A DNA stretch of 64,000 nucleotides from a virus (lineage: Duplodnaviria > Caudoviricetes). The notes beneath the pieces were generated by a model. The model was not told the origin of the DNA, ran no database searches, and saw only the letters and a list, made by a program, of their open reading frames with translations. Positions 1 to 64,000 of this stretch are shown in pieces. The position numbers and the translations under genes were made by a program. The first letter of the stretch is position 1. Every line of letters begins with the position of its first letter. The stretch is from positions 96,001 through 160,000 of the IMG/VR virus record IMGVR_UViG_3300033074_001484. One strand, given 5' to 3'.

Positions 1-55
1 AATTTGATCCGATCAATCCGGCTCCACCGGTTATTAACACTTTAGGATTTGCCAT
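1..55 (-). CDS. NAD-dependent sugar epimerase/dehydratase, N-terminal fragment (runs off window)
   Basis: Manual translation from ATG at 55: MANPKVLITGGAGLIGSN, the extended-SDR Rossmann TGGAGxIG motif. Confidence 0.8.
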   Translation of the reverse strand, partial: MANPKVLITGGAGLIGSN

Positions 56-485
56 TATCAGTACTTAAATTATTATCAATTTCATTTTTGAGACGTGCGC
101 GGGATTCATTTGCCATTCGCAATCGAATCTCATTAAACGTACTCCTATAAAAGTCAGGAGTATCCGACATCGATTCTTGTAGACGTGCGCGGTCAGCTTC
201 ACCAATGCGCACATCCATAAATACTAATTCTGCAATGTCCTCTGTAAATTTACTTTCGTCAAATGTCCGAAATTCTTTATAATGTTTATATTTGCCGGAT
301 TTATATGTTTGTAGCAATGTCTTTTTTAATCGCCTTTTTATAGCCGCAATTATCATTTTTTGACCCAAAACGCTGAATTTATTTGGGGCTGTAAGTTCAA
401 AAAAATACAACTTAATACGCTCAGTTATCAACCGATCAATTAATGCAGAAATTGTATCTATGTTACTTATTCGTTTACTCGCCAT
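42..485 (-). CDS. Hypothetical helical protein, DUF4254-like
   Basis: DTISALIDRLITERIKL and NESRARLKNEID resemble DUF4254 motifs; lies within the sugar gene cluster. Confidence 0.45.
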   Translation of the reverse strand: MASKRISNIDTISALIDRLITERIKLYFFELTAPNKFSVLGQKMIIAAIKRRLKKTLLQTYKSGKYKHYKEFRTFDESKFTEDIAELVFMDVRIGEADRARLQESMSDTPDFYRSTFNEIRLRMANESRARLKNEIDNNLSTDNGKS

Positions 486-489
486 TGTG

Positions 490-497
490 CAAAGGTA
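490..497 (-). promoter_or_regulatory. Bacteroidota-type -7 promoter box TAnnTTTG
   Basis: Sense TACCTTTG-CACA-ATG in an intergenic gap; same 4-nt spacing as the copy before primase. Confidence 0.55.
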
Positions 498-559
498 TGT
501 AGTGTTATTGGTATTAATTGATATATTTGAATATATTTATTTTCTGTATATATGTTAAA

Positions 560-1333
560 TCACCTTATTGTCTCATACAAAGCATTTTGCATGATCTGTC
601 TTTGCAAATTCTTAGGATGATATATGTGATAATCTTGTTGATGTTGCGGAATATGTCCAAGTTTAGCATACCCTATCAGTCGTTCATGCACCATCCCGTC
701 CCACCGTATATTAATAGAATTTGCATATAATCTAAATTGATAGTCCGGATAATTTATAATTGGCTGATAATGATGTACTACCCCATCAGTTTCAGATTGT
801 ATCATCTGAAACTCTGAAAGGAGATTATATGCTCCAACACTTAAATCTGATCTCATGGTTTTGGCCATATAATTTGGTAATTTATATACTCGCCACCCCC
901 ACTGTCGAACGTACTTCTCAGTAATACCGTCCACTGTATTCACACGAGGCACTAATATAACATCATATTGCCGGTTTAATTTTATAATATCATGTATATT
1001 TGACACTAATGCTTCAGATGGAATTTCATCTGCATCTACTTGAAATATATAATCTCCGGTAGCTACCTTGAATATTTGATTCTTAAAATCTGCAAAATTC
1101 GGAACCTGCGTGGTCGGATTCCTTAACACCCCTTCAACTACAGTTACAGGTAACGTTGATACATATTCATGGTTATGTAAATATTGTGCAACCCCCCCAT
1201 TATCCTCAACCGTGCTGTCATACAGTATAACAATTTCATCGGTATCACATGTTGAATATGTATTCAATACTTCGATGAGGCGTTTCAATTCATGAAGTTC
1301 ATTACATACAGTTATTGCATATGTCACTTTCAT
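560..1333 (-). CDS. Glycosyltransferase family 2 (GT-A)
   Basis: YAITVCNE, DEIVILYD, NFADFKN, GDYIFQVDADE (DxD) and VHE motifs. Confidence 0.88.
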   Translation of the reverse strand: MKVTYAITVCNELHELKRLIEVLNTYSTCDTDEIVILYDSTVEDNGGVAQYLHNHEYVSTLPVTVVEGVLRNPTTQVPNFADFKNQIFKVATGDYIFQVDADEIPSEALVSNIHDIIKLNRQYDVILVPRVNTVDGITEKYVRQWGWRVYKLPNYMAKTMRSDLSVGAYNLLSEFQMIQSETDGVVHHYQPIINYPDYQFRLYANSINIRWDGMVHERLIGYAKLGHIPQHQQDYHIYHPKNLQRQIMQNALYETIR

Positions 1334-1809
1334 ACATCGCTACCTTTATTAGTTGCCAATTCGGTAAAAGTATCAAGGGCAGTTGAAAATTGTTCCATAT
1401 CAAATATACCACCCTCGACAGTTTCCAGTTTTGCGACCGACCCTTCAGGAGTTACAAAATCAACCGTCTCAGCGGATGTCCCATTTAACACATTTATACG
1501 TCCAATAATCCACCACCGTTTTCCATTTGAATCTGACTTGGCCCATAGTACATAGTCACCAACCCGAAGGGGTATCATATACCAATGCTGTGCATTGGGT
1601 TCAACAAATTCTGTTTTTGCTATAAATGATGGCATAGACTTTTTTTGTTCAAACCACTCTCCATTTGTATTTGGATTGTATGTGTTTATCAACGTCTGGA
1701 AACCTGTATCCATGCACATTTTAACAACATCACCACGTACCGTATCATATTCGACTAACACCTTCTTATTCCCTGTAATCGGGGAAATTTCATCATATTC
1801 TATTTTCAT
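1330..1809 (-). CDS. Hypothetical protein
   Basis: 159-aa ORF tightly packed between glycosyltransferase genes. Confidence 0.75.
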   Translation of the reverse strand: MKIEYDEISPITGNKKVLVEYDTVRGDVVKMCMDTGFQTLINTYNPNTNGEWFEQKKSMPSFIAKTEFVEPNAQHWYMIPLRVGDYVLWAKSDSNGKRWWIIGRINVLNGTSAETVDFVTPEGSVAKLETVEGGIFDMEQFSTALDTFTELATNKGSDV

Positions 1810-1810
1810 G

Positions 1811-3079
1811 TTATACCAATTTTCTTAGTTTAGGTAAATTAATTGGAGGTGGATTTTCAGATGCCGATACACGAGCATCTAAAATTTCTTTTAATTTGAT
1901 ACCCATTTTTTCAAGGGTAAAATTGTCAATGGAATATTTTTTTTGCTGTTTACCACGTGACAAATATACGTCATAATGCTCATATACATTGTCCATAAAT
2001 TGCATGGCAATTGAATAATTAACTGTAAACCATTTTGCATCTGGTATAAAATAATCATTCAATGCACTACCATGTATTTTATCAAGAGACCCCGGTAATA
2101 ATACCGAACTTTCATTCTGTAAAAAATCCAAATGTCCTGACCACCCGCTTGCCAATATAGGTTTTCCAGTCAATGAAAATTCAAGCATTGGTCGGCCAAA
2201 TCCTTCCCCCTTAGTAAATGACACCATAGCTTTAACCTTCGGGTGTTTATATAACGCGGCCATTTCAGAATCAGTCAATTCGCCATTCAAAACATAAATA
2301 TTCGGCAACTTACCGGTAAACCCGGCATCTCGGATGCTTTTTTGAATTATGTTTATTTTATCAGTTATCACCGTTCGTTCGGCAATTGAAAATCCAGCAC
2401 CGCTTGTTTTTAACAAAAGTGCGGGTCTATTCTTTTTTAATTTGAATGTTTCTAAGAATGTTTTAACAAGCATCCCCACATCTTTCCTATCATGTCCAAG
2501 ATTTCCTTGCAACCAATGGCCAACAAACAGAAATAAAAACTGCTCAGATACTCCACTTAATTTTTCATCAATTGCTTGTATGGACGCTTTGTCTGGATTA
2601 ATATACTTTTGAATATCCACGCCCTCAAACAAAACTTCGATGGGTTTGGTCACTGCAAGTTGATGTCCTTGCTCATTAGTAAAAACTGAATCGTGAAAAA
2701 CTTGTTTAGAATGGGTGCTTGTTGTAATGATTAAATCCATTTTATTACAACCCTCAATCCATTCAGGTTTACAGGCTGTACTTTCAATACCCGCTGTTAT
2801 TCCAATATTATAAACCCCGTGTGGTGTAAATTCATTCGGAATTGTAATTTGAATGAATACATCTGGTCTGTATTTTATATGTTCCGGATGCTTGATCCTG
2901 TCCAATATTTTAGTTTCATCAGGATTTTCCCTGTCCAATATATATTTCGGGGTAGCACCCCACGGTAATGATATGAAGTCAACATCATATCCATTGTTGA
3001 TGAGTGCAGATGCGATGTCGCGAGAATGCGCACCATAACCACTTACAGTCTCTATAGGAGACGCCATTAGTATTTTCAT
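1811..3079 (-). CDS. Glycosyltransferase family 4 (GT-B)
   Basis: N-terminal SGYG; GEGFGRPMLE (ExFG-x4-E) motif; WSGHLDF. Confidence 0.9.
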   Translation of the reverse strand: MKILMASPIETVSGYGAHSRDIASALINNGYDVDFISLPWGATPKYILDRENPDETKILDRIKHPEHIKYRPDVFIQITIPNEFTPHGVYNIGITAGIESTACKPEWIEGCNKMDLIITTSTHSKQVFHDSVFTNEQGHQLAVTKPIEVLFEGVDIQKYINPDKASIQAIDEKLSGVSEQFLFLFVGHWLQGNLGHDRKDVGMLVKTFLETFKLKKNRPALLLKTSGAGFSIAERTVITDKINIIQKSIRDAGFTGKLPNIYVLNGELTDSEMAALYKHPKVKAMVSFTKGEGFGRPMLEFSLTGKPILASGWSGHLDFLQNESSVLLPGSLDKIHGSALNDYFIPDAKWFTVNYSIAMQFMDNVYEHYDVYLSRGKQQKKYSIDNFTLEKMGIKLKEILDARVSASENPPPINLPKLRKLV

Positions 3080-3081
3080 AT

Positions 3082-4590
3082 TTATCGTGTATATTGATTA
3101 ATTCCAGTATGTAAAATTTGTTCCGGCAATTGTACATTAATTATTTCAAATCGATCTTTCGGCGTGAATGCCTCAAACGTCTTATTTATAGATTCTATCA
3201 TTAAATTAGCCATATGTTTTGTTGTAAACTTCGCAGTATCACTCATCATCCACTCCCTACCGGCCATTCCCCGCAGTCTTAATTCATCAGGTGGTATATT
3301 GTACACTTCAAAAAGTTTATCGGCTACATCATGATAATTGCATCTGTCATCAAATATATATGGCGTAGGTATAGAACCCTGTAATGAAGTCGTTTTAGGA
3401 AATACCGGAAATGCCCAATTTCCACATTTCTTATATTTTCCATCATGATTACTGGTGAAAGTAGCATCAAATTTAATTGGTGTACCGTCGTCAGTTTCAA
3501 ATCCACATTGGTCCTGCAATCCGCCAGTAACATTTACAATTATAGGTGTACCAGCCATTACAGATTCAGCAGTTGTTAACCCAAACCCCTCATTGGACGC
3601 AATATTAATAGTCACATTGGCCATGTTATAAAAGAAATTTAACACTGGCATTGGCACTCGCTCTTCAATAAAAACAATATTACATTCTGGTGCTAACGCA
3701 TTATACACTGCACTTAAATCGGTACCATTCTCATCAAGCACATCGCTTTTCATTATAAGAAGGCAATCCTTACGTTTGTTTTTTGGAACTTTGTTGACGA
3801 ACTCTTTAAATGCAAGGATCACATCGCCCGGCATTTTTCGACGAATATTACGATTATTCCACAATACCACAAACGACGACGGATGTTTTTCTTTAAATTT
3901 TTGTAAAAACTTTTGATAATCACCCCACTCTGCATCCGACTCTGACAGTGGTTTATATATGGTTGGGTTTATCCCGTGTGGGACATATGATAACAATCGT
4001 TTAGATTCAGCATTACCATCCAATTGATGTATATCATAATATTCATTTTCACCCAATACCAATTTTACCAACATATTTGTCTGCTTACTGATATTCATCA
4101 GCAGGTCACATGACTGGTATGCTACCTTATTCCAAAATGGAGCGGGTGGCGCATCCCATATGTTATAATATATAAGAGGTAATTTATACTTAGCATGTAT
4201 GGTGTGCTCCAATCTATACAGCCAATCCCAGAATCGGGGGTCTGTAAAATGCATTATTGCATCTGGAGATTCATACTGTATAACTTCATCTAAAACCTTG
4301 TCATTACCATACCCAGAATGTGCATATATTTTAACATATGAATGTCCTATATTTCGTAATTTATTAATCTCATCAGACACATCAAAAATTTTACCATGAT
4401 CTGGGTGGGGTGATCCTGCACCAAGTTGAACCCAGTCGAAAACGTGTGCAGTGTGTATAATAATTTCTCGCGACATTGTTGCAATTCCGGATGGAAATCT
4501 AATATCATCTGACAATAATAAAATCTTCTTCTTGGAAGGTATGTCAGATACTTTGGTTAATTTAGGCAATTGTATTGTATTCATATTCAA
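3082..4590 (-). CDS. Glycosyltransferase family 4 (GT-B)
   Basis: LLLSDD..SG, VPHG, NRNIRRK, NEGFGLTTAESVMAGTPII. Confidence 0.9.
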   Translation of the reverse strand: MNMNTIQLPKLTKVSDIPSKKKILLLSDDIRFPSGIATMSREIIIHTAHVFDWVQLGAGSPHPDHGKIFDVSDEINKLRNIGHSYVKIYAHSGYGNDKVLDEVIQYESPDAIMHFTDPRFWDWLYRLEHTIHAKYKLPLIYYNIWDAPPAPFWNKVAYQSCDLLMNISKQTNMLVKLVLGENEYYDIHQLDGNAESKRLLSYVPHGINPTIYKPLSESDAEWGDYQKFLQKFKEKHPSSFVVLWNNRNIRRKMPGDVILAFKEFVNKVPKNKRKDCLLIMKSDVLDENGTDLSAVYNALAPECNIVFIEERVPMPVLNFFYNMANVTINIASNEGFGLTTAESVMAGTPIIVNVTGGLQDQCGFETDDGTPIKFDATFTSNHDGKYKKCGNWAFPVFPKTTSLQGSIPTPYIFDDRCNYHDVADKLFEVYNIPPDELRLRGMAGREWMMSDTAKFTTKHMANLMIESINKTFEAFTPKDRFEIINVQLPEQILHTGINQYTR

Positions 4591-5126
4591 TGATTTGCAG
4601 CTAATCTAAATTGATGTGTATTATGTACGTAAAAGGTTAAATTTTCAAATTCATTTTTATATTTAGACGCAGTATATTTCGCTAATTGGATTGTAGTATA
4701 ATCATCTTTCAAGCCCCATGTACCAAGTCCAAGTATAAAAATAGAAACCTTTTTATATGCAGCGTCAAGTAATGTTGCAAAGATATGAAAATATAATTCT
4801 TCAAGGACATCATAATATTCAAGAATATCATCGCCCTCAATGTATGTAGGGGTAACAATATGCAACATTTCCCGTGCCTTAAATGAATACGCGCCGGTTA
4901 CTATCATATAATCGGAACTTAACACTGTTGTAAATGAACCCACTGCTCGCTTGAATTCTGCCATATACTCAGATCGCGCACCATTTATAAGTGAATCTGC
5001 TTCATAAATACCATTTGTAAAATAATCATACGGCAACTCCCTAACAATAACATCACCACGCAATATATCCCCCGGTATATACATTCCAACCTTTATATTT
5101 ACGGTTTCCCCAAAAAAACTCATCAT
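4587..5126 (-). CDS. Divergent macro-domain-like protein
   Basis: IVTGAYSFKAREMLHIVTP and VSIFILGLGTWG align with macro VIHAVGP and SIAFPAISTGIYG; NAAN and GGG loops not recognisable. Confidence 0.5.
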   Translation of the reverse strand: MMSFFGETVNIKVGMYIPGDILRGDVIVRELPYDYFTNGIYEADSLINGARSEYMAEFKRAVGSFTTVLSSDYMIVTGAYSFKAREMLHIVTPTYIEGDDILEYYDVLEELYFHIFATLLDAAYKKVSIFILGLGTWGLKDDYTTIQLAKYTASKYKNEFENLTFYVHNTHQFRLAANH

Positions 5127-6070
5127 AAACGAGATGCCACCGGACAGTTTACATTATCATTATTAAATGGACAAAATTTACAGCTACGACCATCGTGCGA
5201 GGTAGCTGGATACTCCTTATTCTGAATTTTCCCATCCGATTCAAATACGTCCTCAATAAACCCTAACAACTTAGCATGCACTGAATTACAAGTTCTTTCG
5301 GATTGTGCAGGATCGTGTAGTTGAATTCTTGAGACCGGCTCCCCATCATACAATTTAGGATTTTTCTTTAATATAATATATGAAAATACAATCTTATCAA
5401 TGGGTATTTCATATTGTTCGGAAGCATATTTTTTATACAACAGTAATTGTGAAGTTTTAGTACTATCCTTTTTATCCAAATCGGACCATCCAGATGTACT
5501 GGTTTTAACATCATACCCATCATATGTTCCATGCGCGGTATATTCAGTTAAAATATCTATAAACCCGGTAAATTTAACAGTTGGAAAATCTGGATGTGGG
5601 TATACATTTATTGGCAGCTCAATTCCATGCAGTTTGCTTTTTCTCGTGGGAAACATAAGACTTTGCTTCGTTTTAAACTCCAATAAACATGCGTGACCAT
5701 CAAGTGTATATTCCTCTAATTCGTCTGGCGTGGAAAAATGCTCATTCGACACTTTGTAATATTTAGTATACATATCCACCATACAATCAGTGAGATATGG
5801 TAAATAATCATGCTCTTTTCCATATTTAGCAGAATTTGTATAGGTATCAATTAAATATTTTTGAACAGCCATGTGCATTGCTTCACCATATGCCACATGT
5901 ATACTTGGAACAAATTTAGGTTTAAGGGTACGTTCCAAATACCATCGCCGGGGACACTGTGAATACGTTGAAAACTGCGTATATGATATTATCCGGTGAC
6001 CCTTTGAATACACATTCTTTGCAGCACCACGTCGCATCTGTGGGCTAATGTGTGTAATTGATTTTTTCAT
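5123..6070 (-). CDS. PD-(D/E)XK exonuclease (Cas4/AddB-like)
   Basis: SYTQ..CPRRW, GEAMH, E..FTGFID..DVKT, QLLLY, CKFCPF..C. Confidence 0.85.
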   Translation of the reverse strand: MKKSITHISPQMRRGAAKNVYSKGHRIISYTQFSTYSQCPRRWYLERTLKPKFVPSIHVAYGEAMHMAVQKYLIDTYTNSAKYGKEHDYLPYLTDCMVDMYTKYYKVSNEHFSTPDELEEYTLDGHACLLEFKTKQSLMFPTRKSKLHGIELPINVYPHPDFPTVKFTGFIDILTEYTAHGTYDGYDVKTSTSGWSDLDKKDSTKTSQLLLYKKYASEQYEIPIDKIVFSYIILKKNPKLYDGEPVSRIQLHDPAQSERTCNSVHAKLLGFIEDVFESDGKIQNKEYPATSHDGRSCKFCPFNNDNVNCPVASRL

Positions 6071-6131
6071 TCAAATAAATTATCTGAGCATTCACACAAT
6101 GTGCGACAATTCAAATTTGAAAATTTGTCAA

Positions 6132-6329
6132 TTAAGTTGATTCGGAATCATCTGTGGAATCGTTATCAATACTACCACTTCCCTCAGAATAATATACACC
6201 AGCATTTGATGTATCAACACCCGGATTATTTTTTTCATACAATTGACGCTTTCTACGCAGTAAATCCGATAAATCAGATTTCAGTTTGTCGTCTAATTGT
6301 CGTTGATATTTTTTATACTGTTTTGACAT
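6132..6329 (-). CDS. Hypothetical protein
   Basis: 65-aa ORF in operon; basic N-terminus, acidic C-terminus. Confidence 0.6.
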   Translation of the reverse strand: MSKQYKKYQRQLDDKLKSDLSDLLRRKRQLYEKNNPGVDTSNAGVYYSEGSGSIDNDSTDDSEST

Positions 6330-6343
6330 AACACATGTTATTA

Positions 6344-6577
6344 TTAGGACTTGACAAAGTCCGGTAGTAACTCATCAAGAACTGTCCCACATTCAACACA
6401 TTCAAACACAGGTATTGGTGGGAGTAATACATCCTTGGGAGTAGCTGTAATCAATTTACTTACCTTTCTAAGCATTACCGCTTGTCTGAATTTATCCCCC
6501 CCGCACTCACATGTCATTGGTTTGGATGCTGCAAGCATCTCAGGAGTAAAATTAAATGCATTTTGTGAATTTGTCAT
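6344..6577 (-). CDS. Small zinc-ribbon protein
   Basis: CECG...CVECG cysteine pairs. Confidence 0.7.
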   Translation of the reverse strand: MTNSQNAFNFTPEMLAASKPMTCECGGDKFRQAVMLRKVSKLITATPKDVLLPPIPVFECVECGTVLDELLPDFVKS

Positions 6578-7626
6578 GTTATTGTTTTTTTGTATACCAT
6601 ATCAATTAATTCCAAAAATCGATCTGTTGATAAATAGTTACGTTCCAACTCTAACGCATCTTTTTCAAGGTCTGCGGTCCAATCATCATAATAAAACAAC
6701 ACATTTTGGAGTATACCATGTAAAATTTCTCGTCCCCGAATAAAATTCATAAACGGTGGACTTGTTATGTATGAAGGGTATCTATATTTCTCAGGTAGTA
6801 ATTTAGCAAACACTGACCGATCTGGCACAATCGGGACACAACCATACAACATGCCCTCATATACATAGTAGGGATTGTTTTCAAAATGAGTTGCTGAAAA
6901 TAATATTTTAGAACGTTTCAACCCGTCTATATATTGGCGACGATTAAATTTATGTAACGTTGGAAAAATGAATTCATAGTCTACAAAATAGTTTTTAAAC
7001 GCTTGTAATATTTCATTTTGATCTTTCTCGGTGATGACTTCACATAACATAATAGCATCTTTCTTTTCCTCGATTACAAAATCAATCGAATTACGAACAG
7101 TTGACAATGGATAGCCAGTTATAATCGATGACGCATCAGCTTTTCTGACATATTTTTGTAAAAATTTATTTAACGAATCAGCATCAAAAAAACAATTGTA
7201 ATCATACGTGTACATCAATCCTCGCTCATACGACGCCAACCATTTTTTTTCAGAAAGTACCGTTTGATATCGAACAAGACTATCCGGGTCAAATACCCCA
7301 TTTGTCCAAATTCCAATTAATGTAATCTTAACATCATGTATATCACATAAATATTTGACAGTTGGGGCCATCAAATTCCATGCATCTGTGAATATCAACA
7401 CATCTCCGTTCGTTATTTTATTAGATACAATCAAATCATGTATCTTAGTAAATTGGTGCATTTTATATTGAAACACCCCATCAAAAATATGTCGATATAT
7501 AAATACGTCGTCCGACGACACCACCTCGACAGGGTATCCGGCATCCTTGATCATATCTGGGAATACAGTTGACCACTCGTTACGAAATGGTGCGTCGGGA
7601 GACGATGAATCAATAACATATATCAT
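6574..7626 (-). CDS. Putative GT-B fold glycosyltransferase
   Basis: C-terminal SKILFSA..ENNPYYVYEGMLYGCVPIVPD resembles the GT-B E-x7-E donor motif; GDVLIFTDAWN. Confidence 0.6.
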   Translation of the reverse strand: MIYVIDSSSPDAPFRNEWSTVFPDMIKDAGYPVEVVSSDDVFIYRHIFDGVFQYKMHQFTKIHDLIVSNKITNGDVLIFTDAWNLMAPTVKYLCDIHDVKITLIGIWTNGVFDPDSLVRYQTVLSEKKWLASYERGLMYTYDYNCFFDADSLNKFLQKYVRKADASSIITGYPLSTVRNSIDFVIEEKKDAIMLCEVITEKDQNEILQAFKNYFVDYEFIFPTLHKFNRRQYIDGLKRSKILFSATHFENNPYYVYEGMLYGCVPIVPDRSVFAKLLPEKYRYPSYITSPPFMNFIRGREILHGILQNVLFYYDDWTADLEKDALELERNYLSTDRFLELIDMVYKKTIT

Positions 7627-7820
7627 GCTATCACACTTACAATTTTAGATTGGGTGACACTAACCAACTCCCAATCCTGTGTAAATTCCTTAAATATTTC
7701 AGTAATTTTGGCCTCCACATCTGTTGGAGATATGGCGTCCACCAAATAGCTTTCACTACTTTTCTTGATAGACCCTCCTTCGGTTTCAACTTTAATACTC
7801 ACTTTTGCAATGTAATACAT
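7623..7820 (-). CDS. DUF4494-like protein
   Basis: KKSSESYLVDAISPTDVEAKI matches the Bacteroidota DUF4494 pattern KKxxExYLVDAxSxTEAEA. Confidence 0.7.
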   Translation of the reverse strand: MYYIAKVSIKVETEGGSIKKSSESYLVDAISPTDVEAKITEIFKEFTQDWELVSVTQSKIVSVIA

Positions 7821-7831
7821 GTTCTATAAAT

Positions 7832-8539
7832 TTAAGTGATTAAATAATACGATACAGTTCCTATATTGTCAGTTATAGGTAATGACATACTCATAAATGA
7901 TACATCATATACTTTGATGCAAAGATACTCATGTTTTTTACTAACCGATAGTATTTTTAGAATATCATCATATGCGAAGTCTTCAGTTTCTATGGAACAC
8001 TCTGTTATTTGTTGTGCTGTATACACTCCAATCAAATTTCCACCACCACTGAATTTAATTTCAATGGCTAATGGAGTAATTGTAAATTTAACATAATTGA
8101 CATTTTTTAATGTCTTCATCTTTAACAAGATGTCCGCTACTAATGAAGAATTTAATTCAATTGTACCTATTTCCTCTGGAATGTTAACAGTTTTAGGATA
8201 CATATCCAACGGGTTCACCAATGGTATGGATTGTAGAAATACATCGCTTGAATATCTTAAAAATTCCATACCCCCATCATTAACAATCTCCAAGTTATTA
8301 ATAACATTTGAAACTTTTATCCTGTCCAATAAATCTTTCACATCTGCAATATACACTGTGCGGCCAATCAATGATTGTGGGGGTTCTGCATTATACGTAC
8401 ATTGAGTAACGCACCCTCTACTTTTATTTGATATTCCGGTTATGTCAACCCCATTATGCGTAAAACATATCCGCACTTCTTTATTTAACCTATTAGAATA
8501 TGCATAAAACAATATACGGGAAAAGTCTACACTATTCAT
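7832..8539 (-). CDS. Probable DNA sliding clamp (gp45-like)
   Basis: 235 aa, alternating beta/alpha two-domain character, overlaps the 3' end of PolB; no diagnostic motif. Confidence 0.45.
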   Translation of the reverse strand: MNSVDFSRILFYAYSNRLNKEVRICFTHNGVDITGISNKSRGCVTQCTYNAEPPQSLIGRTVYIADVKDLLDRIKVSNVINNLEIVNDGGMEFLRYSSDVFLQSIPLVNPLDMYPKTVNIPEEIGTIELNSSLVADILLKMKTLKNVNYVKFTITPLAIEIKFSGGGNLIGVYTAQQITECSIETEDFAYDDILKILSVSKKHEYLCIKVYDVSFMSMSLPITDNIGTVSYYLIT

Positions 8540-11081
8540 AGGTAAAGTATTTAAACAGATTAGATTTCAATATCAACCTACCCCATCCTAATGCATCCCA
8601 AATTTTTTGCAATTTGGTTACTAAAGTACTTTCTGTCATTCGGTCGATATCAACATACTTTTTCACAAAGATATATACATCTTCCGGTATTTGGGATACC
8701 GGCACACCAATTGTATCATATTGATGTGGATTTGATTTCAAATAACACCAGAAAATTTTATCACCATTAGTGATACGTGGGTAGTCTCTAAGATTTTCGC
8801 GTGTTAAAAAATTATTATAATTAATTGCAGACTTTACATGTATGGGGGTGCCAGATTTAGCTTTACCATCAACATCAACCCATTTTGTTACTGACGAAAT
8901 TCCCGTAGGGCGCATAATGGTATAAATGTCAATAGATGAATATTTAGCAATGCTATCAAGAATCGTTCGGTTTAATTCAACTGACCCTTTACCATGCAAA
9001 ATTCCATGTAACACATCCGTCATCAATAATTTGTAGGCTTTTGGAAAATCACTTTTTACAACATCAAAGCCTGTAATGCTCGGCTTGTCAACTACCAGAC
9101 CTTTTTTCCGGACTATCCACATTGCATATCGTTTCTTCACTTCACCCCAAAACGCCGATTTAGCAACCAATTCTTGTTTTATACTCCATTTATGTTCATT
9201 GATCCCATGAAACTGTTGTGCATATTCATTATACATTTTATTTATATAATTTTCAACATCCGTTGCTATTTTAATTGTTAATTCCGGTATATCCGACTCA
9301 TCAGAATTTGGATATAATACATTTATCAATGGTATGGCAGGATAAAATACTGAATCAGTATCACCATATATACAATAATCTCTGACCTCACCTATAATAT
9401 CTGCATAATATGAATTGGCCACTTCACGAGTGAACCAACTAATTTGCTGCCCGGTCAGTGTAACCGCTTCTCCATTGTCCCTGTCATAAAATCTAAAACT
9501 TGGGAGCAACAACACCCCATATAGTGAGTTTAATAAAATTTTTTGTATAAGTTGTTTTTTATCATATCTTCTATGCAATTCCAAATCACCCGCTTTAAAA
9601 TGGTCTTCCGCCAATTTTGTAAACTCCGAACGTTCTGAAAACCATAACTCCAAAATTGTAGATAATATACCTTTACGGGTATTGTCATATAAAATTCCAT
9701 TTGCTGATAACGTCAAGCTGTACTCTCTTAAAATATGGTGTAGCTCTTGACACGTCACATCTATTGGAGAGTTATTATTAAAAAATTGTATATTAAACAC
9801 TGCATCGGAATTATTCACGAAATCTTGTGAACTTTTAAACCCTTCAATAACCCAGTTTGTAATTTTTGCTACTTTGGTTTCCGGTGAAATATTTAAAGAC
9901 ATGATATTTGAAGGATATAATGATGTTAAGTCTAAATCATACACCCATTCATACACTCCCGGCATTGGAAATTTCACATGTGCCCCATGCGCTTTTCCAG
10001 ATACCATGTAGTCAGTTCTTTTGGGAGATACTTTTCCCATTTTTTTAAGCAGCGATAATATAGCCCCCTCCATATAGTGAGAAGTTTTAAATATGGATTC
10101 GTAAGGCACTTTTCCTTTGTGACAAAGCCCTCTTGCTATTTCTATGTATTCAAATTTACGTTCAAACAAGCATGGAAGGTGAACGTCCATAACGTTATAT
10201 GCTATGAATTTATATATATCATTTTGTAATAAGTCATCAAGGCCACCATCATATTCAATTTTTGTACGGCCTAATTCAATCTCAGCAATATTGTTTAAGG
10301 CATAACTACTTTGTTCCGTGTATGTAAATTTTTTATACAGATCAATATAATCTAATATACTGACCCCTGCAATAATAATACGTTTTTCACCTCTAAACTC
10401 ATCCAACCGACAAATTCCAATTGGACTAAGCATTGCCGCACCACCCACACCACCTAATATCTTATTCAAACGGGTTATTAAATATGGTAAGTCATATTTG
10501 AAAATATTCCACCCAGAAAGTATGGTTGGGGATAATTTACGATATATTTTTAGAAATTCTCTAAGTAACCCATGCTCGTCAACACACGGTATCACTACAA
10601 TATTAATATCATCTTCTTCATCTGATTTCAATTCTTTTAATGTATATTCATTTTTAGTGATCTGACGCTTCCTATCTAATACTATTGTGTAATATTTACT
10701 ATCATCAATATTCCCTATGGTAATAGATGTAATTGTGTTATCAGCATCATATGCGTCGCTATACCCATCCTCTTTAGCAACTTCTATATCAAAAAATACT
10801 ATTCTATGATTTTTAGATATTTCATCTGAATCATAATACAAATCCACTAAAAGTCTGGTATGTATGGGTACCCTATCTTCATACAAAATTCCTGCCTCTT
10901 GATAATTTTTAGGCGGATTAATGATCATTTTCAACCGGGTACCAGTTATCGATTCATGTTCTCCGGTTGGGTCTTCTAAATATGCATAATTATATACCCC
11001 CGTTTTAGATACATACCCTTCCTCATCATCCCACAAGTGCATTGTCCTTGTGAAATAATCATAATAAATATTTTGATACAT
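8532..11081 (-). CDS. gp43: Family B DNA polymerase (gp43-like)
   Basis: Exo FFDIE, GWN..YD, YNVMD; Pol DLTSLYPS, KILLNSLYG, YGDTDS. Confidence 0.97.
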   Translation of the reverse strand: MYQNIYYDYFTRTMHLWDDEEGYVSKTGVYNYAYLEDPTGEHESITGTRLKMIINPPKNYQEAGILYEDRVPIHTRLLVDLYYDSDEISKNHRIVFFDIEVAKEDGYSDAYDADNTITSITIGNIDDSKYYTIVLDRKRQITKNEYTLKELKSDEEDDINIVVIPCVDEHGLLREFLKIYRKLSPTILSGWNIFKYDLPYLITRLNKILGGVGGAAMLSPIGICRLDEFRGEKRIIIAGVSILDYIDLYKKFTYTEQSSYALNNIAEIELGRTKIEYDGGLDDLLQNDIYKFIAYNVMDVHLPCLFERKFEYIEIARGLCHKGKVPYESIFKTSHYMEGAILSLLKKMGKVSPKRTDYMVSGKAHGAHVKFPMPGVYEWVYDLDLTSLYPSNIMSLNISPETKVAKITNWVIEGFKSSQDFVNNSDAVFNIQFFNNNSPIDVTCQELHHILREYSLTLSANGILYDNTRKGILSTILELWFSERSEFTKLAEDHFKAGDLELHRRYDKKQLIQKILLNSLYGVLLLPSFRFYDRDNGEAVTLTGQQISWFTREVANSYYADIIGEVRDYCIYGDTDSVFYPAIPLINVLYPNSDESDIPELTIKIATDVENYINKMYNEYAQQFHGINEHKWSIKQELVAKSAFWGEVKKRYAMWIVRKKGLVVDKPSITGFDVVKSDFPKAYKLLMTDVLHGILHGKGSVELNRTILDSIAKYSSIDIYTIMRPTGISSVTKWVDVDGKAKSGTPIHVKSAINYNNFLTRENLRDYPRITNGDKIFWCYLKSNPHQYDTIGVPVSQIPEDVYIFVKKYVDIDRMTESTLVTKLQKIWDALGWGRLILKSNLFKYFTYE

Positions 11082-11084
11082 GGT

Positions 11085-12452
11085 TTATAGAGGTATATCT
11101 GTCACAATCGGCAACCCTTTTCCATTATTTTGAATTATCAAATAACCACCCAATGTATCATATCCAAGTAATTCGGAAAATAGATTACCAGTAAATATAG
11201 GTGGCACCACAATTTTGCGATAATTCAACATATCAGTGTTTACCACCGAAATTTCATCATACGCTACATATTCTCTTTTTTGAACTTTTATAGTTTTTCT
11301 ACTGTGGTCGTGGCCTACAAGTATAATGTTATATTTTTTAGGATTACCATGCTCAAACAATATTTTTGCCGGGTCTTTATTTGACATTCCAAAATTACCA
11401 TGCATATTTACATAATGGATTCCATTGATCTCTACCGATATAAGATATGGATGATAAGTGATAGGTATCGTGTCGTTAAACGACAATGACAGTGCAAATG
11501 CCAACATTTCACCACCACTACCAAGCCGATCCATATTTTTATCAGGTGTTATTCTGTCATGGTTTCCGGATACCATGTATATATGTGACACATTGAAAAT
11601 CTTTGAAATAAAATTGCGAAGTATTACTACTGCCATTTTAAATATTGATGACCCATATCCATCAGCTTCCATATTTTGTAATGAATTGATATGGTTAAAA
11701 CCTGATAAACTTTCAAAATAATCCCCTAACATTACCAATGTAACTGATGAATAACCGCGACGGTTAATGTCTTCAGCAACGGTATGGAGATATTGTTCCA
11801 ATCGTTGTATTGAAAAATCTTTAGTACGTAACAGGTCAGTAATCTTTGCCCCAAAATGGAAATCACTTAGAACAACTACCGCTTCATCTCCAATAGCAAG
11901 TGTAACACTTTTATTAATTGGTGTAATACCAGAAATTATATCCTGTACAACGGTTTTTAATTTAGATATCGGTACCGGTAATTTTTTAAATCTGGCCTCT
12001 ACCGCATAATTTGTACGTTTATGTGGTACATGATAAGATTTTCCATCTTGTCCTATTTTTTTGAGTTTCATTGTGACATCGTATGATTTTTCACGATGCC
12101 ACACACATTCCCAAATATCCAAATCCACCTTAGTAAATTTTAACAAATCATCTAACGAAGTTAGACACGTCTCGCTAACTCCGGTGAAGTACGCACTATC
12201 CGAACTATATTCAATGGATCGTGAGTTTTCTGGAATATTTGTATTAAACGACAATTTTGAATTAATATATTCATCCGGCGACATTCCGGATTTTTTAAAT
12301 TTGTACCAAACCTTTTTTGCACGATTGCCGGGAGTTTTATATGGCACAATTCCAAATTTGAGTTCCCAGTATGCAAATGAATAAGGCTCAATACCATGTT
12401 CATAGGCATGTCTGATAAATTCATCTATCCCGTTATAATAATTGATATCCAT
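11085..12452 (-). CDS. Calcineurin-like metallophosphoesterase with N-terminal extension
   Basis: SDFH, GD, GNHD, HG and GHDH motifs. Confidence 0.85.
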   Translation of the reverse strand: MDINYYNGIDEFIRHAYEHGIEPYSFAYWELKFGIVPYKTPGNRAKKVWYKFKKSGMSPDEYINSKLSFNTNIPENSRSIEYSSDSAYFTGVSETCLTSLDDLLKFTKVDLDIWECVWHREKSYDVTMKLKKIGQDGKSYHVPHKRTNYAVEARFKKLPVPISKLKTVVQDIISGITPINKSVTLAIGDEAVVVLSDFHFGAKITDLLRTKDFSIQRLEQYLHTVAEDINRRGYSSVTLVMLGDYFESLSGFNHINSLQNMEADGYGSSIFKMAVVILRNFISKIFNVSHIYMVSGNHDRITPDKNMDRLGSGGEMLAFALSLSFNDTIPITYHPYLISVEINGIHYVNMHGNFGMSNKDPAKILFEHGNPKKYNIILVGHDHSRKTIKVQKREYVAYDEISVVNTDMLNYRKIVVPPIFTGNLFSELLGYDTLGGYLIIQNNGKGLPIVTDIPL

Positions 12453-12453
12453 A

Positions 12454-12756
12454 TTAAAGAGATTCTTGTAGGTTAAATGAAATGGTATATTGAACTGGCG
12501 TTTGTAAACTATTTAACGTATGTATTACAAACTTGACTATGTCATCTGCACCGGCATCATCTTCAACGATCACCACGTTCGAGTCTGAAAATTCGTTTTG
12601 ATATTCTGTGGTGCAAAATATTGTTCGATGTATCTTAGCGACCACTGGTGCTATAATTAATAAATCTTGTGGGTCATTTACCGTGATTCTGATTGATATA
12701 TCATCCTCCCCCTTAGCGGAAGTATGTATACTTGTTGCAAACTGTATACTGTTCAT
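12454..12756 (-). CDS. Hypothetical protein
   Basis: 100-aa ORF in operon; AAGGA upstream. Confidence 0.65.
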   Translation of the reverse strand: MNSIQFATSIHTSAKGEDDISIRITVNDPQDLLIIAPVVAKIHRTIFCTTEYQNEFSDSNVVIVEDDAGADDIVKFVIHTLNSLQTPVQYTISFNLQESL

Positions 12757-12770
12757 AACTATCCTTTTTT

Positions 12771-14648
12771 TTATACGATTTCACATGCATTACCGGCACA
12801 GGCCAATTCACCTGTAAGATTTGTATTATCATCTCCTTCTACAATATCTGCCAAATTTATAGAATGGACATGCTCACTCATACGTTCATACATATCGGCA
12901 TCAATTTCTTCAAAGGGAGTTTGTAGATATGTGCCGCCATCATATGGAAGCACTGACAATCCGGTATAATATTTTTTGTTTTTCCACAACCACTCACCTA
13001 CCGCATCCCATCCGCTATCACTATCTATACCATCTTTAACAGTTATTGTGGCTGAAACATTATGTTTATTATCCCCCGTGACATGTCCCGAAACAACCCA
13101 CTCTAATTGCAATTTTTTAATTCTTTCCAAAAATTCCAACGCGGATTCATCAACACGGCATATTGCACCGTCAGGAGCTTTCTGAGGTATCCCAATAATG
13201 GCAGTATCTTGTGGCCTAAATACACAATCCTCAACTAAATCAGGAAGGTTTTCTGCTAAATATTGATATATCGCCTCATCTTTGCCAACCCGAATTCTAC
13301 GAATATAATATGGAGAATGCCACGCATGGCATCCGCTTGAACAACCTAATACTAAGCTCGTGGTACCGGCGGGTTTTATAGTTGTTACTCGTGCCGCGCT
13401 ATTTATACCTATGCGACCTGCAACGTCTTTATTTGTTTCAATTGCATGTTTAGCGGCCTCTGCCAAATCCAAATGATGTATCGCATTTGATGCAATGCCG
13501 GTCATACTTACCCCCAATAATGCTTCTTTTTCGGTGGTCTTTTTCCACACCGGGCGCAAATAATGAAAATCTGTATAACCTGCTTGTAATGTGCCAATTG
13601 TAGCTGCGGCTGAAACACGTGCATTTAAGTCCGCTTGATCTTCTACATCAGATACATTAACTTCACACAGATTGCAAAATTGATATGGTCTCAAAGCAAT
13701 TTCAGCACATGGGTTTGTGCCCCATTCAGCATTATTGCTCCAAAAAATACCGGGTTCCCCGGCCCCACTATTCTTTATTTTTTCCCATATATGATCAAAT
13801 GTCGCCTTATCTGCCCTATATCTAATAAGCACCGCTGAATTATTGGCGCGACCGCGTTGAGGGTTTAACTCCCACCAGTTACCAGACTTACATGTTAGCA
13901 TCTCAATATCATCAGCACTAAACAATGAAATTAATGCTGCTCTGCGAATGCCTCCGGCTAATACAGCATCTGCAATATGACATATAATATCATGTGCTTG
14001 TACTGTACTTAATTTATCACCATTTGGTATTTCAGATAAGATACCGTCAATTTTAAGTAAACATTCTTTTAATGGTTGTGGTCCGGGGGCCTTCCCCCCG
14101 GCGGTAATTAACTTAGACCCTTTTGGGCGGACATCACTAAAATCAAATTGCACAGTTGATCCACCAAAAAAATATGACTTCATCAACACTTTCACGGCAT
14201 CTGCCCATCCCTCAATACTATCCCCGATTAAATATCTACGCTTTCTATTTGGATTTGGTTTGTTTATATATGGCAATTTGTCGACATGATGGCGTTGTAC
14301 AGAATATCCAACACCAGTACCTCCGAGTAATAAAAACATTATTTCTGAAAATATTCGCCAATCGTCGACAGGTCCGTAACAACAATTATACATTCGTGTT
14401 GGATTTATATCTATAGGTTTTCCGGCAAACTGCAATGATCGCATTGACGGCAACACTTTTTTTGGATATACATATTGCCGGTATATCCCTCGTATTAAAG
14501 TTACAAGTTCTGGATACTTTTTAATGTGCATCGCCTCATTTCGACTTACTATTTCGTCCCACGTTTCGCGCCTGTTTAATTCGGGAATATATTTAGCGTA
14601 TTTCATGTATACTGTAATATCAGATAAAATCGATTGATTCAAATTCAT
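12771..14648 (-). CDS. nrdJ: Class II (adenosylcobalamin-dependent) ribonucleotide reductase
   Basis: RRETW, LPSMR, YNC, GGIRRAALI, TNPCAEI, TIKPAGT, C-terminal CAGNAC; no adjacent small subunit. Confidence 0.92.
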   Translation of the reverse strand: MNLNQSILSDITVYMKYAKYIPELNRRETWDEIVSRNEAMHIKKYPELVTLIRGIYRQYVYPKKVLPSMRSLQFAGKPIDINPTRMYNCCYGPVDDWRIFSEIMFLLLGGTGVGYSVQRHHVDKLPYINKPNPNRKRRYLIGDSIEGWADAVKVLMKSYFFGGSTVQFDFSDVRPKGSKLITAGGKAPGPQPLKECLLKIDGILSEIPNGDKLSTVQAHDIICHIADAVLAGGIRRAALISLFSADDIEMLTCKSGNWWELNPQRGRANNSAVLIRYRADKATFDHIWEKIKNSGAGEPGIFWSNNAEWGTNPCAEIALRPYQFCNLCEVNVSDVEDQADLNARVSAAATIGTLQAGYTDFHYLRPVWKKTTEKEALLGVSMTGIASNAIHHLDLAEAAKHAIETNKDVAGRIGINSAARVTTIKPAGTTSLVLGCSSGCHAWHSPYYIRRIRVGKDEAIYQYLAENLPDLVEDCVFRPQDTAIIGIPQKAPDGAICRVDESALEFLERIKKLQLEWVVSGHVTGDNKHNVSATITVKDGIDSDSGWDAVGEWLWKNKKYYTGLSVLPYDGGTYLQTPFEEIDADMYERMSEHVHSINLADIVEGDDNTNLTGELACAGNACEIV

Positions 14649-14672
14649 ATAGACTACCTTATGTTATGTTCT

Positions 14673-14680
14673 TATAAATA
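14673..14680 (-). promoter_or_regulatory. TATTTATW late-promoter-like motif
   Basis: Sense TATTTATA about 25 nt upstream of nrdJ; recurrent motif. Confidence 0.5.
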
Positions 14681-14696
14681 GTGCGCTTTTTATGTA

Positions 14697-16037
14697 TTAT
14701 GGCCCTTGTAGCCGTTTTAACAATGTTAAACCTGCTGATGCTTGTGATGATGTGATCGTATTTCCAGTCGGAGGCGGTGAAATCATTTTCCGTTTTAGAA
14801 TTGTCATTTCCCCAATACGAGCATTCATTCTCATTGAATAAAATACTCCATCATCACCAAATCTATTCTTATTAATTGCGACCTTTGCAAGATTATCCGT
14901 TTTATCTTGTTCGGATCGGTTTATAGTCATTACAAAATCTGCCGTAAATAACTTACCTATCGATTCCGCCACATCTTGATTTTGAACAAATTTATCCTTC
15001 ATACCGTCCCGGTTAGTCTGCGAAGCTGTCCATATTGGAACGTCATATTTTTCCGCAGAATTTCTAAGATCAATGTATAAATCTTCAAGCAATTCATCTT
15101 TACGTTTAGATTTATCGTTGTTCAATTTCATCAAATCCGCGTAATCGATCACAATAATATCCGGTGTAAAATTGTTATCAATCAAATTTTCTATGTAGTC
15201 TTCAATATAATGAATGGTTACCTTTTTAGCAGCCATTTTTACAATGTGTATGTGACCGGCATATTGTCTAATTATCGGTTCTGTACTGTCCAATGACTCG
15301 ATTATATCATCATAGGACTTACCTAAAATAACTGTATCGTATCGGTTACCTACATAAAATTGATTTAATTCAAGACTGATATGAAGTACTTTCTTTCCAA
15401 GTTTGGCCGCAGTTGAACCTATATACACAAGACCCCATGTTTTACCAATTCCAAGAGGTGCAATTATTAGCCCAAGCTCACCACCACCAAGACCACCTTT
15501 CATTAACTCATCAATTTCTGGCCATCCGGTTGGTAACGGGACTCGCGCTTTTTCTGTGTATCTGGCGCGGTATGAGTCTGAATAATCAACTCCGCTAAGA
15601 GGCTCATTGCCAACAGACAACGCTTGTACCATTAGTGCTCTTATATCATCAAATTCACCACGTTCAAGATGTCCAACTGATTTTAACAGAGCCGATGACA
15701 CAGCCTTATTTTTACAAAAATTTATAACTTCAGTCTTTACATAATCCAAATCACTTGAATCGACAAATTGAATCGACAAACCTAAAACTCGCTTCAATTC
15801 AACTTGATAACTATCTGGCTCTTTCGACAATTCAATCTGTAAAAACTCTGGACTCGGTGAATCTTTATATGTACGATAGAATTCAACACATTTGTCAATT
15901 ACCCATTTATAAGGCCCCGCATCTATAAAATCCGTTAACGATATTCCTTGTACTTGTGATATAAATTTCTTATCAATAATGAGTGCCGCCAAGAGTTTTA
16001 ACTGAAATGTTGTACCATACCCATTTAAACTTTCCAT
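14697..16037 (-). CDS. gp41: DnaB-like replicative helicase (gp41-like)
   Basis: Walker A APLGIGKT, SLE, IVIDYADL, WTASQTNR, KNRFG. Confidence 0.93.
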   Translation of the reverse strand: MESLNGYGTTFQLKLLAALIIDKKFISQVQGISLTDFIDAGPYKWVIDKCVEFYRTYKDSPSPEFLQIELSKEPDSYQVELKRVLGLSIQFVDSSDLDYVKTEVINFCKNKAVSSALLKSVGHLERGEFDDIRALMVQALSVGNEPLSGVDYSDSYRARYTEKARVPLPTGWPEIDELMKGGLGGGELGLIIAPLGIGKTWGLVYIGSTAAKLGKKVLHISLELNQFYVGNRYDTVILGKSYDDIIESLDSTEPIIRQYAGHIHIVKMAAKKVTIHYIEDYIENLIDNNFTPDIIVIDYADLMKLNNDKSKRKDELLEDLYIDLRNSAEKYDVPIWTASQTNRDGMKDKFVQNQDVAESIGKLFTADFVMTINRSEQDKTDNLAKVAINKNRFGDDGVFYSMRMNARIGEMTILKRKMISPPPTGNTITSSQASAGLTLLKRLQGP

Positions 16038-17065
16038 GAAATGTTGTGTATTATATTTCTATATATATCCGCCAATTGTAAAGGGGAAACACTTGTAACT
16101 ATTCGTCCAAATGTATTTGCAAAGGTAATGTATGATCCCATATCTGGTGGGTGTTGTAAAAATTGATGTAATTTGATAACAACACTATCCGGTAATAATC
16201 GACCATCCAATATCATTAAATTCTCATTTCGTTTAATAATATCAAGTGAGTCAATAATCATTTTATAAATTTTCAATGGCCGTTTTTCAAGACATTTTTC
16301 ATTACATTCATCTAAAATTTCATCAATTGTAAGGGGGCTATGTGTAATATTAGGAAATCTTTTAATCATTGTTTTAATACCAACCCCTGATACTCCTGAA
16401 ATCCCATCCGATATATCACCTGATAATATCTTAACTAAAATGAAATTAGCATAATGTATACCAAATTCTCGTTGAATTTCGGTTATTGTGTACATAATTT
16501 GTTTGACCGGAGAATATACCCAACATCGTTCCGAAACTAATTGCAGCAAGTCCTTATCAGCCGAAGCAATAATTATATGTGAATTAGGATTAGACTTCAA
16601 ACGTTGTTGCGCTATAAAAGATATTACATCATCCCCCTCAATACCATCAGGGGCTATAGTCATCACCGGTAAAGTGTCCAATACATTTCCCAATTGTATT
16701 AATTGGTATCTAAAGGATTCTTCTTCATCAATATGTTCGGCAAATCCTTCCGGGCGATTAAATCTAAACACGGTGCCCCGATGTGCCTTATATTCGGATA
16801 GTATTTTGGATCGAAGATTTTTTGAATTTTTCCCATCAAATACCACAAATATTTTCCGTGGATTATACGATTTTGCTAATGTGGACAGTGCCTTAACAAA
16901 TCCATAAACACCCCCGACCGGTATGCCATTAGCATTAATCTTTGGATCAGCACAGAATGATCTTATAAACAAATTGTTACCATCTATAATCAGTTCATTC
17001 TCAACGGACGATATTGTACGTTGTGCGTTTAAGTGCTCTTTAAATAAGTCAAGATAATCACTCAT
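16025..17065 (-). CDS. rnh: 5'-3' exonuclease / RNase H (T4 rnh-like)
   Basis: LIIDGNN, VFDG, YKAHR, EGDD, SADKD, GDISDGISGV; start placed at MSDYL, overlapping the uvsX stop. Confidence 0.9.
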   Translation of the reverse strand: MSDYLDLFKEHLNAQRTISSVENELIIDGNNLFIRSFCADPKINANGIPVGGVYGFVKALSTLAKSYNPRKIFVVFDGKNSKNLRSKILSEYKAHRGTVFRFNRPEGFAEHIDEEESFRYQLIQLGNVLDTLPVMTIAPDGIEGDDVISFIAQQRLKSNPNSHIIIASADKDLLQLVSERCWVYSPVKQIMYTITEIQREFGIHYANFILVKILSGDISDGISGVSGVGIKTMIKRFPNITHSPLTIDEILDECNEKCLEKRPLKIYKMIIDSLDIIKRNENLMILDGRLLPDSVVIKLHQFLQHPPDMGSYITFANTFGRIVTSVSPLQLADIYRNIIHNISWKV

Positions 17066-18275
17066 CGACGCCAGATGATAAAGATTCGTCGTCATACACT
17101 GAATTAATGCTTTCCAATAGGGTATCTTCAACATTGAAATCTACCCCCAATTTTGGATTTGACAACATAATTTCAAGAAGAGCATTGTACGACTTTTCCC
17201 TAATATCGGCACGTTCTCGTATCAATTGTATAAAAGTTTTTTCTTGAAATTTACCATCATATATGTCAGGATTTGTAAACGATGACCACGCCCCAGATAC
17301 TTGTATAAGCCCATAAATTTTCATGTTCTCAAGCCATGTACCATAATCATCAATGCCGTGGCTAAAGAATATATTAAACTTTGCAATCCTCTCCGGTGGA
17401 CCGTTACGAGTCTTCATGACAACTGCGACCACACTATTACCCACGATATGCTTGTACTTATAACTTTTAGAAGCATTTTCCAATTCATGTATAATTTTAT
17501 TCACCGATTTTAGGTATACTCGCACCCCCGCATAAAATTCAAGTGCCCTTCCCGATGTAGTTGTATATTCTGTTTCACCATATTTTGGATTGATGCGTGT
17601 CCTAAGTTGGTTTGTAAAAATAAGTAAAACCCGATTTGTACTAATAAGATTGATTAATCTTGGCAACCATTCAGAGAGTATTCTGGCCCTGCCAGTACGA
17701 TATCCCCCTATATTATACAGGCCATCCTTCAAGGTATCCGGTTCATCTACTCTGGCTGCTGCAATAGAATCCACTGCTATGGTTATAGGTCCCTCAAACC
17801 CTTTATCAACTCTTAAATATTTTACAGTCTGTTCAATACTCGCGAGTGTATCAGTGAGTCCCATTTCAGCGGCATATAACAACGCATCTCTATCAATTCC
17901 GAGGGTTTCTCCAAAATCAGGATTAAATGCATGTTCGGGGTCAAATAATATTGCAATTCCCCCTGCTTTTTGTGTATTTGCAAGCACAGATGTCACCAAC
18001 AATGATTTTCCAGACTGCGACTCGCCAAAAATTTCAACTAATTTTCCAACGGGCAATCCCCCATCCGAAACACTTGATATTGCAAGATCAAGTATTCTAC
18101 TCCCAGTTTTTATAAATTCAGTGGGTTCCGTGTTTGTGGGGGTCAAAACTTGTGCCACCCCACCCGGATATTGCTTTTTAAAACTATTATTTAATTTGGA
18201 ACTAAGTTCTGACGCTATATCAGCCAATGACCGGGCTGATTTACCCGGTCCGGCTTGTGATGCTTGTTTTTTCAT
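17058..18275 (-). CDS. uvsX: RecA/UvsX recombinase
   Basis: GGLPVGKLVEIFGESQSGKS, DPE, VDSIAA, FTNQLR, GRALEFYA. Confidence 0.95.
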   Translation of the reverse strand: MKKQASQAGPGKSARSLADIASELSSKLNNSFKKQYPGGVAQVLTPTNTEPTEFIKTGSRILDLAISSVSDGGLPVGKLVEIFGESQSGKSLLVTSVLANTQKAGGIAILFDPEHAFNPDFGETLGIDRDALLYAAEMGLTDTLASIEQTVKYLRVDKGFEGPITIAVDSIAAARVDEPDTLKDGLYNIGGYRTGRARILSEWLPRLINLISTNRVLLIFTNQLRTRINPKYGETEYTTTSGRALEFYAGVRVYLKSVNKIIHELENASKSYKYKHIVGNSVVAVVMKTRNGPPERIAKFNIFFSHGIDDYGTWLENMKIYGLIQVSGAWSSFTNPDIYDGKFQEKTFIQLIRERADIREKSYNALLEIMLSNPKLGVDFNVEDTLLESINSVYDDESLSSGVDE

Positions 18276-18281
18276 AAATAT

Positions 18282-19175
18282 TTATTTTTGTCCGCCAAAC
18301 AACGATTGAAATTTTGATTTTATATCACCGTTTCCAGTTGATGTCACCTCAGCAGTTGTATTATCGGCTTGATCAACTTGTGGTTGACCAAACGCTGTAA
18401 ATTTTGACGGTTGTGGTGATTGCGTCGGTGTCGGTGTCTGAAACGAGTAAGATGTCGTCAAAGGGCCGGGTCCTTGTTTCATTTCCTGTGTATTAGGAGT
18501 ATTAGACAGACGGGTTAAATATTCTTCCAGAATTTTAACCATTTCATCTGGCGTTTTACGAACCACTACTGAATTTAGAAAATCCGGTGTTTTTTCCAAT
18601 AACGAAATTATCAGCGATTCATCATTATAAATTTTCGTTTTGGAAGGCTTTGGTAATACCGTGGTCTCAGACTCTTGAAACGTTTTACCACGTTTAATTG
18701 TAATGTCCAAATCATGCCCTGCCACTAAATCCGTAATATCTCCATAATCTGGGGTGTTCATAATCTTCAGCAACGATTGGTACACCGTGGCACCAAATGT
18801 CCAAAACTTAATACCTTCGGTTTCCCGTCCACGAACTAAAATTGGCACAGCAACCCTATCTTTTGGTCTGAGTTTGTATCCGAGATCACGTTCATCTTTC
18901 GTTGCACCGGGTTTGTTTATAAGCTCATGTGAAAATTGATCCACAGGGTCTATGTCCCCATATGTCAAAGGTGAAGTGATTGGTTTTCCAAAAATGTAAT
19001 ACTGTTTAAGTTCAATGAAGGGGTATGACATATCATATTTGTAAGGCACAATACGTATAACATATTCACCCGAATCCGGCTTCCAAAAAACCGAGTCAAA
19101 ATTACCTTTTGGTTTACTTGCCTGTTCAGCCACTTGTTGGTACGACGTGCGCACCCTGTTTAAATCTAATGCCAT
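18282..19175 (-). CDS. gp32: Single-stranded DNA-binding protein (gp32-like)
   Basis: FWKP..IRIVP, WTFG..VY, DYGDITD...GHD; adjacent to uvsX. Confidence 0.85.
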   Translation of the reverse strand: MALDLNRVRTSYQQVAEQASKPKGNFDSVFWKPDSGEYVIRIVPYKYDMSYPFIELKQYYIFGKPITSPLTYGDIDPVDQFSHELINKPGATKDERDLGYKLRPKDRVAVPILVRGRETEGIKFWTFGATVYQSLLKIMNTPDYGDITDLVAGHDLDITIKRGKTFQESETTVLPKPSKTKIYNDESLIISLLEKTPDFLNSVVVRKTPDEMVKILEEYLTRLSNTPNTQEMKQGPGPLTTSYSFQTPTPTQSPQPSKFTAFGQPQVDQADNTTAEVTSTGNGDIKSKFQSLFGGQK

Positions 19176-19193
19176 GATAATGTGATTTATGAG

Positions 19194-19577
19194 TTAAAAA
19201 ATGAAAACATGTTTTAATTCTATCGGGGTTATATCCAATTCCCCATTAACAACCAATAACAACGAGTTTTTATAATCGTTCCAATTGACATGATAATTTT
19301 TATCCATTACGCCCCCATTTAATACTCGTATCAAAACATTGAGGGCATTTATAGTATATATAGTGTTTGTATATGGTTTTCGATGTACTATTATGGTATC
19401 TGCATCAAACATATTAACAATACCATGTACGTTATACATTAAATATATCTTATCAGAACCCACTCCTATAAAGGTAAATATCTTAGAATGGGTTAAATCG
19501 TAAACGTTACTAATGTGGGTTGCTAAATCAGCATATGTATCTTCAACTGCAAAGGTACATAAAAGTTTTGAATTCAT
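19194..19577 (-). CDS. Hypothetical protein
   Basis: 127-aa ORF with LLCTF and HRK..NTIYTINALN. Confidence 0.75.
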   Translation of the reverse strand: MNSKLLCTFAVEDTYADLATHISNVYDLTHSKIFTFIGVGSDKIYLMYNVHGIVNMFDADTIIVHRKPYTNTIYTINALNVLIRVLNGGVMDKNYHVNWNDYKNSLLLVVNGELDITPIELKHVFIF

Positions 19578-20821
19578 CCACCCACCTCTAAAAAATTTAT
19601 AGGGACCAAAGAACCATAATCATGTCCTACTTTATATGTGACGGGAAAGTTGTCCTTGCCAATTATAGCCGACAATTCATAAAGTGTTGATGGTCCATCA
19701 ATTGGATTATAATCAATAAGAAATGAATCGTAAACATACAATAGTAATAGACTTCCCTTCTGATATAAATATTCAAATACATCGTTAAGAATGCAAAAAT
19801 TGCGCTCGGTCTCAATAGACTGTAAAAGATACGATAATAAAATGCCGCCATTCATATCCTCTCGTTTAGGTGGATATATTCGGCGTTTAAACATTAATGA
19901 CCGGATAAATCCGGTTGATTGAAATTCATTCATTAATGAGTGTTTGATATTCATAACGGCCTCAAATATAGGATGTTTGGACAGTTCATCATCATCCATA
20001 CTGTAAAATGAGCGCATTACCATTTTTTTAACAACCTGAATATCATACGATTGGTTAGTTGTCACCTTCAACCATTCAACTAATTTAAGATAAAAATTAT
20101 CATAATATTCATCAAAGACATGTCCTGCCACGATATATCGTAACATTAGCATTGGATGATACGACTTAAAATCATACTCAATAAGAATTCCGTTTTCAAA
20201 CCGCGACGTAATGTCATATCGAATATCCGACGCATGTGGGATTGCCATGAAATTTATAGTGTTTACGTTCGTAGGACGACCTGTCATGGTATATGGGTTG
20301 TACTTATTGTGTACATAGGTATTACCCATTTTAATGGTAGATTGGTTCAATCTATTAATGGCAGGTAGAATCACTGATCTGAAAGATTCAACGGCAAATA
20401 TATCATCAGATTTCATTTCTGATACATTATTCAAAAATTTATGCACAAATTTATCAATAACCTCTACCCATTTACTAATTGGTATGATATTAACATCAAA
20501 TGGAGTGTTGAATATAAATTGCTGTAAATCTGACACATAATCCTCAAATTGTAAAGGCTTGCCAGTTATAACATACATTGTATATGCTGCAACATTCAAA
20601 GGTGAATAAACATCAATGATATACCCGGATATACGAGACAGTTCTACATCTTCTCCGGAAATTGGAAGATCAGGATGCCTCACGTTATAAATGGTGCGCC
20701 GCTTTGACCACATATCAAACACATATATAAAGGATACCGCCCCATCATATAATTTAATGGGTATCAATAGTTTATTATTATCAATACCATGTAAATTAAA
20801 TCCGGTCTCCAACAATGTCAT
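19574..20821 (-). CDS. Family A DNA polymerase-like protein (divergent polymerase domain)
   Basis: TGRP, motif A IEYDF, motif B K..Y, LQSIE, motif C YVYDS. Confidence 0.75.
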   Translation of the reverse strand: MTLLETGFNLHGIDNNKLLIPIKLYDGAVSFIYVFDMWSKRRTIYNVRHPDLPISGEDVELSRISGYIIDVYSPLNVAAYTMYVITGKPLQFEDYVSDLQQFIFNTPFDVNIIPISKWVEVIDKFVHKFLNNVSEMKSDDIFAVESFRSVILPAINRLNQSTIKMGNTYVHNKYNPYTMTGRPTNVNTINFMAIPHASDIRYDITSRFENGILIEYDFKSYHPMLMLRYIVAGHVFDEYYDNFYLKLVEWLKVTTNQSYDIQVVKKMVMRSFYSMDDDELSKHPIFEAVMNIKHSLMNEFQSTGFIRSLMFKRRIYPPKREDMNGGILLSYLLQSIETERNFCILNDVFEYLYQKGSLLLLYVYDSFLIDYNPIDGPSTLYELSAIIGKDNFPVTYKVGHDYGSLVPINFLEVGG

Positions 20822-21387
20822 TATTTGTAGAATTCAGTAGCGTCCCGCAAATATAGACCAATTCCTATAAAATCAGATTCTGCTTTGATTATTTTTTGTA
20901 AATTTACTTGGTATGCCGATTGTTTTTCGACCTTAGAAATCACCCACGGCACCACCAATGAATTATACATGACCCCGTTTATACCGGGTAATCCTTTAGT
21001 ATTTATACTCATATATTGCGGTAAGTCGATTTCAATTATTGTCCGCGATGGATTATTCCTTTTCTGCACAAAATACCTATATATTTCACCACGAACGTAA
21101 TCTTCCATTGTAGGGATAACAGTATATGGTATCGGTGACATATACTGACTAACATTCATTTGTTTAATTCTATTGTACTGTCTAACATCCTCAGATAACG
21201 TCACATTAAGTGGATATAAACGCTTACCATTTACACTCGGCTTAAATTCCGTATACACCCATCCATTTTGTAATATATGATATGGCCCAATATATTCAGC
21301 ACCATCTGGTAATACAAATTCACCACCGGGGGTATATTTTCCCGGAGATATTTGGTGTGGTGGATAATATGGTTTCGTTATGGCCAT
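20821..21387 (-). CDS. Hypothetical late protein
   Basis: YTPGGEF..YIGPYH, P..EDY.RG..RYF; TATTTATA motif upstream. Confidence 0.7.
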   Translation of the reverse strand: MAITKPYYPPHQISPGKYTPGGEFVLPDGAEYIGPYHILQNGWVYTEFKPSVNGKRLYPLNVTLSEDVRQYNRIKQMNVSQYMSPIPYTVIPTMEDYVRGEIYRYFVQKRNNPSRTIIEIDLPQYMSINTKGLPGINGVMYNSLVVPWVISKVEKQSAYQVNLQKIIKAESDFIGIGLYLRDATEFYK

Positions 21388-21419
21388 GTTATATTACGTA
21401 TTTAGTTCCACGGGTTACC

Positions 21420-21427
21420 TATAAATA
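21420..21427 (-). promoter_or_regulatory. TATTTATW late-promoter-like motif
   Basis: Intergenic, sense TATTTATA. Confidence 0.5.
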
Positions 21428-21451
21428 TAAAACTCACTGTACATTCAAACG

Positions 21452-23461
21452 TTAATATAAACTCAACCCTTCACTATTTGTCGCCAAAATACCTTCTATA
21501 TCGGTACTCCAATCTGAATTTGTTATAGTATGCGTCACCCGACGCACCATAAAATATACATTCTTTGAATACCATGATTCTGGCACTTGTGTCGATGTGA
21601 CTGCGCATCCCGGAATAATCCCCCATGCACCATTAATTGTAGCGTGTATAGATAATCCGGGATAGTGTACCGGTTCATATTTTCTGGCATCTTCACGTGC
21701 TTTATAATACGATGAGACCGCTGATACCAGCCCTTGCACTTGGGACGATCCAAAGTTATTTTCCCCAAGCAGTCCGGGGTCTTTCACTAATTCATACATT
21801 TTTTTAGCAGCTTCATACTGCGCCTTTATACGTTTTGTATTAACACTTGGCAAACATCCTCGTATTGCTGAAATGGCGTCTCCTTTTTTTGATGCCCCCG
21901 CAAACATCGCCACACGATATTCTTCAGAGCCAACATTGCTCTGTATATCACATGATCGTGTTACATTGTCAGAGTTTATGGGGTCCAATTTCAAACAAGG
22001 TAATTTATTTGAAATCCCATAATTTTGATCCACAACCCACAAAACTTTTTTATCATCACCCCCCATATCTTCAACCAACCTGATAGCAATAAATCCCCCG
22101 GTGGCAACATTTATCGCATCTGAAATCGCATTAAAAAAATCAACTATATTAACAACTTCTTCTTTAGTATCTTTTACATCGGCATTGTCAGCAGCAGCCT
22201 CTCTCTTTTTACTCGCCTTTGCTAAACACCCGGACACTACATCTTTATGGATTAAAATTTTACCCAAATCTACTATGCCATCTCCCGATATTGCTCTTAC
22301 CGCTTCCAAATTGGTTGCGTCGTTCTCAAAATCTTTACCTTTCCCTGCACTGTTTTTATAATCACCTGCACTATTACCCATCAACAGCACGGATAGGGGA
22401 TCGCCCGATTTAAATGCTCTCGGTACCACCCCTTTGCTATAATCTTTATGAAATTTTATTTTGAGTTGCATAAATTCCGTATCATGTACCGCTTTGTGAA
22501 ATTGACGCATTAATTGGTCATTGATAATTCTGTGAACTACATACCCAAGTGTTACATATATTTGATATGTATCTTGGGTGGCCTCATCATATGTACCCAT
22601 AAATGTACCAATACCCCTACTAACCCACGCTCCTATATTTTGAAATACATTTCGCAAATATTTCCCATCGTACATTACTAATGCAGCTTTTGAAAAATTA
22701 AAACCATCTACATTGGGAACATAATCACTAAAATCACCCGCCGTCCGAACAGTACCATCAACAATGGAATTTAATGACATTGTACCATTTTGTTGAGTAT
22801 CACATACAATCAATTGATCAACCCCAGATACTTTATCTCTTTGTTGTGCAGCGTGTTCACCGGCAACAATATATTCCAGCCCATTAGCCACCATCATCAT
22901 TTGCATGTCGGCTGTTTTTAATGCTACCGCCGATGAAACAGCTGAACATCTACACAACCAAGTCCCCTCAGAATTAGCATTAAATTCAAATGTGGCAATT
23001 GTAAAATCTTTTAAACTAACTGAATCATTGACATCCCATACATTACCCCCGAATGAATAAGCAAGGTCTAATCGTAATTTGTTTCCGGGTATTAAAAATG
23101 ATTCAAATATATCCTGAAAATCATCTTTGGTGTATGCTTCAATTTCAACATTTATTCGTTGGGCAAGTCCCCAATCTCCCCCATAGTCAATGGTAACACT
23201 TTTCAATGTAGGTAACGGTTTAATAAGCCCACCACGATTATAATCCCCATCCCATGTTGTAGGGTCTTTTGGAAGTGTATACGATTTTCCACCCTCACAT
23301 GCCATAGGTGTTGCAGTAACTTTAACGATAGCTGGATTGCGGACTTGCGCCGATTTACCCCCTACAAATCTAACTTGATTGTTTAAACCTTTTCTACCAC
23401 CAATAACCCCCATAAAACCTCCAATAGGGGCACGGCGGAATAAATTTATAGCATCTGCCAT
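21452..23461 (-). CDS. Putative baseplate hub protein
   Basis: Follows tape measure and LysM-like genes; C-terminal TINGAWGIIPG..YFMVRRVTHTI..WSTDIEG is typical of gp27/gpD-like hubs. Confidence 0.6.
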   Translation of the reverse strand: MADAINLFRRAPIGGFMGVIGGRKGLNNQVRFVGGKSAQVRNPAIVKVTATPMACEGGKSYTLPKDPTTWDGDYNRGGLIKPLPTLKSVTIDYGGDWGLAQRINVEIEAYTKDDFQDIFESFLIPGNKLRLDLAYSFGGNVWDVNDSVSLKDFTIATFEFNANSEGTWLCRCSAVSSAVALKTADMQMMMVANGLEYIVAGEHAAQQRDKVSGVDQLIVCDTQQNGTMSLNSIVDGTVRTAGDFSDYVPNVDGFNFSKAALVMYDGKYLRNVFQNIGAWVSRGIGTFMGTYDEATQDTYQIYVTLGYVVHRIINDQLMRQFHKAVHDTEFMQLKIKFHKDYSKGVVPRAFKSGDPLSVLLMGNSAGDYKNSAGKGKDFENDATNLEAVRAISGDGIVDLGKILIHKDVVSGCLAKASKKREAAADNADVKDTKEEVVNIVDFFNAISDAINVATGGFIAIRLVEDMGGDDKKVLWVVDQNYGISNKLPCLKLDPINSDNVTRSCDIQSNVGSEEYRVAMFAGASKKGDAISAIRGCLPSVNTKRIKAQYEAAKKMYELVKDPGLLGENNFGSSQVQGLVSAVSSYYKAREDARKYEPVHYPGLSIHATINGAWGIIPGCAVTSTQVPESWYSKNVYFMVRRVTHTITNSDWSTDIEGILATNSEGLSLY

Positions 23462-23463
23462 TG

Positions 23464-23769
23464 TTAATTCTGCATTTCAGTGAATATATCTTCAATCTCA
23501 AATCTATCAAGGGGATACGGTATGCGCAATTGTATTCCAACAGGAGGTTTTATAGTTGGAGCACTCAAATTATTAGCCCTTGCAATAAGAATCCAATATC
23601 GTGGATCGCCATAATATTCATTTGCCAACAAATCCATTCGATGATGGCTTTTGGTAATAATAAAAATATCAGTATCTTTCATTTCAAACCGTGGATAATA
23701 CATAGTTGAATATCTATGCAGCGAAATTTTATCAATTATATCACCCGCGTATTGTTTATATCGTTGCAT
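23464..23769 (-). CDS. LysM-like baseplate protein (gp53/gpX-like)
   Basis: RMDLLANEYYGDPRYWILIARAN..G.QLRIP. Confidence 0.8.
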   Translation of the reverse strand: MQRYKQYAGDIIDKISLHRYSTMYYPRFEMKDTDIFIITKSHHRMDLLANEYYGDPRYWILIARANNLSAPTIKPPVGIQLRIPYPLDRFEIEDIFTEMQN

Positions 23770-23777
23770 TTAACCCC

Positions 23778-24353
23778 TTATGTTTTATTTGAATCCGGCT
23801 GTTGTCTATGAAAATATTTATACGTTCCATGTTTTTTCGCACCTATTTTGTAATCTGGACGATTACCAAGCCCATCTGTAAGATTTCTAATACTAATTGT
23901 GACTTGTGTGTATACTGGACGTTTGGCATCACCATCCCACGGATATTCCAATTCCCAATTCAAACTCAGTGATGTTATATACCCAATCCCCTCAAGTAAT
24001 TCCGCAATTTCATAATATACAAACGGTGCATTATATCCTTGATTGGGTCGTCTAAGCGGATATGTTAATAATGCCAATTTTCGCAATTTCGTATAATTTG
24101 CATCATGTTCATCTTTATTAGTTGCAATGGTCATAAATGAAAACCCAAGTGACCGCGAATGCCCAGTATACATCACTTTTGGGTCCGCACGTCCCATGTC
24201 AAAATGCTCTGACCATTGTGGGGAATTGTCATCTGAAATTGCTGATGTCAAAAAACAATCAAACAATAAATCCTCATCCGCTGGACCCTGTCCCGGTATC
24301 ATTGGTCTAAACACCAATTTTCGCACATTTCCATTACGAGGATATTTACTCAT
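23778..24353 (-). CDS. Baseplate tube-initiator-like protein
   Basis: W...MGRADP..YTG.SR; directly downstream of the tape measure gene. Confidence 0.6.
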   Translation of the reverse strand: MSKYPRNGNVRKLVFRPMIPGQGPADEDLLFDCFLTSAISDDNSPQWSEHFDMGRADPKVMYTGHSRSLGFSFMTIATNKDEHDANYTKLRKLALLTYPLRRPNQGYNAPFVYYEIAELLEGIGYITSLSLNWELEYPWDGDAKRPVYTQVTISIRNLTDGLGNRPDYKIGAKKHGTYKYFHRQQPDSNKT

Positions 24354-24355
24354 AT

Positions 24356-27300
24356 TTACCTATCATTTGACATTGGTTTTGACAGTCTATAAATTCTATT
24401 CGCATCATCTTTACCAACTGACACCACAACCGGTCTATTACTATAATCCTGAAATAAATCAACCAACCGTTTCAAATATACTTCCAGCCGTTCAAGGGTA
24501 AGTTCTTGTCCACTTGGCATATCAAAATCAACTTCATCGGGTGTATTTCCAACCGCACGGTCTTTCACCCCACGGCTTAAATCCGTTTTAGCAATGTTAA
24601 CACCTTGGCCAGTGTATGATTCAGGTGGTGGCATTGCACTAATCATATTAGCATATTTTTCATTTACTTTTAAAGATGCTGATATATTCTGTGATGTTGA
24701 TTTCAATGAAGTCAACATGTTCAGCTTTTCAATATTTACATCTTCAAGCGTGGCACTTAATTTGACTAAGGATGCTGCAAGCGCATTTATACTCAGGGAT
24801 GTAGCATCAATTCCACCACCAATATCAGCAAATGTCGATAATGATTTACCAATCGAATCCGATGTTGCAACAGGATAATCATACAATCCCTTACCAAATG
24901 ATATAAGTACACTTAAAACCGATTGTAAGGCATCTATATTCAAGTTACTAAACTTGGACAGGCTTGTTTCAAGAATCCCTGTCGATGTGCCTAATTTTTT
25001 TAAGCCATTTGCTAACGGAATTATAGCAACACCCATAACTGCTAACGCGGCAGCACCGGCCAAAATAGCGGCAGCACCAAATCCAGATAATACAAATGCA
25101 CCAAGTGCTGTTAACGCAACAGTCAATCCCAACAGTGCAGTACCAGCAATGCCAAGTGTAGACCATTTTACATCGGTTAACATATTTAATGCGTATGCCA
25201 ATGGTATTAACGATGCCCCCATGATAGCCAACGCCACTGACCCTACAATAGCATTTGAGGCAACTTTACTTACTAACATAGCCATTGCAACCAACCCACC
25301 CATCGCCACTGTAGCTTTACCAATACTTGACCAATCCACTGATGCAAATTTGCCCATCGCCTCAGATATAATATACATAGATGAAGCTAATATCACCAAA
25401 GATGTTGCACCAATTAACGCCTTTGGCCCGAACGTGTTTAAACCCTTTCCAATCCCACTCAATAAATTTTCAATTCCCTCCCCGGCAGCATCTGTTAGTG
25501 ATTTGAATACATCGCCAATAGTTGTAGTTAAAGTTTTCAGTACATCACCAATTGAATTTATCATACTAATAAATCCATTCTTTAAGGTCGATCCTATGTT
25601 TTTCAGCCCATCTATCATCGATGCTCCAGTCTTTTTACTATCTGTCGCTGAATCGCCAAGAATTGATGAAAATATGGAACTGCCACCTGTCTTCGAGCTT
25701 GTAATACCTTTTATCTTATCAAATACACCACCAAGCATCCCTCCCACGGATGGTATCATTTTTTTAAGTATTGAGAAAGATTTTGTAATTGGCCATAGCC
25801 CAAATTTTAAATATGACAATGGACTTTTTAATACCCACAGACCACCCATCAATCCACCAATCGAATATAGTAAAACTTCAAATCCACTCATCTGCTTGAA
25901 AACAGCAGTTATATTAGATTTTACATTATCAAACCCATTGGCAAATGATGTTACAACATCAACTCCCGATGAAATATTATCAACAACGCCCACCACCATA
26001 TTACCAAGAACCTTAAATGGTGCAAGTATACCTTTGACAATGGTTAATATACCTTTTAATAACCATCCGGCAACTCTAAACAATCCAACTAAAATTTCAA
26101 ATGCCGGGGATAATCCATCCAATAAATCTCCGAACGATTCTGCAAGTGGTAATATTGACTTAATCAGTATTGCCTTGAAGCGATCAAACATGTTATTTAG
26201 TCGATCTGCTGCATCTAATTCATGTAATTTCTGCTTAACTTGCGCATCAGTTAGCATAGACACATCGCCCAATTTATCTGCATATTTATTTGCCAAATCC
26301 ACTTCATCCTTGGACATTGAAGCCATTTTCTCCTTTAAAACCAAACTTTTTGATATTTCCTCAACTGACATGCCAAGTGTATTTGCAAGTTTCATCCTCT
26401 GCAAATAATCCATATTAGACCATTCATTTAATGATCCTATCGAATCCATTATTGCCTTGCTCATACCTTCGATGTCTCCGGCGATGCCCAAATCAAACGC
26501 TTTTGACAGATCAATACCCGACATTGCGTTTAATTCATACATGTCAGTCATGAACCCTTCAATATTAAGCATTTTTTTAGCAACTTCACCCGCTTGTTTT
26601 AAGGTGACACCCAATTTACGTGTTGCTATTGCGGCTTTAGCAGCGTCTTCAGGATATCCTGCATAATATGTCTGTAACGTCTCGGCAGCATCCAATAAAT
26701 CTTGTGTTATCATTTGTGGCGATAACCCATTCAACTCCGATAGATAATTTATATTTCTAACTAACGTTTTTGACAACGTATCATCTGCTCCTAATTTTTG
26801 AAACTCATTATATAAACCAACTGCCTGTTTTTCAGAAATCCCAAACAACTTAACCGTTTCTCCCAAATTTTGGGAAGTTTTCAATGCAGTTTTGTCCATC
26901 AAGGTAAATGTCAATCCCCACGTCTCCGCAAATTCACCTTGTATTGCGGATAATTCTCGCATGTTCAAAGTATATCTTGAAGATGCGGAAATCATATCTA
27001 CCGTGTTTTTATGAATTTGTTTTGCCGTTGATAAACTAACTCCCAATGTTTTACTAAGCTCTTTCCAACGCTCAGATAACAATGATGATAATTTATACGC
27101 ACCTGCGATGGCAATTACCAATGCACCAAAGCCAGACATGACTTTTGTAACATTCCCGCCAAAGAAATTGATTGCGTCAGACATAGCTTCCGTTGACGTT
27201 TTCCCTTTCTTCACTCCATCTATAAATGTTTTGAATGTAGTATCTACAATTGACTTGAAACGTACTGACGCTTCATTTAATCCTAAAAATTCAGCAATTG

Positions 27301-28423
27301 GTGTTGGTACTAATGATATCATATTTGATAATGCCACGGACGCATTGTCAAATAATTTATTCGTAGTTTTTAATGTGCCACCCAACGACTTTAGAAGCTC
27401 CATCCGTTCTTCATACGCTTCTATAACTACACGATCCCCGTGTAATTTATCAGTAGCCTTTGCAATTGCAGCAATGTCTAATTCCGTTTTTCCAAGTTTT
27501 CGCAGCCGCTCTATTTGAGCATCCGTAAGATGTCCAATTGAATTATATTGATTAGCCATCTCATCAAGCTCTGCATTCACCTTTTCGATAGCCTTCATGG
27601 TTTGAGTGTACGCAGCACCGGCCAATTTATCACCGGTAGAGATATTAACTAAAATCTCCTTTTCTGGGAACCATTTATACCCGTACATTTCAGCAGCATA
27701 CAATTTAACTTTGTTTGCTAAGATTTTAGCTTCAAGCTCCATTGCTGATACTGCATCTTTTGCAGATGCAGCCAATCGATTAAATCCTTCGTCCACTTCC
27801 ACTGAATCAAATCCAATCTGAATTTTTTTAGATGAAAGCGTATCCATGAAATTATCCATAGACGATATAATATCGTCTATACTTCGCTGATCTATTAATT
27901 CCGGTGCAAATATAGAGTCTACATCAACTGCTCGTAAAATTGCATTATGAACAGCCTCCATCGATGATTCACCTACAATCCCGGCACTTCTATATTGTTT
28001 TTCAAGCCTTTTTATTTCATCCGTTAATCTATAAAATGCGTCAGTTAACGTTTCTGTAAAATAAATCTCGTCATCTATAAAATCTTGCCGAGTTTTTCTA
28101 CTCTTTAGCTCGTCTTTGAATCGTTTATAACCTTTTTCGTCCAACTTGTCAAGCTCTTTGTACTTGTCAAGTAAGTAATCCGTATCCTTTTTATCAAGTT
28201 TTAAGTTCTTTAAAAATTTATTTATAGACCCTTCGTTTATACTTTTCAGTTTTTTGGCATTTTGGATCGCATCCTTTAATGTGTCAGATGAATTGATAAT
28301 ACCACTGTCCAACGCTTCAATTAATAAACGAAACGCCTTGGCATGTTCGTCCATTCGAGTCGCTGATTCAGCCAACTCATTATTTAAACGTATAATTAAT
28401 TTGGGATCAATTTGCTTGGCCAT
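24356..28423 (-). CDS. Tail tape measure protein
   Basis: 1355 aa, helical, Ala/Gly/Leu-rich hydrophobic repeats; position between chaperone and baseplate genes. Confidence 0.88.
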   Translation of the reverse strand: MAKQIDPKLIIRLNNELAESATRMDEHAKAFRLLIEALDSGIINSSDTLKDAIQNAKKLKSINEGSINKFLKNLKLDKKDTDYLLDKYKELDKLDEKGYKRFKDELKSRKTRQDFIDDEIYFTETLTDAFYRLTDEIKRLEKQYRSAGIVGESSMEAVHNAILRAVDVDSIFAPELIDQRSIDDIISSMDNFMDTLSSKKIQIGFDSVEVDEGFNRLAASAKDAVSAMELEAKILANKVKLYAAEMYGYKWFPEKEILVNISTGDKLAGAAYTQTMKAIEKVNAELDEMANQYNSIGHLTDAQIERLRKLGKTELDIAAIAKATDKLHGDRVVIEAYEERMELLKSLGGTLKTTNKLFDNASVALSNMISLVPTPIAEFLGLNEASVRFKSIVDTTFKTFIDGVKKGKTSTEAMSDAINFFGGNVTKVMSGFGALVIAIAGAYKLSSLLSERWKELSKTLGVSLSTAKQIHKNTVDMISASSRYTLNMRELSAIQGEFAETWGLTFTLMDKTALKTSQNLGETVKLFGISEKQAVGLYNEFQKLGADDTLSKTLVRNINYLSELNGLSPQMITQDLLDAAETLQTYYAGYPEDAAKAAIATRKLGVTLKQAGEVAKKMLNIEGFMTDMYELNAMSGIDLSKAFDLGIAGDIEGMSKAIMDSIGSLNEWSNMDYLQRMKLANTLGMSVEEISKSLVLKEKMASMSKDEVDLANKYADKLGDVSMLTDAQVKQKLHELDAADRLNNMFDRFKAILIKSILPLAESFGDLLDGLSPAFEILVGLFRVAGWLLKGILTIVKGILAPFKVLGNMVVGVVDNISSGVDVVTSFANGFDNVKSNITAVFKQMSGFEVLLYSIGGLMGGLWVLKSPLSYLKFGLWPITKSFSILKKMIPSVGGMLGGVFDKIKGITSSKTGGSSIFSSILGDSATDSKKTGASMIDGLKNIGSTLKNGFISMINSIGDVLKTLTTTIGDVFKSLTDAAGEGIENLLSGIGKGLNTFGPKALIGATSLVILASSMYIISEAMGKFASVDWSSIGKATVAMGGLVAMAMLVSKVASNAIVGSVALAIMGASLIPLAYALNMLTDVKWSTLGIAGTALLGLTVALTALGAFVLSGFGAAAILAGAAALAVMGVAIIPLANGLKKLGTSTGILETSLSKFSNLNIDALQSVLSVLISFGKGLYDYPVATSDSIGKSLSTFADIGGGIDATSLSINALAASLVKLSATLEDVNIEKLNMLTSLKSTSQNISASLKVNEKYANMISAMPPPESYTGQGVNIAKTDLSRGVKDRAVGNTPDEVDFDMPSGQELTLERLEVYLKRLVDLFQDYSNRPVVVSVGKDDANRIYRLSKPMSNDR

Positions 28424-28455
28424 TTACACTCCGACACACTTATAAGGTGTTAGGT

Positions 28456-28761
28456 TTATTCTGGTTTATAATCCGATGCCATTTTTCTATATTTCTCATG
28501 CTTTGAGCGTTTGTAATAAAAGTCCGGGTCTTTCCAAAACTCTTTACATGCCGGGTGGTGTGGGTCTTCATGGCATTTCTTAGCAAGTATTTCCGCCATC
28601 TTATCAAAAGCACTCCGATACGATGTGACAGCCTTATTAACTTCAGGGTCTTCATCTACCGCAGTAGCTAACTTTTTCAACGATTTTTTCACAAATGGAT
28701 AAGCGAGAAGCCTTGCAATCTCAACCCATATATTTTCCGTAAACAAATATTTTCTTGACAT
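28456..28761 (-). CDS. Hypothetical late protein
   Basis: AAGGAGG SD and TATTTATT motif upstream. Confidence 0.75.
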   Translation of the reverse strand: MSRKYLFTENIWVEIARLLAYPFVKKSLKKLATAVDEDPEVNKAVTSYRSAFDKMAEILAKKCHEDPHHPACKEFWKDPDFYYKRSKHEKYRKMASDYKPE

Positions 28762-28774
28762 ATAATCCTCCTTA

Positions 28775-28782
28775 AATAAATA
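28775..28782 (-). promoter_or_regulatory. TATTTATW late-promoter-like motif
   Basis: Sense TATTTATT followed by TAAGGAGG. Confidence 0.55.
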
Positions 28783-28807
28783 TCCAACCCATATTAAAAA
28801 TTGAAAA

Positions 28808-29033
28808 TCATCTACGCCGCATTCGTTTTGAACTATTAAGTTTGGATTTATCTTCCTCGGCTTGCTTTATTCTGGTCTCAATAATATCATGCATCTTCAT
28901 GTAATAATATGCCCTCACATTGACAGGCATTGCATGCACATCTGAATATGTAAAACCACCCTCCCCATAAAATACCAAATCAAATATTTGGTTATATACA
29001 GTCGTATTATAATCTACTGTCAGGCCAAAAAAA
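28808..29033 (-). CDS. Tail assembly chaperone C-terminal extension (gpT/E'-like), probably reached by frameshift
   Basis: Overlaps the end of the upstream chaperone in the +1 frame at a T7 run; QIFDLVFYGEGGFTYSDVHAMPVNVR resembles T-type extensions. Confidence 0.6.
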
Positions 29034-29840
29034 GTCCAATCCGATGGTAGGCGTTGTACGAAAGGGTTCCCCGGTGCCCTCATCAATTATTTCAATAGTC
29101 ATGTCTATGTCCGGTTGTATTTCTGAAATATACTGCCGAAGTCTGCGACTATCAAATGCCATTAAATCATTTTCAATGTACATTTTAATAAACCGTGGAT
29201 CGGAATTATCATTAATTGATAATATCATATGTGACAGCCTAACCGTCATTTGGTGATCCGGTGAATCAGGACGTTTATATTTTTTAGCAGCAGCATCCAT
29301 CGACTTTTGATCACCATTAGTCAGCAGTTTAAATTTAATAATGTCACCGCCTCTTGTGGTAAAGTTAAACTCGTTTACCCCCGGAGTATATTTTGATTCA
29401 TCTAATTCTTTTGGTTTAAATTCTTCCAAATTTACTGTAACGGTCTGTTCTCCACCACTTGGGGTTTTAACCTTTGCAGTATACTCTGGACCATATCCAT
29501 ATACACGCGCAGCCAACATAATAGCAGTTTTATCGCCGAGCAACATACTATCATAGTCAATATTAGAGATTATCAGAGATTGAAACAACCTGTCCAACAC
29601 AATACCAGATCGGATATATTGTTCTGTTGTTAAAATATCTTCTTCTTTGGCTGTCATATATTTCATTTCAACCCGGCCAATTGATAATGGATTTTCTGGG
29701 GGATATACTATACCCCGCGATGGTAAATCAACCATTACCGTTGGATATTTAAGATCGCGAGCCGCGTTTGATATGTTCGCTTCATGATCTACGGTTTCAG
29801 TAACCGGTTTATTTGGATAATTTTCCACTACATTACTCAT
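29007..29840 (-). CDS. Tail/baseplate assembly chaperone (gp26/gp51-like)
   Basis: VDLPSRG..YP, MTAKEEDIL, GDK.AIMLAARV..YG, C-terminal DFFWP. Confidence 0.8.
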   Translation of the reverse strand: MSNVVENYPNKPVTETVDHEANISNAARDLKYPTVMVDLPSRGIVYPPENPLSIGRVEMKYMTAKEEDILTTEQYIRSGIVLDRLFQSLIISNIDYDSMLLGDKTAIMLAARVYGYGPEYTAKVKTPSGGEQTVTVNLEEFKPKELDESKYTPGVNEFNFTTRGGDIIKFKLLTNGDQKSMDAAAKKYKRPDSPDHQMTVRLSHMILSINDNSDPRFIKMYIENDLMAFDSRRLRQYISEIQPDIDMTIEIIDEGTGEPFRTTPTIGLDFFWPDSRL

Positions 29841-29852
29841 AACTTCTCCTTT

Positions 29853-30047
29853 TTATCGTAATAACCATTTTGAATTAATCCTATCTACCACCATTGTTAT
29901 GAACGCGGTGAGTTCATGTTTAGGAATCCCTCGCTCATCAAGATATGTATCAAAAATATTATCCCGATGGCCTATCTTCAATACATCAGATATAAACGCA
30001 TCAACATCGTTCATTGTAATTTTGGTGGGATTTTTACTCATACTCAT
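29853..30047 (-). CDS. Hypothetical protein
   Basis: Short ORF with TATTTATT upstream (30065-30072). Confidence 0.6.
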   Translation of the reverse strand: MSMSKNPTKITMNDVDAFISDVLKIGHRDNIFDTYLDERGIPKHELTAFITMVVDRINSKWLLR

Positions 30048-30095
30048 ATAATCTCAATACTGTGAATAAATATAAAGAACTCGCGTGAAAATGTA

Positions 30096-30587
30096 TCACT
30101 GCTTTGTTAAAATTGCATAATCATATGCTATAACCAATGTAGCAGTTAATATATCGTCAGATGACCAATCCAACTGACCAAAATCGATGTTGGCTATTAA
30201 TGGATTAACCAATTCAAACTTATAAACATTAGCATCCCAATCCAATTTCTTAACAAATATAGAAATACTTGTCGGCGAATAATCCGTTTTATACTTATCA
30301 ACCCCCGATTCTATATCTTGATGTAACAATAACCAATCCCATAATTTCATATTTGAGGCAGGTTCCTCCAACTGATACAGTACCATTGAAATATCATTCC
30401 ACCGGGTTTTACCCTTCACCTTTATGTATGTGTTCCCATAATCTACAGTAATTGGCGTTTGTTCAAGGCTTGGTAATTGAGTAGATTTGGCGTTTGTCAT
30501 AAAATCGCCAGTATCCAACGTTGAAAATTGTACCTTGAATTGGTATTGTAAAATGGGCTTATATGCAGATGGTTCAAGACGTGCCAT
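30096..30587 (-). CDS. Tail tube protein paralogue 3 (gp19-like)
   Basis: KVKGKTRWNDI, FGQLDWSSDD, AYDYA. Confidence 0.85.
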   Translation of the reverse strand: MARLEPSAYKPILQYQFKVQFSTLDTGDFMTNAKSTQLPSLEQTPITVDYGNTYIKVKGKTRWNDISMVLYQLEEPASNMKLWDWLLLHQDIESGVDKYKTDYSPTSISIFVKKLDWDANVYKFELVNPLIANIDFGQLDWSSDDILTATLVIAYDYAILTKQ

Positions 30588-30598
30588 ATATAATTCTC

Positions 30599-31084
30599 CT
30601 ACACATTAAAATATTCCGCATAATCATACGTCAACGTTAAACTTAATTCAATAATATCATCTGATCCATAATCCAAACTACCCCCTGATAAATCAGATAT
30701 AAATGCGCCAATAAGTTTCCATCGTCCAATAGGTACTATTGTCATAGCATTCATCATTAATAGATTTATATCCTCTTTATATTCATCCGCATACTTAATT
30801 TCTCCAGACGAAATTACCATATGTTTTTTATTAAAATAACTATAGACCTCTCGTGCAGTAATACCTTCAAATTGATAACATGTAAGTGTTATCGGTGCCC
30901 ATTTCGGACGACCCATTATATTAATATATGTCGGACCATAATCCACTGAAATAGGATTAGTGGCAACTTTTGGTTGTTCTGCCCCTCTCGCATATATAGC
31001 GGATGCCTTTATATTATTGGATATCAAAATATAGCGATGACTAAGTTGAGGATGAAATAATTCACTTTGGGCTACACGCGGCAT
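30599..31084 (-). CDS. Tail tube protein paralogue 2 (gp19-like)
   Basis: W.PITLTCY, WKLIGAFI, LDYGSDD, TYDYA. Confidence 0.85.
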   Translation of the reverse strand: MPRVAQSELFHPQLSHRYILISNNIKASAIYARGAEQPKVATNPISVDYGPTYINIMGRPKWAPITLTCYQFEGITAREVYSYFNKKHMVISSGEIKYADEYKEDINLLMMNAMTIVPIGRWKLIGAFISDLSGGSLDYGSDDIIELSLTLTYDYAEYFNV

Positions 31085-31099
31085 TTGCTCCTTATTTCT

Positions 31100-31107
31100 A
31101 ATAAATA
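31100..31107 (-). promoter_or_regulatory. TATTTATW late-promoter-like motif
   Basis: Directly after a terminator hairpin, before an AAGGAG SD. Confidence 0.55.
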
Positions 31108-31138
31108 GGAAAGGGGCATGATTTTTATTTCACGCCCC
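31108..31138 (-). terminator. Probable intrinsic terminator
   Basis: Sense GGGGCGUGA-loop-UCAUGCCCC followed by UUU; the G-U wobble pairs only in the minus-strand RNA. Confidence 0.6.
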
Positions 31139-31166
31139 CTTCTTCTACAGTCCCGAAAGCCATATT

Positions 31167-31373
31167 CTACACAGGATCAGGTGTCCTACCCTTTTTAAAT
31201 CCAATAATTGTTGTTATGGCCCCCACTAATACAAATATGGCATCCCATATGGCATCAAAATTTTGAATTAAATATTCATAGACGCCAAGCCATTTAGTCA
31301 AACCAAAAAAAACTAAAACAGAACCCAGTCCAGTAATTATGTGTCTGACAAGTGATTTTGTGTTTACATTCAT
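31167..31373 (-). CDS. Small membrane protein, holin-like
   Basis: Two hydrophobic helices (LVRHIITGLGSVLVFFG; AIFVLVGAITTIIGF) and basic C-terminus. Confidence 0.5.
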   Translation of the reverse strand: MNVNTKSLVRHIITGLGSVLVFFGLTKWLGVYEYLIQNFDAIWDAIFVLVGAITTIIGFKKGRTPDPV

Positions 31374-31392
31374 GATAAATACCTTTTTTATG

Positions 31393-31872
31393 TTAGGAAT
31401 ATGTCATATAATCATATGATACAGTAATTTCGCATTGTACAACATCATCGGTTCCCCAGTCCAAAGGTCCCCAATCTGCTGATGCTATAAATGCACCAAC
31501 TAATTTGAATGTACCTACTGGTGTTGAACCATCCGGGGCAAGAAGCATCAACTGCATGTCATGCTTATACACAGGAGCATATTGATCAACCGCCCCTTCA
31601 ACATTTTGATGATCATTGTTCAAATAATCCCACAATTCCTTCGCAGTAATACCTTCAAATTGATAACACGATAATGTAATATCATTCCACCGGGTTTTAC
31701 CCTTCACCTTGAAATAATAATTAATATGTTCTACATTCACTGGTGCGTTATCAAAAGACGGTTGCTGAGAACTTCGTGCGTATATACTCGCCCCCGGCAA
31801 CTTAGATGTTTCCATTTTATATCTAAATTGCAATGTTGGGTGGTGAGCATCAGGTATTACTATTCTTGGCAT
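31393..31872 (-). CDS. gp19: Tail tube protein (gp19-like), likely the major tube
   Basis: Immediately after sheath; HIN..KVKGKTRWNDIT, LVGAFI, LDW, SYDY. Confidence 0.9.
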   Translation of the reverse strand: MPRIVIPDAHHPTLQFRYKMETSKLPGASIYARSSQQPSFDNAPVNVEHINYYFKVKGKTRWNDITLSCYQFEGITAKELWDYLNNDHQNVEGAVDQYAPVYKHDMQLMLLAPDGSTPVGTFKLVGAFIASADWGPLDWGTDDVVQCEITVSYDYMTYS

Positions 31873-31893
31873 TGTACATTCTCCTTATTTTTA

Positions 31894-31901
31894 TATAAAT
31901 A
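31894..31901 (-). promoter_or_regulatory. TATTTATW late-promoter-like motif
   Basis: Sense CTATTTATA followed by an AAGGAG SD. Confidence 0.6.
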
Positions 31902-31918
31902 GTGTAACACCACGTTTT

Positions 31919-33742
31919 TTATTCCTGAGCGTCGAATGGGAACAATGCACCAGTAGGTAATACAATGAAGTCAACGATCAAGTATTCAACCGTTTTTGCA
32001 GGTTTCAAGAATATTGACGCCCTCATTTCATTTCGGTCAATAACATCGGGTGTATTATTTCTTTCAGAAATTTCGATTCTATAATCATACAACCCTTGTT
32101 GGTTTTTAACCCTTCGGAAATATGGCTCAACAATCTCAATGAATCTTGCACGTGTCTCCACTGTGTTGTTTTCAAACACAAGGGTTTTAGTTGCCCATGC
32201 CACAAATCGTTTTGCATCTATTAATAAACGACGAACATTAATACGGTCAAGTGCAGATGCTTTTTTCTGTAAGGTTTTTTGACCCCAAACTACCACCCCA
32301 GACCGTGGGAATGTTGCAATTGGATTGACACTACGTGTGTATAAATTATCACGATCATTTTGTGTCATCAATCGTTCTGTTTGCACTACTGTGTCGAGAA
32401 CACCACGATTCAATCCGGCAGGTGCATACCAAGGATGTGATACCCGGTCGTTGAATGAATACACTCCGGAAATCACAGAACTTGGTGGAACCCAACAGTT
32501 TCTACCCAAATCTGGATCAGGGATCATTACCCAAGGATAATACATAGCAGCATAATTTGTATTTCTGGCTTCTGCTGCTATCTGTGCCTGTCCAACTGTA
32601 GCACCTTTTAATGTAGGGTCGACAACTAAAAATATATCGCCGCGATCTTCGCACATATTAATGGCATATGAAACGATTTGCGATTGTTCGCTCGCCCCCT
32701 CAGTTATACCCGGTAAGAATAACAGATTAATATCGTATTGGTCTTTATTCGCAAGAATATCAATAGCATCTTCATACGCGGTTTTACCATACGATGCAGA
32801 TGCAACATTAAATCCTTGTGTATTGTATGCCCAAATATTTTCATACATAGCGCGAGGGTGCGTCACATTACCATCACTACCTCCAGAGAATGCACCGGAT
32901 GCTATTGCCGGTAATGAGCCGGATAACGCACCATCCCGAATTAGACCATTTGAATTCAAATAATTAAATGTAGAATTTATCCCCTCTACTCTCAAGAACC
33001 TTGATCTGTTAGGGTATGATCCAGACCGTTCAAGATATGGTTCACCACTCGAATCATAACGAAGTGTCCATGTCATATCACCAATAACCTTCGCAATATA
33101 ATTATTTGACGTTGGGTCAAGTGATAGTTGTGAATATTGTTCAATTACGATTCGACGATTACCAGTATCATCACCACGCCGGATAAGCAAATCAAACGTG
33201 CCGCGATTTGGATTAACCGCTGAAATCTCCCATCTTATGTTATGCTTCGATCCACTGACAAGTAATCCCGATGCTCCTAAATCTGATGCAACATGAGACC
33301 CCGATATAGCACCTGCAACTTGTCCCGAATTATAAACTTCACCATCGGATAATGATACTAATTTAAACGCCATATTTGCAGCAGTATATGGACCATCATC
33401 TTCCAACGATTTAGATGTTATTACATATGAGTAAGCAGGTTGGTAATTACCGGCTAACACGCGAACAACGGTCATCACTTCCCCATATCTCAAATATTCC
33501 TGAACACAATATGATGTGAGATATTTGTACTCCTGTTCATACACTCCCGACCCTGAAATGAAAACATCCCCAAACCAACGTTGATATTCGGAATATGTTG
33601 ATACCATTGTCGGTACCATTGCCGGTCCCCGTACCGTTGGTCCAATTACAGCACCACCAACTTCTGGAATTTGTAAAGGCAGGTATGACAAGTCAACTTC
33701 TCGTGTATATACACCCGGAGATACAAACGTATTCTTACCCAT
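31919..33742 (-). CDS. gp18: Tail sheath protein
   Basis: SPGVYTREVD, WYAPAGLNRG, WGQKTL, RINVRRL, FENN, P.K.VE. Confidence 0.97.
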   Translation of the reverse strand: MGKNTFVSPGVYTREVDLSYLPLQIPEVGGAVIGPTVRGPAMVPTMVSTYSEYQRWFGDVFISGSGVYEQEYKYLTSYCVQEYLRYGEVMTVVRVLAGNYQPAYSYVITSKSLEDDGPYTAANMAFKLVSLSDGEVYNSGQVAGAISGSHVASDLGASGLLVSGSKHNIRWEISAVNPNRGTFDLLIRRGDDTGNRRIVIEQYSQLSLDPTSNNYIAKVIGDMTWTLRYDSSGEPYLERSGSYPNRSRFLRVEGINSTFNYLNSNGLIRDGALSGSLPAIASGAFSGGSDGNVTHPRAMYENIWAYNTQGFNVASASYGKTAYEDAIDILANKDQYDINLLFLPGITEGASEQSQIVSYAINMCEDRGDIFLVVDPTLKGATVGQAQIAAEARNTNYAAMYYPWVMIPDPDLGRNCWVPPSSVISGVYSFNDRVSHPWYAPAGLNRGVLDTVVQTERLMTQNDRDNLYTRSVNPIATFPRSGVVVWGQKTLQKKASALDRINVRRLLIDAKRFVAWATKTLVFENNTVETRARFIEIVEPYFRRVKNQQGLYDYRIEISERNNTPDVIDRNEMRASIFLKPAKTVEYLIVDFIVLPTGALFPFDAQE

Positions 33743-33759
33743 TAATCATCCTCTTTTCA

Positions 33760-33767
33760 TATAAATA
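33760..33767 (-). promoter_or_regulatory. TATTTATW late-promoter-like motif
   Basis: About 18 nt upstream of the sheath start. Confidence 0.6.
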
Positions 33768-33793
33768 TGTAAAAAATAATTCAAAATACAAAT

Positions 33794-34669
33794 TCAATAT
33801 CTAATATTTCTTCTTAGATTTTTTCGCAATACATGTGACGGTTCCTCTGTCATATGTCGCCGATCTGATCTCATTGAAGTGTCATTAATAAAAATATCAT
33901 CTGCTTCGTTTTCACCTACAATCTTCACCGTTTTTATAGAGAACTTTTTTTGCATTGTTTGTCTACTATACTGAAACTCATCAAGTAAATAACCATCCAC
34001 TGTTATTGGTATTGTAGCCTTTACAATTCTTTGTTCGCCGGGCAAAGATGTGACTTCATCCGTCAATGACCCCATGTAAACTCTAAATTTATAGTAATCG
34101 CCCCATAAATGATTATTGACTGAAAATAGCGATTGTGCTACTATATTTAAATGTTCTACAAAGTCACACCATATAGTAATGTCGTAATCAACTTTTACAA
34201 ATCTTGGTATATTCACCAAATAATATTCATACGAATGTTTCCGCAAAATTTGACCGGTCACCCGATCATATTGCATGTTCATTGACCGGTATGGGTATAA
34301 TTTACGTGTTGGTGTATAATTATTAAGGTTTACATGCGGCAATCTATCATCATCATTAACACCCATACGCTTCAACCCAATAACAGGTGATATAACCTTA
34401 TTATTAAGGTCCCGCATAAACCCATTACGACGTATTTGATTGAATTTTTCACCATCAAGATATATTACCGGAACTTTAACCGCATGACCATCTTCAACCA
34501 CAGTAGGTTTAATTTGTGAGTTCAACCCATATAACACAGCATAATCAATATCATATAATGTGACTGCCGGAACACGTACTATATCATCGTCCCGGCGCAT
34601 TTCGTTTGCACGATTGACATCTTCAGATGTTCGCCCGGATTGGTATGGAAATATTAATGGAGCGTTCAT
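33794..34669 (-). CDS. Tail terminator / sheath stabiliser (gp15-like)
   Basis: DIDYA, VPVIY..GEK, P.I...R, P.FV.VDY.I.IW; upstream of sheath. Confidence 0.65.
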   Translation of the reverse strand: MNAPLIFPYQSGRTSEDVNRANEMRRDDDIVRVPAVTLYDIDYAVLYGLNSQIKPTVVEDGHAVKVPVIYLDGEKFNQIRRNGFMRDLNNKVISPVIGLKRMGVNDDDRLPHVNLNNYTPTRKLYPYRSMNMQYDRVTGQILRKHSYEYYLVNIPRFVKVDYDITIWCDFVEHLNIVAQSLFSVNNHLWGDYYKFRVYMGSLTDEVTSLPGEQRIVKATIPITVDGYLLDEFQYSRQTMQKKFSIKTVKIVGENEADDIFINDTSMRSDRRHMTEEPSHVLRKNLRRNIRY

Positions 34670-34672
34670 GCG

Positions 34673-35845
34673 TTACCTTACATATATTTTCAAAGGAACC
34701 CTCGACAATTTTTGTTTTAACATATCATCTTCAGCTTGCGACCTTTCCAATAATGCTTGTCTGGAATAGGTGTCTAACATCTCCTTCAATTCTGTTAACA
34801 AAGATTCTTGCTCAGATTTACCATCAGACCGTAGTGTGTCTCCATCAAGTTGGACTTCACCGTCAGGAATTGGTATAGAGTTATATTTACTACGCACATT
34901 TCCCAACATTTCTTTAACCAATGCTAATGTATATTTTCGTATCCATTGGCGGGCAACATCATTTAGCCTACTATATTTCAGGTTGTAATATGGCATATTT
35001 GCATGTCCTGTTATTTTACCCGGACCATTCTCATCTGATAATTCTGAATTTGTACCTCCCGGTAATGTATCATCATCTAATGTGTATAAAAACCATACCT
35101 TGAATTCCTTATTTGGAATCGGTAATATTCTTAAACGATTATTAGTTAATTGGAACCCATATCCAGACTTCCTAATTGTGTCGTTAAATTCAATAGCTTG
35201 TAATCGCAATGCATCCCACCACATTGGAACCATTGTAAAATTTATTGGTGGAGACATATTACCCCACCCAAACTGATCCATAAAATTGGCAGATGAAAGC
35301 CCAGTACCCATGAACGGATCATAATATTTAACAATTGATGGGGGTGTATCGTGGAAAATTCTTCTAATTGTAAATTGATTTACAGTAAAGTCACCCGCTT
35401 CAATATCAGCATTCATTAAATCATATATTTGCTGTCCGGGTTGAACGGTTATACTACCTGAATAATAAGTTAAATATCCGCCCGTACCTGCTTCTGTACC
35501 ATATTGCTTTGCCAATTTGAATACAGACCGCAGATTGGGTTGCACCACCACATCTGAATAATTAATAGAACTCGTTGGGTATCCTATTAAATGGAGTATG
35601 TTATCTCTCGCCTGATATGTATTGACTTGGTTAGCGTATTCAGTAACAGCCTCTTCAAATGCTGTAAAAAAATTAATATCCTGTAATTCTATACTGACAA
35701 TAGGGTAGCCCAATCGACGCGCACAGTATTCTGCTATCTTTTCAGCATGATCAGCAAATACAGGGTCCGAATCATAAAACCCAAATGGGGTATCACCGGG
35801 GTAGAACGATGCTGAACCGGGCCATATTGGAACGTCTGTTGCCAT
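34673..35845 (-). CDS. Neck protein (gp13-like)
   Basis: RRLGYPIVSIEL, WIRKYTLALVKEMLG.VRSKY, V.LDG. Confidence 0.85.
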   Translation of the reverse strand: MATDVPIWPGSASFYPGDTPFGFYDSDPVFADHAEKIAEYCARRLGYPIVSIELQDINFFTAFEEAVTEYANQVNTYQARDNILHLIGYPTSSINYSDVVVQPNLRSVFKLAKQYGTEAGTGGYLTYYSGSITVQPGQQIYDLMNADIEAGDFTVNQFTIRRIFHDTPPSIVKYYDPFMGTGLSSANFMDQFGWGNMSPPINFTMVPMWWDALRLQAIEFNDTIRKSGYGFQLTNNRLRILPIPNKEFKVWFLYTLDDDTLPGGTNSELSDENGPGKITGHANMPYYNLKYSRLNDVARQWIRKYTLALVKEMLGNVRSKYNSIPIPDGEVQLDGDTLRSDGKSEQESLLTELKEMLDTYSRQALLERSQAEDDMLKQKLSRVPLKIYVR

Positions 35846-35859
35846 TCATATCCTTTATC

Positions 35860-35867
35860 AATAAATA
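35860..35867 (-). promoter_or_regulatory. TATTTATW late-promoter-like motif
   Basis: About 15 nt upstream of the neck gene. Confidence 0.55.
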
Positions 35868-35875
35868 TAACCTTA

Positions 35876-36205
35876 TCACTCCAAATCAAGTATATTCTTT
35901 AAAGTGTCCAATGCTTGAGCATAAATTCCAATACCTAAATCTTCATTATATTCAAACTCCACCGGAATATAATTTAATGGGTTTGCCCGATGTTCATAGG
36001 CCAGTTTATCCGGCCAAATTGATACGACAGCGGTTGAATGCTCTCTATTTTTCCATTCCAACCTAACATCACCATTATCATCAACATTTGCTGTATTTGG
36101 GATAAATTCATAATCAACATTTGCTGTAATGATTTTTTTAATTTTAAACACAGCCTCTGGGTATTCAACATCTTCATGTACATACTTAGAAATCAATAAA
36201 TTCAT
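35876..36205 (-). CDS. Hypothetical protein, possible fibre assembly chaperone
   Basis: Small acidic ORF after the fibre-like genes. Confidence 0.55.
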   Translation of the reverse strand: MNLLISKYVHEDVEYPEAVFKIKKIITANVDYEFIPNTANVDDNGDVRLEWKNREHSTAVVSIWPDKLAYEHRANPLNYIPVEFEYNEDLGIGIYAQALDTLKNILDLE

Positions 36206-36224
36206 AACTTCCCCTTTTTTAATT

Positions 36225-38219
36225 TTATCCTATAAATGTGTATGAATGCTCACTACCGGGTGCAGAATACAGTGACACATTAAAATCTGTTGCAGCCACT
36301 CCTGTTTTTGAACGCCCCTTATATGTATTATCCTCATACACATCTACGTAATAATCATTATGATCATCATACACTGCAAATAGATATGATCCATCACCAG
36401 TTCTATATGTTTTTTGGTACAATTCACCTGTGTCGGCTCTATATAAACTTGCAGTTATCACGCCACCGTTGGAATTGGATATTGTACCGGCCAACGACGA
36501 TGTTAACGAATGATATCCAACATTCAATACCATGCCGGGTCGGGTTATTTGTTGATTGGCATAAAAGAAATAAGTTTGAGTTTCCAAATTAATTCTGGAC
36601 TCATCCAAATCACCATAATGTCTTATAATGTTCTGAGTAATATCGCCAAACAACCTATGCGTTTCATTTTCAGCATCTGTTAAAGGCGCAGAAAAAAACG
36701 ATTGTACATAGCTACCACTATAATATCCCCCTTCATATTTGACACCTATCATATATACGTTGGCTTGTGTTGAATTAAACACATACCCCTCAATACCAAC
36801 ATTGTGTATTTTATAATACGTGTTTGGGATATTTAATGACGCAGACATAAATCTGATAGTATCACCAGTAGCCCCCGATTGCTCATATAGTGGGGTTACG
36901 ACCATTCGAGATGTTAAATCAATTCCCCCAGATGGCACAGAGCTATGATATAACAAATGCATTTGACCTGTTATACCATAGAAAGGTGTACTGGTCGAAC
37001 CGTACAATGTCAATTTTATATCATTGCCACCGTGCACCAAAGATGCCTGTGATGACGTGTGTAACATGACACCCTGCCCGGCGTTAACAAAGCCGTCCAT
37101 TTGATACCAAGACCAATGATCTGAAGTTTCCTCATTGAACGATGCCGTTAATCTCGCAGATGCTAATGATGAACCATAAATCTCCGCAGCCACACATTTA
37201 GTTGTTATTGGATTAGGTTCCGGTATAGATACACGCTTAATTATAGGGAAATTTAATCCAACCGATGATAATTGCGGCATTACATCAAATGGAATTCTGA
37301 GGTTATTCAATATTTTTGTAGTTGTAGTTGGATTGTATTCATATGTCACCCACAATCGCCCGAACATTCCACGATATCTGTTTGCTTTATCCACCCATAC
37401 CTGAAATGTGTGTGCCGAATCATATGACCCGGTATACGGTATGGCATAAGTTTCCAACATATTTGTACCAAGAATTGCAACCCTTCTTGGTAGTGGTTGG
37501 ATCGTCCCCATATCAAAACTACAACTTAAAAAAATAGTTTCTGATGTGTTAATAATATTATTATTTCCAATTAATTCAATGTATGAATTTTTAATACTTA
37601 AATCTCCATATCCTTCCAACCACCCATTAGAACCGGACAATTTAGGTATATTTAACCATGTCTGTTGCGATAATGGTAATGCCGGGGACATTGATCCTGA
37701 TGACATCAATGGTATACATACTGTATTCATTCGAGTGTCCGCAGATGACGAATATTCATATGTAATGTCTACCCACGAATACACCGCCGTCACCGGTACC
37801 CCTGTTTCATTTGTACCCTGTATTTTACCAACCAACTCAAAACTTTGTGATTTTGCAGTCCCAAAACTTCCTGTGAAAATATTTACCACATTATGTGGAC
37901 CAAAAATATGTGCAAAATTTTCATTGGAAGTGTTAAACGCGGTACCCATCCTAAACACATGTTGATATGCACCCCCACCCATACTACCACTAACAAATGT
38001 TGTACCCTGTGATATTGTTAGCCCTCCGGCAACACAAGAATCTGACAATGTCCAATACACATTTGCCGATCTAAATTTTACCGGCGTTGTAGGTGAATTT
38101 TCACCTATATAAATAGACCCAGAACCAAATACCCCTAAACTACCAATATCAATTGTTGCCGGGTTTTCGCTCGGATTTAATCCATATCTAATTGTACGTA
38201 AAAATACCGTATCCGCCAT
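36225..38219 (-). CDS. Beta-rich virion surface protein
   Basis: Ser/Thr/Gly-rich with many SGS/TGS/TAS; in structural operon. Confidence 0.6.
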   Translation of the reverse strand: MADTVFLRTIRYGLNPSENPATIDIGSLGVFGSGSIYIGENSPTTPVKFRSANVYWTLSDSCVAGGLTISQGTTFVSGSMGGGAYQHVFRMGTAFNTSNENFAHIFGPHNVVNIFTGSFGTAKSQSFELVGKIQGTNETGVPVTAVYSWVDITYEYSSSADTRMNTVCIPLMSSGSMSPALPLSQQTWLNIPKLSGSNGWLEGYGDLSIKNSYIELIGNNNIINTSETIFLSCSFDMGTIQPLPRRVAILGTNMLETYAIPYTGSYDSAHTFQVWVDKANRYRGMFGRLWVTYEYNPTTTTKILNNLRIPFDVMPQLSSVGLNFPIIKRVSIPEPNPITTKCVAAEIYGSSLASARLTASFNEETSDHWSWYQMDGFVNAGQGVMLHTSSQASLVHGGNDIKLTLYGSTSTPFYGITGQMHLLYHSSVPSGGIDLTSRMVVTPLYEQSGATGDTIRFMSASLNIPNTYYKIHNVGIEGYVFNSTQANVYMIGVKYEGGYYSGSYVQSFFSAPLTDAENETHRLFGDITQNIIRHYGDLDESRINLETQTYFFYANQQITRPGMVLNVGYHSLTSSLAGTISNSNGGVITASLYRADTGELYQKTYRTGDGSYLFAVYDDHNDYYVDVYEDNTYKGRSKTGVAATDFNVSLYSAPGSEHSYTFIG

Positions 38220-38839
38220 TAAGATGTTATTTTTATGACTAACGTTGCGCGTGTTATCGTTGACACAGAATCAACTCTAAACCTAAAAACATCCTCCGCA
38301 TTTACACTTGTAGTCCATGATGTTAGTGTAGTATCATAATTAATCCTTGCATTTGACAATGTGGGTTTTTCGGTACCTGTTATAGTATCTGCTACGGTGG
38401 GTGGATGATTAGCAATTGTATCTTTCCACACATCAATGACAATAGACCCTGATTGATCTGCTGTCAAATACCATCCATTAATTGTACCTGAAAAAGGCAC
38501 TATAATTTCACCCTTGATCCCTGTTGTAATTTCAGAACCGCCACCATCCACAGTTATACCAATTGATCGTATGGCGGATGCAACCACCCCAGATAAACCG
38601 CTACCATCTCCAATAAATGATCCCGAAAATGATCCTGTTAATTCTGCACCAGACCCAATATGGCCGGGTCCGACAAACGTACTACCAAATCCCAATCCTT
38701 GAAATGAATGCGCTTGTATTGATCCCGGCAAATCTACTACTATACTGCCGCCTTCAAGTGTTATACTACCAGAATTAACCGTTAAACTGTTAAGTGCGGC
38801 GTTGGACCCTGATAGTATTAATTTTTTCCACTTCGACAT
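38219..38839 (-). CDS. Fibre/decoration protein
   Basis: Shares WKK.I.SGS and GSF.GDGSGL modules with 39251..40537. Confidence 0.6.
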   Translation of the reverse strand: MSKWKKLILSGSNAALNSLTVNSGSITLEGGSIVVDLPGSIQAHSFQGLGFGSTFVGPGHIGSGAELTGSFSGSFIGDGSGLSGVVASAIRSIGITVDGGGSEITTGIKGEIIVPFSGTINGWYLTADQSGSIVIDVWKDTIANHPPTVADTITGTEKPTLSNARINYDTTLTSWTTSVNAEDVFRFRVDSVSTITRATLVIKITS

Positions 38840-38863
38840 ATATCAATTTTCTAACAAAAAATA

Positions 38864-39040
38864 TCAAGATTCAGTAGAAATCTTTTTATCAAAGTTTGTC
38901 TTTGCCGCGTACAACTTTGTTAAAATACCGGTAATAAATGGAGCATCAATTCCATGTATTTGTATTCGATGTATGGCATCTGTCAAAAGTTGAAGCTCCT
39001 TTTCATTTAATGAAACCCTCACAGTACTATCAGTTGTCAT
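38864..39040 (-). CDS. 58-aa hypothetical protein (below ORF-track cut-off)
   Basis: Manual translation MTTDSTVRVSLNEKELQLLTDAIHRIQIHGIDAPFITGILTKLYAAKTNFDKKISTES; resembles the adjacent ORF. Confidence 0.7.
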   Translation of the reverse strand: MTTDSTVRVSLNEKELQLLTDAIHRIQIHGIDAPFITGILTKLYAAKTNFDKKISTES

Positions 39041-39043
39041 ATG

Positions 39044-39235
39044 TTATTTTTTATAAAAATTTCGCATTGTTTCCAATTTATTAAATATATCATATACCAA
39101 TTGCACATCTTTACCTTTGAACGCAGTCTCGCTCAATATTGCAATGATTAAGTCACACTCATCCTCAGTAAGTGGTGGTGGATATGATGATTTCAACGAT
39201 TCAGTATTTGATGGTTTTGTAGTTAATAAGCCCAT
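39044..39235 (-). CDS. Small hypothetical protein
   Basis: LTEDECDLIIAILSETAFKGKDVQLVYDIFNKL. Confidence 0.7.
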   Translation of the reverse strand: MGLLTTKPSNTESLKSSYPPPLTEDECDLIIAILSETAFKGKDVQLVYDIFNKLETMRNFYKK

Positions 39236-39250
39236 TATATATAGTTTGAA

Positions 39251-40537
39251 TTATGCATAAATATAAACATCCCCATTCTCAATACGAATATTACCATTTT
39301 TTTGATAAATAGCATTGTCGGCTTGGCCCCCGTCTACATCAACAACCGCTGCCAAATATGCGTCCGGGGCAATCGCAGTTGCTTCGCCACTTAATTTTGT
39401 AATGGTTTGTAATCCAAATCGTTCTGCTGAATCGTCCCACCCAAATCCAACACCTGTAAAATCCGACTCTGTTTGAATTACAAAACCACCATCGCCAGAT
39501 GCCGATCCTGAATTAAGTAATATGAATCTATCCTCAACCGCTATATTTGTAACATTTTGATTAATGACTGTACCCAACACAGTCAAGTTACCCCCAATAA
39601 TAACATCATGGCCGAATTGAGAACCTGAAATTGTAAGCATATTAGTCGATGAATTATATGTAAAATCTGCATCTGACGTTACAGTATCCCCATCGCTCCA
39701 AAATGTTACCCGTGTAGACGCCCCAGAACCATCTACTAATGAAGACCCCCACACTCTCGAATCAATAGTACGTGTTCCCAAATCTCCCGCAGCAGACCAT
39801 ATCGCTACCGTATCCGTGGTTAGTGCCGGGGCTGCTGTTAAATTCAATCCAGAGCCTGTTATATGGCTTGTAGCGGTAAAATTACCTGTAAGTGAGAGCG
39901 TACTACCATCAAATGTTAAATTTGCTTCCCCATTTACACTTGTGGAATCAACGGATGTTATAAGTCTATTGTTGGCTGCATTTGTATAGGATGTTATCGC
40001 ACCCGTGGGCAATCCTGTCAAACCGCTCCCGTCACCTGTAAATGATCCTGTAAATGATCCTGTTAATCGGGTAGCAGCGACTGTACTACTGTTTACAATA
40101 GTACCTGTAAGTGTTAAATTTGTAAACTGTGGGCTATCACCAGTTCCAAGCCCCAATGATGTACGTGCTGTTGCTCCAGACTCAGCAACCCATGTTGTAT
40201 TGTTACCAACAATTATATTACCATCTGTAGGAGTTAATAAACTAATATCATTAAGACGAGACCCTGATGATATATTACCACCAATGTTAAGCGTAACACC
40301 AGTTCCAAGAATAGCACTTGTTCCACCAGCAACAATCACCTTCCCATCACCCGAATCAGCTATATTACCACGTGCAACTGATGTTATAGCTGATGTACCA
40401 GCACCTAATAAAACCTGTCCAGATGATAAAGTAGCTACGCCGGTACCACCACTACCAACCGGTAATGCAGTGTCTAACGATAACGATGATAGTTCCGCTG
40501 CTGATCCGGACATTATCACTTTTTTCCATTGTGGCAT
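39251..40537 (-). CDS. Fibre-like virion protein
   Basis: LPVGSGGTG, GLGTGDSPQF, GEANLTFDG, GNLTVLGT..VEDRFILLN fibre motifs. Confidence 0.75.
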   Translation of the reverse strand: MPQWKKVIMSGSAAELSSLSLDTALPVGSGGTGVATLSSGQVLLGAGTSAITSVARGNIADSGDGKVIVAGGTSAILGTGVTLNIGGNISSGSRLNDISLLTPTDGNIIVGNNTTWVAESGATARTSLGLGTGDSPQFTNLTLTGTIVNSSTVAATRLTGSFTGSFTGDGSGLTGLPTGAITSYTNAANNRLITSVDSTSVNGEANLTFDGSTLSLTGNFTATSHITGSGLNLTAAPALTTDTVAIWSAAGDLGTRTIDSRVWGSSLVDGSGASTRVTFWSDGDTVTSDADFTYNSSTNMLTISGSQFGHDVIIGGNLTVLGTVINQNVTNIAVEDRFILLNSGSASGDGGFVIQTESDFTGVGFGWDDSAERFGLQTITKLSGEATAIAPDAYLAAVVDVDGGQADNAIYQKNGNIRIENGDVYIYA

Positions 40538-40556
40538 AAAAACTCCTATTATTTAC

Positions 40557-40564
40557 AATAAATA
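40557..40564 (-). promoter_or_regulatory. TATTTATW late-promoter-like motif
   Basis: Sense CTATTTATT followed by AGGAG. Confidence 0.55.
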
Positions 40565-40577
40565 GTTTATTAAGTAA

Positions 40578-41195
40578 CTAAACAGCCCCTATATATAAAT
40601 TACTTCCACTATATACAAATGCCCCAAGTTCTACCGTTGGCAAGGTATCAAAACTATGTAACACAAGCAACCCTTCACCATTTATCTTGGCAATTAAAGT
40701 TGAACCACTATAAACTTCCAACGAATTAGTAAGAGGATCGTCATGGGTAATAATTAAACTACCTGAAACCTGTACCCCTCCATTAACACCATATATGGTA
40801 GATAATATTGATCCGGTTGGAGATATAAATGAAACACCATCAACCCCAACATTTAATTTTTTCCAAGGTAAATTCGTTGTACCTAATGAAAACACGCTGG
40901 AACTGTACGGGGTTAGTGAGCTTGATATAGTATTAGTAAATGCAATTGAATGTGAAGTTTCCCACACTAAAGATGATACTTGATAAAATGGTGTTAATAA
41001 TTGACCCGTTATATCCCCAATAGGTCCCCTTATCCCCTGTATACCTCTTTCAATTACAGTAACAATTCTGTTAGGAGCTTCGATATATTGGGTATCACTT
41101 TGCTCATTTTGATATACGGTGACCTTACGTATCTCTGACGTTGTAGGCACCACCGTTGATGGGGCTGAATATTCTGTAACAATGGTTGTACTCAC
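40578..41195 (-). CDS. Virion fibre/whisker-like protein
   Basis: Short collagen-like GIQGIRGPIG, SLGT...W, several SGS. Confidence 0.6.
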   Translation of the reverse strand: MSTTIVTEYSAPSTVVPTTSEIRKVTVYQNEQSDTQYIEAPNRIVTVIERGIQGIRGPIGDITGQLLTPFYQVSSLVWETSHSIAFTNTISSSLTPYSSSVFSLGTTNLPWKKLNVGVDGVSFISPTGSILSTIYGVNGGVQVSGSLIITHDDPLTNSLEVYSGSTLIAKINGEGLLVLHSFDTLPTVELGAFVYSGSNLYIGAV

Positions 41196-41590
41196 CGAGT
41201 GACATTCCTACTAATTTTAACCTTACCTTCAAGAACACGTACTACATATTCAGATACACCTGACCCACTATATAATTCAATATCATAATAACCGTCTTGG
41301 AACGTAAACAGGCTACTACTGTATGCACTTATTTGGATTGAAAACGACCCAGATGAGCGTGGTAATGTTACCGATTCACTTACAGGCGTCATATTGATTC
41401 CCGTACCATCTTCCGTAATAGTTGTTGTTAATCTGGCATATACTGTAGATGACTCGATTTGCGGTCGAATATGCATACGCGCCTCATAACCTGTCAAATT
41501 TATAGGTGTACCATCCGCATTGGTATACAATATGCGGGTATTAAAGGTACTACCTTGCTCAATTATAAATGTATGTCTACCTGCTGCCAT
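41192..41590 (-). CDS. Virion structural protein (BppU-N/Ig-like adaptor)
   Basis: IEQGSTF, PINLTGY.ARM.IR, YYDIEL, RVLEG.V. Confidence 0.6.
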   Translation of the reverse strand: MAAGRHTFIIEQGSTFNTRILYTNADGTPINLTGYEARMHIRPQIESSTVYARLTTTITEDGTGINMTPVSESVTLPRSSGSFSIQISAYSSSLFTFQDGYYDIELYSGSGVSEYVVRVLEGKVKISRNVTR

Positions 41591-41601
41591 ATTATATCCT
41601 A

Positions 41602-42267
41602 CTAACTATTATACAACAACCTCAATATTTCATCAATTGCCTCGTGTCTATAATTTTGAGTTAATGTTGCAATATAAACATATGCAGAGTCTCTTAATTT
41701 GGGAATGTCATGTATAGCAGACGTATCTGTATATTTCAAATCTATTTGTCGATTATCACCACATAATATCATTAAACTATTTTTACCCAAACGACCCAAT
41801 ACCATTGTCAATTGCTGCTTAGTTAAATTTTGAACTTCGTCAATAATACACACACTATTAGTGAATGTTCGGCCACGGAAATGACTCAATGACACCAATT
41901 CAATTAAACCTTTATCCTCACACTTCTTTAAGTATTCCGGATGATTGTATACCTGACGCATGTTATCTCTGATAGGTACTAACCAAGGCTCCATTTTTTC
42001 TTCCAATGAACCGGGCAAAAACCCATTATCCTCGGTACCCACAGTTGGTCTGGTTATTACAATCTTTTCAACCTCTCTTTTAAACAATTTATCCAATGCT
42101 ATTTGAACTGCGAGCAGGGTTTTACCTGACCCTGCTTGTCCTAATATAAATGATACAGGATGATTTAATATATGTCCCTTTGCAATTTTTTGTTCATCTG
42201 ATAATTGGATATTATATGTTAATTCAGTTTTAGGTTTTCTCTTGTTTAAATTACTTTCCATCTCCAT
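41602..42267 (-). CDS. phoH: PhoH family ATPase
   Basis: GQAGSGKT, ITRP, GFLPG, FRGRTF, IIDEVQN, RLG, GD..QID. Confidence 0.95.
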   Translation of the reverse strand: MEMESNLNKRKPKTELTYNIQLSDEQKIAKGHILNHPVSFILGQAGSGKTLLAVQIALDKLFKREVEKIVITRPTVGTEDNGFLPGSLEEKMEPWLVPIRDNMRQVYNHPEYLKKCEDKGLIELVSLSHFRGRTFTNSVCIIDEVQNLTKQQLTMVLGRLGKNSLMILCGDNRQIDLKYTDTSAIHDIPKLRDSAYVYIATLTQNYRHEAIDEILRLLYNS

Positions 42268-42279
42268 ACAAACTTTTTA

Positions 42280-42287
42280 TATAAATA
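42280..42287 (-). promoter_or_regulatory. TATTTATW late-promoter-like motif
   Basis: Between the capsid terminator and phoH. Confidence 0.6.
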
Positions 42288-42296
42288 GTATTATAT

Positions 42297-42327
42297 AACA
42301 CAAAGGCCACCCAAAATTTGGGCGGCC
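42297..42327 (-). terminator. Intrinsic terminator after the major capsid gene
   Basis: Sense GGCCGCCCA-AAUUU-UGGGUGGCC-UUUGUGUU. Confidence 0.75.
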
Positions 42328-42352
42328 CTCATGTAATTTACCATTAGTAGAT

Positions 42353-44014
42353 TTAGATTAAGTGCAATCCTTCTACATATAGTTTTGCGTAGAATTCCGG
42401 ACGTGTTACTTTCTTTCCGTAACGTGTCATCACGCCCTTCCTTGGTGTGAAGTTATCCGGATCATACAGTAATGGTGTCATCATAAGCGGAATATATGGT
42501 GAATACACCGCACCTGTTTCAAGGTAATTACTTCCCCGGAATCCGACAAGGATCAGATTTTCGAGCATGTACGGGTTTTTATAAACATCCCATTGATTTT
42601 TGATACCACCAATCTTTTGTACTCCCATTGCAAATTTTGCCTGAGTCCCATCCGTATCAGCAGCAAATCCCGGTATAGATTCCAAAATAGTTGCAATTGT
42701 CGGTGAAGTGACTATAAAGTTTGCACCGCCCCGAAGGGTTAATTGGTGAATTTTATTAGACAACTTCTGCAATTTAGTACCAATTGTCTGGAACCATGTA
42801 CCTTGATTATACGCTGTCACGTTTGCAGCAGATAATTCAAATGCAGACCCATTGTGCTGATATCCAATGCGAGTTGACCAGTAGTCAACTGTCGGTGCTT
42901 CGGATATAATCATATCAAGAATTTCAAGATCAATTTCCATAGAAATGTACTCACTTAAAATTCCAGTCAATTCCGCCTCGGCATCGATGTTCTGATACGC
43001 ATTGATATCTTGTGCAAATTCTGGTGTCCATACAGCTTTCAACTTACGAGTTTTAGCCACAATAGGCTCACTACGCATTTGAAGATCGATTTCTGGAATA
43101 TCAAGCTGTTCACGTGCGCTACCTGCTTGTGTTTTTCCTTCTTCAAAATCACCCCGCGTTACGTCTGTCGGCTGCTTATGGTAATTAACAGTAATCGTCT
43201 GTGATCCAGTAGCAGCGGCAGAACCAGAAACTACAAAGGAAATCAGACCGGTTGTTGAATTATACTTAGTGAATGCCTGATACACATCGTGTACAAGTGT
43301 TCCACTCGCATTTGACAGTGTAAACGCACGAACACCATGTGGATCAAATCCAGAAATGGCATCCTTGTGAATTATCACTTTATGAATTCGTGATCCACCA
43401 ACCAATAATGATTGCGAGAACGCGCTATCGTGGTTATAATCCGCACTCGCTAATGAACCAGTTGTCCATGTAGTTGAATTTGCAGACGATCCACCAACCA
43501 ATGCTGATGACGAATAATCATTTATCGTGTATCCAAATCGACCTGCCCCATACAGACCTTCGGTTGGAGTAGCATCCCCATATGATGCAGCAGTTCCCCG
43601 ATTTGCATCGGTCACACCCATCAACGAATCGTTCTGTGAATCTTTACCAGCACCAGTGTTAAATCCGGGCTGCCCAGTAGAATACTTAAACTCAAGCCAA
43701 AACACAAGACCGGATGGTAAATTCATTGGCTGTACACTTACGAATTCTTTAGCTGAAATCTCGGCAAAAATTCTACGCACAAGCGGCAATGCTATACCAG
43801 ACCACTCTTCACTATTTGCAGACGTACCAGTGCTATTCGCTTCTGTTACCAACTGCTTTGCTTGGTTTTCGAGCATGACGGCCATCATCATCTTGTCCCG
43901 AACCTTTAAATCTTCAAGAAGGCCAGTTTTTTCCCACTTTTTTGCAAGTGCAACGGCTCTGGCCCTTTGATTCGCATGATCGCCTTGCGGCAGTAAGCTA
44001 TTTACATTAGACAT
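42353..44014 (-). CDS. gp23: Major capsid protein (T4 gp23 family)
   Basis: KW..TGLLE, LENQ, PLVRR, VQPM..PSGL.F, RKLKA.W..E.AQD, Y.PY.PL, TRYG. Confidence 0.97.
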   Translation of the reverse strand: MSNVNSLLPQGDHANQRARAVALAKKWEKTGLLEDLKVRDKMMMAVMLENQAKQLVTEANSTGTSANSEEWSGIALPLVRRIFAEISAKEFVSVQPMNLPSGLVFWLEFKYSTGQPGFNTGAGKDSQNDSLMGVTDANRGTAASYGDATPTEGLYGAGRFGYTINDYSSSALVGGSSANSTTWTTGSLASADYNHDSAFSQSLLVGGSRIHKVIIHKDAISGFDPHGVRAFTLSNASGTLVHDVYQAFTKYNSTTGLISFVVSGSAAATGSQTITVNYHKQPTDVTRGDFEEGKTQAGSAREQLDIPEIDLQMRSEPIVAKTRKLKAVWTPEFAQDINAYQNIDAEAELTGILSEYISMEIDLEILDMIISEAPTVDYWSTRIGYQHNGSAFELSAANVTAYNQGTWFQTIGTKLQKLSNKIHQLTLRGGANFIVTSPTIATILESIPGFAADTDGTQAKFAMGVQKIGGIKNQWDVYKNPYMLENLILVGFRGSNYLETGAVYSPYIPLMMTPLLYDPDNFTPRKGVMTRYGKKVTRPEFYAKLYVEGLHLI

Positions 44015-44031
44015 TTTATCATCTCCATTTT

Positions 44032-45051
44032 TTATAATTCAGCAGCTTTTATTCCTGCAATAACTTTCCATCTATCTGCAAAATCATATTGAGTTTTCAC
44101 AGGAGCACGATTTTCAGTTATTGGACGTGTCGCAACCTTTTTAGGATTAGCAATAGATTTAGATTTGCTACGTGCTTTTGTACCGCTTGTAAATTGCCCT
44201 GAAAGGGTTTTGTAAATCATACTCGCATCATTTACAGTTTTAGAGCGATCAAATGCTTCCAATACTTTTTCTTGTTGTGACTGAGTTAGTTTATAGTTGC
44301 GAATTATTTTTGTCGCATACATCAACTTTGCATTCAGCAAGTTTACCTCGTTAATTGCTTTCCGCAGCACACTGTTCGCACGTGTTGCCTCTTGTAATTT
44401 ACGAGTTAATTGTGCAACTTCCGATTGGGTAGATGGTTTAACTGGATGTCGTTTTTCAGTATTCTTTACTGTCTTACGATTATTAGAGTTTTCTCGCATT
44501 TCACGCTTCATACCCCTAATAAGACTTTCGATAACATCTTCATCTTCTTCACCACCTAAATCCTCGCCTCCTAATTCTTCCTCGCCTCCTAAATCATCAA
44601 GTGGTTCTTCTTCACCACCTAAATCCTCGCCTCCTAAATCATCAAGTGGTTCTTCTTCACCACCTAAATCCTCGCCTCCTAATTCTTCCTCGCCTCCTAA
44701 ATCTCCAAAGTCAAAATAATTAAAATCGAACTCACCATCTTCCTCACCCTCAAGTTCAGAAATCATTGAATCCAATTCCGTCTCACTTATTTGAAAATCA
44801 TCATCAAGCTCTTCGGCACCTTCCTCCGATAAATTATCCGCAGGTGTGCCATCTTGTCCATCATCCACATAATCTTCTTCGGATAGTTCCAAATCATCAC
44901 CAGATAGTTCATCTTCCTCCGCAATTTTGGCGGACACCATCCTCTGAATTTGTGGTTGGAATGTTTCTGCTATAGCCGCCTTCGCATTTTCAATTGCAAG
45001 TGTTCGGACTCTGTTAGCATCTGCAATGGCTTCATCTAATAATTTACCCAT
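44032..45051 (-). CDS. Prohead core scaffold protein (gp22-like)
   Basis: Highly acidic coiled coil directly upstream of gp23; LLDEAIADA, EVNLLNAKL, RW..IAGI. Confidence 0.8.
   Translation of the reverse strand: MGKLLDEAIADANRVRTLAIENAKAAIAETFQPQIQRMVSAKIAEEDELSGDDLELSEEDYVDDGQDGTPADNLSEEGAEELDDDFQISETELDSMISELEGEEDGEFDFNYFDFGDLGGEEELGGEDLGGEEEPLDDLGGEDLGGEEEPLDDLGGEEELGGEDLGGEEDEDVIESLIRGMKREMRENSNNRKTVKNTEKRHPVKPSTQSEVAQLTRKLQEATRANSVLRKAINEVNLLNAKLMYATKIIRNYKLTQSQQEKVLEAFDRSKTVNDASMIYKTLSGQFTSGTKARSKSKSIANPKKVATRPITENRAPVKTQYDFADRWKVIAGIKAAEL
44546..44703. repeat. Coding tandem repeat (DLGGE/DLGGEEE/PLD units) in scaffold
   Basis: Nucleotide-identical blocks tcttcaccacctaaatcctcgcctcctaa (x3) and atcatcaagtggttct (x2). 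Confidence 0.9.
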
Positions 45052-45067
45052 GTTGTTTTCTCCAAAA

Positions 45068-45126
45068 TAAGATTATTCAAATCTTAACCGTATTGTGTGA
45101 TATCTTAATTAAGTATTTAACTTAAT
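45068..45126 (-). promoter_or_regulatory. Twin hairpins in the scaffold/capsid leader
   Basis: Two perfect 7-bp stems with 5-nt loops UAAAU and UGAAU. Confidence 0.5.
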
Positions 45127-45162
45127 ATTCTTTTTAATATATAGTTGAAAAATATGAAAAAC

Positions 45163-45540
45163 TCAATATCTCGCATTTATTTTTTTAATTATCATCCGCA
45201 TCCGTCTTCCAAATTCACTATCAAAATCCATAAGCATTTTAGAAACTTGGGTTGATAACGCTTTTTTTATTAGATTATAATACGAATTTAATTGTAATTT
45301 CAACTCTTTTGCAGTAGGATCGTTATTCTTAACTGCCATGATATATGCAGATTGTAGTTTGGCAATTTTATCTGGAAGTTTAATGGTATGCTTAACATTT
45401 GCACCGCCACCGTAAATGTTAACACTCAATGAAATAGTGCCGGGAGTACGACCAGTTTCAATATCTACCCCATCTGAAAAACCCCCACTGAGATTTTTCA
45501 TATCGTAACGTATCTTTTTTTCAACTAAATGTGACGACAT
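45163..45540 (-). CDS. Hypothetical head-region protein
   Basis: 125-aa ORF in head operon. Confidence 0.7.
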   Translation of the reverse strand: MSSHLVEKKIRYDMKNLSGGFSDGVDIETGRTPGTISLSVNIYGGGANVKHTIKLPDKIAKLQSAYIMAVKNNDPTAKELKLQLNSYYNLIKKALSTQVSKMLMDFDSEFGRRMRMIIKKINARY

Positions 45541-45542
45541 TT

Positions 45543-45767
45543 TTATTTAGATTTACGTTGTTTATATATAGCATCCTGCACTTGTTTCCTTCGTCTGACA
45601 CTACGTTTAACAAATTCTTTTCGAGAATGTAATTCATTTACAATTCCTGCCTCTTTATACATTCGTTTAAACACTGACAATGCTGCTGACAAACTATCAC
45701 CAACTGTCACACCAACACCAGAACCGGGCAATATACAATTCAGGTAATGTTTATTCTTTTCAATCAT
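45543..45767 (-). CDS. rpsU: Phage-encoded ribosomal protein bS21
   Basis: V.VGDSLSAALSVFKRMYKEAGIVNELHSRKEFVKRSVRRRK matches the bS21 pattern AL..FKR...KxG...E...R..F.KPS..RR. Confidence 0.88.
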   Translation of the reverse strand: MIEKNKHYLNCILPGSGVGVTVGDSLSAALSVFKRMYKEAGIVNELHSRKEFVKRSVRRRKQVQDAIYKQRKSK

Positions 45768-45770
45768 AAC

Positions 45771-45986
45771 TTATATATTTAAATTAATTAATTTTTCCCA
45801 TTGATTACGTGATAACGTAATTTGACTTGAAATACTTCCATTAACATAAACCCTAAGATATATCGTATCCTCTTCTGATTCTACATACACCTCATTATAC
45901 ATTGCAGCGTCTGGTGATTCTAATTTAATCTTGGCCTCATGCAACGCATTGTTTACAATTGATTCAAAATCCATACCCATTAACAC
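45771..45986 (-). CDS. Hypothetical protein
   Basis: Short ORF in head operon. Confidence 0.6.
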   Translation of the reverse strand: MLMGMDFESIVNNALHEAKIKLESPDAAMYNEVYVESEEDTIYLRVYVNGSISSQITLSRNQWEKLINLNI

Positions 45987-46295
45987 TTAATCTGTTAACT
46001 TAGATTTTCTCATCAATCTATCAAAATTTTCTTTTAACGTTGAATTTGCAAACGTTTTAGATACTTTCAATTTACCTTCTGGTAGTAATGATTTCAACTT
46101 TCGTTGTACAATGTCATCCTTGACATCCAACCACACTACTTGATTAGATTCCCGTATAGCCAATGATTGCACTGATGGATTCATTCTAAACAATGTACTC
46201 CCATCTGAATGTAATAAATCCCCAGTGGCTGATTGCCCTTTAGTGAATTTCAAAATGGCCAATAAATCTTTTTTACTATATTTCACCTTATTCAT
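45987..46295 (-). CDS. Hypothetical protein
   Basis: Basic 102-aa ORF ending LKENFDRL. Confidence 0.65.
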   Translation of the reverse strand: MNKVKYSKKDLLAILKFTKGQSATGDLLHSDGSTLFRMNPSVQSLAIRESNQVVWLDVKDDIVQRKLKSLLPEGKLKVSKTFANSTLKENFDRLMRKSKLTD

Positions 46296-46311
46296 AATAC
46301 ACCCCTATCAT

Positions 46312-46752
46312 TTAAATGTCATAATATCTCTTTAACAAATGTCCAATATCTTCATATGCCGCCTCTAATCGTTGTTGGCGTTGTATTATCTCAGCAGCTT
46401 CAGTTTTCATGACCTTGACAGCATCTTTCATTTGTTTTATATGTCGCGATGCAGTGACTTTGTCAAACCATCCATCAGTTTCAGACAAAGTAACACTTTC
46501 GGCAGCATTCACCATTTTTTCAATTGCACCAACAGCCTCTTTAAATTTTCCACTGCGATAAATATCGGTGCCCATCTCTGAAAACTTTTTAATTGCATTC
46601 AAAAATTGCCGCTTATCGGGTATAGGAATAGATGGCTTTGCTTCATCCTCTGCTTCAAAGATAAATCGGTTAGCTTCGTATAAATCTGCTAATGTTCGCA
46701 ATCGTCCAACTTTACGACCGATTCCATAGCTATTTTTATAAGACCGTTTCAT
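46312..46752 (-). CDS. Head-region coiled-coil protein
   Basis: ATGA overlap with protease stop; WFD.VT..RH.K, QRLEAAYEDIGH.L.RYY. Confidence 0.75.
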   Translation of the reverse strand: MKRSYKNSYGIGRKVGRLRTLADLYEANRFIFEAEDEAKPSIPIPDKRQFLNAIKKFSEMGTDIYRSGKFKEAVGAIEKMVNAAESVTLSETDGWFDKVTASRHIKQMKDAVKVMKTEAAEIIQRQQRLEAAYEDIGHLLKRYYDI

Positions 46753-47369
46753 ATACAACATACTCCGGATAATTCACATATTATATCTCTAATAAGTATT
46801 TCAGCAGTTACATTTCGTGATGTCAAATTTTCATTTACATTTTCCGACATTGGCCGCATGAATGCCCCGTGCGTGGACGGGTTCGATACAAAATCAAACG
46901 TTACTAATTCAAAGTCAGATTGAACTTCTAATGTTTCAGAATCATCTTCATGTAATGTTTTTACAGAACCCAACCCTCGTGATGAAATTCCAAGTGTAAT
47001 TCCTGATTTAAATAATTCCTTCAAAATATTCCCTGACGGTGTGTTTAATATTTCAACCACACCCACGACATCATCACCATCCCAATCAATCTCAATAATA
47101 TTATGTGACACATTCTTTAAATTAACAATACCACTATCAGGATGATCCAGTTCACCCAGTGCGCGTTTATCCTTCACCTCATTGTTTTTATACCTTGCTA
47201 TTTCTCGCTCCAAAATAGGTCTCGGATATACTCGACCATTTTCATTCTTAGCATTCGCACGTTGTAGTATACCTTTTACAATAAGACGGCCATTATTACG
47301 CTCCATAGATTCGACTATGGCGTTCCGATCAAATGTAAATGGTATATATTCAAGTAGTAATTTAGACAT
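46749..47369 (-). CDS. gp21: Prohead core protease (gp21)
   Basis: N.NGRVYP, ALGELDHP, TPSG, GISSRG.GS, DFVSNPST. Confidence 0.95.
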   Translation of the reverse strand: MSKLLLEYIPFTFDRNAIVESMERNNGRLIVKGILQRANAKNENGRVYPRPILEREIARYKNNEVKDKRALGELDHPDSGIVNLKNVSHNIIEIDWDGDDVVGVVEILNTPSGNILKELFKSGITLGISSRGLGSVKTLHEDDSETLEVQSDFELVTFDFVSNPSTHGAFMRPMSENVNENLTSRNVTAEILIRDIICELSGVCCI

Positions 47370-47370
47370 A

Positions 47371-48540
47371 TTATTTACTCATCTCCCTTACTATATTACT
47401 AATTTTCAATAATCTTTCTGATATCTTTTTCAGTTTAGGTAACGTTGATTTCCAATACACATCCTGTCCCATGCCTCCTTCACCCTTAAATTTATTAGCG
47501 CGTTTCACAGTCTGTTCAATTTCATACAACTTTCTATGAACTTCGTTAATTACCGCATTTAACTTTTGCCGGGGGGTTTGCTTATCATCACTCGCCCATT
47601 CATCATAGGTGGCTTCGCTAAGTACTTTTTTTATTCGCCGTTTACCTAAATCATATAGAGATTCGATAATTTCATATCCAGTGGATGTAGTAGAATTTTG
47701 ATATTGTTTTCTCATATCTTCTTTTGAAGACGATGGCCGGTGAAATGCTCCGGGAGTTCTAATTTGCCCCTCACCACCATCCAAATTTGATGTAGTATTT
47801 TCACTTAAATGATTACCATTTTCATCTACTAACGTCAAACCACCATGATCATCCTCAAACCATATATTAGGATAAAATTTGTGTTTATACATCCAAGTTT
47901 TAACCGCATTCCATGCGTCCTCATCTTCAGTAAATGTCCCTATATGCTTACCGGAAGCACTCACTGATAACTTCCAACCATTTGACGATACAATTATATC
48001 ATCCTCAGATGGTCCATCAGCCGACATATCCTCATCATCACTCGCCCATTCATCATAGGTGGCTTCGCTAAGTACTTTTTTTATTCGCCGTTTACCTAAA
48101 TCATATAGAGATTCGATAATTTCATATCCAGTGGATGTAGTAGAATTTTGATATTGTTTTCTCATATCTTCTTTTGAAGACGATGGCCGGTGAAATGCTC
48201 CGGGAGTTCTAATTTGCCCCTCACCACCATCCAAATTTGATGTAGTATTTTCACTTAAATGATTACCATTTTCATCTACTAACGTCAAACCACCATGATC
48301 ATCCTCAAACCATATATTAGGATAAAATTTGTGTTTATACATCCAAGTTTTAACCGCATTCCATGCGTCCTCATCTTCAGTAAATGTCCCTATATGCTTA
48401 CCGGAAGCACTCACTGATAACTTCCAACCATTTGACGATACAATTATATCATCCTCAGATGGTCCATCAGCCGACATATCCTCATCATCCGAAATTTCAT
48501 TATCAAATCTTTCCGAAAGCAGTTTTATTAAATTGTCCAT
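47371..48540 (-). CDS. Head-region protein with exact 150-aa internal duplication
   Basis: Adjacent to gp21; TPGAF motif; duplicated block. Confidence 0.75.
   Translation of the reverse strand: MDNLIKLLSERFDNEISDDEDMSADGPSEDDIIVSSNGWKLSVSASGKHIGTFTEDEDAWNAVKTWMYKHKFYPNIWFEDDHGGLTLVDENGNHLSENTTSNLDGGEGQIRTPGAFHRPSSSKEDMRKQYQNSTTSTGYEIIESLYDLGKRRIKKVLSEATYDEWASDDEDMSADGPSEDDIIVSSNGWKLSVSASGKHIGTFTEDEDAWNAVKTWMYKHKFYPNIWFEDDHGGLTLVDENGNHLSENTTSNLDGGEGQIRTPGAFHRPSSSKEDMRKQYQNSTTSTGYEIIESLYDLGKRRIKKVLSEATYDEWASDDKQTPRQKLNAVINEVHRKLYEIEQTVKRANKFKGEGGMGQDVYWKSTLPKLKKISERLLKISNIVREMSK
47584..48489. repeat. Perfect 450-bp tandem duplication
   Basis: 47584-48033 matches 48034-48483 with no mismatch seen; ATCATC microhomology at the junctions. 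Confidence 0.95.
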
Positions 48541-48542
48541 AA

Positions 48543-48902
48543 TTAACCTGCCAATAATTTAGTTATAGTATTTTTAACATGTATTTTTAACACACTTTCA
48601 ATAATTGCAGATTTTGACATTTTCGCAATTTTAACAGATTTACCATCCCATTCAGAGCCATTCAAAAACAACGTATTATTATGTTCGACCAATGTTACGC
48701 CCGGTAATTTATTTAACACGTTTTGGAGTTTTGCATTTTTTAATACATTTTTACCATTAATAACCAAATGATTCCCCTCAACAATCTTTGCAACAACCAC
48801 ATCATCAACTACTAATGATTTATTTTTTGATTTAATACTACCAAATCTTCCATCTTTACCTGCGCAAAATTTTAATATCACCTTGTCATTTAATGGAATC
48901 AT
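48543..48902 (-). CDS. Hypothetical protein
   Basis: 119-aa basic ORF in head operon. Confidence 0.7.
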   Translation of the reverse strand: MIPLNDKVILKFCAGKDGRFGSIKSKNKSLVVDDVVVAKIVEGNHLVINGKNVLKNAKLQNVLNKLPGVTLVEHNNTLFLNGSEWDGKSVKIAKMSKSAIIESVLKIHVKNTITKLLAG

Positions 48903-48910
48903 GCCAATCC

Positions 48911-49750
48911 TTATAATTTTGTATTTAATTCATAATATTTCAAAAGAGATGTAAGGTGGTTATCTTGGATAGTTCGACTTGTTGTTATAATATCTATGAG
49001 TTTTATAGCCTCTGATAATTTTATTCGTAACACATTATCCGCCAAACCATCCAATTTTTTTGTCAAAGAACTCTTCAATTGTTTACATTCTGTATAAACA
49101 TAATCTCTAAATTCCGTAGATTTGACATCATCGTATATATATCTTCTAAGAAGTTCTCGTTGTTTTGGTTGTAAAACGCTATAAGTTTTATTGAATTTTT
49201 CCAACAGCATTTTAAATGACATAACTTGTAAATCAGGACTTAGCTCCCGCCATTTTTGAATGTCATCATTAATAGTATTTTCACTATTATTTTCACCAGT
49301 ATCATGTTCAATTAACGTCTCCAAGGCTACCACAATATCATCTGGATATATATCAGGCTTTCCAAATCCTTCAAATAATTTATATACCGATGCAAAAATT
49401 TTATAGTTTTGAACGCGATTTGCAAAAAAGTCATTTTCAGAATATTTTGCCTTCAACTCACCAATAAGTTTAAACTTTTCAAGATTCAACTTTTCAAGAT
49501 TCAACCGATTTCGGCCTTTAATGGTTACATCAACCAACCGGTCAATTGGTATTAATTTTTTAGTGCGATTTGTAATTGAGTGATAATAACTCAACTCTTT
49601 AAATAATTCTGTTTTTGGATTGAAATATTTGCGTATAAGTGAATACGCTGTCGGGTTTTTATTGTTCAATAATTCGGAAACTACCATTTTAGATAGTATC
49701 TCAAACAATAATCCAGTATTTTTATACTTATTATGTTTTATCCGCTTCAT
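48911..49750 (-). CDS. Head-region protein downstream of portal
   Basis: KH.KYKNTGLLFE, NYK.FASVYKLFE; TATTTATA motif upstream. Confidence 0.75.
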   Translation of the reverse strand: MKRIKHNKYKNTGLLFEILSKMVVSELLNNKNPTAYSLIRKYFNPKTELFKELSYYHSITNRTKKLIPIDRLVDVTIKGRNRLNLEKLNLEKFKLIGELKAKYSENDFFANRVQNYKIFASVYKLFEGFGKPDIYPDDIVVALETLIEHDTGENNSENTINDDIQKWRELSPDLQVMSFKMLLEKFNKTYSVLQPKQRELLRRYIYDDVKSTEFRDYVYTECKQLKSSLTKKLDGLADNVLRIKLSEAIKLIDIITTSRTIQDNHLTSLLKYYELNTKL

Positions 49751-49767
49751 GCACACCTAATATTTAC

Positions 49768-49775
49768 TATAAATA
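49768..49775 (-). promoter_or_regulatory. TATTTATW late-promoter-like motif
   Basis: Intergenic, after portal. Confidence 0.6.
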
Positions 49776-49794
49776 TGAAATTAGTGTATAAAAA

Positions 49795-51615
49795 TCAAAT
49801 ATCATCAATATCCATAAGTCGGTGCTCGTTAAGCATATCCAATTCTTTGTTAGCTTTAATAGATAACGACTTCTCAACATCTTTCCGGTTTTTCATAATA
49901 TGATCTAAATTAATACTATATTCAGTATTTTTAGCCCCTTCCGCCGATTTTTTACCAGTGGGATCACGTCCAAAATCCACATCTTTATCCGACTCAAACG
50001 AACCGGGTTCTTCTGGCCTTCCCGGATTATCTTCTCGACCATCAGGTTGTGTCGTAAACATGGTTTTCACATCAGCACCATTTGATTGTATCTTAGATGC
50101 CAATTGCATGCTTGCAATATCATGTGTTGTACCAAACGTTTTTCCAGTAATTTTTGGATCATTACCTTCCGACTTTATTTGTTCAAATCTAAATTCAGAT
50201 TTCAAGTCTTCAACAATTTCATCTTGCATTGCTATGAATTCTTCTTCTGACATATCAAATAATGTTTCATATATATGCCGTCTACTAAACAAAGATTTAT
50301 CAAGCATTGATGTTGCCAATGTCATTTTTTCATTTAACAATTCAACTTGTTGTCTTTTGAAAATTATTGACGGGTTCGGAAGTTCTAACTCAAAATCAAG
50401 CAGTTTCTCTCTATCAACACCCTGTAAAAACAAATGTATGATTGCAATTTTATAGAGTTCACTAACAAACATTTTTTGAACCCGTTCAACGGTACGTGCA
50501 AATCGAATATCCATCGAAGCTAATGTTGCTTTACCATCAACACCCTCTTCATATCCAAGCCACGCCTTGGGTATTTTAAATGATGCGAAAAATTTACCCA
50601 ATATGTGATTAATATCTGCAAGCTGATCTCCCCCGGATAGTCCGGGCAACGTCTCAATAGAAGTTCCACTTTCCGACCCACGTACCGGTAGAAAATAATC
50701 TTCCAACATGTTCTGTATGTTGAATTTCAAATTATAATCACCTGTTCGCTCATCAACATAAGGGACTTTTTTCATCGAATCTGCAATATCTTGTATGTAC
50801 CCGTCGATTTCTTCCGGGGCAATATTCCCAATGTCAATTTTAAATAACCGTCGCTCTGGTGCCCTCATAATTCGTTGTAGCATCATTGCATCTTCTAACA
50901 GCATTAATTGTTTATACGTCTTTCTACCGGGTTCCAATATGGAACGACCATACGGTAAATATATCGTATCCGTCAATAGTCTAAAATGGGCAACCTCATA
51001 TTCTTCAAAGTCCTTACGAACCGAGCCAAATACTTCCTGTTCTATCATATCCTCACTGAATGAAAACTTAGTTTTCCCATCACCATCCAAATCTTCCTCG
51101 CGATGTAATGCCAGTGGGTGGTAAGGCGCAACATTCACTACGCCGTAACGTTCCCTGATATCTAAAATCAAAAAGTAATCACCATATTTACAAGTGTTCC
51201 TAACCCATGAAAATATATTGAATTCAATATTAAGCACGTCATAAAACAGATTATATAAAATTTTTTTTATCTGTTCATCACTTGTTTTTATGGTAAGTAC
51301 ATTACCCGCATGGTCTTTCACAGTTGACTCATCTGCATATATGTCCAACGCCGACGATACTATAGCGTCTCTATCCATAAGTTCGTAATCACGGTACAAT
51401 TGTCGTCTGTACGCTTCTACATCTTCAATTGTACCAACAAATACAGATTCGCGATACGTATTGCGTTTCCAACGACCGCGACTATACACGGTACGTTCCT
51501 TTTCCGCCATCTGATGTAAATTAACATCAAATATCTTTAATTGATTACCCGGAACCTTAGTAATCACTAAGTGTCTACTGAATAATTTTGCTAATGAGTC
51601 TCTAAATGATGCCAT
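49795..51615 (-). CDS. gp20: Portal protein (gp20)
   Basis: SALDIYADE, PYGRS.LE, EDAM...RI.RAPERR.F.IDIGN, EDYFLP.RG, IETLPG. Confidence 0.96.
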   Translation of the reverse strand: MASFRDSLAKLFSRHLVITKVPGNQLKIFDVNLHQMAEKERTVYSRGRWKRNTYRESVFVGTIEDVEAYRRQLYRDYELMDRDAIVSSALDIYADESTVKDHAGNVLTIKTSDEQIKKILYNLFYDVLNIEFNIFSWVRNTCKYGDYFLILDIRERYGVVNVAPYHPLALHREEDLDGDGKTKFSFSEDMIEQEVFGSVRKDFEEYEVAHFRLLTDTIYLPYGRSILEPGRKTYKQLMLLEDAMMLQRIMRAPERRLFKIDIGNIAPEEIDGYIQDIADSMKKVPYVDERTGDYNLKFNIQNMLEDYFLPVRGSESGTSIETLPGLSGGDQLADINHILGKFFASFKIPKAWLGYEEGVDGKATLASMDIRFARTVERVQKMFVSELYKIAIIHLFLQGVDREKLLDFELELPNPSIIFKRQQVELLNEKMTLATSMLDKSLFSRRHIYETLFDMSEEEFIAMQDEIVEDLKSEFRFEQIKSEGNDPKITGKTFGTTHDIASMQLASKIQSNGADVKTMFTTQPDGREDNPGRPEEPGSFESDKDVDFGRDPTGKKSAEGAKNTEYSINLDHIMKNRKDVEKSLSIKANKELDMLNEHRLMDIDDI

Positions 51616-51618
51616 GCT

Positions 51619-53223
51619 TTATTTTTTTCTCACAACCCAAGAAATATCCTCATTCCCATGCTGTGTCGGATAATTATAGGGATTGCGATTTTGTGTTCCA
51701 CCTCTATAAATAGTCTTATGTATGTTAGATACTGCATTTCTTGTCATGTCAACTCCCATCATTTTTAAACGTAATGAAGTATCTCTAACAAATAAGCCCA
51801 TCCCCAATGCCATTGACATGTCATCATTGTAACCTTGCTGTGCTTGAACCTTGCCATCTATCCACATAAATGTAAATAATTCATTTACGGTTCTTCGACA
51901 TTTAAGTATAACTTGTTTTTCTTTAACATACGTTTCTATTTTAGATATAATGTTTAATCGAAGTTTTGTAGTTGTCGTAAATCCGGGAACCATATTCGAT
52001 TTACTCTTTAAATCATAATTTTTCATAATATGAATATTCTTATCGAAAAATGGATCGTTTCTATATGAGTAATACAAATTGGGATAATCCCGGTCTAATG
52101 CAACTTGAACGACATCCCATCCAATACCTTTATTATCAATGACCAATAGCGCATTATTCCATTCGGTAGCTACATTGACTAATAGGTGACCAAATTCAGT
52201 AGTGTCAATTTTACCCTTAAAAGATGCAACTTGTGTAAGAGATTCAATATCAATAACATGGAATGCACTGTCATCCCTACCATCCCCACGTGCAACGTCA
52301 GCGACAACCATATAACTTCTGTTGTAATTAGGGTATTCCCACAGCCAATAAGCATCGAATGGGTATCGTTTGTCCAAAGGGTCTTCACACATGTTATCCA
52401 AATACCACTTCAATATTTCACCTTCTATCAATGTATGACCAGATGATATAAAGTCACATGCATGTTCTTGTGCAAAACCACGTGCGCCTAATTTTGCACG
52501 TTGTACATCAGCCCATCTCGCATCTCGTTCAGGATGTAAATACCAAGGCAATTCAACGTAAAAAAATGGTTTGTTTGATTCAGAAAACGACCCTTCCTGA
52601 GCTTCAACACACATACGATGGAACAAATTACCAACCCCATTCGGTGAACTTAATACAATCGAATTTCCACCGGTGGCGAGTGTAGCTTGTGATGCTAACC
52701 AAATATTATCAAATTTATCTATAAATGCGGCCTCGTCAATGACCAGCAACGATACTGCATGTGATCTGGCAGATTTTTCCGAACTACTCACCGCAACAAT
52801 TGTTGACCCATTCTCTAATTTTAATGTAAGTTTATTGAAAACGATTTGCCGAGGTTTCAACCATGATGGAAGGTTATCATACATAAGCTGTACTTTTTCC
52901 ACGATAGCCTTTGCGACATCCTGTGTAGTAGCAATTACAAGTACACTGTAATTAGGATTAAAAATCATTTTCCATAATGCATATGCTGCAACCAATGTAC
53001 TAATCCCAAGCTGTCTACCCTTATTAATTATTACATATTTATTATCTATAAAAGTTTGTAATGTTGTTTCTTGAAATGGGTACAGATTAAATTTAAGTTT
53101 ACCATGTAATGGGTGGGCAATTGTAAAATGCTTCTTTACAGCATATACAAAATCCGTCGCACATTTAGAATATTCCTCTTTAATTCGCGCCCTTAATAGC
53201 TTTTCAATATCAACATCTGACAT
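51619..53223 (-). CDS. gp17: Terminase large subunit (gp17)
   Basis: LYPFQ, KGRQLGIST, LVIDEAAF, SSPNG, DVARGDG.D, DD. Confidence 0.96.
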   Translation of the reverse strand: MSDVDIEKLLRARIKEEYSKCATDFVYAVKKHFTIAHPLHGKLKFNLYPFQETTLQTFIDNKYVIINKGRQLGISTLVAAYALWKMIFNPNYSVLVIATTQDVAKAIVEKVQLMYDNLPSWLKPRQIVFNKLTLKLENGSTIVAVSSSEKSARSHAVSLLVIDEAAFIDKFDNIWLASQATLATGGNSIVLSSPNGVGNLFHRMCVEAQEGSFSESNKPFFYVELPWYLHPERDARWADVQRAKLGARGFAQEHACDFISSGHTLIEGEILKWYLDNMCEDPLDKRYPFDAYWLWEYPNYNRSYMVVADVARGDGRDDSAFHVIDIESLTQVASFKGKIDTTEFGHLLVNVATEWNNALLVIDNKGIGWDVVQVALDRDYPNLYYSYRNDPFFDKNIHIMKNYDLKSKSNMVPGFTTTTKLRLNIISKIETYVKEKQVILKCRRTVNELFTFMWIDGKVQAQQGYNDDMSMALGMGLFVRDTSLRLKMMGVDMTRNAVSNIHKTIYRGGTQNRNPYNYPTQHGNEDISWVVRKK

Positions 53224-53453
53224 TAATACCCCCCAAGCGGCACATTATACGTATATACATTTCCAAACGTTGTTGATATTTCATATTCATCAACTGATCG
53301 TGTAATATATGTCATATCCGACGTTTCTTTTGAAATACTATCAATTCTTTTGTTATACATATCACAAGATATTTTACATTGTTTGTTAATAAAGTACAAC
53401 TGCACCATAAGTCTAACTGCAATTATAACAGCAACTATGACAATATAACTCAT
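53223..53453 (-). CDS. Small protein with N-terminal hydrophobic segment
   Basis: Translationally coupled to terminase. Confidence 0.55.
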   Translation of the reverse strand: MSYIVIVAVIIAVRLMVQLYFINKQCKISCDMYNKRIDSISKETSDMTYITRSVDEYEISTTFGNVYTYNVPLGGY

Positions 53454-54088
53454 TCAGATTCAACCTGACATGTTTTGGAATGTAATAAATTCAACCAATC
53501 ATTCTTGAACTCTGTGTAATTTGCTTCAATCGTAGATAAAACAAGTTCCGGGTTTTCAACCTCCCACTGTTCAACCGTCCCATTTTCATTTGTAAACGAT
53601 ATCCCGGTAGCAGTCAATGACCTTTTCAATTCTTCCAATTGAATGTCCATTTCTGCGAAAAATGCCACCGCATTATCATACATTTTTTTATTAGCATATT
53701 CAGTAAACGATCCGTCTATCTTTTTTCGAGTTTCAATATCTATCACACATTCAGAACACATTCCAGTTTTTTTTCTGAATTTATGATCTAATCTTGTAGG
53801 AGAATTACATGTACATTCATCCTTTGGGCAATTGAAAAAGGTAGGTTGAGATGCGTTTACACCAACAAAATTTGCAGGAACTTTAGATATATACCCGGCA
53901 TGTTGCTCATACCTATATCTGCTATTTGTTGCCGGATCAATGTCATACCACACCTCCCCCAACGTTCGTGTTTTATTTTTCTCGGCAACATCTTCGGCAT
54001 CATAAAATGTAAAACTTTTACGAGTTTGAAACCGATGAGTTCCATCCAAAAATTGTTTAATAGATTTAACGTTTTGTAACTTTCCCAT
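53450..54088 (-). CDS. Hypothetical Zn-binding protein upstream of terminase
   Basis: GEVW.D, CPKDEC.C and C.EC motifs. Confidence 0.7.
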   Translation of the reverse strand: MGKLQNVKSIKQFLDGTHRFQTRKSFTFYDAEDVAEKNKTRTLGEVWYDIDPATNSRYRYEQHAGYISKVPANFVGVNASQPTFFNCPKDECTCNSPTRLDHKFRKKTGMCSECVIDIETRKKIDGSFTEYANKKMYDNAVAFFAEMDIQLEELKRSLTATGISFTNENGTVEQWEVENPELVLSTIEANYTEFKNDWLNLLHSKTCQVESE

Positions 54089-54094
54089 ATGTTT

Positions 54095-54667
54095 TTATTT
54101 TTTCCTTTCTATTTCCTCTTCTGAATCGTCAGATTTGGTAACTTTAACATCAGGTCTATTTGTGTCTGGCTGAGGTGTTTCTTTAGATTTTTTTGGATTT
54201 TTTACATCAGCCGCATCATTTGAATTCTCCGAATCCTCTGCGTTCGCATTATCTCGCTTTGCAGCAATTCGACGAAAATTATCTATAATATCGGAAATCT
54301 TATTTGACGGAACCCCAACGATATTAGCAAATTTTATTATTGCATCCGCTTGGTCCAATACATTTGTGAATGATAAATATTTCATGAGACCACTTTTCTC
54401 AAGTTTCTCAAAAAATATCTTGACCATAATCCTTTCACTTTTTACGGCCTTGTCATCTTTTGCCTTTGGTTTTACCGGAACTACTTTATCTACAATATCA
54501 TCTCCACCCACAGGAACCCCATCACGTTCCATTATATACTGTCGAGATATACGTTCAATAAGTCTTTGACGTTTTAAACTGTTGCTTACTGCGGCTTCAC
54601 CATTCATGTTTTTAATAGCCTCGACTATGTATTTTTTAAGTCCCACTTCAAATTTGTCGCGTTTCAT
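54095..54667 (-). CDS. Hypothetical late protein
   Basis: Start moved to MKRDKF: AAGGA SD and TATTTATA (54684-54691) lie upstream. Confidence 0.65.
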   Translation of the reverse strand: MKRDKFEVGLKKYIVEAIKNMNGEAAVSNSLKRQRLIERISRQYIMERDGVPVGGDDIVDKVVPVKPKAKDDKAVKSERIMVKIFFEKLEKSGLMKYLSFTNVLDQADAIIKFANIVGVPSNKISDIIDNFRRIAAKRDNANAEDSENSNDAADVKNPKKSKETPQPDTNRPDVKVTKSDDSEEEIERKK

Positions 54668-54696
54668 ACTTTTTTCCTTTTTATATAAATAGTTAA

Positions 54697-55491
54697 TCAT
54701 TGATTATCATCAATATTTTTAATTTCCCCACTTGGTGGCGGGTCACCGGATTTATCTCTACTCATCCGTTCAATTATATCCAGAAACCCATTATCCTTCA
54801 TTTTTTTCCCTATCTGCGCCACATTAAATGGTATAGTATACAAAACATTATCCAAATGTTTACACACACTCCCACGCTTGCCCGGATTATTAATATCGGG
54901 TGGACGATTCTCTGGATATACTGCATAATCATCAACCGTTCCTATGTATTTAAACCCCCAATATACCCATGAGGGATCGGTGCAATGCACCAATATATCT
55001 CCAAAAATTGCCATCTTAATTATCTGATCAATAGGCTTACTATCCTTATGTTCCATATATATAGTTGGCAAATCAACTAATTTAACCAATTGCATATACA
55101 CAATTTTATCTTTAGTGTAACTTGGAGTTCTATAAATAATCGTACCCTCTTTATCAACATTTACCAAATACGATCCTTTATTAGTCTTTGCTGACCTTTG
55201 TCTAAGTGTCTCCCCACTTTTATACACAAAACCGGGAGCCTTTGCCCGAAGTGTTTTGTAATCTGTTTCAGATAAATATTCTCTAATTATCTCAGCATTT
55301 GTATCCTCATACAACTCACATTCACGAATAAGATTGTCAATAGAACTCTCGGTAAAAAAAAGATACTCCAAATATTTTGGAATACCACCTTCAATTATCA
55401 TATATTCCGGTAATACTGGTACATCTTCGACACTCTCTGTTAAGTGAATACGAGTGTATTTGTCATTTGCTTTTAATTCAACTATATCCAT
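54697..55491 (-). CDS. SWIM-like zinc-finger protein
   Basis: VHCTDPSW...NP..RGSVCKHL. Confidence 0.55.
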   Translation of the reverse strand: MDIVELKANDKYTRIHLTESVEDVPVLPEYMIIEGGIPKYLEYLFFTESSIDNLIRECELYEDTNAEIIREYLSETDYKTLRAKAPGFVYKSGETLRQRSAKTNKGSYLVNVDKEGTIIYRTPSYTKDKIVYMQLVKLVDLPTIYMEHKDSKPIDQIIKMAIFGDILVHCTDPSWVYWGFKYIGTVDDYAVYPENRPPDINNPGKRGSVCKHLDNVLYTIPFNVAQIGKKMKDNGFLDIIERMSRDKSGDPPPSGEIKNIDDNQ

Positions 55492-56079
55492 TTACCAATC
55501 CCATGTTAATAAACAATTTACGTTAAATGTAGTCCCATAATACTCATAAAACACTTGTGTATTTACGTGTCTACACACCCATTTATAATCAACAGTACCA
55601 ATGGTGGTACTAAGTGCAATCACCAATTCTAACTTAAATGTTGTTGCCGCCGATGAATACAAATCAAGAATTGCAATCGGTGATGCCGCTGTTAATTCTT
55701 GCCAATCGCTATCCGGTGTAGTACTTAGGGTTTGTGCCAGTAAATTTGTCGTTGAAATCAATGCCCCCGAATCCTTCACTAATCGAACTAAAACTGAATG
55801 TGAGGTCACGTTTGTCGTGTTAACTGTCCAATATGATATACCTACCCTTATTTGTGTTATCGCATCCGCATCCGGTGGGACTCCAAGACTGATCCAACTT
55901 AAATTTTCATCAGCGCGACGGCCACGTTCAAACACATTTGAAAGTGCTTGGGCCGTAGATGTAAATTGAAATACAGGTATAGTATTATATGACGATTCAG
56001 CAAATGTGATATCTGGGGTTGACCCTACATCAACCATACTCTGTGGAGCTTCAATTTGTCCGCTTACATCATAACTCAT
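55492..56079 (-). CDS. Beta-rich putative virion protein
   Basis: Ser/Thr-rich; coupled to the upstream structural gene. Confidence 0.5.
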   Translation of the reverse strand: MSYDVSGQIEAPQSMVDVGSTPDITFAESSYNTIPVFQFTSTAQALSNVFERGRRADENLSWISLGVPPDADAITQIRVGISYWTVNTTNVTSHSVLVRLVKDSGALISTTNLLAQTLSTTPDSDWQELTAASPIAILDLYSSAATTFKLELVIALSTTIGTVDYKWVCRHVNTQVFYEYYGTTFNVNCLLTWDW

Positions 56080-58442
56080 TACAATTTCCTTATTACCATT
56101 ATCATTGTGGTTAATGTGTCCCTACCCGGTACCCACCCAGATGCACTCGCATAAAAATTTAACACCTCCGCCCTATCATTGCCAACCGCTTTCCATGTTG
56201 ATGTATCAAATGCAGATGCTGAGTATGATGCCGAACTTCTAACATACATTGACACACTCCCGGATGGTATAATTGACGATGACACATCATATACCGGTGA
56301 GAATGTATATATCGATCCTCGTTGAACATCAAAGGACGTGTCATATATAGAGCTTGACCCCGAAATCATTGTATAAAAATTTTCAACAGAACAGCTTACC
56401 GGAACATTAACTGACCCTAAATATCTCATCTGCCCCGCTTGCGCAGTTAACATTCCCCTATAAGTAAGCGTTAAAGACCCAATTCTTAAATTATAATCCT
56501 TGTCTAATTCTGAAATGTTCAATTTATCAATATGACTTATCGCATTTGATGGTATTGAACCCTCATTTTTATACATGATGTCTATTAACAAATCACCAAC
56601 TTCAAAATCATTAGCACGAACATTTAATCTATAATGATTTGGTGAAAATCCAATATCAGTACGTGGTATTATTTCCACGTTTGATATATCATATTGCCCT
56701 TTTCTAATTGCAAATTTTGGAACCGTTACACCATCCGATAATGTTTTAAAATACATAACAGATTTAGCACCACGTTCAACTTTATTTGAAATCGACCCAA
56801 TATATACACCTAAATTTCTATCAACCAATGGATTATAATTAACAGACGGTAATTTATCAGTTAATATATCAGACCCCGACACATATACATCAAGTTGATG
56901 TTGAGTATTTGATGTTGAATTTATTGTTGTATAATCAAATGATAGTTGATGTTGAGTATTTGATGTTGAATTTATTGTTGTATAATCAAATGATAGTTTA
57001 TATTCAGTGTTTGCGTATAACTGTACGGCATATGTTGGCAACAATTCAAATACAACAGGTGAATTAACTTCATCCATATCTCCTGTATACGTCACCCGTG
57101 CCGCATTTAACATCGTATCAGATATTGATGCAGTGGGTATTCGGTTTGAATCCACGCAGGATGCGGTCCAATATGTATTCAATACCTGTTGTGTGAATTT
57201 ACCCAACGGTCGTTCTATAATACCATCGGTGGGTGACAATAAAATATTGGACGGGTCAATCAAAATATTGCGCTCAACAACATCATATTCACCCAAATTA
57301 ACAAAGTCTCCAATATTATTTGACACTTTATATCTAATCCCTAATTTCTTAACCACGCCGCCCACAGGTTCCATGTTCTTAATATCAAATGTAATAAACG
57401 ACGCTGTTGTAGGAGTGTCACTGTATGTAGGTGTGGAATAAAAACTACCGGTAAAATCAGTATGATTGATTAATTTAGTAAGGGTGTATACCCCCGAATT
57501 CCCATCCTCCTGTGTATATGATGTTGATATAATGAATGGCGTATCAAGTTGTACACTATTTTTATTGACAATATTAACTATACTTCCACTATATACAAAT
57601 CCAGTTAACTGTGCAGCAGATGTTTTGACAATAGGAGGCACCCTTTCAGTGATATTAATATTATTCAATGTCACAGTACCACCTACCATCTGCTCTGTGA
57701 ACTCAAACGTATCAGATGTGAGTGTTGTTAAATTTAAATGTTCTGGAAGACGTGCTCGGTCAACTGTCGAATAACCATCGTCAACTTGTACATTATTTTT
57801 AGGAGCAATATTACTTGTTTCCTTAGTAACACCACCCCCACCATGTACAGATGGCGTGATTCCGGTCTTTATCGTGAAATTTCCAGACGACGACATTATG
57901 AGAGTTTCAGATGACGTTAATAACGTTCGATACCTCTCATTTCTCTTTTTATATGTAACAATTGGGTCTGTTATAAAAAAAACATCGGAACCGTTGCCTT
58001 TAGTAGTCACTATGTTTATATCTCTGCTCCAAATAACATTTGGAGTATTAATATAATTCGGGGATGACATATCATCTATATACGGAATTTGTCGATGTGT
58101 GACCGGATCGATTGCCAATCTTCCACCTATATAAATTTTACCACGTCCCGGAGGTGTGTCAGCATAAATGTAAACCGATATAATTTTACTTTTTTCTTGG
58201 GTTACAATCGGAACCACTTCATAGTATATAGTATTTCCATTTGCATCAAAAATATCTATATACACCTTACTCTTTGGAACTAACTTATCAGCATCTCCCA
58301 AAATTCTAAACAGATTTTTTCCCACGTAAAATGTGTCCGGGAAATCTACCAATTTAAAATAATTATGGGAATATTCACTTATATCCCTATATGTGATTGG
58401 ATAAGATAATAATCCTGATTGTGATTTTTTATATTGTATCAT
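56079..58442 (-). CDS. Large putative virion (baseplate/fibre-attachment) protein
   Basis: F..GKN.F.I.G, I.VYIY.DTPPG; rich in SGS/TAS/SAS. Confidence 0.6.
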   Translation of the reverse strand: MIQYKKSQSGLLSYPITYRDISEYSHNYFKLVDFPDTFYVGKNLFRILGDADKLVPKSKVYIDIFDANGNTIYYEVVPIVTQEKSKIISVYIYADTPPGRGKIYIGGRLAIDPVTHRQIPYIDDMSSPNYINTPNVIWSRDINIVTTKGNGSDVFFITDPIVTYKKRNERYRTLLTSSETLIMSSSGNFTIKTGITPSVHGGGGVTKETSNIAPKNNVQVDDGYSTVDRARLPEHLNLTTLTSDTFEFTEQMVGGTVTLNNINITERVPPIVKTSAAQLTGFVYSGSIVNIVNKNSVQLDTPFIISTSYTQEDGNSGVYTLTKLINHTDFTGSFYSTPTYSDTPTTASFITFDIKNMEPVGGVVKKLGIRYKVSNNIGDFVNLGEYDVVERNILIDPSNILLSPTDGIIERPLGKFTQQVLNTYWTASCVDSNRIPTASISDTMLNAARVTYTGDMDEVNSPVVFELLPTYAVQLYANTEYKLSFDYTTINSTSNTQHQLSFDYTTINSTSNTQHQLDVYVSGSDILTDKLPSVNYNPLVDRNLGVYIGSISNKVERGAKSVMYFKTLSDGVTVPKFAIRKGQYDISNVEIIPRTDIGFSPNHYRLNVRANDFEVGDLLIDIMYKNEGSIPSNAISHIDKLNISELDKDYNLRIGSLTLTYRGMLTAQAGQMRYLGSVNVPVSCSVENFYTMISGSSSIYDTSFDVQRGSIYTFSPVYDVSSSIIPSGSVSMYVRSSASYSASAFDTSTWKAVGNDRAEVLNFYASASGWVPGRDTLTTMIMVIRKL
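56893..56998. repeat. Perfect 51-bp in-frame tandem duplication
   Basis: LSFDYTTINSTSNTQHQ twice; AGTT microhomology. Confidence 0.95.
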
Positions 58443-58454
58443 TTACAATAAGTA

Positions 58455-61400
58455 TCACTCCACATATAATCTACTATTTTCTCCTTGACGATCTATTGTA
58501 ATGATATCGTCAACCATAGATTTAATACTATCAATATGTGAAATGCATAACACCACCCTACAAAATGATAACATCTTAACAAACATATTATGAATTGGTG
58601 CCCAATGGTCCCCGTCCAATACACCAAACCCCTCATCAATTATAATGAACAATGATTTTGGTAGAGTTGTTATACTCAACAATGCGGTCCGTATCGCCAA
58701 TGACGCAACGAACGACTCCATCCCAGATGTTAATTCAATTGGCCATTCATTATCATCAGAGTATTTAATATACATGTCAATATTCTCAGAATCACCTATC
58801 GTGAACCGTACTGTAAAAGGAACAACTCCTGACAATATCTCATTTGTACGGTGTTGAATTATTGGAAGATATTTTTTGATAATAAAGTATGGTACACCAT
58901 TTCTATTACATAACGCAATGTATTCATTAAGAACATTTTGCATGTTCAATGCGTTATGATATATGCGCTCATTACTCTTCAACATTTCAACATCCTGTGC
59001 AAGTTTTTTAAGTTCACTCTCCAATGCCCAATATCGACTGTTGAGGTCATACTGCTTTTTAGTGGTCGTTGATACCTCTCGTGTGATTTCTTCAATCTTT
59101 TGTTTATAAACATTATTATGTTTTAATATCTCCTGTATTTCAACAAATCGATCACGTTTTGAAACGGCTTCCTTCAACAGCAATGTCAATGACATTTTAT
59201 TAGATTGCAACCCATCTTCAGTCATTTTAATAGTGTTTGCATTAGACCGTGCCAATGCAATTTGATGTTCAACACTTTTATATTGTTCATGTAATTCATT
59301 GTAATTTTTAACACTTTCAAGTAATTCAGAACCATCTGCAAGTTCGCCATCAATTCTATTCAATTCCTTTTCAAGTTCGGGAATGCGTGCAATATCCCGC
59401 ATTGCCAATTTCACAAACTCATTATCCACACAGTACTTACAATTCGGATCGTATTTATGTACGTTCAATCGCTCTCTGGATTGTTCGCATTTATTCAAAT
59501 CGACAACCACACCCTGACGTGTCGTTTTCAAATTAGCAAGCTCAGATACTAAAAATTGATGCTGCCGCATCCCATCCATAATCTCCTGCGCATTAAACGC
59601 ACCTAAGTTTCCCGTCAATAAAGATATACATTCTTCAATCTTATCCTTTTCACTAAGAACATTAATCAGGCGAGTATCAATATCTTTTATCTGATTGGTA
59701 TATTTTTCAATGTCCCGCTCAACCGCATGTATATCAATATTCTCAACATTTTCTATCCGCGCATTATATTCTTTGATGTTGTTGTTAAGCGTGTTCAACT
59801 GTTCAATTAGCATTTCCAATTCAACCCCACATGCTTTAAACTCAGTAGACAACGTCTCAATTTTCGACTCCTTATCGGCAATCTCAGTAGTATAATCTTT
59901 TTTCAATTTGTAGATATCAAGTTCAACATTTTTTAATTGTGCCTTGCCAAGGTTCTCATAAGTTTCATATATTTCAGTATCTAAAAATCTATACAACAGC
60001 GTCTGCCTATTTGATTGTGTTTTGTCAATAAACGTTGACGAATTCTTTTGAGTTGAAATCGATGTTAATGTGATATCATCATATGTACCAATATATGAGC
60101 GTATTATTTTGTTGGTATGCTCGCGCTTCGTGCCAGTCAAATCTTTGATAACATTGCCTTCATCATCTATTATATAAAAATACACGTCAACCGAAACTTT
60201 GCCAAGTTTAGACTTGCTACCATTCCTGACTATTTTATATCTAACACCCGATATTCGTAAGATCAATTCACATGTGAAATAATCCGCATTACGATTCATA
60301 ACATTAGCCGCCATAGATGTTTTACTACATTTATCATACATGCAAAATAAAATAGCATCTATTAGGGTGCTTTTACCTGTTGCATTTGGCGCGAACAATC
60401 CCACTAATCCGTTAAATCTACTAAAGTTGACAACATTACCGGGACCATAACTAAACATATTATCAAATGCAAAATATTCAATATCCCAATCAACATTTCG
60501 CACCGAGTCGTCAACAACAGCTTTATTTTTTATTTCTGTGTGTAATGCAATAATCGCTTCAACACTTTCAGATGATAATCCTTTGATGTCAAGATATTCT
60601 CTTAAAATTGAACTCTCATCTGCATGTTTGGTAGTTAAAACATGTAACAATTCAGATGTAGATACGCTCCCGACATTTTCAATAGACGCTACATTAACTG
60701 TATATTTTTTGGACAACCTATCAATAAAAGATTTAATGCTTTTAGGGTCCTCATCATTATGCCTAATTCGGACTGTCAACCGTTTTGCATCATATTCCGG
60801 AATCTCTGTATTGATATCATTGATTGTAATATACAAATGCTCTTGTGGTATTTTTACAAATTCACCCTTTTTTGTAGGTATGTCCCATACGATTATTCCA
60901 TGATCTAACCCTTCGCCAAAATTTTGCTGGATCAATGATCCGGGATATGCCGCAGTTGGTGAAACATATTGAAACTTATGAATGTCTCCAAGCATCACAA
61001 TGTCATACTCTGTAAACATTTCAACATCAACACTTGCATTATCAAATAAATAACCATAATCATTAGATGCCCCGTTTACCGGGCCATGAAATAATGCAAC
61101 CTTTGTTGAACATGAAGTATTAATTGTGAAAGGCCATTTTTCCTTCCCATCTAAAATTGAAAATACGCCAAATGCAATATCCCCGATCTCGAACACCCCA
61201 GAATATGGTAAATAATAAAGATTCGGATGCCTCATAATATCACATATCGGAGTCAACACATCCAATCGAGATGAGTTAATTCCGTTAAAGTCATGGTTTC
61301 CGGGTATTACAATTGTCGGACATATATCAGCAAATTTTCTGAATAACGTTCCAATTAACATTGTCATTTCCGAGGACATGTCCACCTTTGAATGTGCAAC

Positions 61401-61553
61401 ATCACCAGTAATAACAATTACTGAATCTTTTGTTTTATGAGCCTCTATATACCCAATCAACTTATCGAAAATCTCTGAATATTCATCGTGCCTTTGAAGT
61501 ATTCGCACATGAATATCCGATACATGAAATACTTTGTCAATTTTTGCAATCAT
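58455..61553 (-). CDS. Fused Mre11/SbcD nuclease and Rad50/SbcC ATPase (gp47-gp46 fusion)
   Basis: SDIH, GD, GNHD, HG, GDIH; then APNATGKS, Zn-hook CKYC, signature TSGME, IIDEGFG.LD, ISH. Confidence 0.93.
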   Translation of the reverse strand: MIAKIDKVFHVSDIHVRILQRHDEYSEIFDKLIGYIEAHKTKDSVIVITGDVAHSKVDMSSEMTMLIGTLFRKFADICPTIVIPGNHDFNGINSSRLDVLTPICDIMRHPNLYYLPYSGVFEIGDIAFGVFSILDGKEKWPFTINTSCSTKVALFHGPVNGASNDYGYLFDNASVDVEMFTEYDIVMLGDIHKFQYVSPTAAYPGSLIQQNFGEGLDHGIIVWDIPTKKGEFVKIPQEHLYITINDINTEIPEYDAKRLTVRIRHNDEDPKSIKSFIDRLSKKYTVNVASIENVGSVSTSELLHVLTTKHADESSILREYLDIKGLSSESVEAIIALHTEIKNKAVVDDSVRNVDWDIEYFAFDNMFSYGPGNVVNFSRFNGLVGLFAPNATGKSTLIDAILFCMYDKCSKTSMAANVMNRNADYFTCELILRISGVRYKIVRNGSKSKLGKVSVDVYFYIIDDEGNVIKDLTGTKREHTNKIIRSYIGTYDDITLTSISTQKNSSTFIDKTQSNRQTLLYRFLDTEIYETYENLGKAQLKNVELDIYKLKKDYTTEIADKESKIETLSTEFKACGVELEMLIEQLNTLNNNIKEYNARIENVENIDIHAVERDIEKYTNQIKDIDTRLINVLSEKDKIEECISLLTGNLGAFNAQEIMDGMRQHQFLVSELANLKTTRQGVVVDLNKCEQSRERLNVHKYDPNCKYCVDNEFVKLAMRDIARIPELEKELNRIDGELADGSELLESVKNYNELHEQYKSVEHQIALARSNANTIKMTEDGLQSNKMSLTLLLKEAVSKRDRFVEIQEILKHNNVYKQKIEEITREVSTTTKKQYDLNSRYWALESELKKLAQDVEMLKSNERIYHNALNMQNVLNEYIALCNRNGVPYFIIKKYLPIIQHRTNEILSGVVPFTVRFTIGDSENIDMYIKYSDDNEWPIELTSGMESFVASLAIRTALLSITTLPKSLFIIIDEGFGVLDGDHWAPIHNMFVKMLSFCRVVLCISHIDSIKSMVDDIITIDRQGENSRLYVE

Positions 61554-62470
61554 TGTAACTGTATTTTAAGTAAATCCATATTAGTCACATAACCAGTTTT
61601 ATCTACCAATTCCCACATTTTAGCATGTCCTACTGAATTTGGGTCTTGCCCATTCTCCAGCATCACCAGTTTACATGGAACTCCCATGTTTAAGAAATAT
61701 TTCACGTCAACCAAACATTCTTTTATAGCATCTCCGTCGGGGCAAAAAATCAATTCCGGCACATTTAACAATCGTTCTTTCAAACATTGTGATATAAATT
61801 TCCCATATTTAGGCACTGTATTGAATCGCATGGTTATTGCATCGAACGCACCCTCAACTAAACACACCGGTAATTCAAAATTTATCATATTTTCAAAACC
61901 AACCACTCCGGATTTTGGAAGTTTTGGATTTCGCATTTTAACATGTACCATTGATGAAAATGCCCGTGTAGTAAAATATGTTAACGCACCAGTTGTATTA
62001 AAATCTGGTATAATAACCATTCGATCATATACACCGGACTCCGCATATCCTATTTTATATCTGAAAATATCATATTCTGTAATCCCTCTGTTTTCCAAAT
62101 ATCGCAAGCACAAATCACGATATACACTTGGTGGAGCATTGTGTAATGGAATATATTCTGTGGGAATTTTTATATCCCCTACAGCCGCAGATTTAATTAT
62201 CGGTCTGGATGATTGATGTTCCGACTCATGATAATGGGGCTTCAATCTCCGAATCAACGCATCCGGTGCGTTTATCTTTTTCAATAGCCCAAATATATTG
62301 CGGCCTTTATTCGGGCATACCCAACATCTCCAAACTCCAGATGTGATTTTTACAGATAATTTTCGTTTACTATGTTTACAAAACGGGCAATGAAACATTA
62401 CATTGTCATCATACGATAATGTATATGTCCCCAAAGCATCCTGAAGTATGGATAGCACAGCATCATTCAT
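61550..62470 (-). CDS. gp61: DNA primase (gp61/DnaG-like)
   Basis: CPFC..H, CWVC, YL.NRG, TOPRIM VEGAFDA, DGD, DPN. Confidence 0.92.
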   Translation of the reverse strand: MNDAVLSILQDALGTYTLSYDDNVMFHCPFCKHSKRKLSVKITSGVWRCWVCPNKGRNIFGLLKKINAPDALIRRLKPHYHESEHQSSRPIIKSAAVGDIKIPTEYIPLHNAPPSVYRDLCLRYLENRGITEYDIFRYKIGYAESGVYDRMVIIPDFNTTGALTYFTTRAFSSMVHVKMRNPKLPKSGVVGFENMINFELPVCLVEGAFDAITMRFNTVPKYGKFISQCLKERLLNVPELIFCPDGDAIKECLVDVKYFLNMGVPCKLVMLENGQDPNSVGHAKMWELVDKTGYVTNMDLLKIQLQ

Positions 62471-62474
62471 GCTG

Positions 62475-62482
62475 CAAATATA
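62475..62482 (-). promoter_or_regulatory. Bacteroidota-type -7 promoter box TAnnTTTG
   Basis: Sense TATATTTG-CAGC-ATG in front of primase. Confidence 0.55.
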
Positions 62483-62496
62483 CTACCATATTTTAA

Positions 62497-62856
62497 TTAT
62501 CTATGAAGTTTCAACCTTTTATTCAATTCAGCTTTTACAGCCTTTGCAACAGGACCTCGCCATGTTGTCGCGTTGGCCAGAAAGTATCTAACGATTGAAT
62601 CCGCACTGTCCATTCCATAATCATCATCCAAACTATCCAACGATGACATTGCACTTAAATATGGCCGTGCCCCAAAATATACATTCTGCCAGTCCCGGCG
62701 AATAACACTTGCCAATCCTGCAAGATTGTGTTTAGAGTAATCTATTATTTCATCACTTTCTTTTAATGCAACATTTTTGGATTCAGTCTTTATCAAATAT
62801 TTGACATAATCCTTCAATACCGATCTAAGTTCGTCAAGATTTGCTTTTTTAGGCAT
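62497..62856 (-). CDS. Hypothetical protein, possible head-packaged cargo
   Basis: Compact C-terminal domain IRRDW..VYFGARPYL..YFLANATTWRG after an LKE-containing leader. Confidence 0.7.
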   Translation of the reverse strand: MPKKANLDELRSVLKDYVKYLIKTESKNVALKESDEIIDYSKHNLAGLASVIRRDWQNVYFGARPYLSAMSSLDSLDDDYGMDSADSIVRYFLANATTWRGPVAKAVKAELNKRLKLHR

Positions 62857-63247
62857 TTACACCCCCCATTTGTGTAGTTAACGTTTTTATATAATTTAAC
62901 CCCGCAGACTTGAAATTTTCATATAATGCACGATCATTAAACTTGGAAGGGTCTAAATGATTGTCCATATATTCTTTAGTAATAAATGTGATAAAAAAAT
63001 TGTTTTGGGACACGCCACCAATATACAGTACAGACGACTCTTCCGGATTCTGTATATTCAACTCCTTAGACTGTGTTAGTCTATTTTGGACACGGTTTGC
63101 ATTTTTAATGGCCTCATCCATCGAATCATATGTACCTATAGTATTATAGTCGGTATCATAATATTCTACAATATAATAGTCACCAGACACTTCAAGCATC
63201 AATTTTACTGTATGTTTAATATATTCATCTAAATTATATCTGGTCAT
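62849..63247 (-). CDS. Hypothetical protein
   Basis: 132-aa ORF; TATTTATW motifs at 63265-63276. Confidence 0.7.
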   Translation of the reverse strand: MTRYNLDEYIKHTVKLMLEVSGDYYIVEYYDTDYNTIGTYDSMDEAIKNANRVQNRLTQSKELNIQNPEESSVLYIGGVSQNNFFITFITKEYMDNHLDPSKFNDRALYENFKSAGLNYIKTLTTQMGGVNA

Positions 63248-63819
63248 TTCACATCTTTACGTTGTATAAATAAATATGAATTACCATTATCAAACATATC
63301 CCATATTACTGTGAACAATTTTGAATATATATTTTTATGTTCATCGTGTGATTGAAAGACACAATAATGCGGTTTATGTGTCGCGTCATGCTCAATTGGC
63401 ACGGTAGACCAAACTATCCCACCATTATTCAAATGTGTGTACATATTTTTAATCACCAATTCAGGATCATAACAATGCTCCAACGTATGGCTAATAGACA
63501 TAAGATCAAATTTAAATTCATATGGGAATGGTTCGTGGGCATCGTGTACCATAAGATTATTATTAAATGCCACCAATGTTTCCCATTTTACACTCGCCCG
63601 TTCTCCTATATCAAATCCATAACTATGTTTGGTATAACCCAACATATATTCAACAGTCTTGGCAATACCCCGGCACCCTATATCTAAAAAATAAAAACTG
63701 GACGGTAATTGAGGAAACACAATATTCAAATATTGTGGCAATTTATTACTATTGATAATTAAACCACTACGTTTATTCTGTTCATCATAATATTCACTAT
63801 CGTATTGCTTTCGTATCAT
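63244..63819 (-). CDS. Class I SAM-dependent methyltransferase
   Basis: FLDIGC, GFDI, FDL.SISHTLEH..DP, L..GG; start at TAATG overlap. Confidence 0.85.
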   Translation of the reverse strand: MIRKQYDSEYYDEQNKRSGLIINSNKLPQYLNIVFPQLPSSFYFLDIGCRGIAKTVEYMLGYTKHSYGFDIGERASVKWETLVAFNNNLMVHDAHEPFPYEFKFDLMSISHTLEHCYDPELVIKNMYTHLNNGGIVWSTVPIEHDATHKPHYCVFQSHDEHKNIYSKLFTVIWDMFDNGNSYLFIQRKDVK

Positions 63820-64000
63820 TACGTATCCCATCGTATCAAAATGTTCATATCAACGTCGTCACGCATTTGTAGTGGCTGACCCATTTTACCAACAGCAACC
63901 AAATCCCCCTGTGAATTGTATAATCCAACAGCGGTTACGTATGGTAGCAGTAAGGAACCGGTCATATCAGATATTAACAAATCCGACGTATGATGTATTC
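63819..64000 (-). CDS. C-terminal fragment of a baseplate/tail-collar-like virion protein
   Basis: Manual translation ...MTGSLLLPYVTAVGLYNSQGDLVAVGKMGQPLQMRDDVDMNILIRWDT*. Confidence 0.65.
   Translation of the reverse strand, partial: IHHTSDLLISDMTGSLLLPYVTAVGLYNSQGDLVAVGKMGQPLQMRDDVDMNILIRWDT

Follow-up and report, generated by a model that had tools for sequence, protein, structure and literature searches.

The virion genes of a large T4-like myophage carry Shine-Dalgarno (SD) sites in their leaders, the genes of its replication block mostly lack them, and the phage encodes its own copy of the ribosomal protein bS21. The window, meaning the whole 64-kb stretch of viral DNA analysed here, represents the core of virion and replication genes of this phage, and its host is probably a Bacteroidia species. 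The presence of SD sites before late genes is confirmed, and the evidence supports the view that they behave as real SD signals. As the best explanation we tentatively propose, with slightly less than even confidence, that phage bS21 is part of a translational amplifier for the abundant virion proteins. A bS21-dependent ribosome switch of this kind is plausible but unproven.

Shine-Dalgarno sites in the leaders of virion genes

All genes of the window lie on the minus strand, and the leaders were read there. Gene identities were confirmed with PHROGs and Pfam. According to the original prediction, AGGAG precedes six starts (28761, 29840, 30587, 31084, 31872, and 40537), with weaker cores upstream of the genes for tape measure, capsid, putative scaffold, sheath, and neck. 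Reading of the leaders bore out both parts, with AGGAG located 4–12 nt upstream of the six starts. The SD-led genes are as follows (energies are those of the duplex with the anti-SD).

24356–28440, minus strand: tape measure gene (start 28423) and leader; phrog_4372 and phrog_167; core CGGAG, −6.6 kcal/mol.
28456–28761, minus strand: gene of a 101-aa protein; in its leader (28762–28782), a TATTTAT box is followed by AAGGAGG 5 nt before the start, −11.1 kcal/mol, the strongest canonical AGGAGG-type site within the window.
29007–29840, minus strand: baseplate-hub-like gene; phrog_150; AAGGAG 5 nt upstream in the leader (29841–29852), −8.9 kcal/mol.
30096–31872, minus strand: three tail-tube paralogs (starts 31872, 31084, and 30587; phrog_4542, E about 1e-23 each) and a 68-aa ORF. 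(A)AGGAG leads every paralog, as AAGGAG at 31872 and 31084 and as TAGGAG at 30587 (AGGAG at 31881–31885, 31088–31092, and 30596–30600); TATTTAT boxes lie upstream of starts 31872 and 31084.
31919–33767, minus strand: tail sheath gene (start 33742) and leader; phrog_23, E = 2e-70; TATTTAT box, then GAGGA, −6.3 kcal/mol.
34673–35867, minus strand: neck/head-tail adaptor-like gene (start 35845) and leader; phrog_211; TATTTAT box, then AAGGA, −5.5 kcal/mol.
39251–40564, minus strand: gene of a 428-aa Gly/Ser/Thr-rich protein (start 40537) and leader; TATTTAT box, then TAGGAG.
42353–44030, minus strand: major capsid protein gene (start 44014) and leader; phrog_138, E = 7e-66; core TGGAG, −6.9 kcal/mol.
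44032–45070, minus strand: putative scaffold gene (339 aa, start 45051) and leader; core TGGAG, −6.4 kcal/mol; no PHROGs or Pfam family match.

The 339-aa gene is named putative scaffold because it is placed between the protease and capsid genes. The 428-aa and 101-aa products gave no PHROGs or Pfam match, and homologs of the former occur in the closest relatives only. A terminator-like hairpin is located at 31142–31109, within the block of tail-tube paralogs.

The cores AAGGAG(G), GGAG, and GAGGA are complementary to CCUCC of the 16S rRNA 3′ tail; their duplexes reach −5.5 to −11.1 kcal/mol, and SD and ATG are 3–8 nt apart at the virion genes. Six of the 37 sense-strand copies of AGGAG lie between −16 and −4 relative to a start, where 0.53 would be expected (P = 1.9e-5), which is an 11-fold enrichment at the SD position. 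Anti-SD pairing of −6 kcal/mol or stronger was found at 21 of 70 starts (30%) vs 15% of internal control positions (P = 0.0014). Starts within 28423–45063 pair more strongly than those outside (median −5.9 vs −2.8 kcal/mol, P = 0.027). SD strength had been expected to differ by gene class, and it does, with a median of −6.5 kcal/mol for virion genes and +0.3 kcal/mol for replication and other early genes (Mann–Whitney P = 0.0008).

The SD-led genes had also been described as high-copy genes, a label that is correct only in part: strong sites also precede the genes of hub and tape measure, both low-copy proteins, and of the six AGGAG-led genes, two have products without an assigned role. As hub and tape measure are also SD-led, “virion genes” is the better description.

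Genes without SD sites and the phage bS21 gene

The following features are needed for the comparison.

8532–19175, minus strand: replication block with genes for a gp32-like SSB, UvsX, an exonuclease, DnaB, ribonucleotide reductase, an SbcD-like protein, and PolB (PHROGs).
45543–45767, minus strand: phage bS21 gene (74 aa); Pfam PF01165, E = 4e-11, 42.8 bits vs a cut-off of 27.
45768–45790, minus strand: leader of the bS21 gene; A/T-rich, ending in …AATTTAAATATATAAGTT ATG, no SD, +0.8 kcal/mol.
49795–53223, minus strand: large terminase (TerL) and portal genes; phrog_2 and phrog_213.

A/T-rich leaders without an SD had been described for PolB, gp32, primase, DUF4494, portal, bS21, and the protease. 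This holds for all of them except the protease gene (start 47369), which has AAGGGAG 13 nt from the ATG and whose orthologs among close relatives carry an SD in 77% of cases. The DnaB leader is likewise A/T-rich, as are most leaders of the replication block, and no plausible alternative start with an SD leader was found for the SD-less early genes of the window. Leaders without an SD are enriched in A at positions −13 to −11 and −3 and in this resemble those of a Flavobacterium phage. TerL and portal are late genes and yet essentially SD-free across the relatives; TerL and four other junction genes have GGGGGG runs, whose pairing involves G-U.

On the minus strand, the gene order is TerL (53223), portal (51615), protease (47369), bS21 (45767), scaffold (45051), and capsid (44014). 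The bS21 leader is SD-less in 34 of 35 close relatives, the remaining one having a weak match at −4.4 kcal/mol. Among 58 relatives with an aromatic-type (Tyr-type) bS21, the gene is SD-less in 95% and SD-led in 5%. An SD-less leader is in keeping with a protein whose synthesis has to rely on unmodified ribosomes.

The phage bS21 is of the Tyr type, as its Y68 aligns with Tyr54 of Flavobacterium johnsoniae bS21 (7JIL chain z). Its N terminus is extended by 14 residues, and KRS replaces KPS. Its best matches among solved structures are the bS21 chains of 9i5v and 7JIL (F. johnsoniae ribosome), with residues 19–70 aligned to chain residues 5–56. Across the family (n = 105), the Tyr54 column contains Y in 60 members, F in 8, H in 4, R or K in 29, L in 3, and V in 1. 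A more basic C-terminal part was considered as a hallmark of phage bS21 and dropped, as the count of basic residues is about that of chain 9i5v. A search for homologous proteins with the window’s bS21 returned only the query itself, and tblastn against GenBank phages gave no match. With a more typical family member, the same tblastn search gave only weak matches (uncultured huge phages, a fecal metagenome record, and an Enterococcus phage), so that no cultured phage with a Tyr-type bS21 was found there.

SD sites and bS21 among related phages

We compared 167 non-identical related capsid loci, 78 with and 89 without bS21, as had been suggested with the original prediction. At an SD threshold of −4.4 kcal/mol, 77 of the 78 bS21-positive loci are SD-rich and 75 of the 89 bS21-negative loci, including the cultured Flavobacterium phage immuto, are SD-poor; a stricter threshold of −6 kcal/mol separates the two groups less well. 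Over whole contigs, starts at or below −4.4 kcal/mol make up 26–43% in six bS21-positive genomes vs 3–6% in three bS21-negative ones, among them the complete immuto genome. The start of the core 4-mer peaks sharply at −12/−11 in the bS21-positive loci (1310 genes), whereas its distribution is flat in the bS21-negative loci (1040 genes). Many SD sites are weak (AGGA or AAGGA).

Gene for gene, the sites persist in the relatives although the leader sequence around them has diverged. Where the relatives have a Tyr-type bS21, an SD precedes 45/45 capsid and 32/32 scaffold genes, 0/31 portal genes, and 9% of TerL genes. The near-absence of SDs in bS21-less relatives suggests, without proving it, that phage bS21 lets ribosomes read SDs.

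SDs could also work without phage bS21, if host shut-off late in infection leaves bS21-less ribosomes that read SD-led mRNAs, as they do for host rpsU; phage bS21 would then only top up ribosomes for the SD-less phage genes or have an unrelated role. Ribosomes of F. johnsoniae without bS21 indeed initiate faster on strong-SD mRNA and slower on SD-less mRNA (PMC9976891), and retention of the Tyr points to masking of the anti-SD by phage bS21, as by the host protein. Moreover, a bS21-less clade (with loci L274, L280, and L287) still has weak AAGGA(G) sites at capsid and scaffold, and no bS21 was found in a complete 297-kb genome from this clade. However, bS21-less relatives such as immuto should then have SDs at far more than their 3–6% of starts, and the universal SDs of capsid and scaffold exactly where phage bS21 is present would be left unexplained. 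We regard this reading as rather improbable.

The link between bS21 and SD sites also has to be seen against ancestry. On the capsid tree, bS21 presence changes five times, three of them on supported branches. In independent contrasts, SD and bS21 shift together or SD is unchanged, and opposite shifts never occur; the sign test does not reach significance (P about 0.25). Since bS21 changes only three to five times, the link loses its significance when ancestry is taken into account, and with so few evolutionary events, it could stem from a common cause, for example host lineage. Nor is the early/late split universal: early genes are SD-less in the window and two relatives, but in the close relatives G004 and G005, SDs are also found on 44–50% of the early genes. 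The weak sites kept at capsid and scaffold by the bS21-less clade likewise speak against the proposed role of phage bS21.

The TATTTAT box

TATTTAT occurs 12–33 nt before 13 starts vs 1.3 expected (P = 1.5e-9). The box resembles a T4 late promoter, and it precedes several SD-led virion genes. T4 late promoters have the sequence TATAAATA; SD sites, which the T4 host reads, are found on nearly all T4 genes and in every temporal class. The window thus shares with T4 an A/T-rich box 12–33 nt before late starts, short leaders, and a T4-like virion module. In contrast to T4, it has SDs mostly on virion genes, and its probable host belongs to a group that normally ignores SDs. A gp55-like late sigma factor and co-activator were not recognised among the genes of the 64-kb window.

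The box bears on whether the motifs are translation signals at all. They might instead reflect a composition effect, a T4-like ancestral relic, or a late transcription element, given that purine- and A-rich leaders easily give rise to AGGA or AAGGA and that the box lies just upstream of several sites. We consider this very improbable. The peak of the SD cores is fixed to the start codon and not to the box, whose distance to the ATG varies from 12 to 33 nt, and in immuto, the box occurs without SDs. When tried as a predictor of SDs in the relatives, the box was rejected (SD in 37% of leaders with it vs 48% without). A composition effect or relic would also have to account for the 11-fold enrichment of AGGAG at the SD position and for a site kept in 45 of 45 capsid orthologs despite diverged flanking leader sequence.

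Host and known relatives

Megablast of 20 kb of the window against GenBank phages gave no match, and the nearest IMG/VR capsid is 67% identical. Two cultured phages share its capsid family and T4-like head and tail gene order. Immuto (vB_FspM_immuto, MW353176; 52.5% capsid identity) infects Flavobacterium and shares TATTTATA boxes with the window; unlike the window, it has no bS21 in its complete genome and shows SD-like pairing (≤ −4.4 kcal/mol) at only 6% of starts. Microcystis phage Mel-JY01 (PP395634; 54.5% capsid identity) differs from the window by a basic-type bS21 without the Tyr and by SDs on most genes, including its bS21 gene.

The phage belongs to the group of bS21-encoding freshwater myophages that Chen et al. 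(2022, ISME Commun 2:31; PMC9723584) assigned to Bacteroidetes hosts. Like the window, these phages have bS21 on the coding strand within the terminase/portal/protease/capsid block, an aromatic residue at the Tyr54 position, and a divergent N-terminal half (PMC9723584).

A Bacteroidia host is supported only indirectly: the bS21 has the signature Tyr and best matches Bacteroidota ribosome structures, the leaders without an SD are rich in A like those of a Flavobacterium phage, and the capsid relative immuto has a Flavobacterium host. For the bS21, bacterial affinity is taken from solved structures and the literature. The Bacteroidota promoter element TAnnTTTG was dropped as host evidence (96 occurrences vs 85 expected, with two cases of TAnnTTTG-N4-ATG only). 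The original prediction had cautioned that the host may be an SD-using lineage such as Chlorobia. This caveat is weaker than stated because most Chlorobia mRNAs are SD-less and Chlorobia bS21 is without the Tyr (PMC9976891).

A difference in hosts could nevertheless underlie the whole pattern. The bS21-positive and bS21-negative phages would then infect different hosts, those of the former reading SDs to some extent, and bS21 would be carried for another reason, e.g., ribosome supply or countering a translation-stalling defence. The strongly clade-bound presence of bS21, with its five changes on the tree, fits this, as do the SD-led early genes of G004 and G005 and the basic-type bS21 without Tyr in 29 of 105 family members, one of whose carriers is the cultured Mel-JY01, recorded on the cyanobacterium Microcystis. 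On the other hand, the window’s own bS21 has a Tyr called unique to Bacteroidia and the structural matches given above, and SD-less early genes with Flavobacterium-phage-like leaders would be odd for an SD-reading host. In addition, one exact CRISPR spacer of a Flavobacterium genome was found in a bS21 phage of this group (PMC9723584). On balance, we judge a host effect unlikely, though it is the most serious of the alternatives.

Comparison with F. johnsoniae and proposed mechanism

In F. johnsoniae, the anti-SD is sequestered, and the Tyr of bS21 is called unique to Bacteroidia (Jha et al. 2021, PMC7797042; PMC9976891). Strong SDs boost translation there only upon impairment of bS21 as such, of its C-terminal part, or of Tyr54, and AGGA was without effect in reporters (PMC9976891). 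The latter counts against our proposal, as many of the phage sites are of this weak kind. As in our proposal, bS21 status decides whether strong SDs are read, so ribosome composition alters mRNA selection (PMC7797042, PMC9976891). In F. johnsoniae, however, the SD-reading state arises from the absence of bS21 and autoregulates one gene, rpsU (PMC9976891), whereas the window has a viral bS21 paralog whose own gene is SD-less. Host rpsU genes have an exceptionally strong extended SD, below −13 kcal/mol (McNutt et al. 2023, PMC9976891). Such a site is absent before the phage bS21 gene (+0.8 kcal/mol), and the phage instead has dozens of virion genes with ordinary 5–7 nt sites of −5 to −11 kcal/mol.

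The mechanism that we consider possible, and hold with a little more reserve than the amplifier role as such, is that phage bS21 turns SD-blind Bacteroidia ribosomes into SD-reading ones, from which the SD-marked abundant virion mRNAs alone benefit. Host ribosomes would keep the anti-SD tail of the 16S rRNA locked in a pocket of bS21, bS18, and bS6. Phage bS21, made late by ordinary ribosomes from its SD-less mRNA, would take the place of host bS21 in some of the ribosomes. Its N-terminal extension and remodelled N-terminal half may free the anti-SD or stabilise its pairing with mRNA, so that the mRNAs of SD-led virion genes would prevail over SD-less mRNAs of the host and low-copy mRNAs of the phage. 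The earlier caution that the retained Tyr argues against simple release of the anti-SD stands: Y68 is kept, in F. johnsoniae the Tyr contributes to masking of the anti-SD, and simple unmasking is thus not expected.

Late entry of phage bS21 into host ribosomes, favouring phage mRNAs, has already been proposed (PMC9723584). The same study contains no SD or promoter analysis of phage genes and names no feature by which mRNAs are chosen (PMC9723584). The class-specific SD pattern, its lack in bS21-less relatives, and the SD-less bS21 leader are new, and we found no published report of a bS21-linked SD pattern. The pattern is a concrete candidate feature for the proposal that bS21 selects phage transcripts, which names none. 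A tractable experimental system also exists in F. johnsoniae, where work with reporters and with purified ribosomes has shown that SD reading is under the control of bS21 status.

Among ribosomal proteins, bS21 is the one most often encoded by phages. If the proposal is true, this protein would gain a defined job, and the phage would provide a clear natural example of virus-imposed ribosome specialisation with a changed rule of mRNA selection. How phages of SD-blind bacteria increase their output of structural proteins would then be explained as well.

Gene content of the window

All 70 called genes of the window lie on the minus strand, the GC content is about 36%, and matches of the gene products to PHROGs and Pfam mark it as a T4-like myophage. 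No near-identical match to the window was found among GenBank phages, and the nearest capsid in IMG/VR is 67% identical to the window capsid.

Gene blocks of the window, in minus-strand order (annotated with PHROGs/Pfam)
Block 1: primase, SbcC-like protein, large terminase, portal, prohead protease
Block 2: bS21 homolog, putative scaffold, major capsid protein, PhoH
45543-45767, minus strand: bS21 homolog of block 2 (PF01165, E = 4e-11)
Block 3: neck/adaptor protein, tail sheath, three tail-tube paralogs, baseplate-hub-like protein, tape measure, gp25-like baseplate protein
30096-31872, minus strand: the tail-tube paralogs of block 3 in tandem (159, 161 and 163 aa; phrog_4542, about 1e-23 each)
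Block 4: gp32-like SSB, UvsX, exonuclease, DnaB, ribonucleotide reductase, SbcD-like protein, PolB
After PolB: DUF4494 protein, two glycosyltransferases

Tail-tube paralogs: Each of the three is preceded by its own AGGAG. The first and second are separated by a 68-aa ORF and a terminator-like hairpin (31142-31109).

DUF4494 protein: The match to this domain in the 65-aa ORF at 7623-7820 (minus strand) covers the first half only (profile positions 1-63 of 139), and the ORF shares 4 nt with the next one (350 aa, 6574-7626, minus strand). This could reflect a split domain, or a fused or frameshifted gene.

428-aa protein: The product of 39251-40537 (minus strand) has a conserved N-terminus, MAEWKKV…SGS, and Gly/Ser/Thr-rich repeats (…TGSFTGSFTGDGSQLTGL…). 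It has no match in PHROGs or Pfam, its homologs are confined to the closest relatives, and the protein is likely to be a fibrous component of the virion.

Shine-Dalgarno sites in the window

Re-reading of the window sequence reproduced the leader motifs of the original prediction. The exception is the protease leader, which had been called free of a Shine-Dalgarno (SD) site and contains AAGGGAG, though 13 nt from the ATG. AGGAG occurs 37 times on the sense strand, and the six copies placed 4-12 nt 5' of starts (expected 0.53, P = 1.9e-5) all fall at 28.4-40.6 kb. Each start was scored by the duplex energy between the anti-SD CACCUCCUUU and positions -21 to -3. Values of -6 kcal/mol or lower were obtained at 30% of window starts as compared with 13-15% of internal controls (P = 0.0014).

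Gene classes were set from the annotation, independently of the leader sequence. The median pairing energy was -6.5 kcal/mol for virion genes and +0.3 kcal/mol for replication and other early genes (P = 0.0008), and a search for credible alternative SD-led starts of the SD-less early genes of the window found none. SDs had been proposed to mark high-copy genes. Their placement on virion genes holds, but strong sites also precede the low-copy hub and tape measure genes; hence, "virion genes" is the better label. Early and late genes differ significantly in the window and in two relatives. The two closest long contigs show no significant difference, and 44-50% of their early genes carry an SD.

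G-runs (GGGGGG, GGGGG, GGTGGGTGG) lie 5-10 nt 5' of the starts at 53223 (TerL), 62856, 17134, 19577 and 46295 (minus strand), in leaders at junctions of overlapping or closely abutting genes. They may be coupling sites that use G-U pairing with the anti-SD.

Promoter-like elements

A TATTTAT box is found 12-33 nt 5' of 13 window starts (expected 1.3, P = 1.5e-9), six of which belong to SD-led genes. It also precedes genes for non-virion proteins, namely PhoH (42267) and ribonucleotide reductase (14648).

Examples of TATTTAT(A), all on the minus strand
28776-28782
31895-31901
33761-33767
40558-40564
42281-42287

The box is similar to the late promoter of T4, TATAAATA, and probably serves phages of this group as their late promoter. 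The late genes of Flavobacterium phage immuto, a cultured relative, have the same box with no SD after it. Thus, the SD is an addition between a common promoter-like box and the start codon and not a component of the box.

The Bacteroidota -7 promoter element TAnnTTTG is not enriched across the window. Two copies stand exactly 4 nt 5' of an ATG, at primase (62475-62482, start 62470) and at the gene with its start at 485 (490-497), both on the minus strand; this arrangement would give nearly leaderless mRNAs.

The bS21 homolog and the host

The best matches of the window bS21 are the bS21 chains 9i5v and 7JIL, of which 7JIL comes from F. johnsoniae. Residue Y68 of the phage protein is aligned with F. 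johnsoniae Tyr54, which is conserved uniquely in Bacteroidia and stacks on nucleotide A1534 at the bend of the 16S tail into the masking pocket (Jha et al. 2021, PMC7797042; McNutt et al. 2023, PMC9976891). The phage protein differs from F. johnsoniae bS21 by about 14 extra N-terminal residues, KRS for KPS and a shorter C-terminal tail. In the wider bS21 family (n = 105), the Tyr column holds Y 60, F 8, H 4, R/K 29, L 3 and V 1 times. The bS21 gene itself has an SD in 5% of aromatic-type and 36% of basic-type cases; throughout Bacteroidota, the SDs of host rpsU genes are exceptionally strong (PMC9976891). The bS21 gene leader (related loci L001-L080) is A-rich and conserved, with (A)AATAAGTTAT or AAAGTTAC abutting the ATG in many relatives whose sequences diverge elsewhere.

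Unlike the window protein, the bS21 of the cultured relative Mel-JY01 (L082, recorded on Microcystis; 17188-17412) has a basic tail, …NAARKRQRK, lacks the Tyr and matches Firmicutes and E. coli bS21 best. Mel-JY01 carries an SD on most genes, its own bS21 gene included. In SD-less window genes adenine peaks at positions -13 to -11 and -3, as it does in immuto but not in Mel-JY01. The bS21 affinity, the Tyr, the SD frequency of bS21 genes and the A-rich leaders favour a Bacteroidia host without proving it. Since the basic type makes up about one third of the bS21 genes across the wider capsid family, at least two bS21 kinds, and probably hosts of more than one phylum, are represented in that family.

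Comparison across relatives

We gathered 360 capsid-centred loci from IMG/VR and two cultured phages, using the capsids of the window and four relatives as queries, and searched their six-frame ORFs for bS21 with an iterated HMM. Loci were counted if the protease-to-capsid interval was covered and the capsids were non-identical, which left 167. A locus was considered SD-rich when at least 25% of its starts reached -4.4 kcal/mol or stronger. As the proposed link to bS21 predicts, 77 of 78 bS21-positive relatives were SD-rich and 75 of 89 bS21-negative ones were SD-poor (Fisher P = 3e-27 for the first 135 rows). The SD core peaks sharply at -12/-11 in bS21-positive loci and is flat in bS21-negative ones. 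Over whole contigs, SDs occur at 26-43% of starts in six bS21-positive genomes and at 3-6% in three bS21-negative genomes; two of these three, the complete 160-kb immuto genome and a 142-kb contig, contain no match to PF01165 at all.

In relatives with aromatic-type bS21, an SD precedes capsid in 45/45 and scaffold in 32/32 cases, protease in 77%, TerL in 9% and portal in 0/31, and the sequence flanking the SD is highly divergent. This retention gene by gene speaks for selection acting on the motif as such, and that the motifs are without function is very improbable.

A bS21-less clade (including L274, L280, L284, L287 and L293) keeps a weak AAGGA(G) at just two genes, capsid and scaffold. L372, a complete 297-kb record of this clade, also lacks bS21 and has an SD fraction of 0.20 at -4.4 and 0.05 at -6 kcal/mol. 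In this clade strict coupling of SD and bS21 breaks down in part, and one locus, L239, is bS21-positive but SD-poor. The capsid tree shows only five changes in bS21 presence, of which three fall on supported branches. SD richness changes with bS21 in two or three of these contrasts and moves in the opposite direction in none, too few contrasts for significance in a sign test. SD use could instead track host lineage, which would then confound the bS21 link; we consider this unlikely, though a serious alternative.

Proposed role of the phage bS21

In F. johnsoniae, a strong SD boosts translation only if bS21 is depleted, C-terminally truncated or mutated at Tyr54, and a weak AGGA is without effect (McNutt et al. 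2023, PMC9976891). SD-led phage mRNAs might accordingly be read by bS21-free ribosomes with no part for the phage protein, an explanation that we regard as rather improbable. The retained Tyr, in turn, argues against plain anti-SD unmasking by the phage protein.

The best-fitting reading, which we hold tentatively, is a bS21-dependent switch toward SD-led virion mRNAs. Phage bS21 would be made from an SD-less mRNA and would enter host ribosomes, and the substituted ribosomes would then prefer SD-led virion mRNAs. Phage bS21 is co-transcribed with late structural genes and was proposed to select phage transcripts in a study that did not examine SD sites; relative to the anti-SD, the study places the N-terminal part of bS21 on the mRNA side (Chen et al. 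2022, PMC9723584). The remodelled N-terminal part is the obvious candidate for changed SD reading. In the literature searched, no description of late genes with SDs in bS21 phages was found. Both these phages and the ribosome biology had been described before; the link between the two is new and testable.

Follow-up and report, generated by a model that had tools for sequence, protein, structure and literature searches.

The stretch of DNA analysed here (64,000 nucleotides, referred to below as the window) comes from an aquatic T4-like ("Far-T4") phage, and ten virion ORFs on its minus strand carry the tripeptide [S/T]-G-S. The tail sheath protein (607 aa; 31919..33742; Pfam Phage_sheath_1/1C, phrog_23) contains five SGS sites, all within its N-terminal half (residues 63, 147, 163, 240, and 274), the neck or head-tail adaptor protein (390 aa; 34673..35845; phrog_211) contains one, and the gp23-like major capsid protein (553 aa; 42353..44014), recognised by tblastn and 52-54% identical in that search to the capsids of Flavobacterium phage immuto and of Mel-JY01, contains three, at residues 185, 263, and 269 of its variable central region. 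Five sites are present in a 206-aa virion structural protein (38219..38839; phrog_10330, tblastn match to a cyanophage 'virion structural protein'), which joins an N-terminal fibre-type module (KKLILSGS..., LTGSFSGSFIGDGSGL) to a C-terminal domain common to cyanophage virion proteins. A small structural-module protein of 132 aa (41192..41590; phrog_1084) carries two sites at hairpin turns, S79-S80-G81-S82 being invariant in six orthologues. The fibre-like protein (428 aa; 39251..40537), which has modules in common with the immuto tail spike and structural proteins, contains seven sites, and a 205-aa ORF (40578..41195) contains four, with strand-like sequence on either side (e.g. FVYSGSNLYIG). 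Two ORFs have no family match: one of 664 aa (36225..38219), assigned to the virion by gene position alone, with seven sites, and one of 787 aa (56079..58442), with five [ST]GS and 15 [ST][GAS]S compared to 3.4 expected for the latter. The last carrier is a 53-aa C-terminal fragment (63819..63980; one site), whose upstream part lies beyond the high-coordinate end of the window and which shares homology with the C-terminal end of ORF 92327-93400, part of the immuto baseplate/fibre block.

Approximately 27 kb from the motif-bearing genes, and adjoining replication genes, three glycosyltransferase (GT) genes are encoded on the same strand. The first product is a 502-aa GT4-type protein with a GT-B fold (3082..4590; Pfam PF00534, 26.0 bits against a cut-off of 26.4) and an invariant E-x7-E motif (E334, E342); the best Foldseek match of its structure model (pLDDT 91) is chlorovirus B736L (3oy2, E 1e-17), with 16% identity over the generic GT-B fold. 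The second, a divergent GT4-like protein of 422 aa (1811..3079; weak PF00534 match), has a conserved GEGxGRPxxE (E-x7-E) and is 44% identical to the immuto 'glycosyltransferase RfaG', and the third, a 257-aa GT2 (560..1333; PF00535, 27.9 bits, above the cut-off), has a conserved DADE (DxD) and homologues in immuto and Rhodothermus phage RM378. Both GT4-type genes were present in 14 of 14 long relative loci and the GT2 gene in 13, and, among 50,697 phage records, only seven contained homologues of the 502-aa protein, these also being the records with the best capsid relatives. No TM-like segment was found in any of the three, the 502-aa protein included, and, judged from their sequences, the enzymes are apparently catalytically intact and soluble.

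A 147-aa ORF of the same cluster and strand (42..485), without a family match, recurs in only one of the 14 long loci (three of 43 overall). Beyond the window, the cluster continues with an NDP-sugar epimerase, two Methyltransf_24 genes, a DUF2334 gene, and unknowns. The sugar-tailoring genes downstream of the trio vary by lineage, the immuto cluster carrying aminotransferase, acetyltransferase-like, and epimerase genes. The sequence-only reading had credited the window with two GT4 enzymes, a GT2, another GT-B enzyme, a sugar epimerase, and a methyltransferase; the two GT4-type proteins and the GT2 stand, nearly all of the epimerase falls beyond the window, and the further GT-B enzyme corresponds at best to a sub-threshold match in ORF 6574-7626. 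The folds are generic (retaining GT4) and bear no mark of a protein acceptor, the nearest solved relatives of the GT4 fold acting mostly on small molecules, lipids, or glycans. DNA is an unlikely target of the orthologous cluster, since LC-UV-MS/MS of immuto DNA detected canonical dA, dC, and dT, with fdPreQ1 in place of dG, and no glycosylated base (PMC10516641).

Enrichment of the tripeptide in the window

The ten virion ORFs together contain 40 [S/T]-G-S sites, compared to approximately 7.6 expected from 500 whole-protein shuffles of each ORF, which reproduces exactly the per-ORF counts first made by eye. Among all 8000 tripeptides, SGS ranks first in the carriers (29 compared to 3.9 expected, or 5.0 when residues were shuffled locally within 10-residue blocks); over the window as a whole, it ranks second (30 compared to 8.9). 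The excess of SGS in the carriers is about 6-fold after both whole-protein shuffles and local shuffles in 10- or 20-residue blocks, and the tripeptide signal therefore withstands the control for Ser/Gly/Thr content that the initial proposal had called for. Related tripeptides in the carriers are distributed unevenly (SGS 29, TGS 10, SGT 2, TGT 3, AGS 1, NGS 2, DGS 5, GGS 5), and the enrichment of [ST][GAS]S variants, which had also been proposed, is clear in some carriers only. Serine codons at the sites are a mixture of TCN and AGY, which places the signal at the protein level rather than in a DNA repeat.

The share of [ST]GS among x-G-x tripeptides reaches 10.9% in the carriers and 0.3% in the other ORFs. 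No [ST]GS was found in the three tail tubes, tape measure, hub, portal, protease, or terminase of the window, nor in PolB, NrdJ, SbcC/Rad50, or the 5'-3' exonuclease; the two copies found outside the carriers, in agreement with the earlier estimate, belong to a 65-aa ORF at 6132 and to RecA. The claimed division between outside and inside, with the sheath marked and the tube unmarked, is true for proteins that can be placed; for the carriers 36225, 39251, 40578, and 56079, a surface position is assigned from gene position or short immuto fibre/spike modules only. The [ST]GS ratio in non-virion proteins (0.46-0.71) is similar to that in T4 (0.70), and since depletion does not exceed the T4 level, active avoidance is not supported. 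Cytoplasmic and internal proteins thus show no excess avoidance, although this might be expected of a promiscuous cytoplasmic modifier.

Conservation and turnover in the Far-T4 clade

The pattern is clade-wide, extending to 80 metagenomic relatives, immuto, and RM378; the relatives are sheath-anchored, with GT presence confirmed in just two of these contigs. In outward-facing virion proteins of the window phage and its relatives, [S/T]-G-S is approximately five times more frequent than chance. Among the relatives, sheath orthologues contain 348 sites (40.5 expected), 41 neck orthologues 99 (13.8 expected), and single representatives of 116 unrelated ORF families 102 (34.1 expected, P = 5e-21). 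SGS heads the tripeptide ranking of the whole immuto genome (65 compared to 24.5), whose outer virion block contains 100 sites compared to 27.5; RM378 shows excess SGS (29 compared to 11.3) and TGS (24 compared to 8.6), with SGT and TGT flat. The internal virion proteins of relatives lack the motif almost completely (tubes 0 compared to 7.7, hub 1 compared to 7.2, 33794 orthologue 0 compared to 5.7).

Individual sheath sites are retained although overall identity is just 51-73%: the site at residue 63-64 is SGS in 74 of 74 orthologues, that at 240-241 is [ST]GS in 71, and that at 274-275 is [ST][GAS]S in 72, the third Ser being almost invariant. The site at residue 163-164 is replaced by NGT or DGT in 14 of the 74 relatives. 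Lineage-specific insertions in sheath orthologues contain new SGS copies, and the immuto sheath has lost one site and gained five within its own insertion. Judged from these alignments, the motif, with Gly replaced by Ala or Ser at some sites, appears to be maintained by selection in the Far-T4 clade.

Outside the clade, in phages that lack a homologue of the 502-aa GT, no excess was found in T4 (16 compared to 21.2 expected), in the Vibrio myovirus VS2 (11 compared to 10.9), or in cyanophage S-SSM7 (26 compared to 23.5), although the fibres of the latter are equally S/G/T-rich; SGS enrichment is therefore not a general property of myovirus virions or of S/G/T-rich fibres. The nearest relative without the GTs, LR756511, likewise showed no excess (4 compared to 5.0) in the head region, which alone was sampled. 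The motif is enriched in every phage that encodes a homologue of the 502-aa GT and whose tail module was sampled (the window phage, immuto, and RM378), and no SGS-rich relative without the GTs was found among the sampled phages. LR756508 has the GT and no SGS excess in its sampled head region, which is weak counter-evidence because its genome may be recoded. The proposed co-occurrence of motif and GTs is borne out in this sampling, but amounts to effectively a single phylogenetic contrast because one co-inheriting clade is compared with outgroups.

Explanations of the motif

In the sheath model (pLDDT 80; approximately 430 residues alignable to the T4 gp18 and KP1 sheaths), the sites fall within the part bearing extra T4-type domains. 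In both sheath and capsid, they are predicted at strand or helix ends leading into loops of the variable parts. The flanks of 401 non-redundant sites (I/V at -1, F/L at +1, alternating polar and hydrophobic residues) describe a strand-turn-strand element. In phages without the GTs, the homologous Gly turns read TGE, VGE, NGQ, DPNG, SPNA, EGN, or TGD, and the capsid hairpin reads EAGAL, TGE, or SGG, as opposed to SGS or TGS in Far-T4 phages; within the Far-T4 group, AGT occupies the turn in two homologues of the 38219 domain. The positions are therefore genuine structural turns, and since phages outside the clade retain the turn Gly and not the serines, SGS is not needed by the fold.

The main rival of a glycosylation sequon is a turn preference of the clade without any modification, in which SGS is simply the settled sequence of exposed tight turns and hairpin tips in the beta-rich surface domains (for instance for solubility, flexibility, or lack of charge) and the GT cluster is unrelated, for example remodelling host envelope glycans or lipid-linked intermediates. 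We regard this as a serious possibility, only slightly less probable than the glycosylation reading. The flanks and modelled positions look like a plain beta-hairpin tip, Gly is kept at homologous turns, NGT and DGT, which are ordinary turn sequences, substitute at one sheath site, and part of the signal resides in short periodic fibre modules such as LTGSFxGSFxGDGS; moreover, lipids or glycans are the most frequent acceptors of GT4 and GT2 enzymes, and the non-virion proteins avoid the motif no more than those of T4 do. However, a turn preference does not explain why Ser stands on both sides of Gly while SGT, NGS, AGS, and DGS are rare, nor why the third Ser is nearly invariant; beta-rich tubes, hub, and the 33794 orthologue lack the motif, homologous domains elsewhere fold with quite different turn residues, equally S/G/T-rich cyanophage fibres are unbiased, and new copies have arisen repeatedly in lineage-specific insertions.

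These signs of selection would serve equally for a functional motif with another chemistry or role, such as phosphorylation or acylation of Ser, catalysed by the phage or the host, or repeated weak binding to a host-surface polysaccharide or assembly factor. The GTs are tied to the motif by shared ancestry only, and a third position that favours Ser over Thr fits many Ser-directed enzymes; however, neither the window nor the extended cluster yielded a recognisable kinase, acyltransferase, or other enzyme that modifies proteins, the GT trio is the only large clade-conserved transferase set, and binding gives no reason for strict identity of three residues, which makes such a role improbable. 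That the signal reflects S/G/T-rich composition, low complexity, or duplicated modules counted repeatedly seems very improbable. Carriers are indeed richer in S, G, and T than the other ORFs, 16 of 115 neighbouring-site spacings equal 4 or 6 residues, and the carriers, presented earlier as having unrelated folds, include one pair (38219 and 39251) with two short N-terminal modules in common, which supply about four of the 40 sites. Nevertheless, BLAST revealed no paralogy among the carriers otherwise, the excess remains after global and local shuffling and in the 116 single-representative families, the same residues in other orders are not enriched, and compositionally similar cyanophage proteins show no excess.

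The clade-wide excess together with three conserved soluble sugar transferases makes [S/T]-G-S a credible candidate attachment site for a phage-made sugar coat. That the motif carries any modification, that a glycan is what it carries, and that the trio is the source are all inferences; as a whole, the view that the motif is a glycosylation acceptor in outward-facing virion proteins, supplied with sugars by the conserved trio, is held tentatively, at somewhat less than an even chance. The O-glycosylation sequon first proposed is thus partly supported, by enrichment, specificity, and the GT trio, its link to the GTs being that single contrast. The Gly would derive from a pre-existing tight turn directly after a beta-strand, before which the clade may have placed Ser/Thr and after which Ser, creating the acceptor site. 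One of the three soluble GTs would add a sugar to a motif Ser while the protein is in the cytoplasm, either ahead of assembly or in the course of it, the almost invariant third-position Ser being the likelier acceptor, and the remaining GTs would lengthen the glycan. The lineage-variable epimerase/dehydratase, methyltransferases, aminotransferase, and acetyltransferase may set the choice of sugar. The outcome would be a glycan-coated particle, decorated on the outer domains of the sheath, the variable region of the capsid, the neck, and the fibre/spike-like proteins.

Comparison with known glycosylation systems

No published description of the motif was found in the literature. Among bacterial systems, BAHT-family heptosyltransferases (Aah/AIDA-I, TibC/TibA) are soluble transferases that O-glycosylate beta-helix autotransporters in the cytoplasm, on Ser in short inter-strand loops, by recognising a strand-loop-strand element. 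This recognition matches the flanks of the motif described here; however, no BAHT-like enzyme was identified among the GT4 and GT2 types present, and the acceptors have varied folds rather than one repetitive beta-helix. The GtfA/GtfB pair, which O-GlcNAcylates serine-rich-repeat adhesins (S-x-S repeats) in Gram-positive bacteria, similarly combines a cytoplasmic GT4 with an adjoining GT-B-like gene, and its Ser-small-Ser acceptors resemble [ST]-[GAS]-S. The 422-aa protein retains E-x7-E, unlike GtfB, which is a partner without catalytic activity; the best fold matches of the 502-aa GT do not include GtfA, and the adhesin acceptors are long low-complexity repeats rather than isolated turns. 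The general O-glycosylation system of Bacteroidota, the phylum to which the hosts of some clade members probably belong (Flavobacterium in the case of immuto), uses a periplasmic, lipid-linked glycan and the sequon D-[S/T]-[A/I/L/V/M/T]. Both motifs are three-residue O-glycosylation sequons, known or proposed, followed by a hydrophobic residue, but virion proteins are cytoplasmic, the residue preceding the motif is hydrophobic (I/V) here instead of Asp, and Gly occupies its centre (Ala or Ser at some sites).

Among viruses, chloroviruses glycosylate their capsids with their own enzymes, and the chlorovirus (PBCV-1 type) and mimivirus systems, acting on capsid or fibril, likewise combine virus-encoded, host-independent glycosylation with their own nucleotide-sugar tailoring genes (PMC9614988, PMC5408694). 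Chlorovirus B736L is the best solved relative of the 502-aa GT; chloroviruses and mimivirus are, unlike the window phage, eukaryotic giant viruses. In chloroviruses, the glycans are attached by N-linkage at atypical positions, and we know of no established acceptor of B736L. The closest phage parallel is found in mycobacteriophages, whose capsid and tail-tube subunits receive glycans from phage GTs (Freeman et al. 2023, Cell Host Microbe, as relayed in PMC12619734 and PMC10877033). As in the proposal made here, phage GTs decorate the phage's own structural proteins in the cytoplasm to give a glycan-coated particle. In those accounts, however, the glycans are at subunit C-termini and the chemistry is proven, whereas the candidate sites of the Far-T4 phage are internal loop tripeptides known from sequence, with none in the tail tubes. 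A further difference is the distance of about 27 kb that separates the Far-T4 GT genes, near the replication genes, from the genes bearing the motif. If the reading is true, a short defined sequon would be new.

Enrichment of [S/T]-G-S in virion proteins of the window and its clade

The tripeptide [S/T]-G-S occurs 40 times in ten virion or candidate virion open reading frames (ORFs) of the window, compared with about 7.6 occurrences expected from composition-preserving shuffles, and twice in all remaining ORFs of the window. These ten ORFs (hereafter carriers) are named by their start positions and include the sheath (31919), neck (34673) and capsid (42353). A script reproduced exactly the hand counts of the sequence-only reading, which had proposed the motif as an O-glycosylation sequon, and the excess persisted against composition-matched shuffles, a check suggested there, whether these ran over whole proteins or locally. 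To avoid bias toward the proposed motif, all tripeptides were ranked. SGS was first in the carriers (29 vs 3.9 expected), also when shuffling was confined to blocks of 20 (29 vs 4.6) or 10 residues (29 vs 5.0), and second in the whole window (30 vs 8.9). Carrier counts were 29 for SGS and 10 for TGS, as against 2 for SGT, 3 for TGT, 1 for AGS and 2 for NGS, and [ST]GS made up 10.9% of x-G-x tripeptides in carriers and 0.3% elsewhere. The carriers are mutually unrelated by BLAST, save for two short modules common to 38219 and 39251. Because motif codons are a mixture of TCN and AGY, the signal resides in the protein and not in the DNA, and a DNA-level repeat was ruled out as its cause. No published account of a Ser-Gly-Ser motif in structural proteins of phages came up in a literature search.

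The tail tubes of the window contain no motif sites; the three paralogues (30096-30587, 30599-31084 and 31393-31872), arranged in tandem and assigned to phrog_4542, are 23-28% identical to immuto ORF 149157-149645 ('tail completion protein'), their sole match in that Flavobacterium phage. Active avoidance of the motif in non-virion proteins is not supported, the ratios (0.46-0.71) being no lower than that of T4 (0.70). HGI, DDI and DAI, prominent in the non-virion set, were single copies spread over many proteins and were attributed to multiple-testing noise.

All long ORFs of the window lie on the minus strand. Family searches, on which the gene map was built, placed a glycosyltransferase (GT) cluster at 560-4590 (a GT2, a 422-aa GT-B-like and a 502-aa GT4-like protein), replication genes at 5-19 kb (PD-(D/E)XK nuclease, PolB, Mre11-like phosphoesterase, NrdJ, DnaB, 5'-3' exonuclease, RecA/UvsX and gp32), a tape measure (24356), the baseplate hub (29007), the tail tubes (30096-31872), the sheath (31919), the neck adaptor (34673), a block of ORFs with few or no family matches (36225-41590), PhoH (41602-42267), the major capsid protein (42353), prohead protease (46749), portal (49795), large terminase (51619), a 787-aa unknown ORF (56079), SbcC/Rad50 (58455), primase (61550) and a SAM methyltransferase (63244). 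ORF 19574-20821 (415 aa, no Pfam match) shares 30% identity with the C-terminal portion of immuto gene 1 ('DNA polymerase family A') and stands beside a complete PolB at 8532-11081. The gp23-type window capsid is 54% identical to that of Microcystis phage Mel-JY01, 52% to immuto, 51% to the uncultured phage LR756508 and 35% to Rhodothermus phage RM378; T4-type capsids reach about 29%, over partial length only. Gene organisation is modular as in T4, with phoH between the capsid gene and fibre-like ORFs; the location of phoH beside structural genes is a described Far-T4 feature (PMC4360716). Judged from this gene order and from the capsid identities to immuto, Mel-JY01 and RM378, the window phage belongs to the Far-T4 clade. 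No close DNA relatives were found among cultured phages, and the window's own GT was found on contigs of up to 180 kb.

Motif enrichment is a property of this clade and not of the window genome alone. Among 80 viral contigs with sheaths 51-73% identical to the window sheath, sheath orthologues contained 348 sites vs 40.5 expected and neck orthologues 99 vs 13.8, and orthologues of internal proteins were essentially motif-free (tail tubes 0 vs 7.7, the 33794 orthologue 0 vs 5.7, hub 1 vs 7.2 expected). ORFs from the same contigs that fell into 116 families without similarity to window proteins, each represented by one member, held 102 sites vs 34.1 expected. SGS is the most enriched tripeptide of the complete immuto genome (65 vs 24.5) and TGS ranks fourth; the outer virion block of this phage has 100 vs 27.5, the sites being concentrated in spike/fibre proteins, the sheath and small structural proteins. 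For RM378, the deepest cultured member, SGS (29 vs 11.3) and TGS (24 vs 8.6) are both among the top twelve tripeptides, with SGT and TGT at expectation. Genome-wide, RM378 also has TLS, TVS and TFS (Thr-hydrophobic-Ser) each about 2.5-fold over expectation, a broader T-x-S bias not seen in the window.

Outgroup phages served as controls and were not enriched. Over 99 kb of T4, covering most structural genes and all fibres, [ST]GS occurred 16 times vs 21.2 expected, SGS ranked 1701, and the sheath, capsid, gp12 and fibritin contained no [ST]GS. Counts were 26 vs 23.5 expected for the equally Ser/Gly/Thr-rich baseplate and fibre region of cyanophage S-SSM7, 11 vs 10.9 for the Vibrio schizo-T4 phage VS2, and 4 vs 5.0 for the head region of LR756511, the nearest GT-lacking relative, a count too low to be informative. 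The S-SSM7 region, not enriched overall, includes one ORF (88177-92835, 1552 aa) with 11 [ST]GS vs 3.1 expected, and SGT is over-represented there instead (28 vs 12.8). The head-module sample of LR756508, which has the GT, held too few sites to inform, and its genome may be recoded. The tail module of LR756511 was not found by protein search or with the Pfam sheath profile, and a tblastn search of GT-lacking phages for the SGS-bearing N-terminal fibre module matched the C-terminal domain only.

Conservation and structural setting of the sites

Comparison of 74 aligned sheaths indicates that selection acts on the motif itself. Residue 64 reads SGS in 74 of 74 and residue 241 [ST]GS in 71; at residue 275, 72 sheaths carry SGS, SAS, TGS, TAS or SSS, exactly the variant set that the sequence-only reading had written as [S/T]-[G/A/S]-S. 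The third Ser of the motif is almost invariant, and extra SGS copies occur inside lineage-specific insertions. In the immuto sheath two sites are retained, one is lost and one is present as the SAS variant, and five new sites lie in an insertion of its own. At residue 164, N-G-T replaces SGS in 12 of the 74; this is formally N-x-T and probably an ordinary turn sequence.

In a logo of 401 non-redundant sites, I/V directly precedes the motif and F/L directly follows it, after which polar and hydrophobic residues alternate; the context is thus strand-turn-strand. G-S tends to recur six residues away, which places a minority of sites in short periodic fibre modules. In the sheath model (pLDDT 80), each of the five sites stands where a strand or helix gives way to a loop; two follow helices, so that not every site is a hairpin. 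Some 430 residues of the model can be aligned with T4 gp18 and the KP1 sheath but only about 320 with minimal sheaths, which indicates that the N-terminal half, where the sites lie, holds the extra T4-type domains; in gp18 these domains face outward. Capsid sites are internal (residues 185-269 of 553), in the central region, where the protein is least conserved.

Out-of-clade phages carry homologues of three carrier families, namely 41192, the C-terminal domain of 38219 and the capsid, and their turns were compared. At the first turn of the 41192 family, Far-T4 phages carry S-G-S or T-G-S and cyanophages T-G-E, V-G-E or N-G-Q; at the second, Y-S-G-S-G-V corresponds to T-D-P-N-G or E-S-P-N-A. 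The S-G-S of the 38219 domain in the window is E-G-N or T-G-D in cyanophages. The capsid hairpin F-V-V-S-G-S, which in Far-T4 phages has S-G-S or T-G-S, reads E-A-G-A-L in T4, T-G-E in LR756511 and S-G-G in the Vibrio phage. Since out-of-clade homologues carry other residues at the same turns, turn and serines can be separated: the Gly turn is structural and predates the clade, and the flanking serines are a clade-specific addition. The substitution is not universal: in the 38219 domain, A-G-T stands at the turn in two Far-T4 homologues.

The glycosyltransferase cluster and its candidate targets

The GT trio comprises a 502-aa GT4-type protein (3082-4590), a 422-aa GT4-like protein (1811-3079) and a 257-aa GT2 (560-1333). 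On its own contig the cluster runs from the PD-(D/E)XK nuclease through a 179-aa ORF, the 502-aa GT, the 422-aa GT, a 159-aa ORF, the GT2 and a 147-aa ORF to an NDP-sugar epimerase/dehydratase, two Methyltransf_24 genes, a DUF2334 gene and several unknowns, extending beyond the window. Among 43 related loci, 14 of them long, the nuclease and both larger GTs were present in all 14 long loci, the GT2 in 13, the epimerase in six and the remaining cluster genes in 0-3. The core recurs in immuto, where another and larger array of sugar-tailoring genes follows it (two WecE-type aminotransferases, a methyltransferase, a mannosyltransferase, a PglD-like gene, an epimerase and another GT). Such a conserved transferase core with a variable sugar-supply periphery would be expected of a surface glycan under diversifying selection. 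The 179-aa ORF (4587-5126), between the nuclease and the first GT, matches only the Macro domain, below threshold (E 0.033), and none of the 43 loci has a homologue of it, so that it resembles an insertion specific to this lineage at the start of the cluster. Outside the main cluster, ORF 6574-7626 (350 aa) has a sub-threshold match to the C-terminal domain of RXYLT1, a ribitol xylosyltransferase (E 0.0011, 18.9 bits vs 27), and may be a fourth, divergent glycosyltransferase.

The catalytic signatures are intact in all three GTs: E-x7-E in the C-terminal domain of the 502-aa protein (E334/E342, invariant in 57 sequences), GEGxGRPxxE in the 422-aa protein (conserved in 39) and DADE in the GT2. 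None of the three has a TM-like segment. The 502-aa GT was modelled (pLDDT 91) as a GT-B two-Rossmann fold matching many GT4 structures (Foldseek E 1e-17 to 1e-12); it scored 26.0 bits against Pfam Glycos_transf_1 (cut-off 26.4), and many homologues carry precomputed PF00534 annotations. Its best solved relative by both sequence and fold is the chlorovirus glycosyltransferase B736L. The predicted fold is that of a generic retaining GT4 and is uninformative on the acceptor. A predicted complex with the 132-aa SGS-bearing protein scored 0.01, a value that bears on the question in neither direction. Of 50,697 phage records, 7 contained a homologue of the 502-aa GT, and these are precisely the seven closest relatives by capsid; metagenomes contain thousands of homologues, and LR756511 lacked one by profile search. 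The homologue in the 484-kb phage LR756508 (LR756508.1, 305411-306748) is broken by two in-frame TGA within a 636-aa open frame, which suggests that this phage reads TGA as a sense codon; if so, table-11 ORF calls on the record are unreliable.

DNA is a frequent target of phage GTs (10.1101/2023.12.21.572611, PMC13326640). LC-UV-MS/MS of digested immuto virion DNA identified canonical dA, dC and dT and, in place of all dG, 7-(formylamino)methyl-7-deazaguanine; a glycosylated nucleoside was not reported (PMC10516641). It is therefore unlikely that the orthologous GT cluster glycosylates DNA in bulk, and virion proteins and host envelope glycans are left as candidate targets.

Competing readings and known glycosylation systems

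We tentatively put forward [S/T]-G-S as a candidate glycosylation sequon modified by the GT trio, at a confidence somewhat short of even. The soluble phage enzymes would attach a glycan to Ser of the motif, the acceptor sequons would lie at exposed turns of the sheath, the capsid, the neck and fibre proteins, and the resulting particle coat would be a self-made, lineage-variable glycan across the abundant, aquatic Far-T4 phages. Such a sequon would explain why the residues are so strictly specified, why the motif is confined to outward-facing proteins and to the clade, why conservation is combined with turnover, and why a conserved soluble GT trio without an evident DNA role is present. Against it, the association with the GTs amounts to a single contrast at clade level, in which ancestry is a confounder; the flanks resemble those of ordinary hairpin tips, ordinary turn sequences appear to alternate with SGS at one sheath site, and avoidance of the motif in non-virion proteins does not exceed that in T4. 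A purely structural, clade-specific turn preference is only slightly less likely than the sequon; another modification or a binding role seems improbable, and an artefact is scarcely credible.

To our knowledge, virion glycosylation has been chemically shown only for a few phages, the mycobacteriophages, and we know of no acceptor sequon. Mycobacteriophage virion glycosylation alters antibody recognition. If true, the proposal would give the first protein-glycosylation sequon to be defined in a bacteriophage, as well as the first case outside actinobacteriophages. Most particles of this clade, which is widespread in both lakes and oceans, would then be expected to wear a glycan coat, which would bear on adsorption, on how particles stick and aggregate, on protection from proteases or grazers, and on phage-host recognition; sites of glycosylation would be predictable from sequence alone, and glyco-engineering would gain a compact pair of tag and transferase. 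Cultured members (immuto, RM378 and Mel-JY01) make the hypothesis directly testable. Even without modification, a three-residue signature so strictly conserved on exposed turns, and specific to one clade, would still call for an explanation.

Mycobacteriophage virion glycosylation resembles the proposed system in its phage-encoded GTs; three GTs with intact motifs are present here. It differs in that its glycans, proven on virion proteins, lie at the C-termini of capsid and tail-tube subunits (PMC12619734, PMC10877033), whereas here the tubes are motif-free and the candidate capsid sites internal. Giant viruses offer a second precedent for virion glycosylation. An analogy with GtfA/GtfB was rejected, since the 422-aa partner keeps its catalytic motif, unlike the inactive second GT-B protein of that pair; GtfA, a GT4 with an extra beta-domain, was not among the best Foldseek matches listed for the 502-aa GT. 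The strand-loop-strand of BAHT-type acceptors fits the logo and the 41192 and 38219 hairpins, but two of the five modelled sheath sites follow helices, and the BAHT heptosyltransferase family was not among the general Pfam or fold matches listed. The Bacteroidota sequon D-[ST]-[AILVMT] requires Asp before the acceptor, whereas here Gly always precedes the third Ser, as the motif itself dictates, and the position before the motif is hydrophobic in 54% of sites, with I/V most enriched.

Follow-up and report, generated by a model that had tools for sequence, protein, structure and literature searches.

The gene at positions 45543-45767 of the window, as we call the whole 64,000-nucleotide stretch that was analysed from a Caudoviricetes virus (IMG/VR record IMGVR_UViG_3300033074_001484, positions 96,001 to 160,000), is by profile and alignment a genuine gene for ribosomal protein bS21. 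It belongs to what is, judged from its sequences, a phage-only bS21 subfamily with a basic N-terminal extension of 12-16 residues ending hydrophobic-hydrophobic-Pro-Gly. Its most probable role, to which we give a probability of about 0.6, is that of a late-expressed bS21 paralogue that would occupy the bS21 site of host ribosomes and alter the choice of mRNA. A phage bS21 beside head genes is known, whereas an extension-bearing bS21 with a fixed partner gene and a distinct Shine-Dalgarno (SD) pattern appears to be new in the literature searched.

bS21 is the commonest ribosomal protein gene in viruses, and to our knowledge no effect of a phage bS21 on translation has been shown in natural infection. 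Close relatives of the present phage fall into two groups: some combine SD sites on about 40% of their head-region genes with a fixed partner gene and a bS21 that has the extension, and others lack all three. This comparative pattern turns the role of phage bS21 into a concrete question for reporters and structures. If the hosts are Bacteroidia, in which the anti-SD is hidden behind bS21, it points to a virus-made specialised ribosome; if they read SD normally, the gene would simply add a further member to a class already known.

The bS21 Gene Within the Head Operon

The features discussed below are the following.

46749-47369, minus strand: T4 gp21-type prohead protease (PF03420, 106 bits; PHROG 207), with GGAG at 47383-47386
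46312-46761, minus strand: 149-aa helical protein, accompanying bS21 throughout the phage family
45771-46295, minus strand: two small ORFs of 102 aa and 71 aa between the 149-aa gene and bS21, with no Pfam or PHROG match
45768-45800, minus strand: A/T-rich, SD-less leader of bS21; the upstream ORF stops 3 nt before the ATG
45543-45767, minus strand: phage bS21 gene, 74 aa, ATG start (PF01165, 42.8 bits against a cut-off of 27)
45726-45767, minus strand: N-terminal extension of bS21, codons 1-14, MIEKNKHYLNCILP, leading into P14-G15; absent from Flavobacterium johnsoniae bS21
45600-45608, minus strand: K54-R55-S56 in place of K40-P41-S42 (alignment to 7jil_z)
45564-45566, minus strand: codon TAT of Tyr68, equivalent to F. 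johnsoniae Tyr54 (ungapped alignment)
45163-45540, minus strand: 125-aa ORF starting 2 nt past the bS21 stop, with homologues in the closest relatives (L005-L007)
44032-45051, minus strand: acidic gp22-like scaffold (from position and composition), with SD GGAG at 45060-45063
42353-44014, minus strand: gp23-type major capsid protein (PF07068, 246 bits), with SD GGAG at 44023-44026

The order on the minus strand is prohead protease (S77), the 149-aa, 102-aa and 71-aa ORFs, bS21, the 125-aa ORF, scaffold and gp23-type capsid, and it agrees with the original prediction of a bS21 ORF between protease and scaffold. The 102-aa and 71-aa ORFs were called as genes on Logan contigs too. The window has its long ORFs on the minus strand only and a GC content of about 36%, and no tRNA genes were detected in the 64 kb. 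Between 41500 and 50000, scans for sigma-70-like promoters and terminators gave chance-level results, with no terminator-like site. Because spacing is tight (3 nt and 2 nt), the strand is shared and no terminator-like site lies within 41500-50000, co-transcription of bS21 with the head genes is likely.

The identity of the ORF, proposed in the original prediction, was borne out by several comparisons. The PF01165 Ribosomal_S21 profile matched it with 42.8 bits (E 4.3e-11), residues 20-71 lying on profile positions 4-55 of 55, and the 74-aa ORF also matched PHROG 21469 ("ribosomal protein S21"). Among solved structures it is most closely related to 9i5v_9 and to the F. johnsoniae chain 7jil_z, and phmmer pairs residues 20-70 with residues 6-56 of the latter without gaps. 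An AlphaFold2 model built with 46 lineage sequences (pLDDT 86.9) predicts helices at 26-39, 42-48 and 55-73, corresponding to the three bS21 helices. Run against solved bS21 chains, the lineage profile scored 51 and 49.5 bits on two of Bacteroidia type, with lower values for Firmicutes (about 40) and Proteobacteria (about 33). Searches with the single protein were far less productive: tblastn against 50,697 GenBank phages gave no match at E 1e-3, a word-indexed protein search returned the self-match only, and a locus search with the protein as query recovered no relatives.

The gene sequences further indicate a functional, selectively maintained copy under purifying selection. In nine close pairs of lineage bS21 genes pN/pS was 0.12-0.27, and in a variant contig, 98.9% identical, the bS21 gene differs by two synonymous changes only. 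These values contradict a decaying or neutral passenger gene acquired from a host, a view that has only the small size of the gene in its favour and also conflicts with a position kept in 49 loci, a lineage motif of its own and an intact frame; we regard it as extremely improbable. Shorter forms of the protein, starting at TTG (Leu13) or GTG (Val20), were considered and rejected: these codons are not conserved starts, and such late starts are unlikely because protein-level conservation within the lineage extends to the residues upstream of them.

N-Terminal Extension and a Phage-Only Subfamily

An N-terminal extension of about 18 aa had been noticed at the outset; the extension is present, and alignment to 7jil_z shortens it to 14 residues. 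The AlphaFold2 model places an added helix at residues 3-11, as a prediction. An exhaustive HMMER search over 1.84 billion representative proteins gave 95 bS21 matches, in many of which a common motif recurs, namely a basic stretch, hydrophobic-hydrophobic-P-G, two or three residues, and G-[VA]-x-V. The phage protein follows it with I12-L13-P14-G15...G19-V20-T21-V22. Some N-terminal extension is present in 47/47 distinct lineage bS21 sequences, with the Pro in 39 and the Gly in 45; the P-G motif is missing from the bS21 of Microcystis phage Mel-JY01. The gene also has the placement of the subfamily, downstream of the protease and 149-aa genes and upstream of the scaffold, with an SD-less leader. 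The Vibrio phage protein "RpsU3", which matched one lineage member, was set aside as another type, having neither the P-G motif nor the Tyr.

The gene lies among small ORFs between protease and scaffold, where T4-like phages encode core proteins, and a basic bS21 might thus be a packaged head protein, loaded into the prohead with the extension as targeting peptide and then either injected, to act on ribosomes as soon as infection begins, or retained as a DNA-binding internal protein. Encapsidation is raised as a possibility by Chen et al. (2022; PMC9723584), and it would explain SD sites on early genes. However, across the extensions of the 47 lineage sequences neither a T4-type L/I-x-E cleavage or capsid-targeting motif nor any Glu is conserved, and relatives lacking bS21 build their heads without it. 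The copies of a protein that a capsid holds are, moreover, far fewer than the ribosomes of a cell, and we consider packaging very unlikely.

The C-terminal half of the protein carries the signature of the Bacteroidia type in part. Its Tyr had been placed on Flavobacterium Tyr54, and the ungapped alignment to 7jil_z confirms that Tyr68 equals Tyr54, the Bacteroidia-type signature residue. Across the 47 lineage sequences this column holds Y in 37, F in 7, and H, K and L in 1 each. In F. johnsoniae, Tyr54 is a Bacteroidetes signature residue that stacks on A1534, and Ile55 adds a van der Waals contact (Jha et al., 2021; PMC7797042). The phage protein has Lys69 at the Ile55 position and departs there from the Bacteroidia type, as it does in its C-terminal part, where residues 57-74 include 8 basic and 1 acidic and are therefore more than weakly basic. 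The reading of KRS as an altered KPS motif was correct as to the substitution, but not as to its meaning: the middle position is K in 28, P in 14 and R in 1 of the 47 lineage sequences, and with Lys as the most frequent residue at this relaxed position, KRS is nothing unusual.

Relatives, Conserved Gene Order and a Companion Gene

With the capsid protein as bait, 80 IMG/VR loci with 56-67% capsid identity were retrieved. Of the 65 in which both a protease and a capsid gene are present, 49 encode bS21 between protease and scaffold, in the same orientation. The order portal-...-protease-149aa-bS21-scaffold-capsid, on one strand, is found in 49 IMG/VR loci, in Mel-JY01 and in a contig binned with Woesebacteria, and scaffold homologues precede the capsid gene in all loci. 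The last contig (LBWB01000046.1, 5.8 kb, from a Candidatus Woesebacteria MAG) contains the protease, 149-aa, bS21, scaffold and capsid module; it was the only match in a scan of bacterial genome contigs and is probably a phage contig mis-binned into that MAG.

The 149-aa gene follows bS21 without exception: both are present in 49 loci, both absent from 16, and none is discordant. Mel-JY01 and the uncultured huge phage LR756508 have it as well. The protein has a strongly conserved, C-terminal helical core, in which 19 columns are invariant among 35 sequences. Neither Pfam nor PHROG gave a match, a Foldseek search of the PDB with its model returned none at E 0.001, and its ESM Atlas neighbours are phage-only "hypothetical protein" clusters. 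We propose it as a candidate functional partner of the phage bS21.

The nearest GenBank phage capsid proteins are those of Mel-JY01 (54%), Flavobacterium phage immuto (52%) and LR756508 (51%). In the capsid tree, a clade lacking both bS21 and SD sites (L022 and the L008 group, support 95) is nested within the bS21-bearing radiation as sister to the clade of the window, and immuto branches deeper.

Mel-JY01 (PP395634; L128-L137) showed some peculiarities of its own. About 17-24 boxes matching TTG-N18-22-TAnnTTTG, a promoter motif of the Bacteroidota -33/-7 type that here often reads TTGCATAC...TTTCGTAnnTTTG, lie 30-50 nt ahead of small non-structural genes, which would not be expected of a phage recorded on a cyanobacterium; the bS21 of Mel-JY01 has no equivalent of Tyr54. 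Boxes of this kind stand out in Mel-JY01 and in G004, a contig without bS21, and are absent from immuto and from the bS21-bearing IMG/VR contigs. Inferring hosts from them was abandoned as too insensitive, since immuto, a true Flavobacterium phage, has none.

Shine-Dalgarno Sites in Phages With and Without bS21

In the window, an SD core lies 4-18 nt before the start of 19/62 genes against a background of 8%, and the capsid, scaffold, protease and sheath genes are included. SD sites also precede the capsid gene in 31 of 40 and the scaffold gene in 34 of 39 bS21-bearing relatives, whereas relatives without bS21 over the complete interval have none on capsid (0/8), scaffold (0/5) or protease (0/7) and show A-rich leaders. 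When head-region genes with an SD of at least 5 nt were counted, the result was 287/727 (39%) for 51 bS21-bearing loci and 0/197 for 16 bS21-less loci, a Flavobacterium phage among them. Over whole contigs with bS21 the SD fraction was 14-27% against a background of 5-9%; without bS21 (the 142-kb contig G004 and immuto) it was 1-2% against 8-12%, that is, depleted. On two contigs SD sites were richer on homologues of the structural genes of the window (33% vs 14% and 44% vs 18%) without being confined there, as non-structural genes reach 13-18%, above background.

The bS21 gene stands apart, with an SD of its own in 0/45 lineage genes. Its leaders are A-rich in most lineage members and end in AAGTTAT-ATG. 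Most lineage bS21 genes (L005-L084) also have a box, TTGAAA-N9-TTATATTA, 25-45 nt upstream of the start, which is absent before bS21 in the clade of the window. In the main clade (contigs G002 and G006), TTATATTA-like boxes lie before 22-31% of the homologues of structural genes and before 6-10% of the remaining genes, an enrichment that fits a late promoter.

The association is not a general property of phage bS21. The huge phages LR756504, LR745206 and LR756502 encode a canonical-length Tyr54-type bS21 and have SD fractions of 2-4%, with no SD use. In LR756501 (L148), a 735-kb uncultured phage, a canonical-length Tyr54-type bS21 at 20001-20195 has a strong SD, AAAGGAGGATAA, before its ATG, and 18% of nearby genes have an SD against a background of 5%. 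Since three huge phages with bS21 are free of SD, possession of the gene is not in itself a sign of SD use; it is in the extension-bearing lineage that the two go together.

The SD pattern may only reflect host type. Extension-bearing phages would then infect SD-reading bacteria and their bS21-less sisters Bacteroidia, so that the SD contrast would be a by-product of host phylum, and the phage bS21 would merely top up or replace host bS21, keeping ribosomes active during late mass production. Consistent with this, SD sites exceed background on non-structural genes, the genes scored as SD-less show no depletion of G at -12 to -7, and Mel-JY01, the one cultured relative with bS21, is recorded on Microcystis. 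The three huge phages with a Bacteroidia-type bS21 and no SD sites point the same way, and one nested bS21-less clade plus immuto on the capsid tree make up only about two independent contrasts. On the other hand, the Bacteroidia type is the nearest match to the lineage bS21, which retains the aromatic signature of that phylum (Jha et al., 2021; PMC7797042), the SD-free clade is nested in the bS21-bearing radiation as sister to the clade of the window, and the Bacteroidota -33/-7 boxes of Mel-JY01 stand before small early genes. A difference in host type also leaves unexplained the consistent lack of an SD on the bS21 gene alone, and we hold this explanation, the main rival to our own, to be somewhat unlikely.

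Comparison With Known bS21 Systems

In its core the finding is a known kind of gene, since phage bS21 near protease and capsid genes with Tyr54 retained has already been published (Mizuno et al., 2019; Chen et al., 2022). The background given in the original prediction, that phage bS21 genes occur near structural genes and that bS21 takes part in anti-SD sequestration in Bacteroidia, agrees with the literature (PMC9723584; PMC7797042). According to Chen et al. (2022; PMC9723584), the bS21 gene of freshwater myoviruses with predicted Bacteroidetes hosts is separated from the terminase, portal, protease and capsid genes by no more than a few genes; position 54 is aromatic in 61/61 bS21 sequences; and in a survey of 900 published phages with bS21, the gene most often found nearby was the prohead protease, generally at a distance of 2-4 genes. 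In their phages bS21 is transcribed together with capsid genes, and the authors proposed that it substitutes into host ribosomes late in infection (PMC9723584). The present phage resembles theirs in having bS21 a few genes from protease and capsid and an aromatic residue at the Tyr54 position. In contrast, their bS21 lies on the strand opposite the head genes and here on the same strand, inside the protease-scaffold interval; their genomes span 293-331 kb and the longest contig with the present bS21 has 180,350 bp; and their results and discussion, as consulted, describe no N-terminal extension, 149-aa partner or SD contrast (PMC9723584). In the literature that we searched, no account was found of an extension common to phage bS21 in the same gene order, of bS21 co-occurring with a 149-aa helical protein, of an SD contrast between bS21-bearing and bS21-less sisters, or of an SD-less bS21 gene.

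The bS21 of pelagiphage HTVC008M, a T4-like myovirus like the present phage, enters Escherichia coli ribosomes and is the only phage bS21 so shown (Mizuno et al., 2019; PMC6375957). At 67 aa, this protein resembles most closely the bS21 of the phage's own host, Pelagibacter, and no extension is mentioned (PMC6375957). The host protein of F. johnsoniae shares the fold, core motifs and Tyr54 with the phage bS21 (PMC7797042; PMC9976891), which differs from it by 14 additional N-terminal residues, Ile55 to Lys, Pro41 to Arg, and a shorter, more basic C-terminal tail. Whereas F. johnsoniae rpsU has an extended SD used for autoregulation, the phage gene has none. On the F. johnsoniae platform bS21, bS18 and bS6 hold the anti-SD, and loss of bS21, removal of its C-terminus or Y54A raises translation of SD-led mRNA 3-5-fold (PMC9976891; PMC13000457). 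A precedent for ribosome specialisation comes from Francisella tularensis, in which an alternative bS21 is reported to alter which mRNAs are translated (PMC9578407); those paralogues are bacterial and chromosomal, with no sign of kinship to the phage gene beyond the family.

Proposed Role of the Phage bS21

The preferred reading is that of a late-expressed paralogue that changes mRNA choice; the original prediction, of late expression and exchange into host ribosomes with a changed initiation preference, is partly supported. Being probably transcribed with the protease, scaffold and capsid genes of head morphogenesis, bS21 should appear late in infection. By analogy with the bS21 of HTVC008M, the protein would take the bS21 site on the host 30S platform, close to the mRNA exit channel and the 16S rRNA 3' tail, and would there shift which mRNAs are initiated. 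In this lineage such a change would most likely concern SD use, given an A-rich, SD-less bS21 leader that unmodified ribosomes could read and abundant late genes that are SD-led. That the phage bS21 acts on SD reading at all is a tentative proposal, possible rather than probable. Simple help with the anti-SD sequestration cited in the original prediction is a poor fit, as the scaffold, capsid, protease and sheath genes are SD-led and the bS21-less sisters are SD-free.

For Bacteroidia hosts, it is at best possible, and perhaps unlikely, that the extension-bearing bS21 makes ribosomes read SD sites. This proposal rests on an SD-less bS21 gene, SD-led late genes and the complete absence of SD from bS21-less sisters. 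Its strongest form, that the extension-bearing bS21, perhaps with the 149-aa protein, converts SD-blind Bacteroidia ribosomes into SD-reading ones, we judge unlikely. Native ribosomes would read the SD-less bS21 mRNA, and the product would replace host bS21 and free or re-route the anti-SD; SD-led capsid, scaffold and sheath mRNAs would then outcompete SD-less host mRNAs, and sister phages that lost bS21 would also have had to purge every SD. Two observations count against an SD switch. The Tyr54 position is kept (Y or F in 44/47), which predicts continued sequestration of the anti-SD and not its release, and SD sites occur on non-structural genes, which would be read before a late bS21 is made.

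Other Features of the Head Region

TATTTAT(A) boxes were noted on the minus strand at 14673, 21420, 31101, 31894, 33760, 40558, 42280 and 49768, in intergenic gaps just upstream of structural genes. They may be a candidate late promoter, with a window-wide count (19 against 14 expected) that is not above chance. Just upstream of the protease, a 389-aa ORF (47371-48540, minus strand) contains a perfect direct repeat at 47581-48330, with a spacing of 450 nt and at least 300 nt at 100% identity, which duplicates about 150 of its residues; a genuine tandem duplication and an error of assembly are both conceivable, and one Logan contig ends inside the repeat. The scaffold gene (44032-45051, minus strand) contains a run of near-identical acidic repeats made of GGEDLGGEEEPLDDL-like units.
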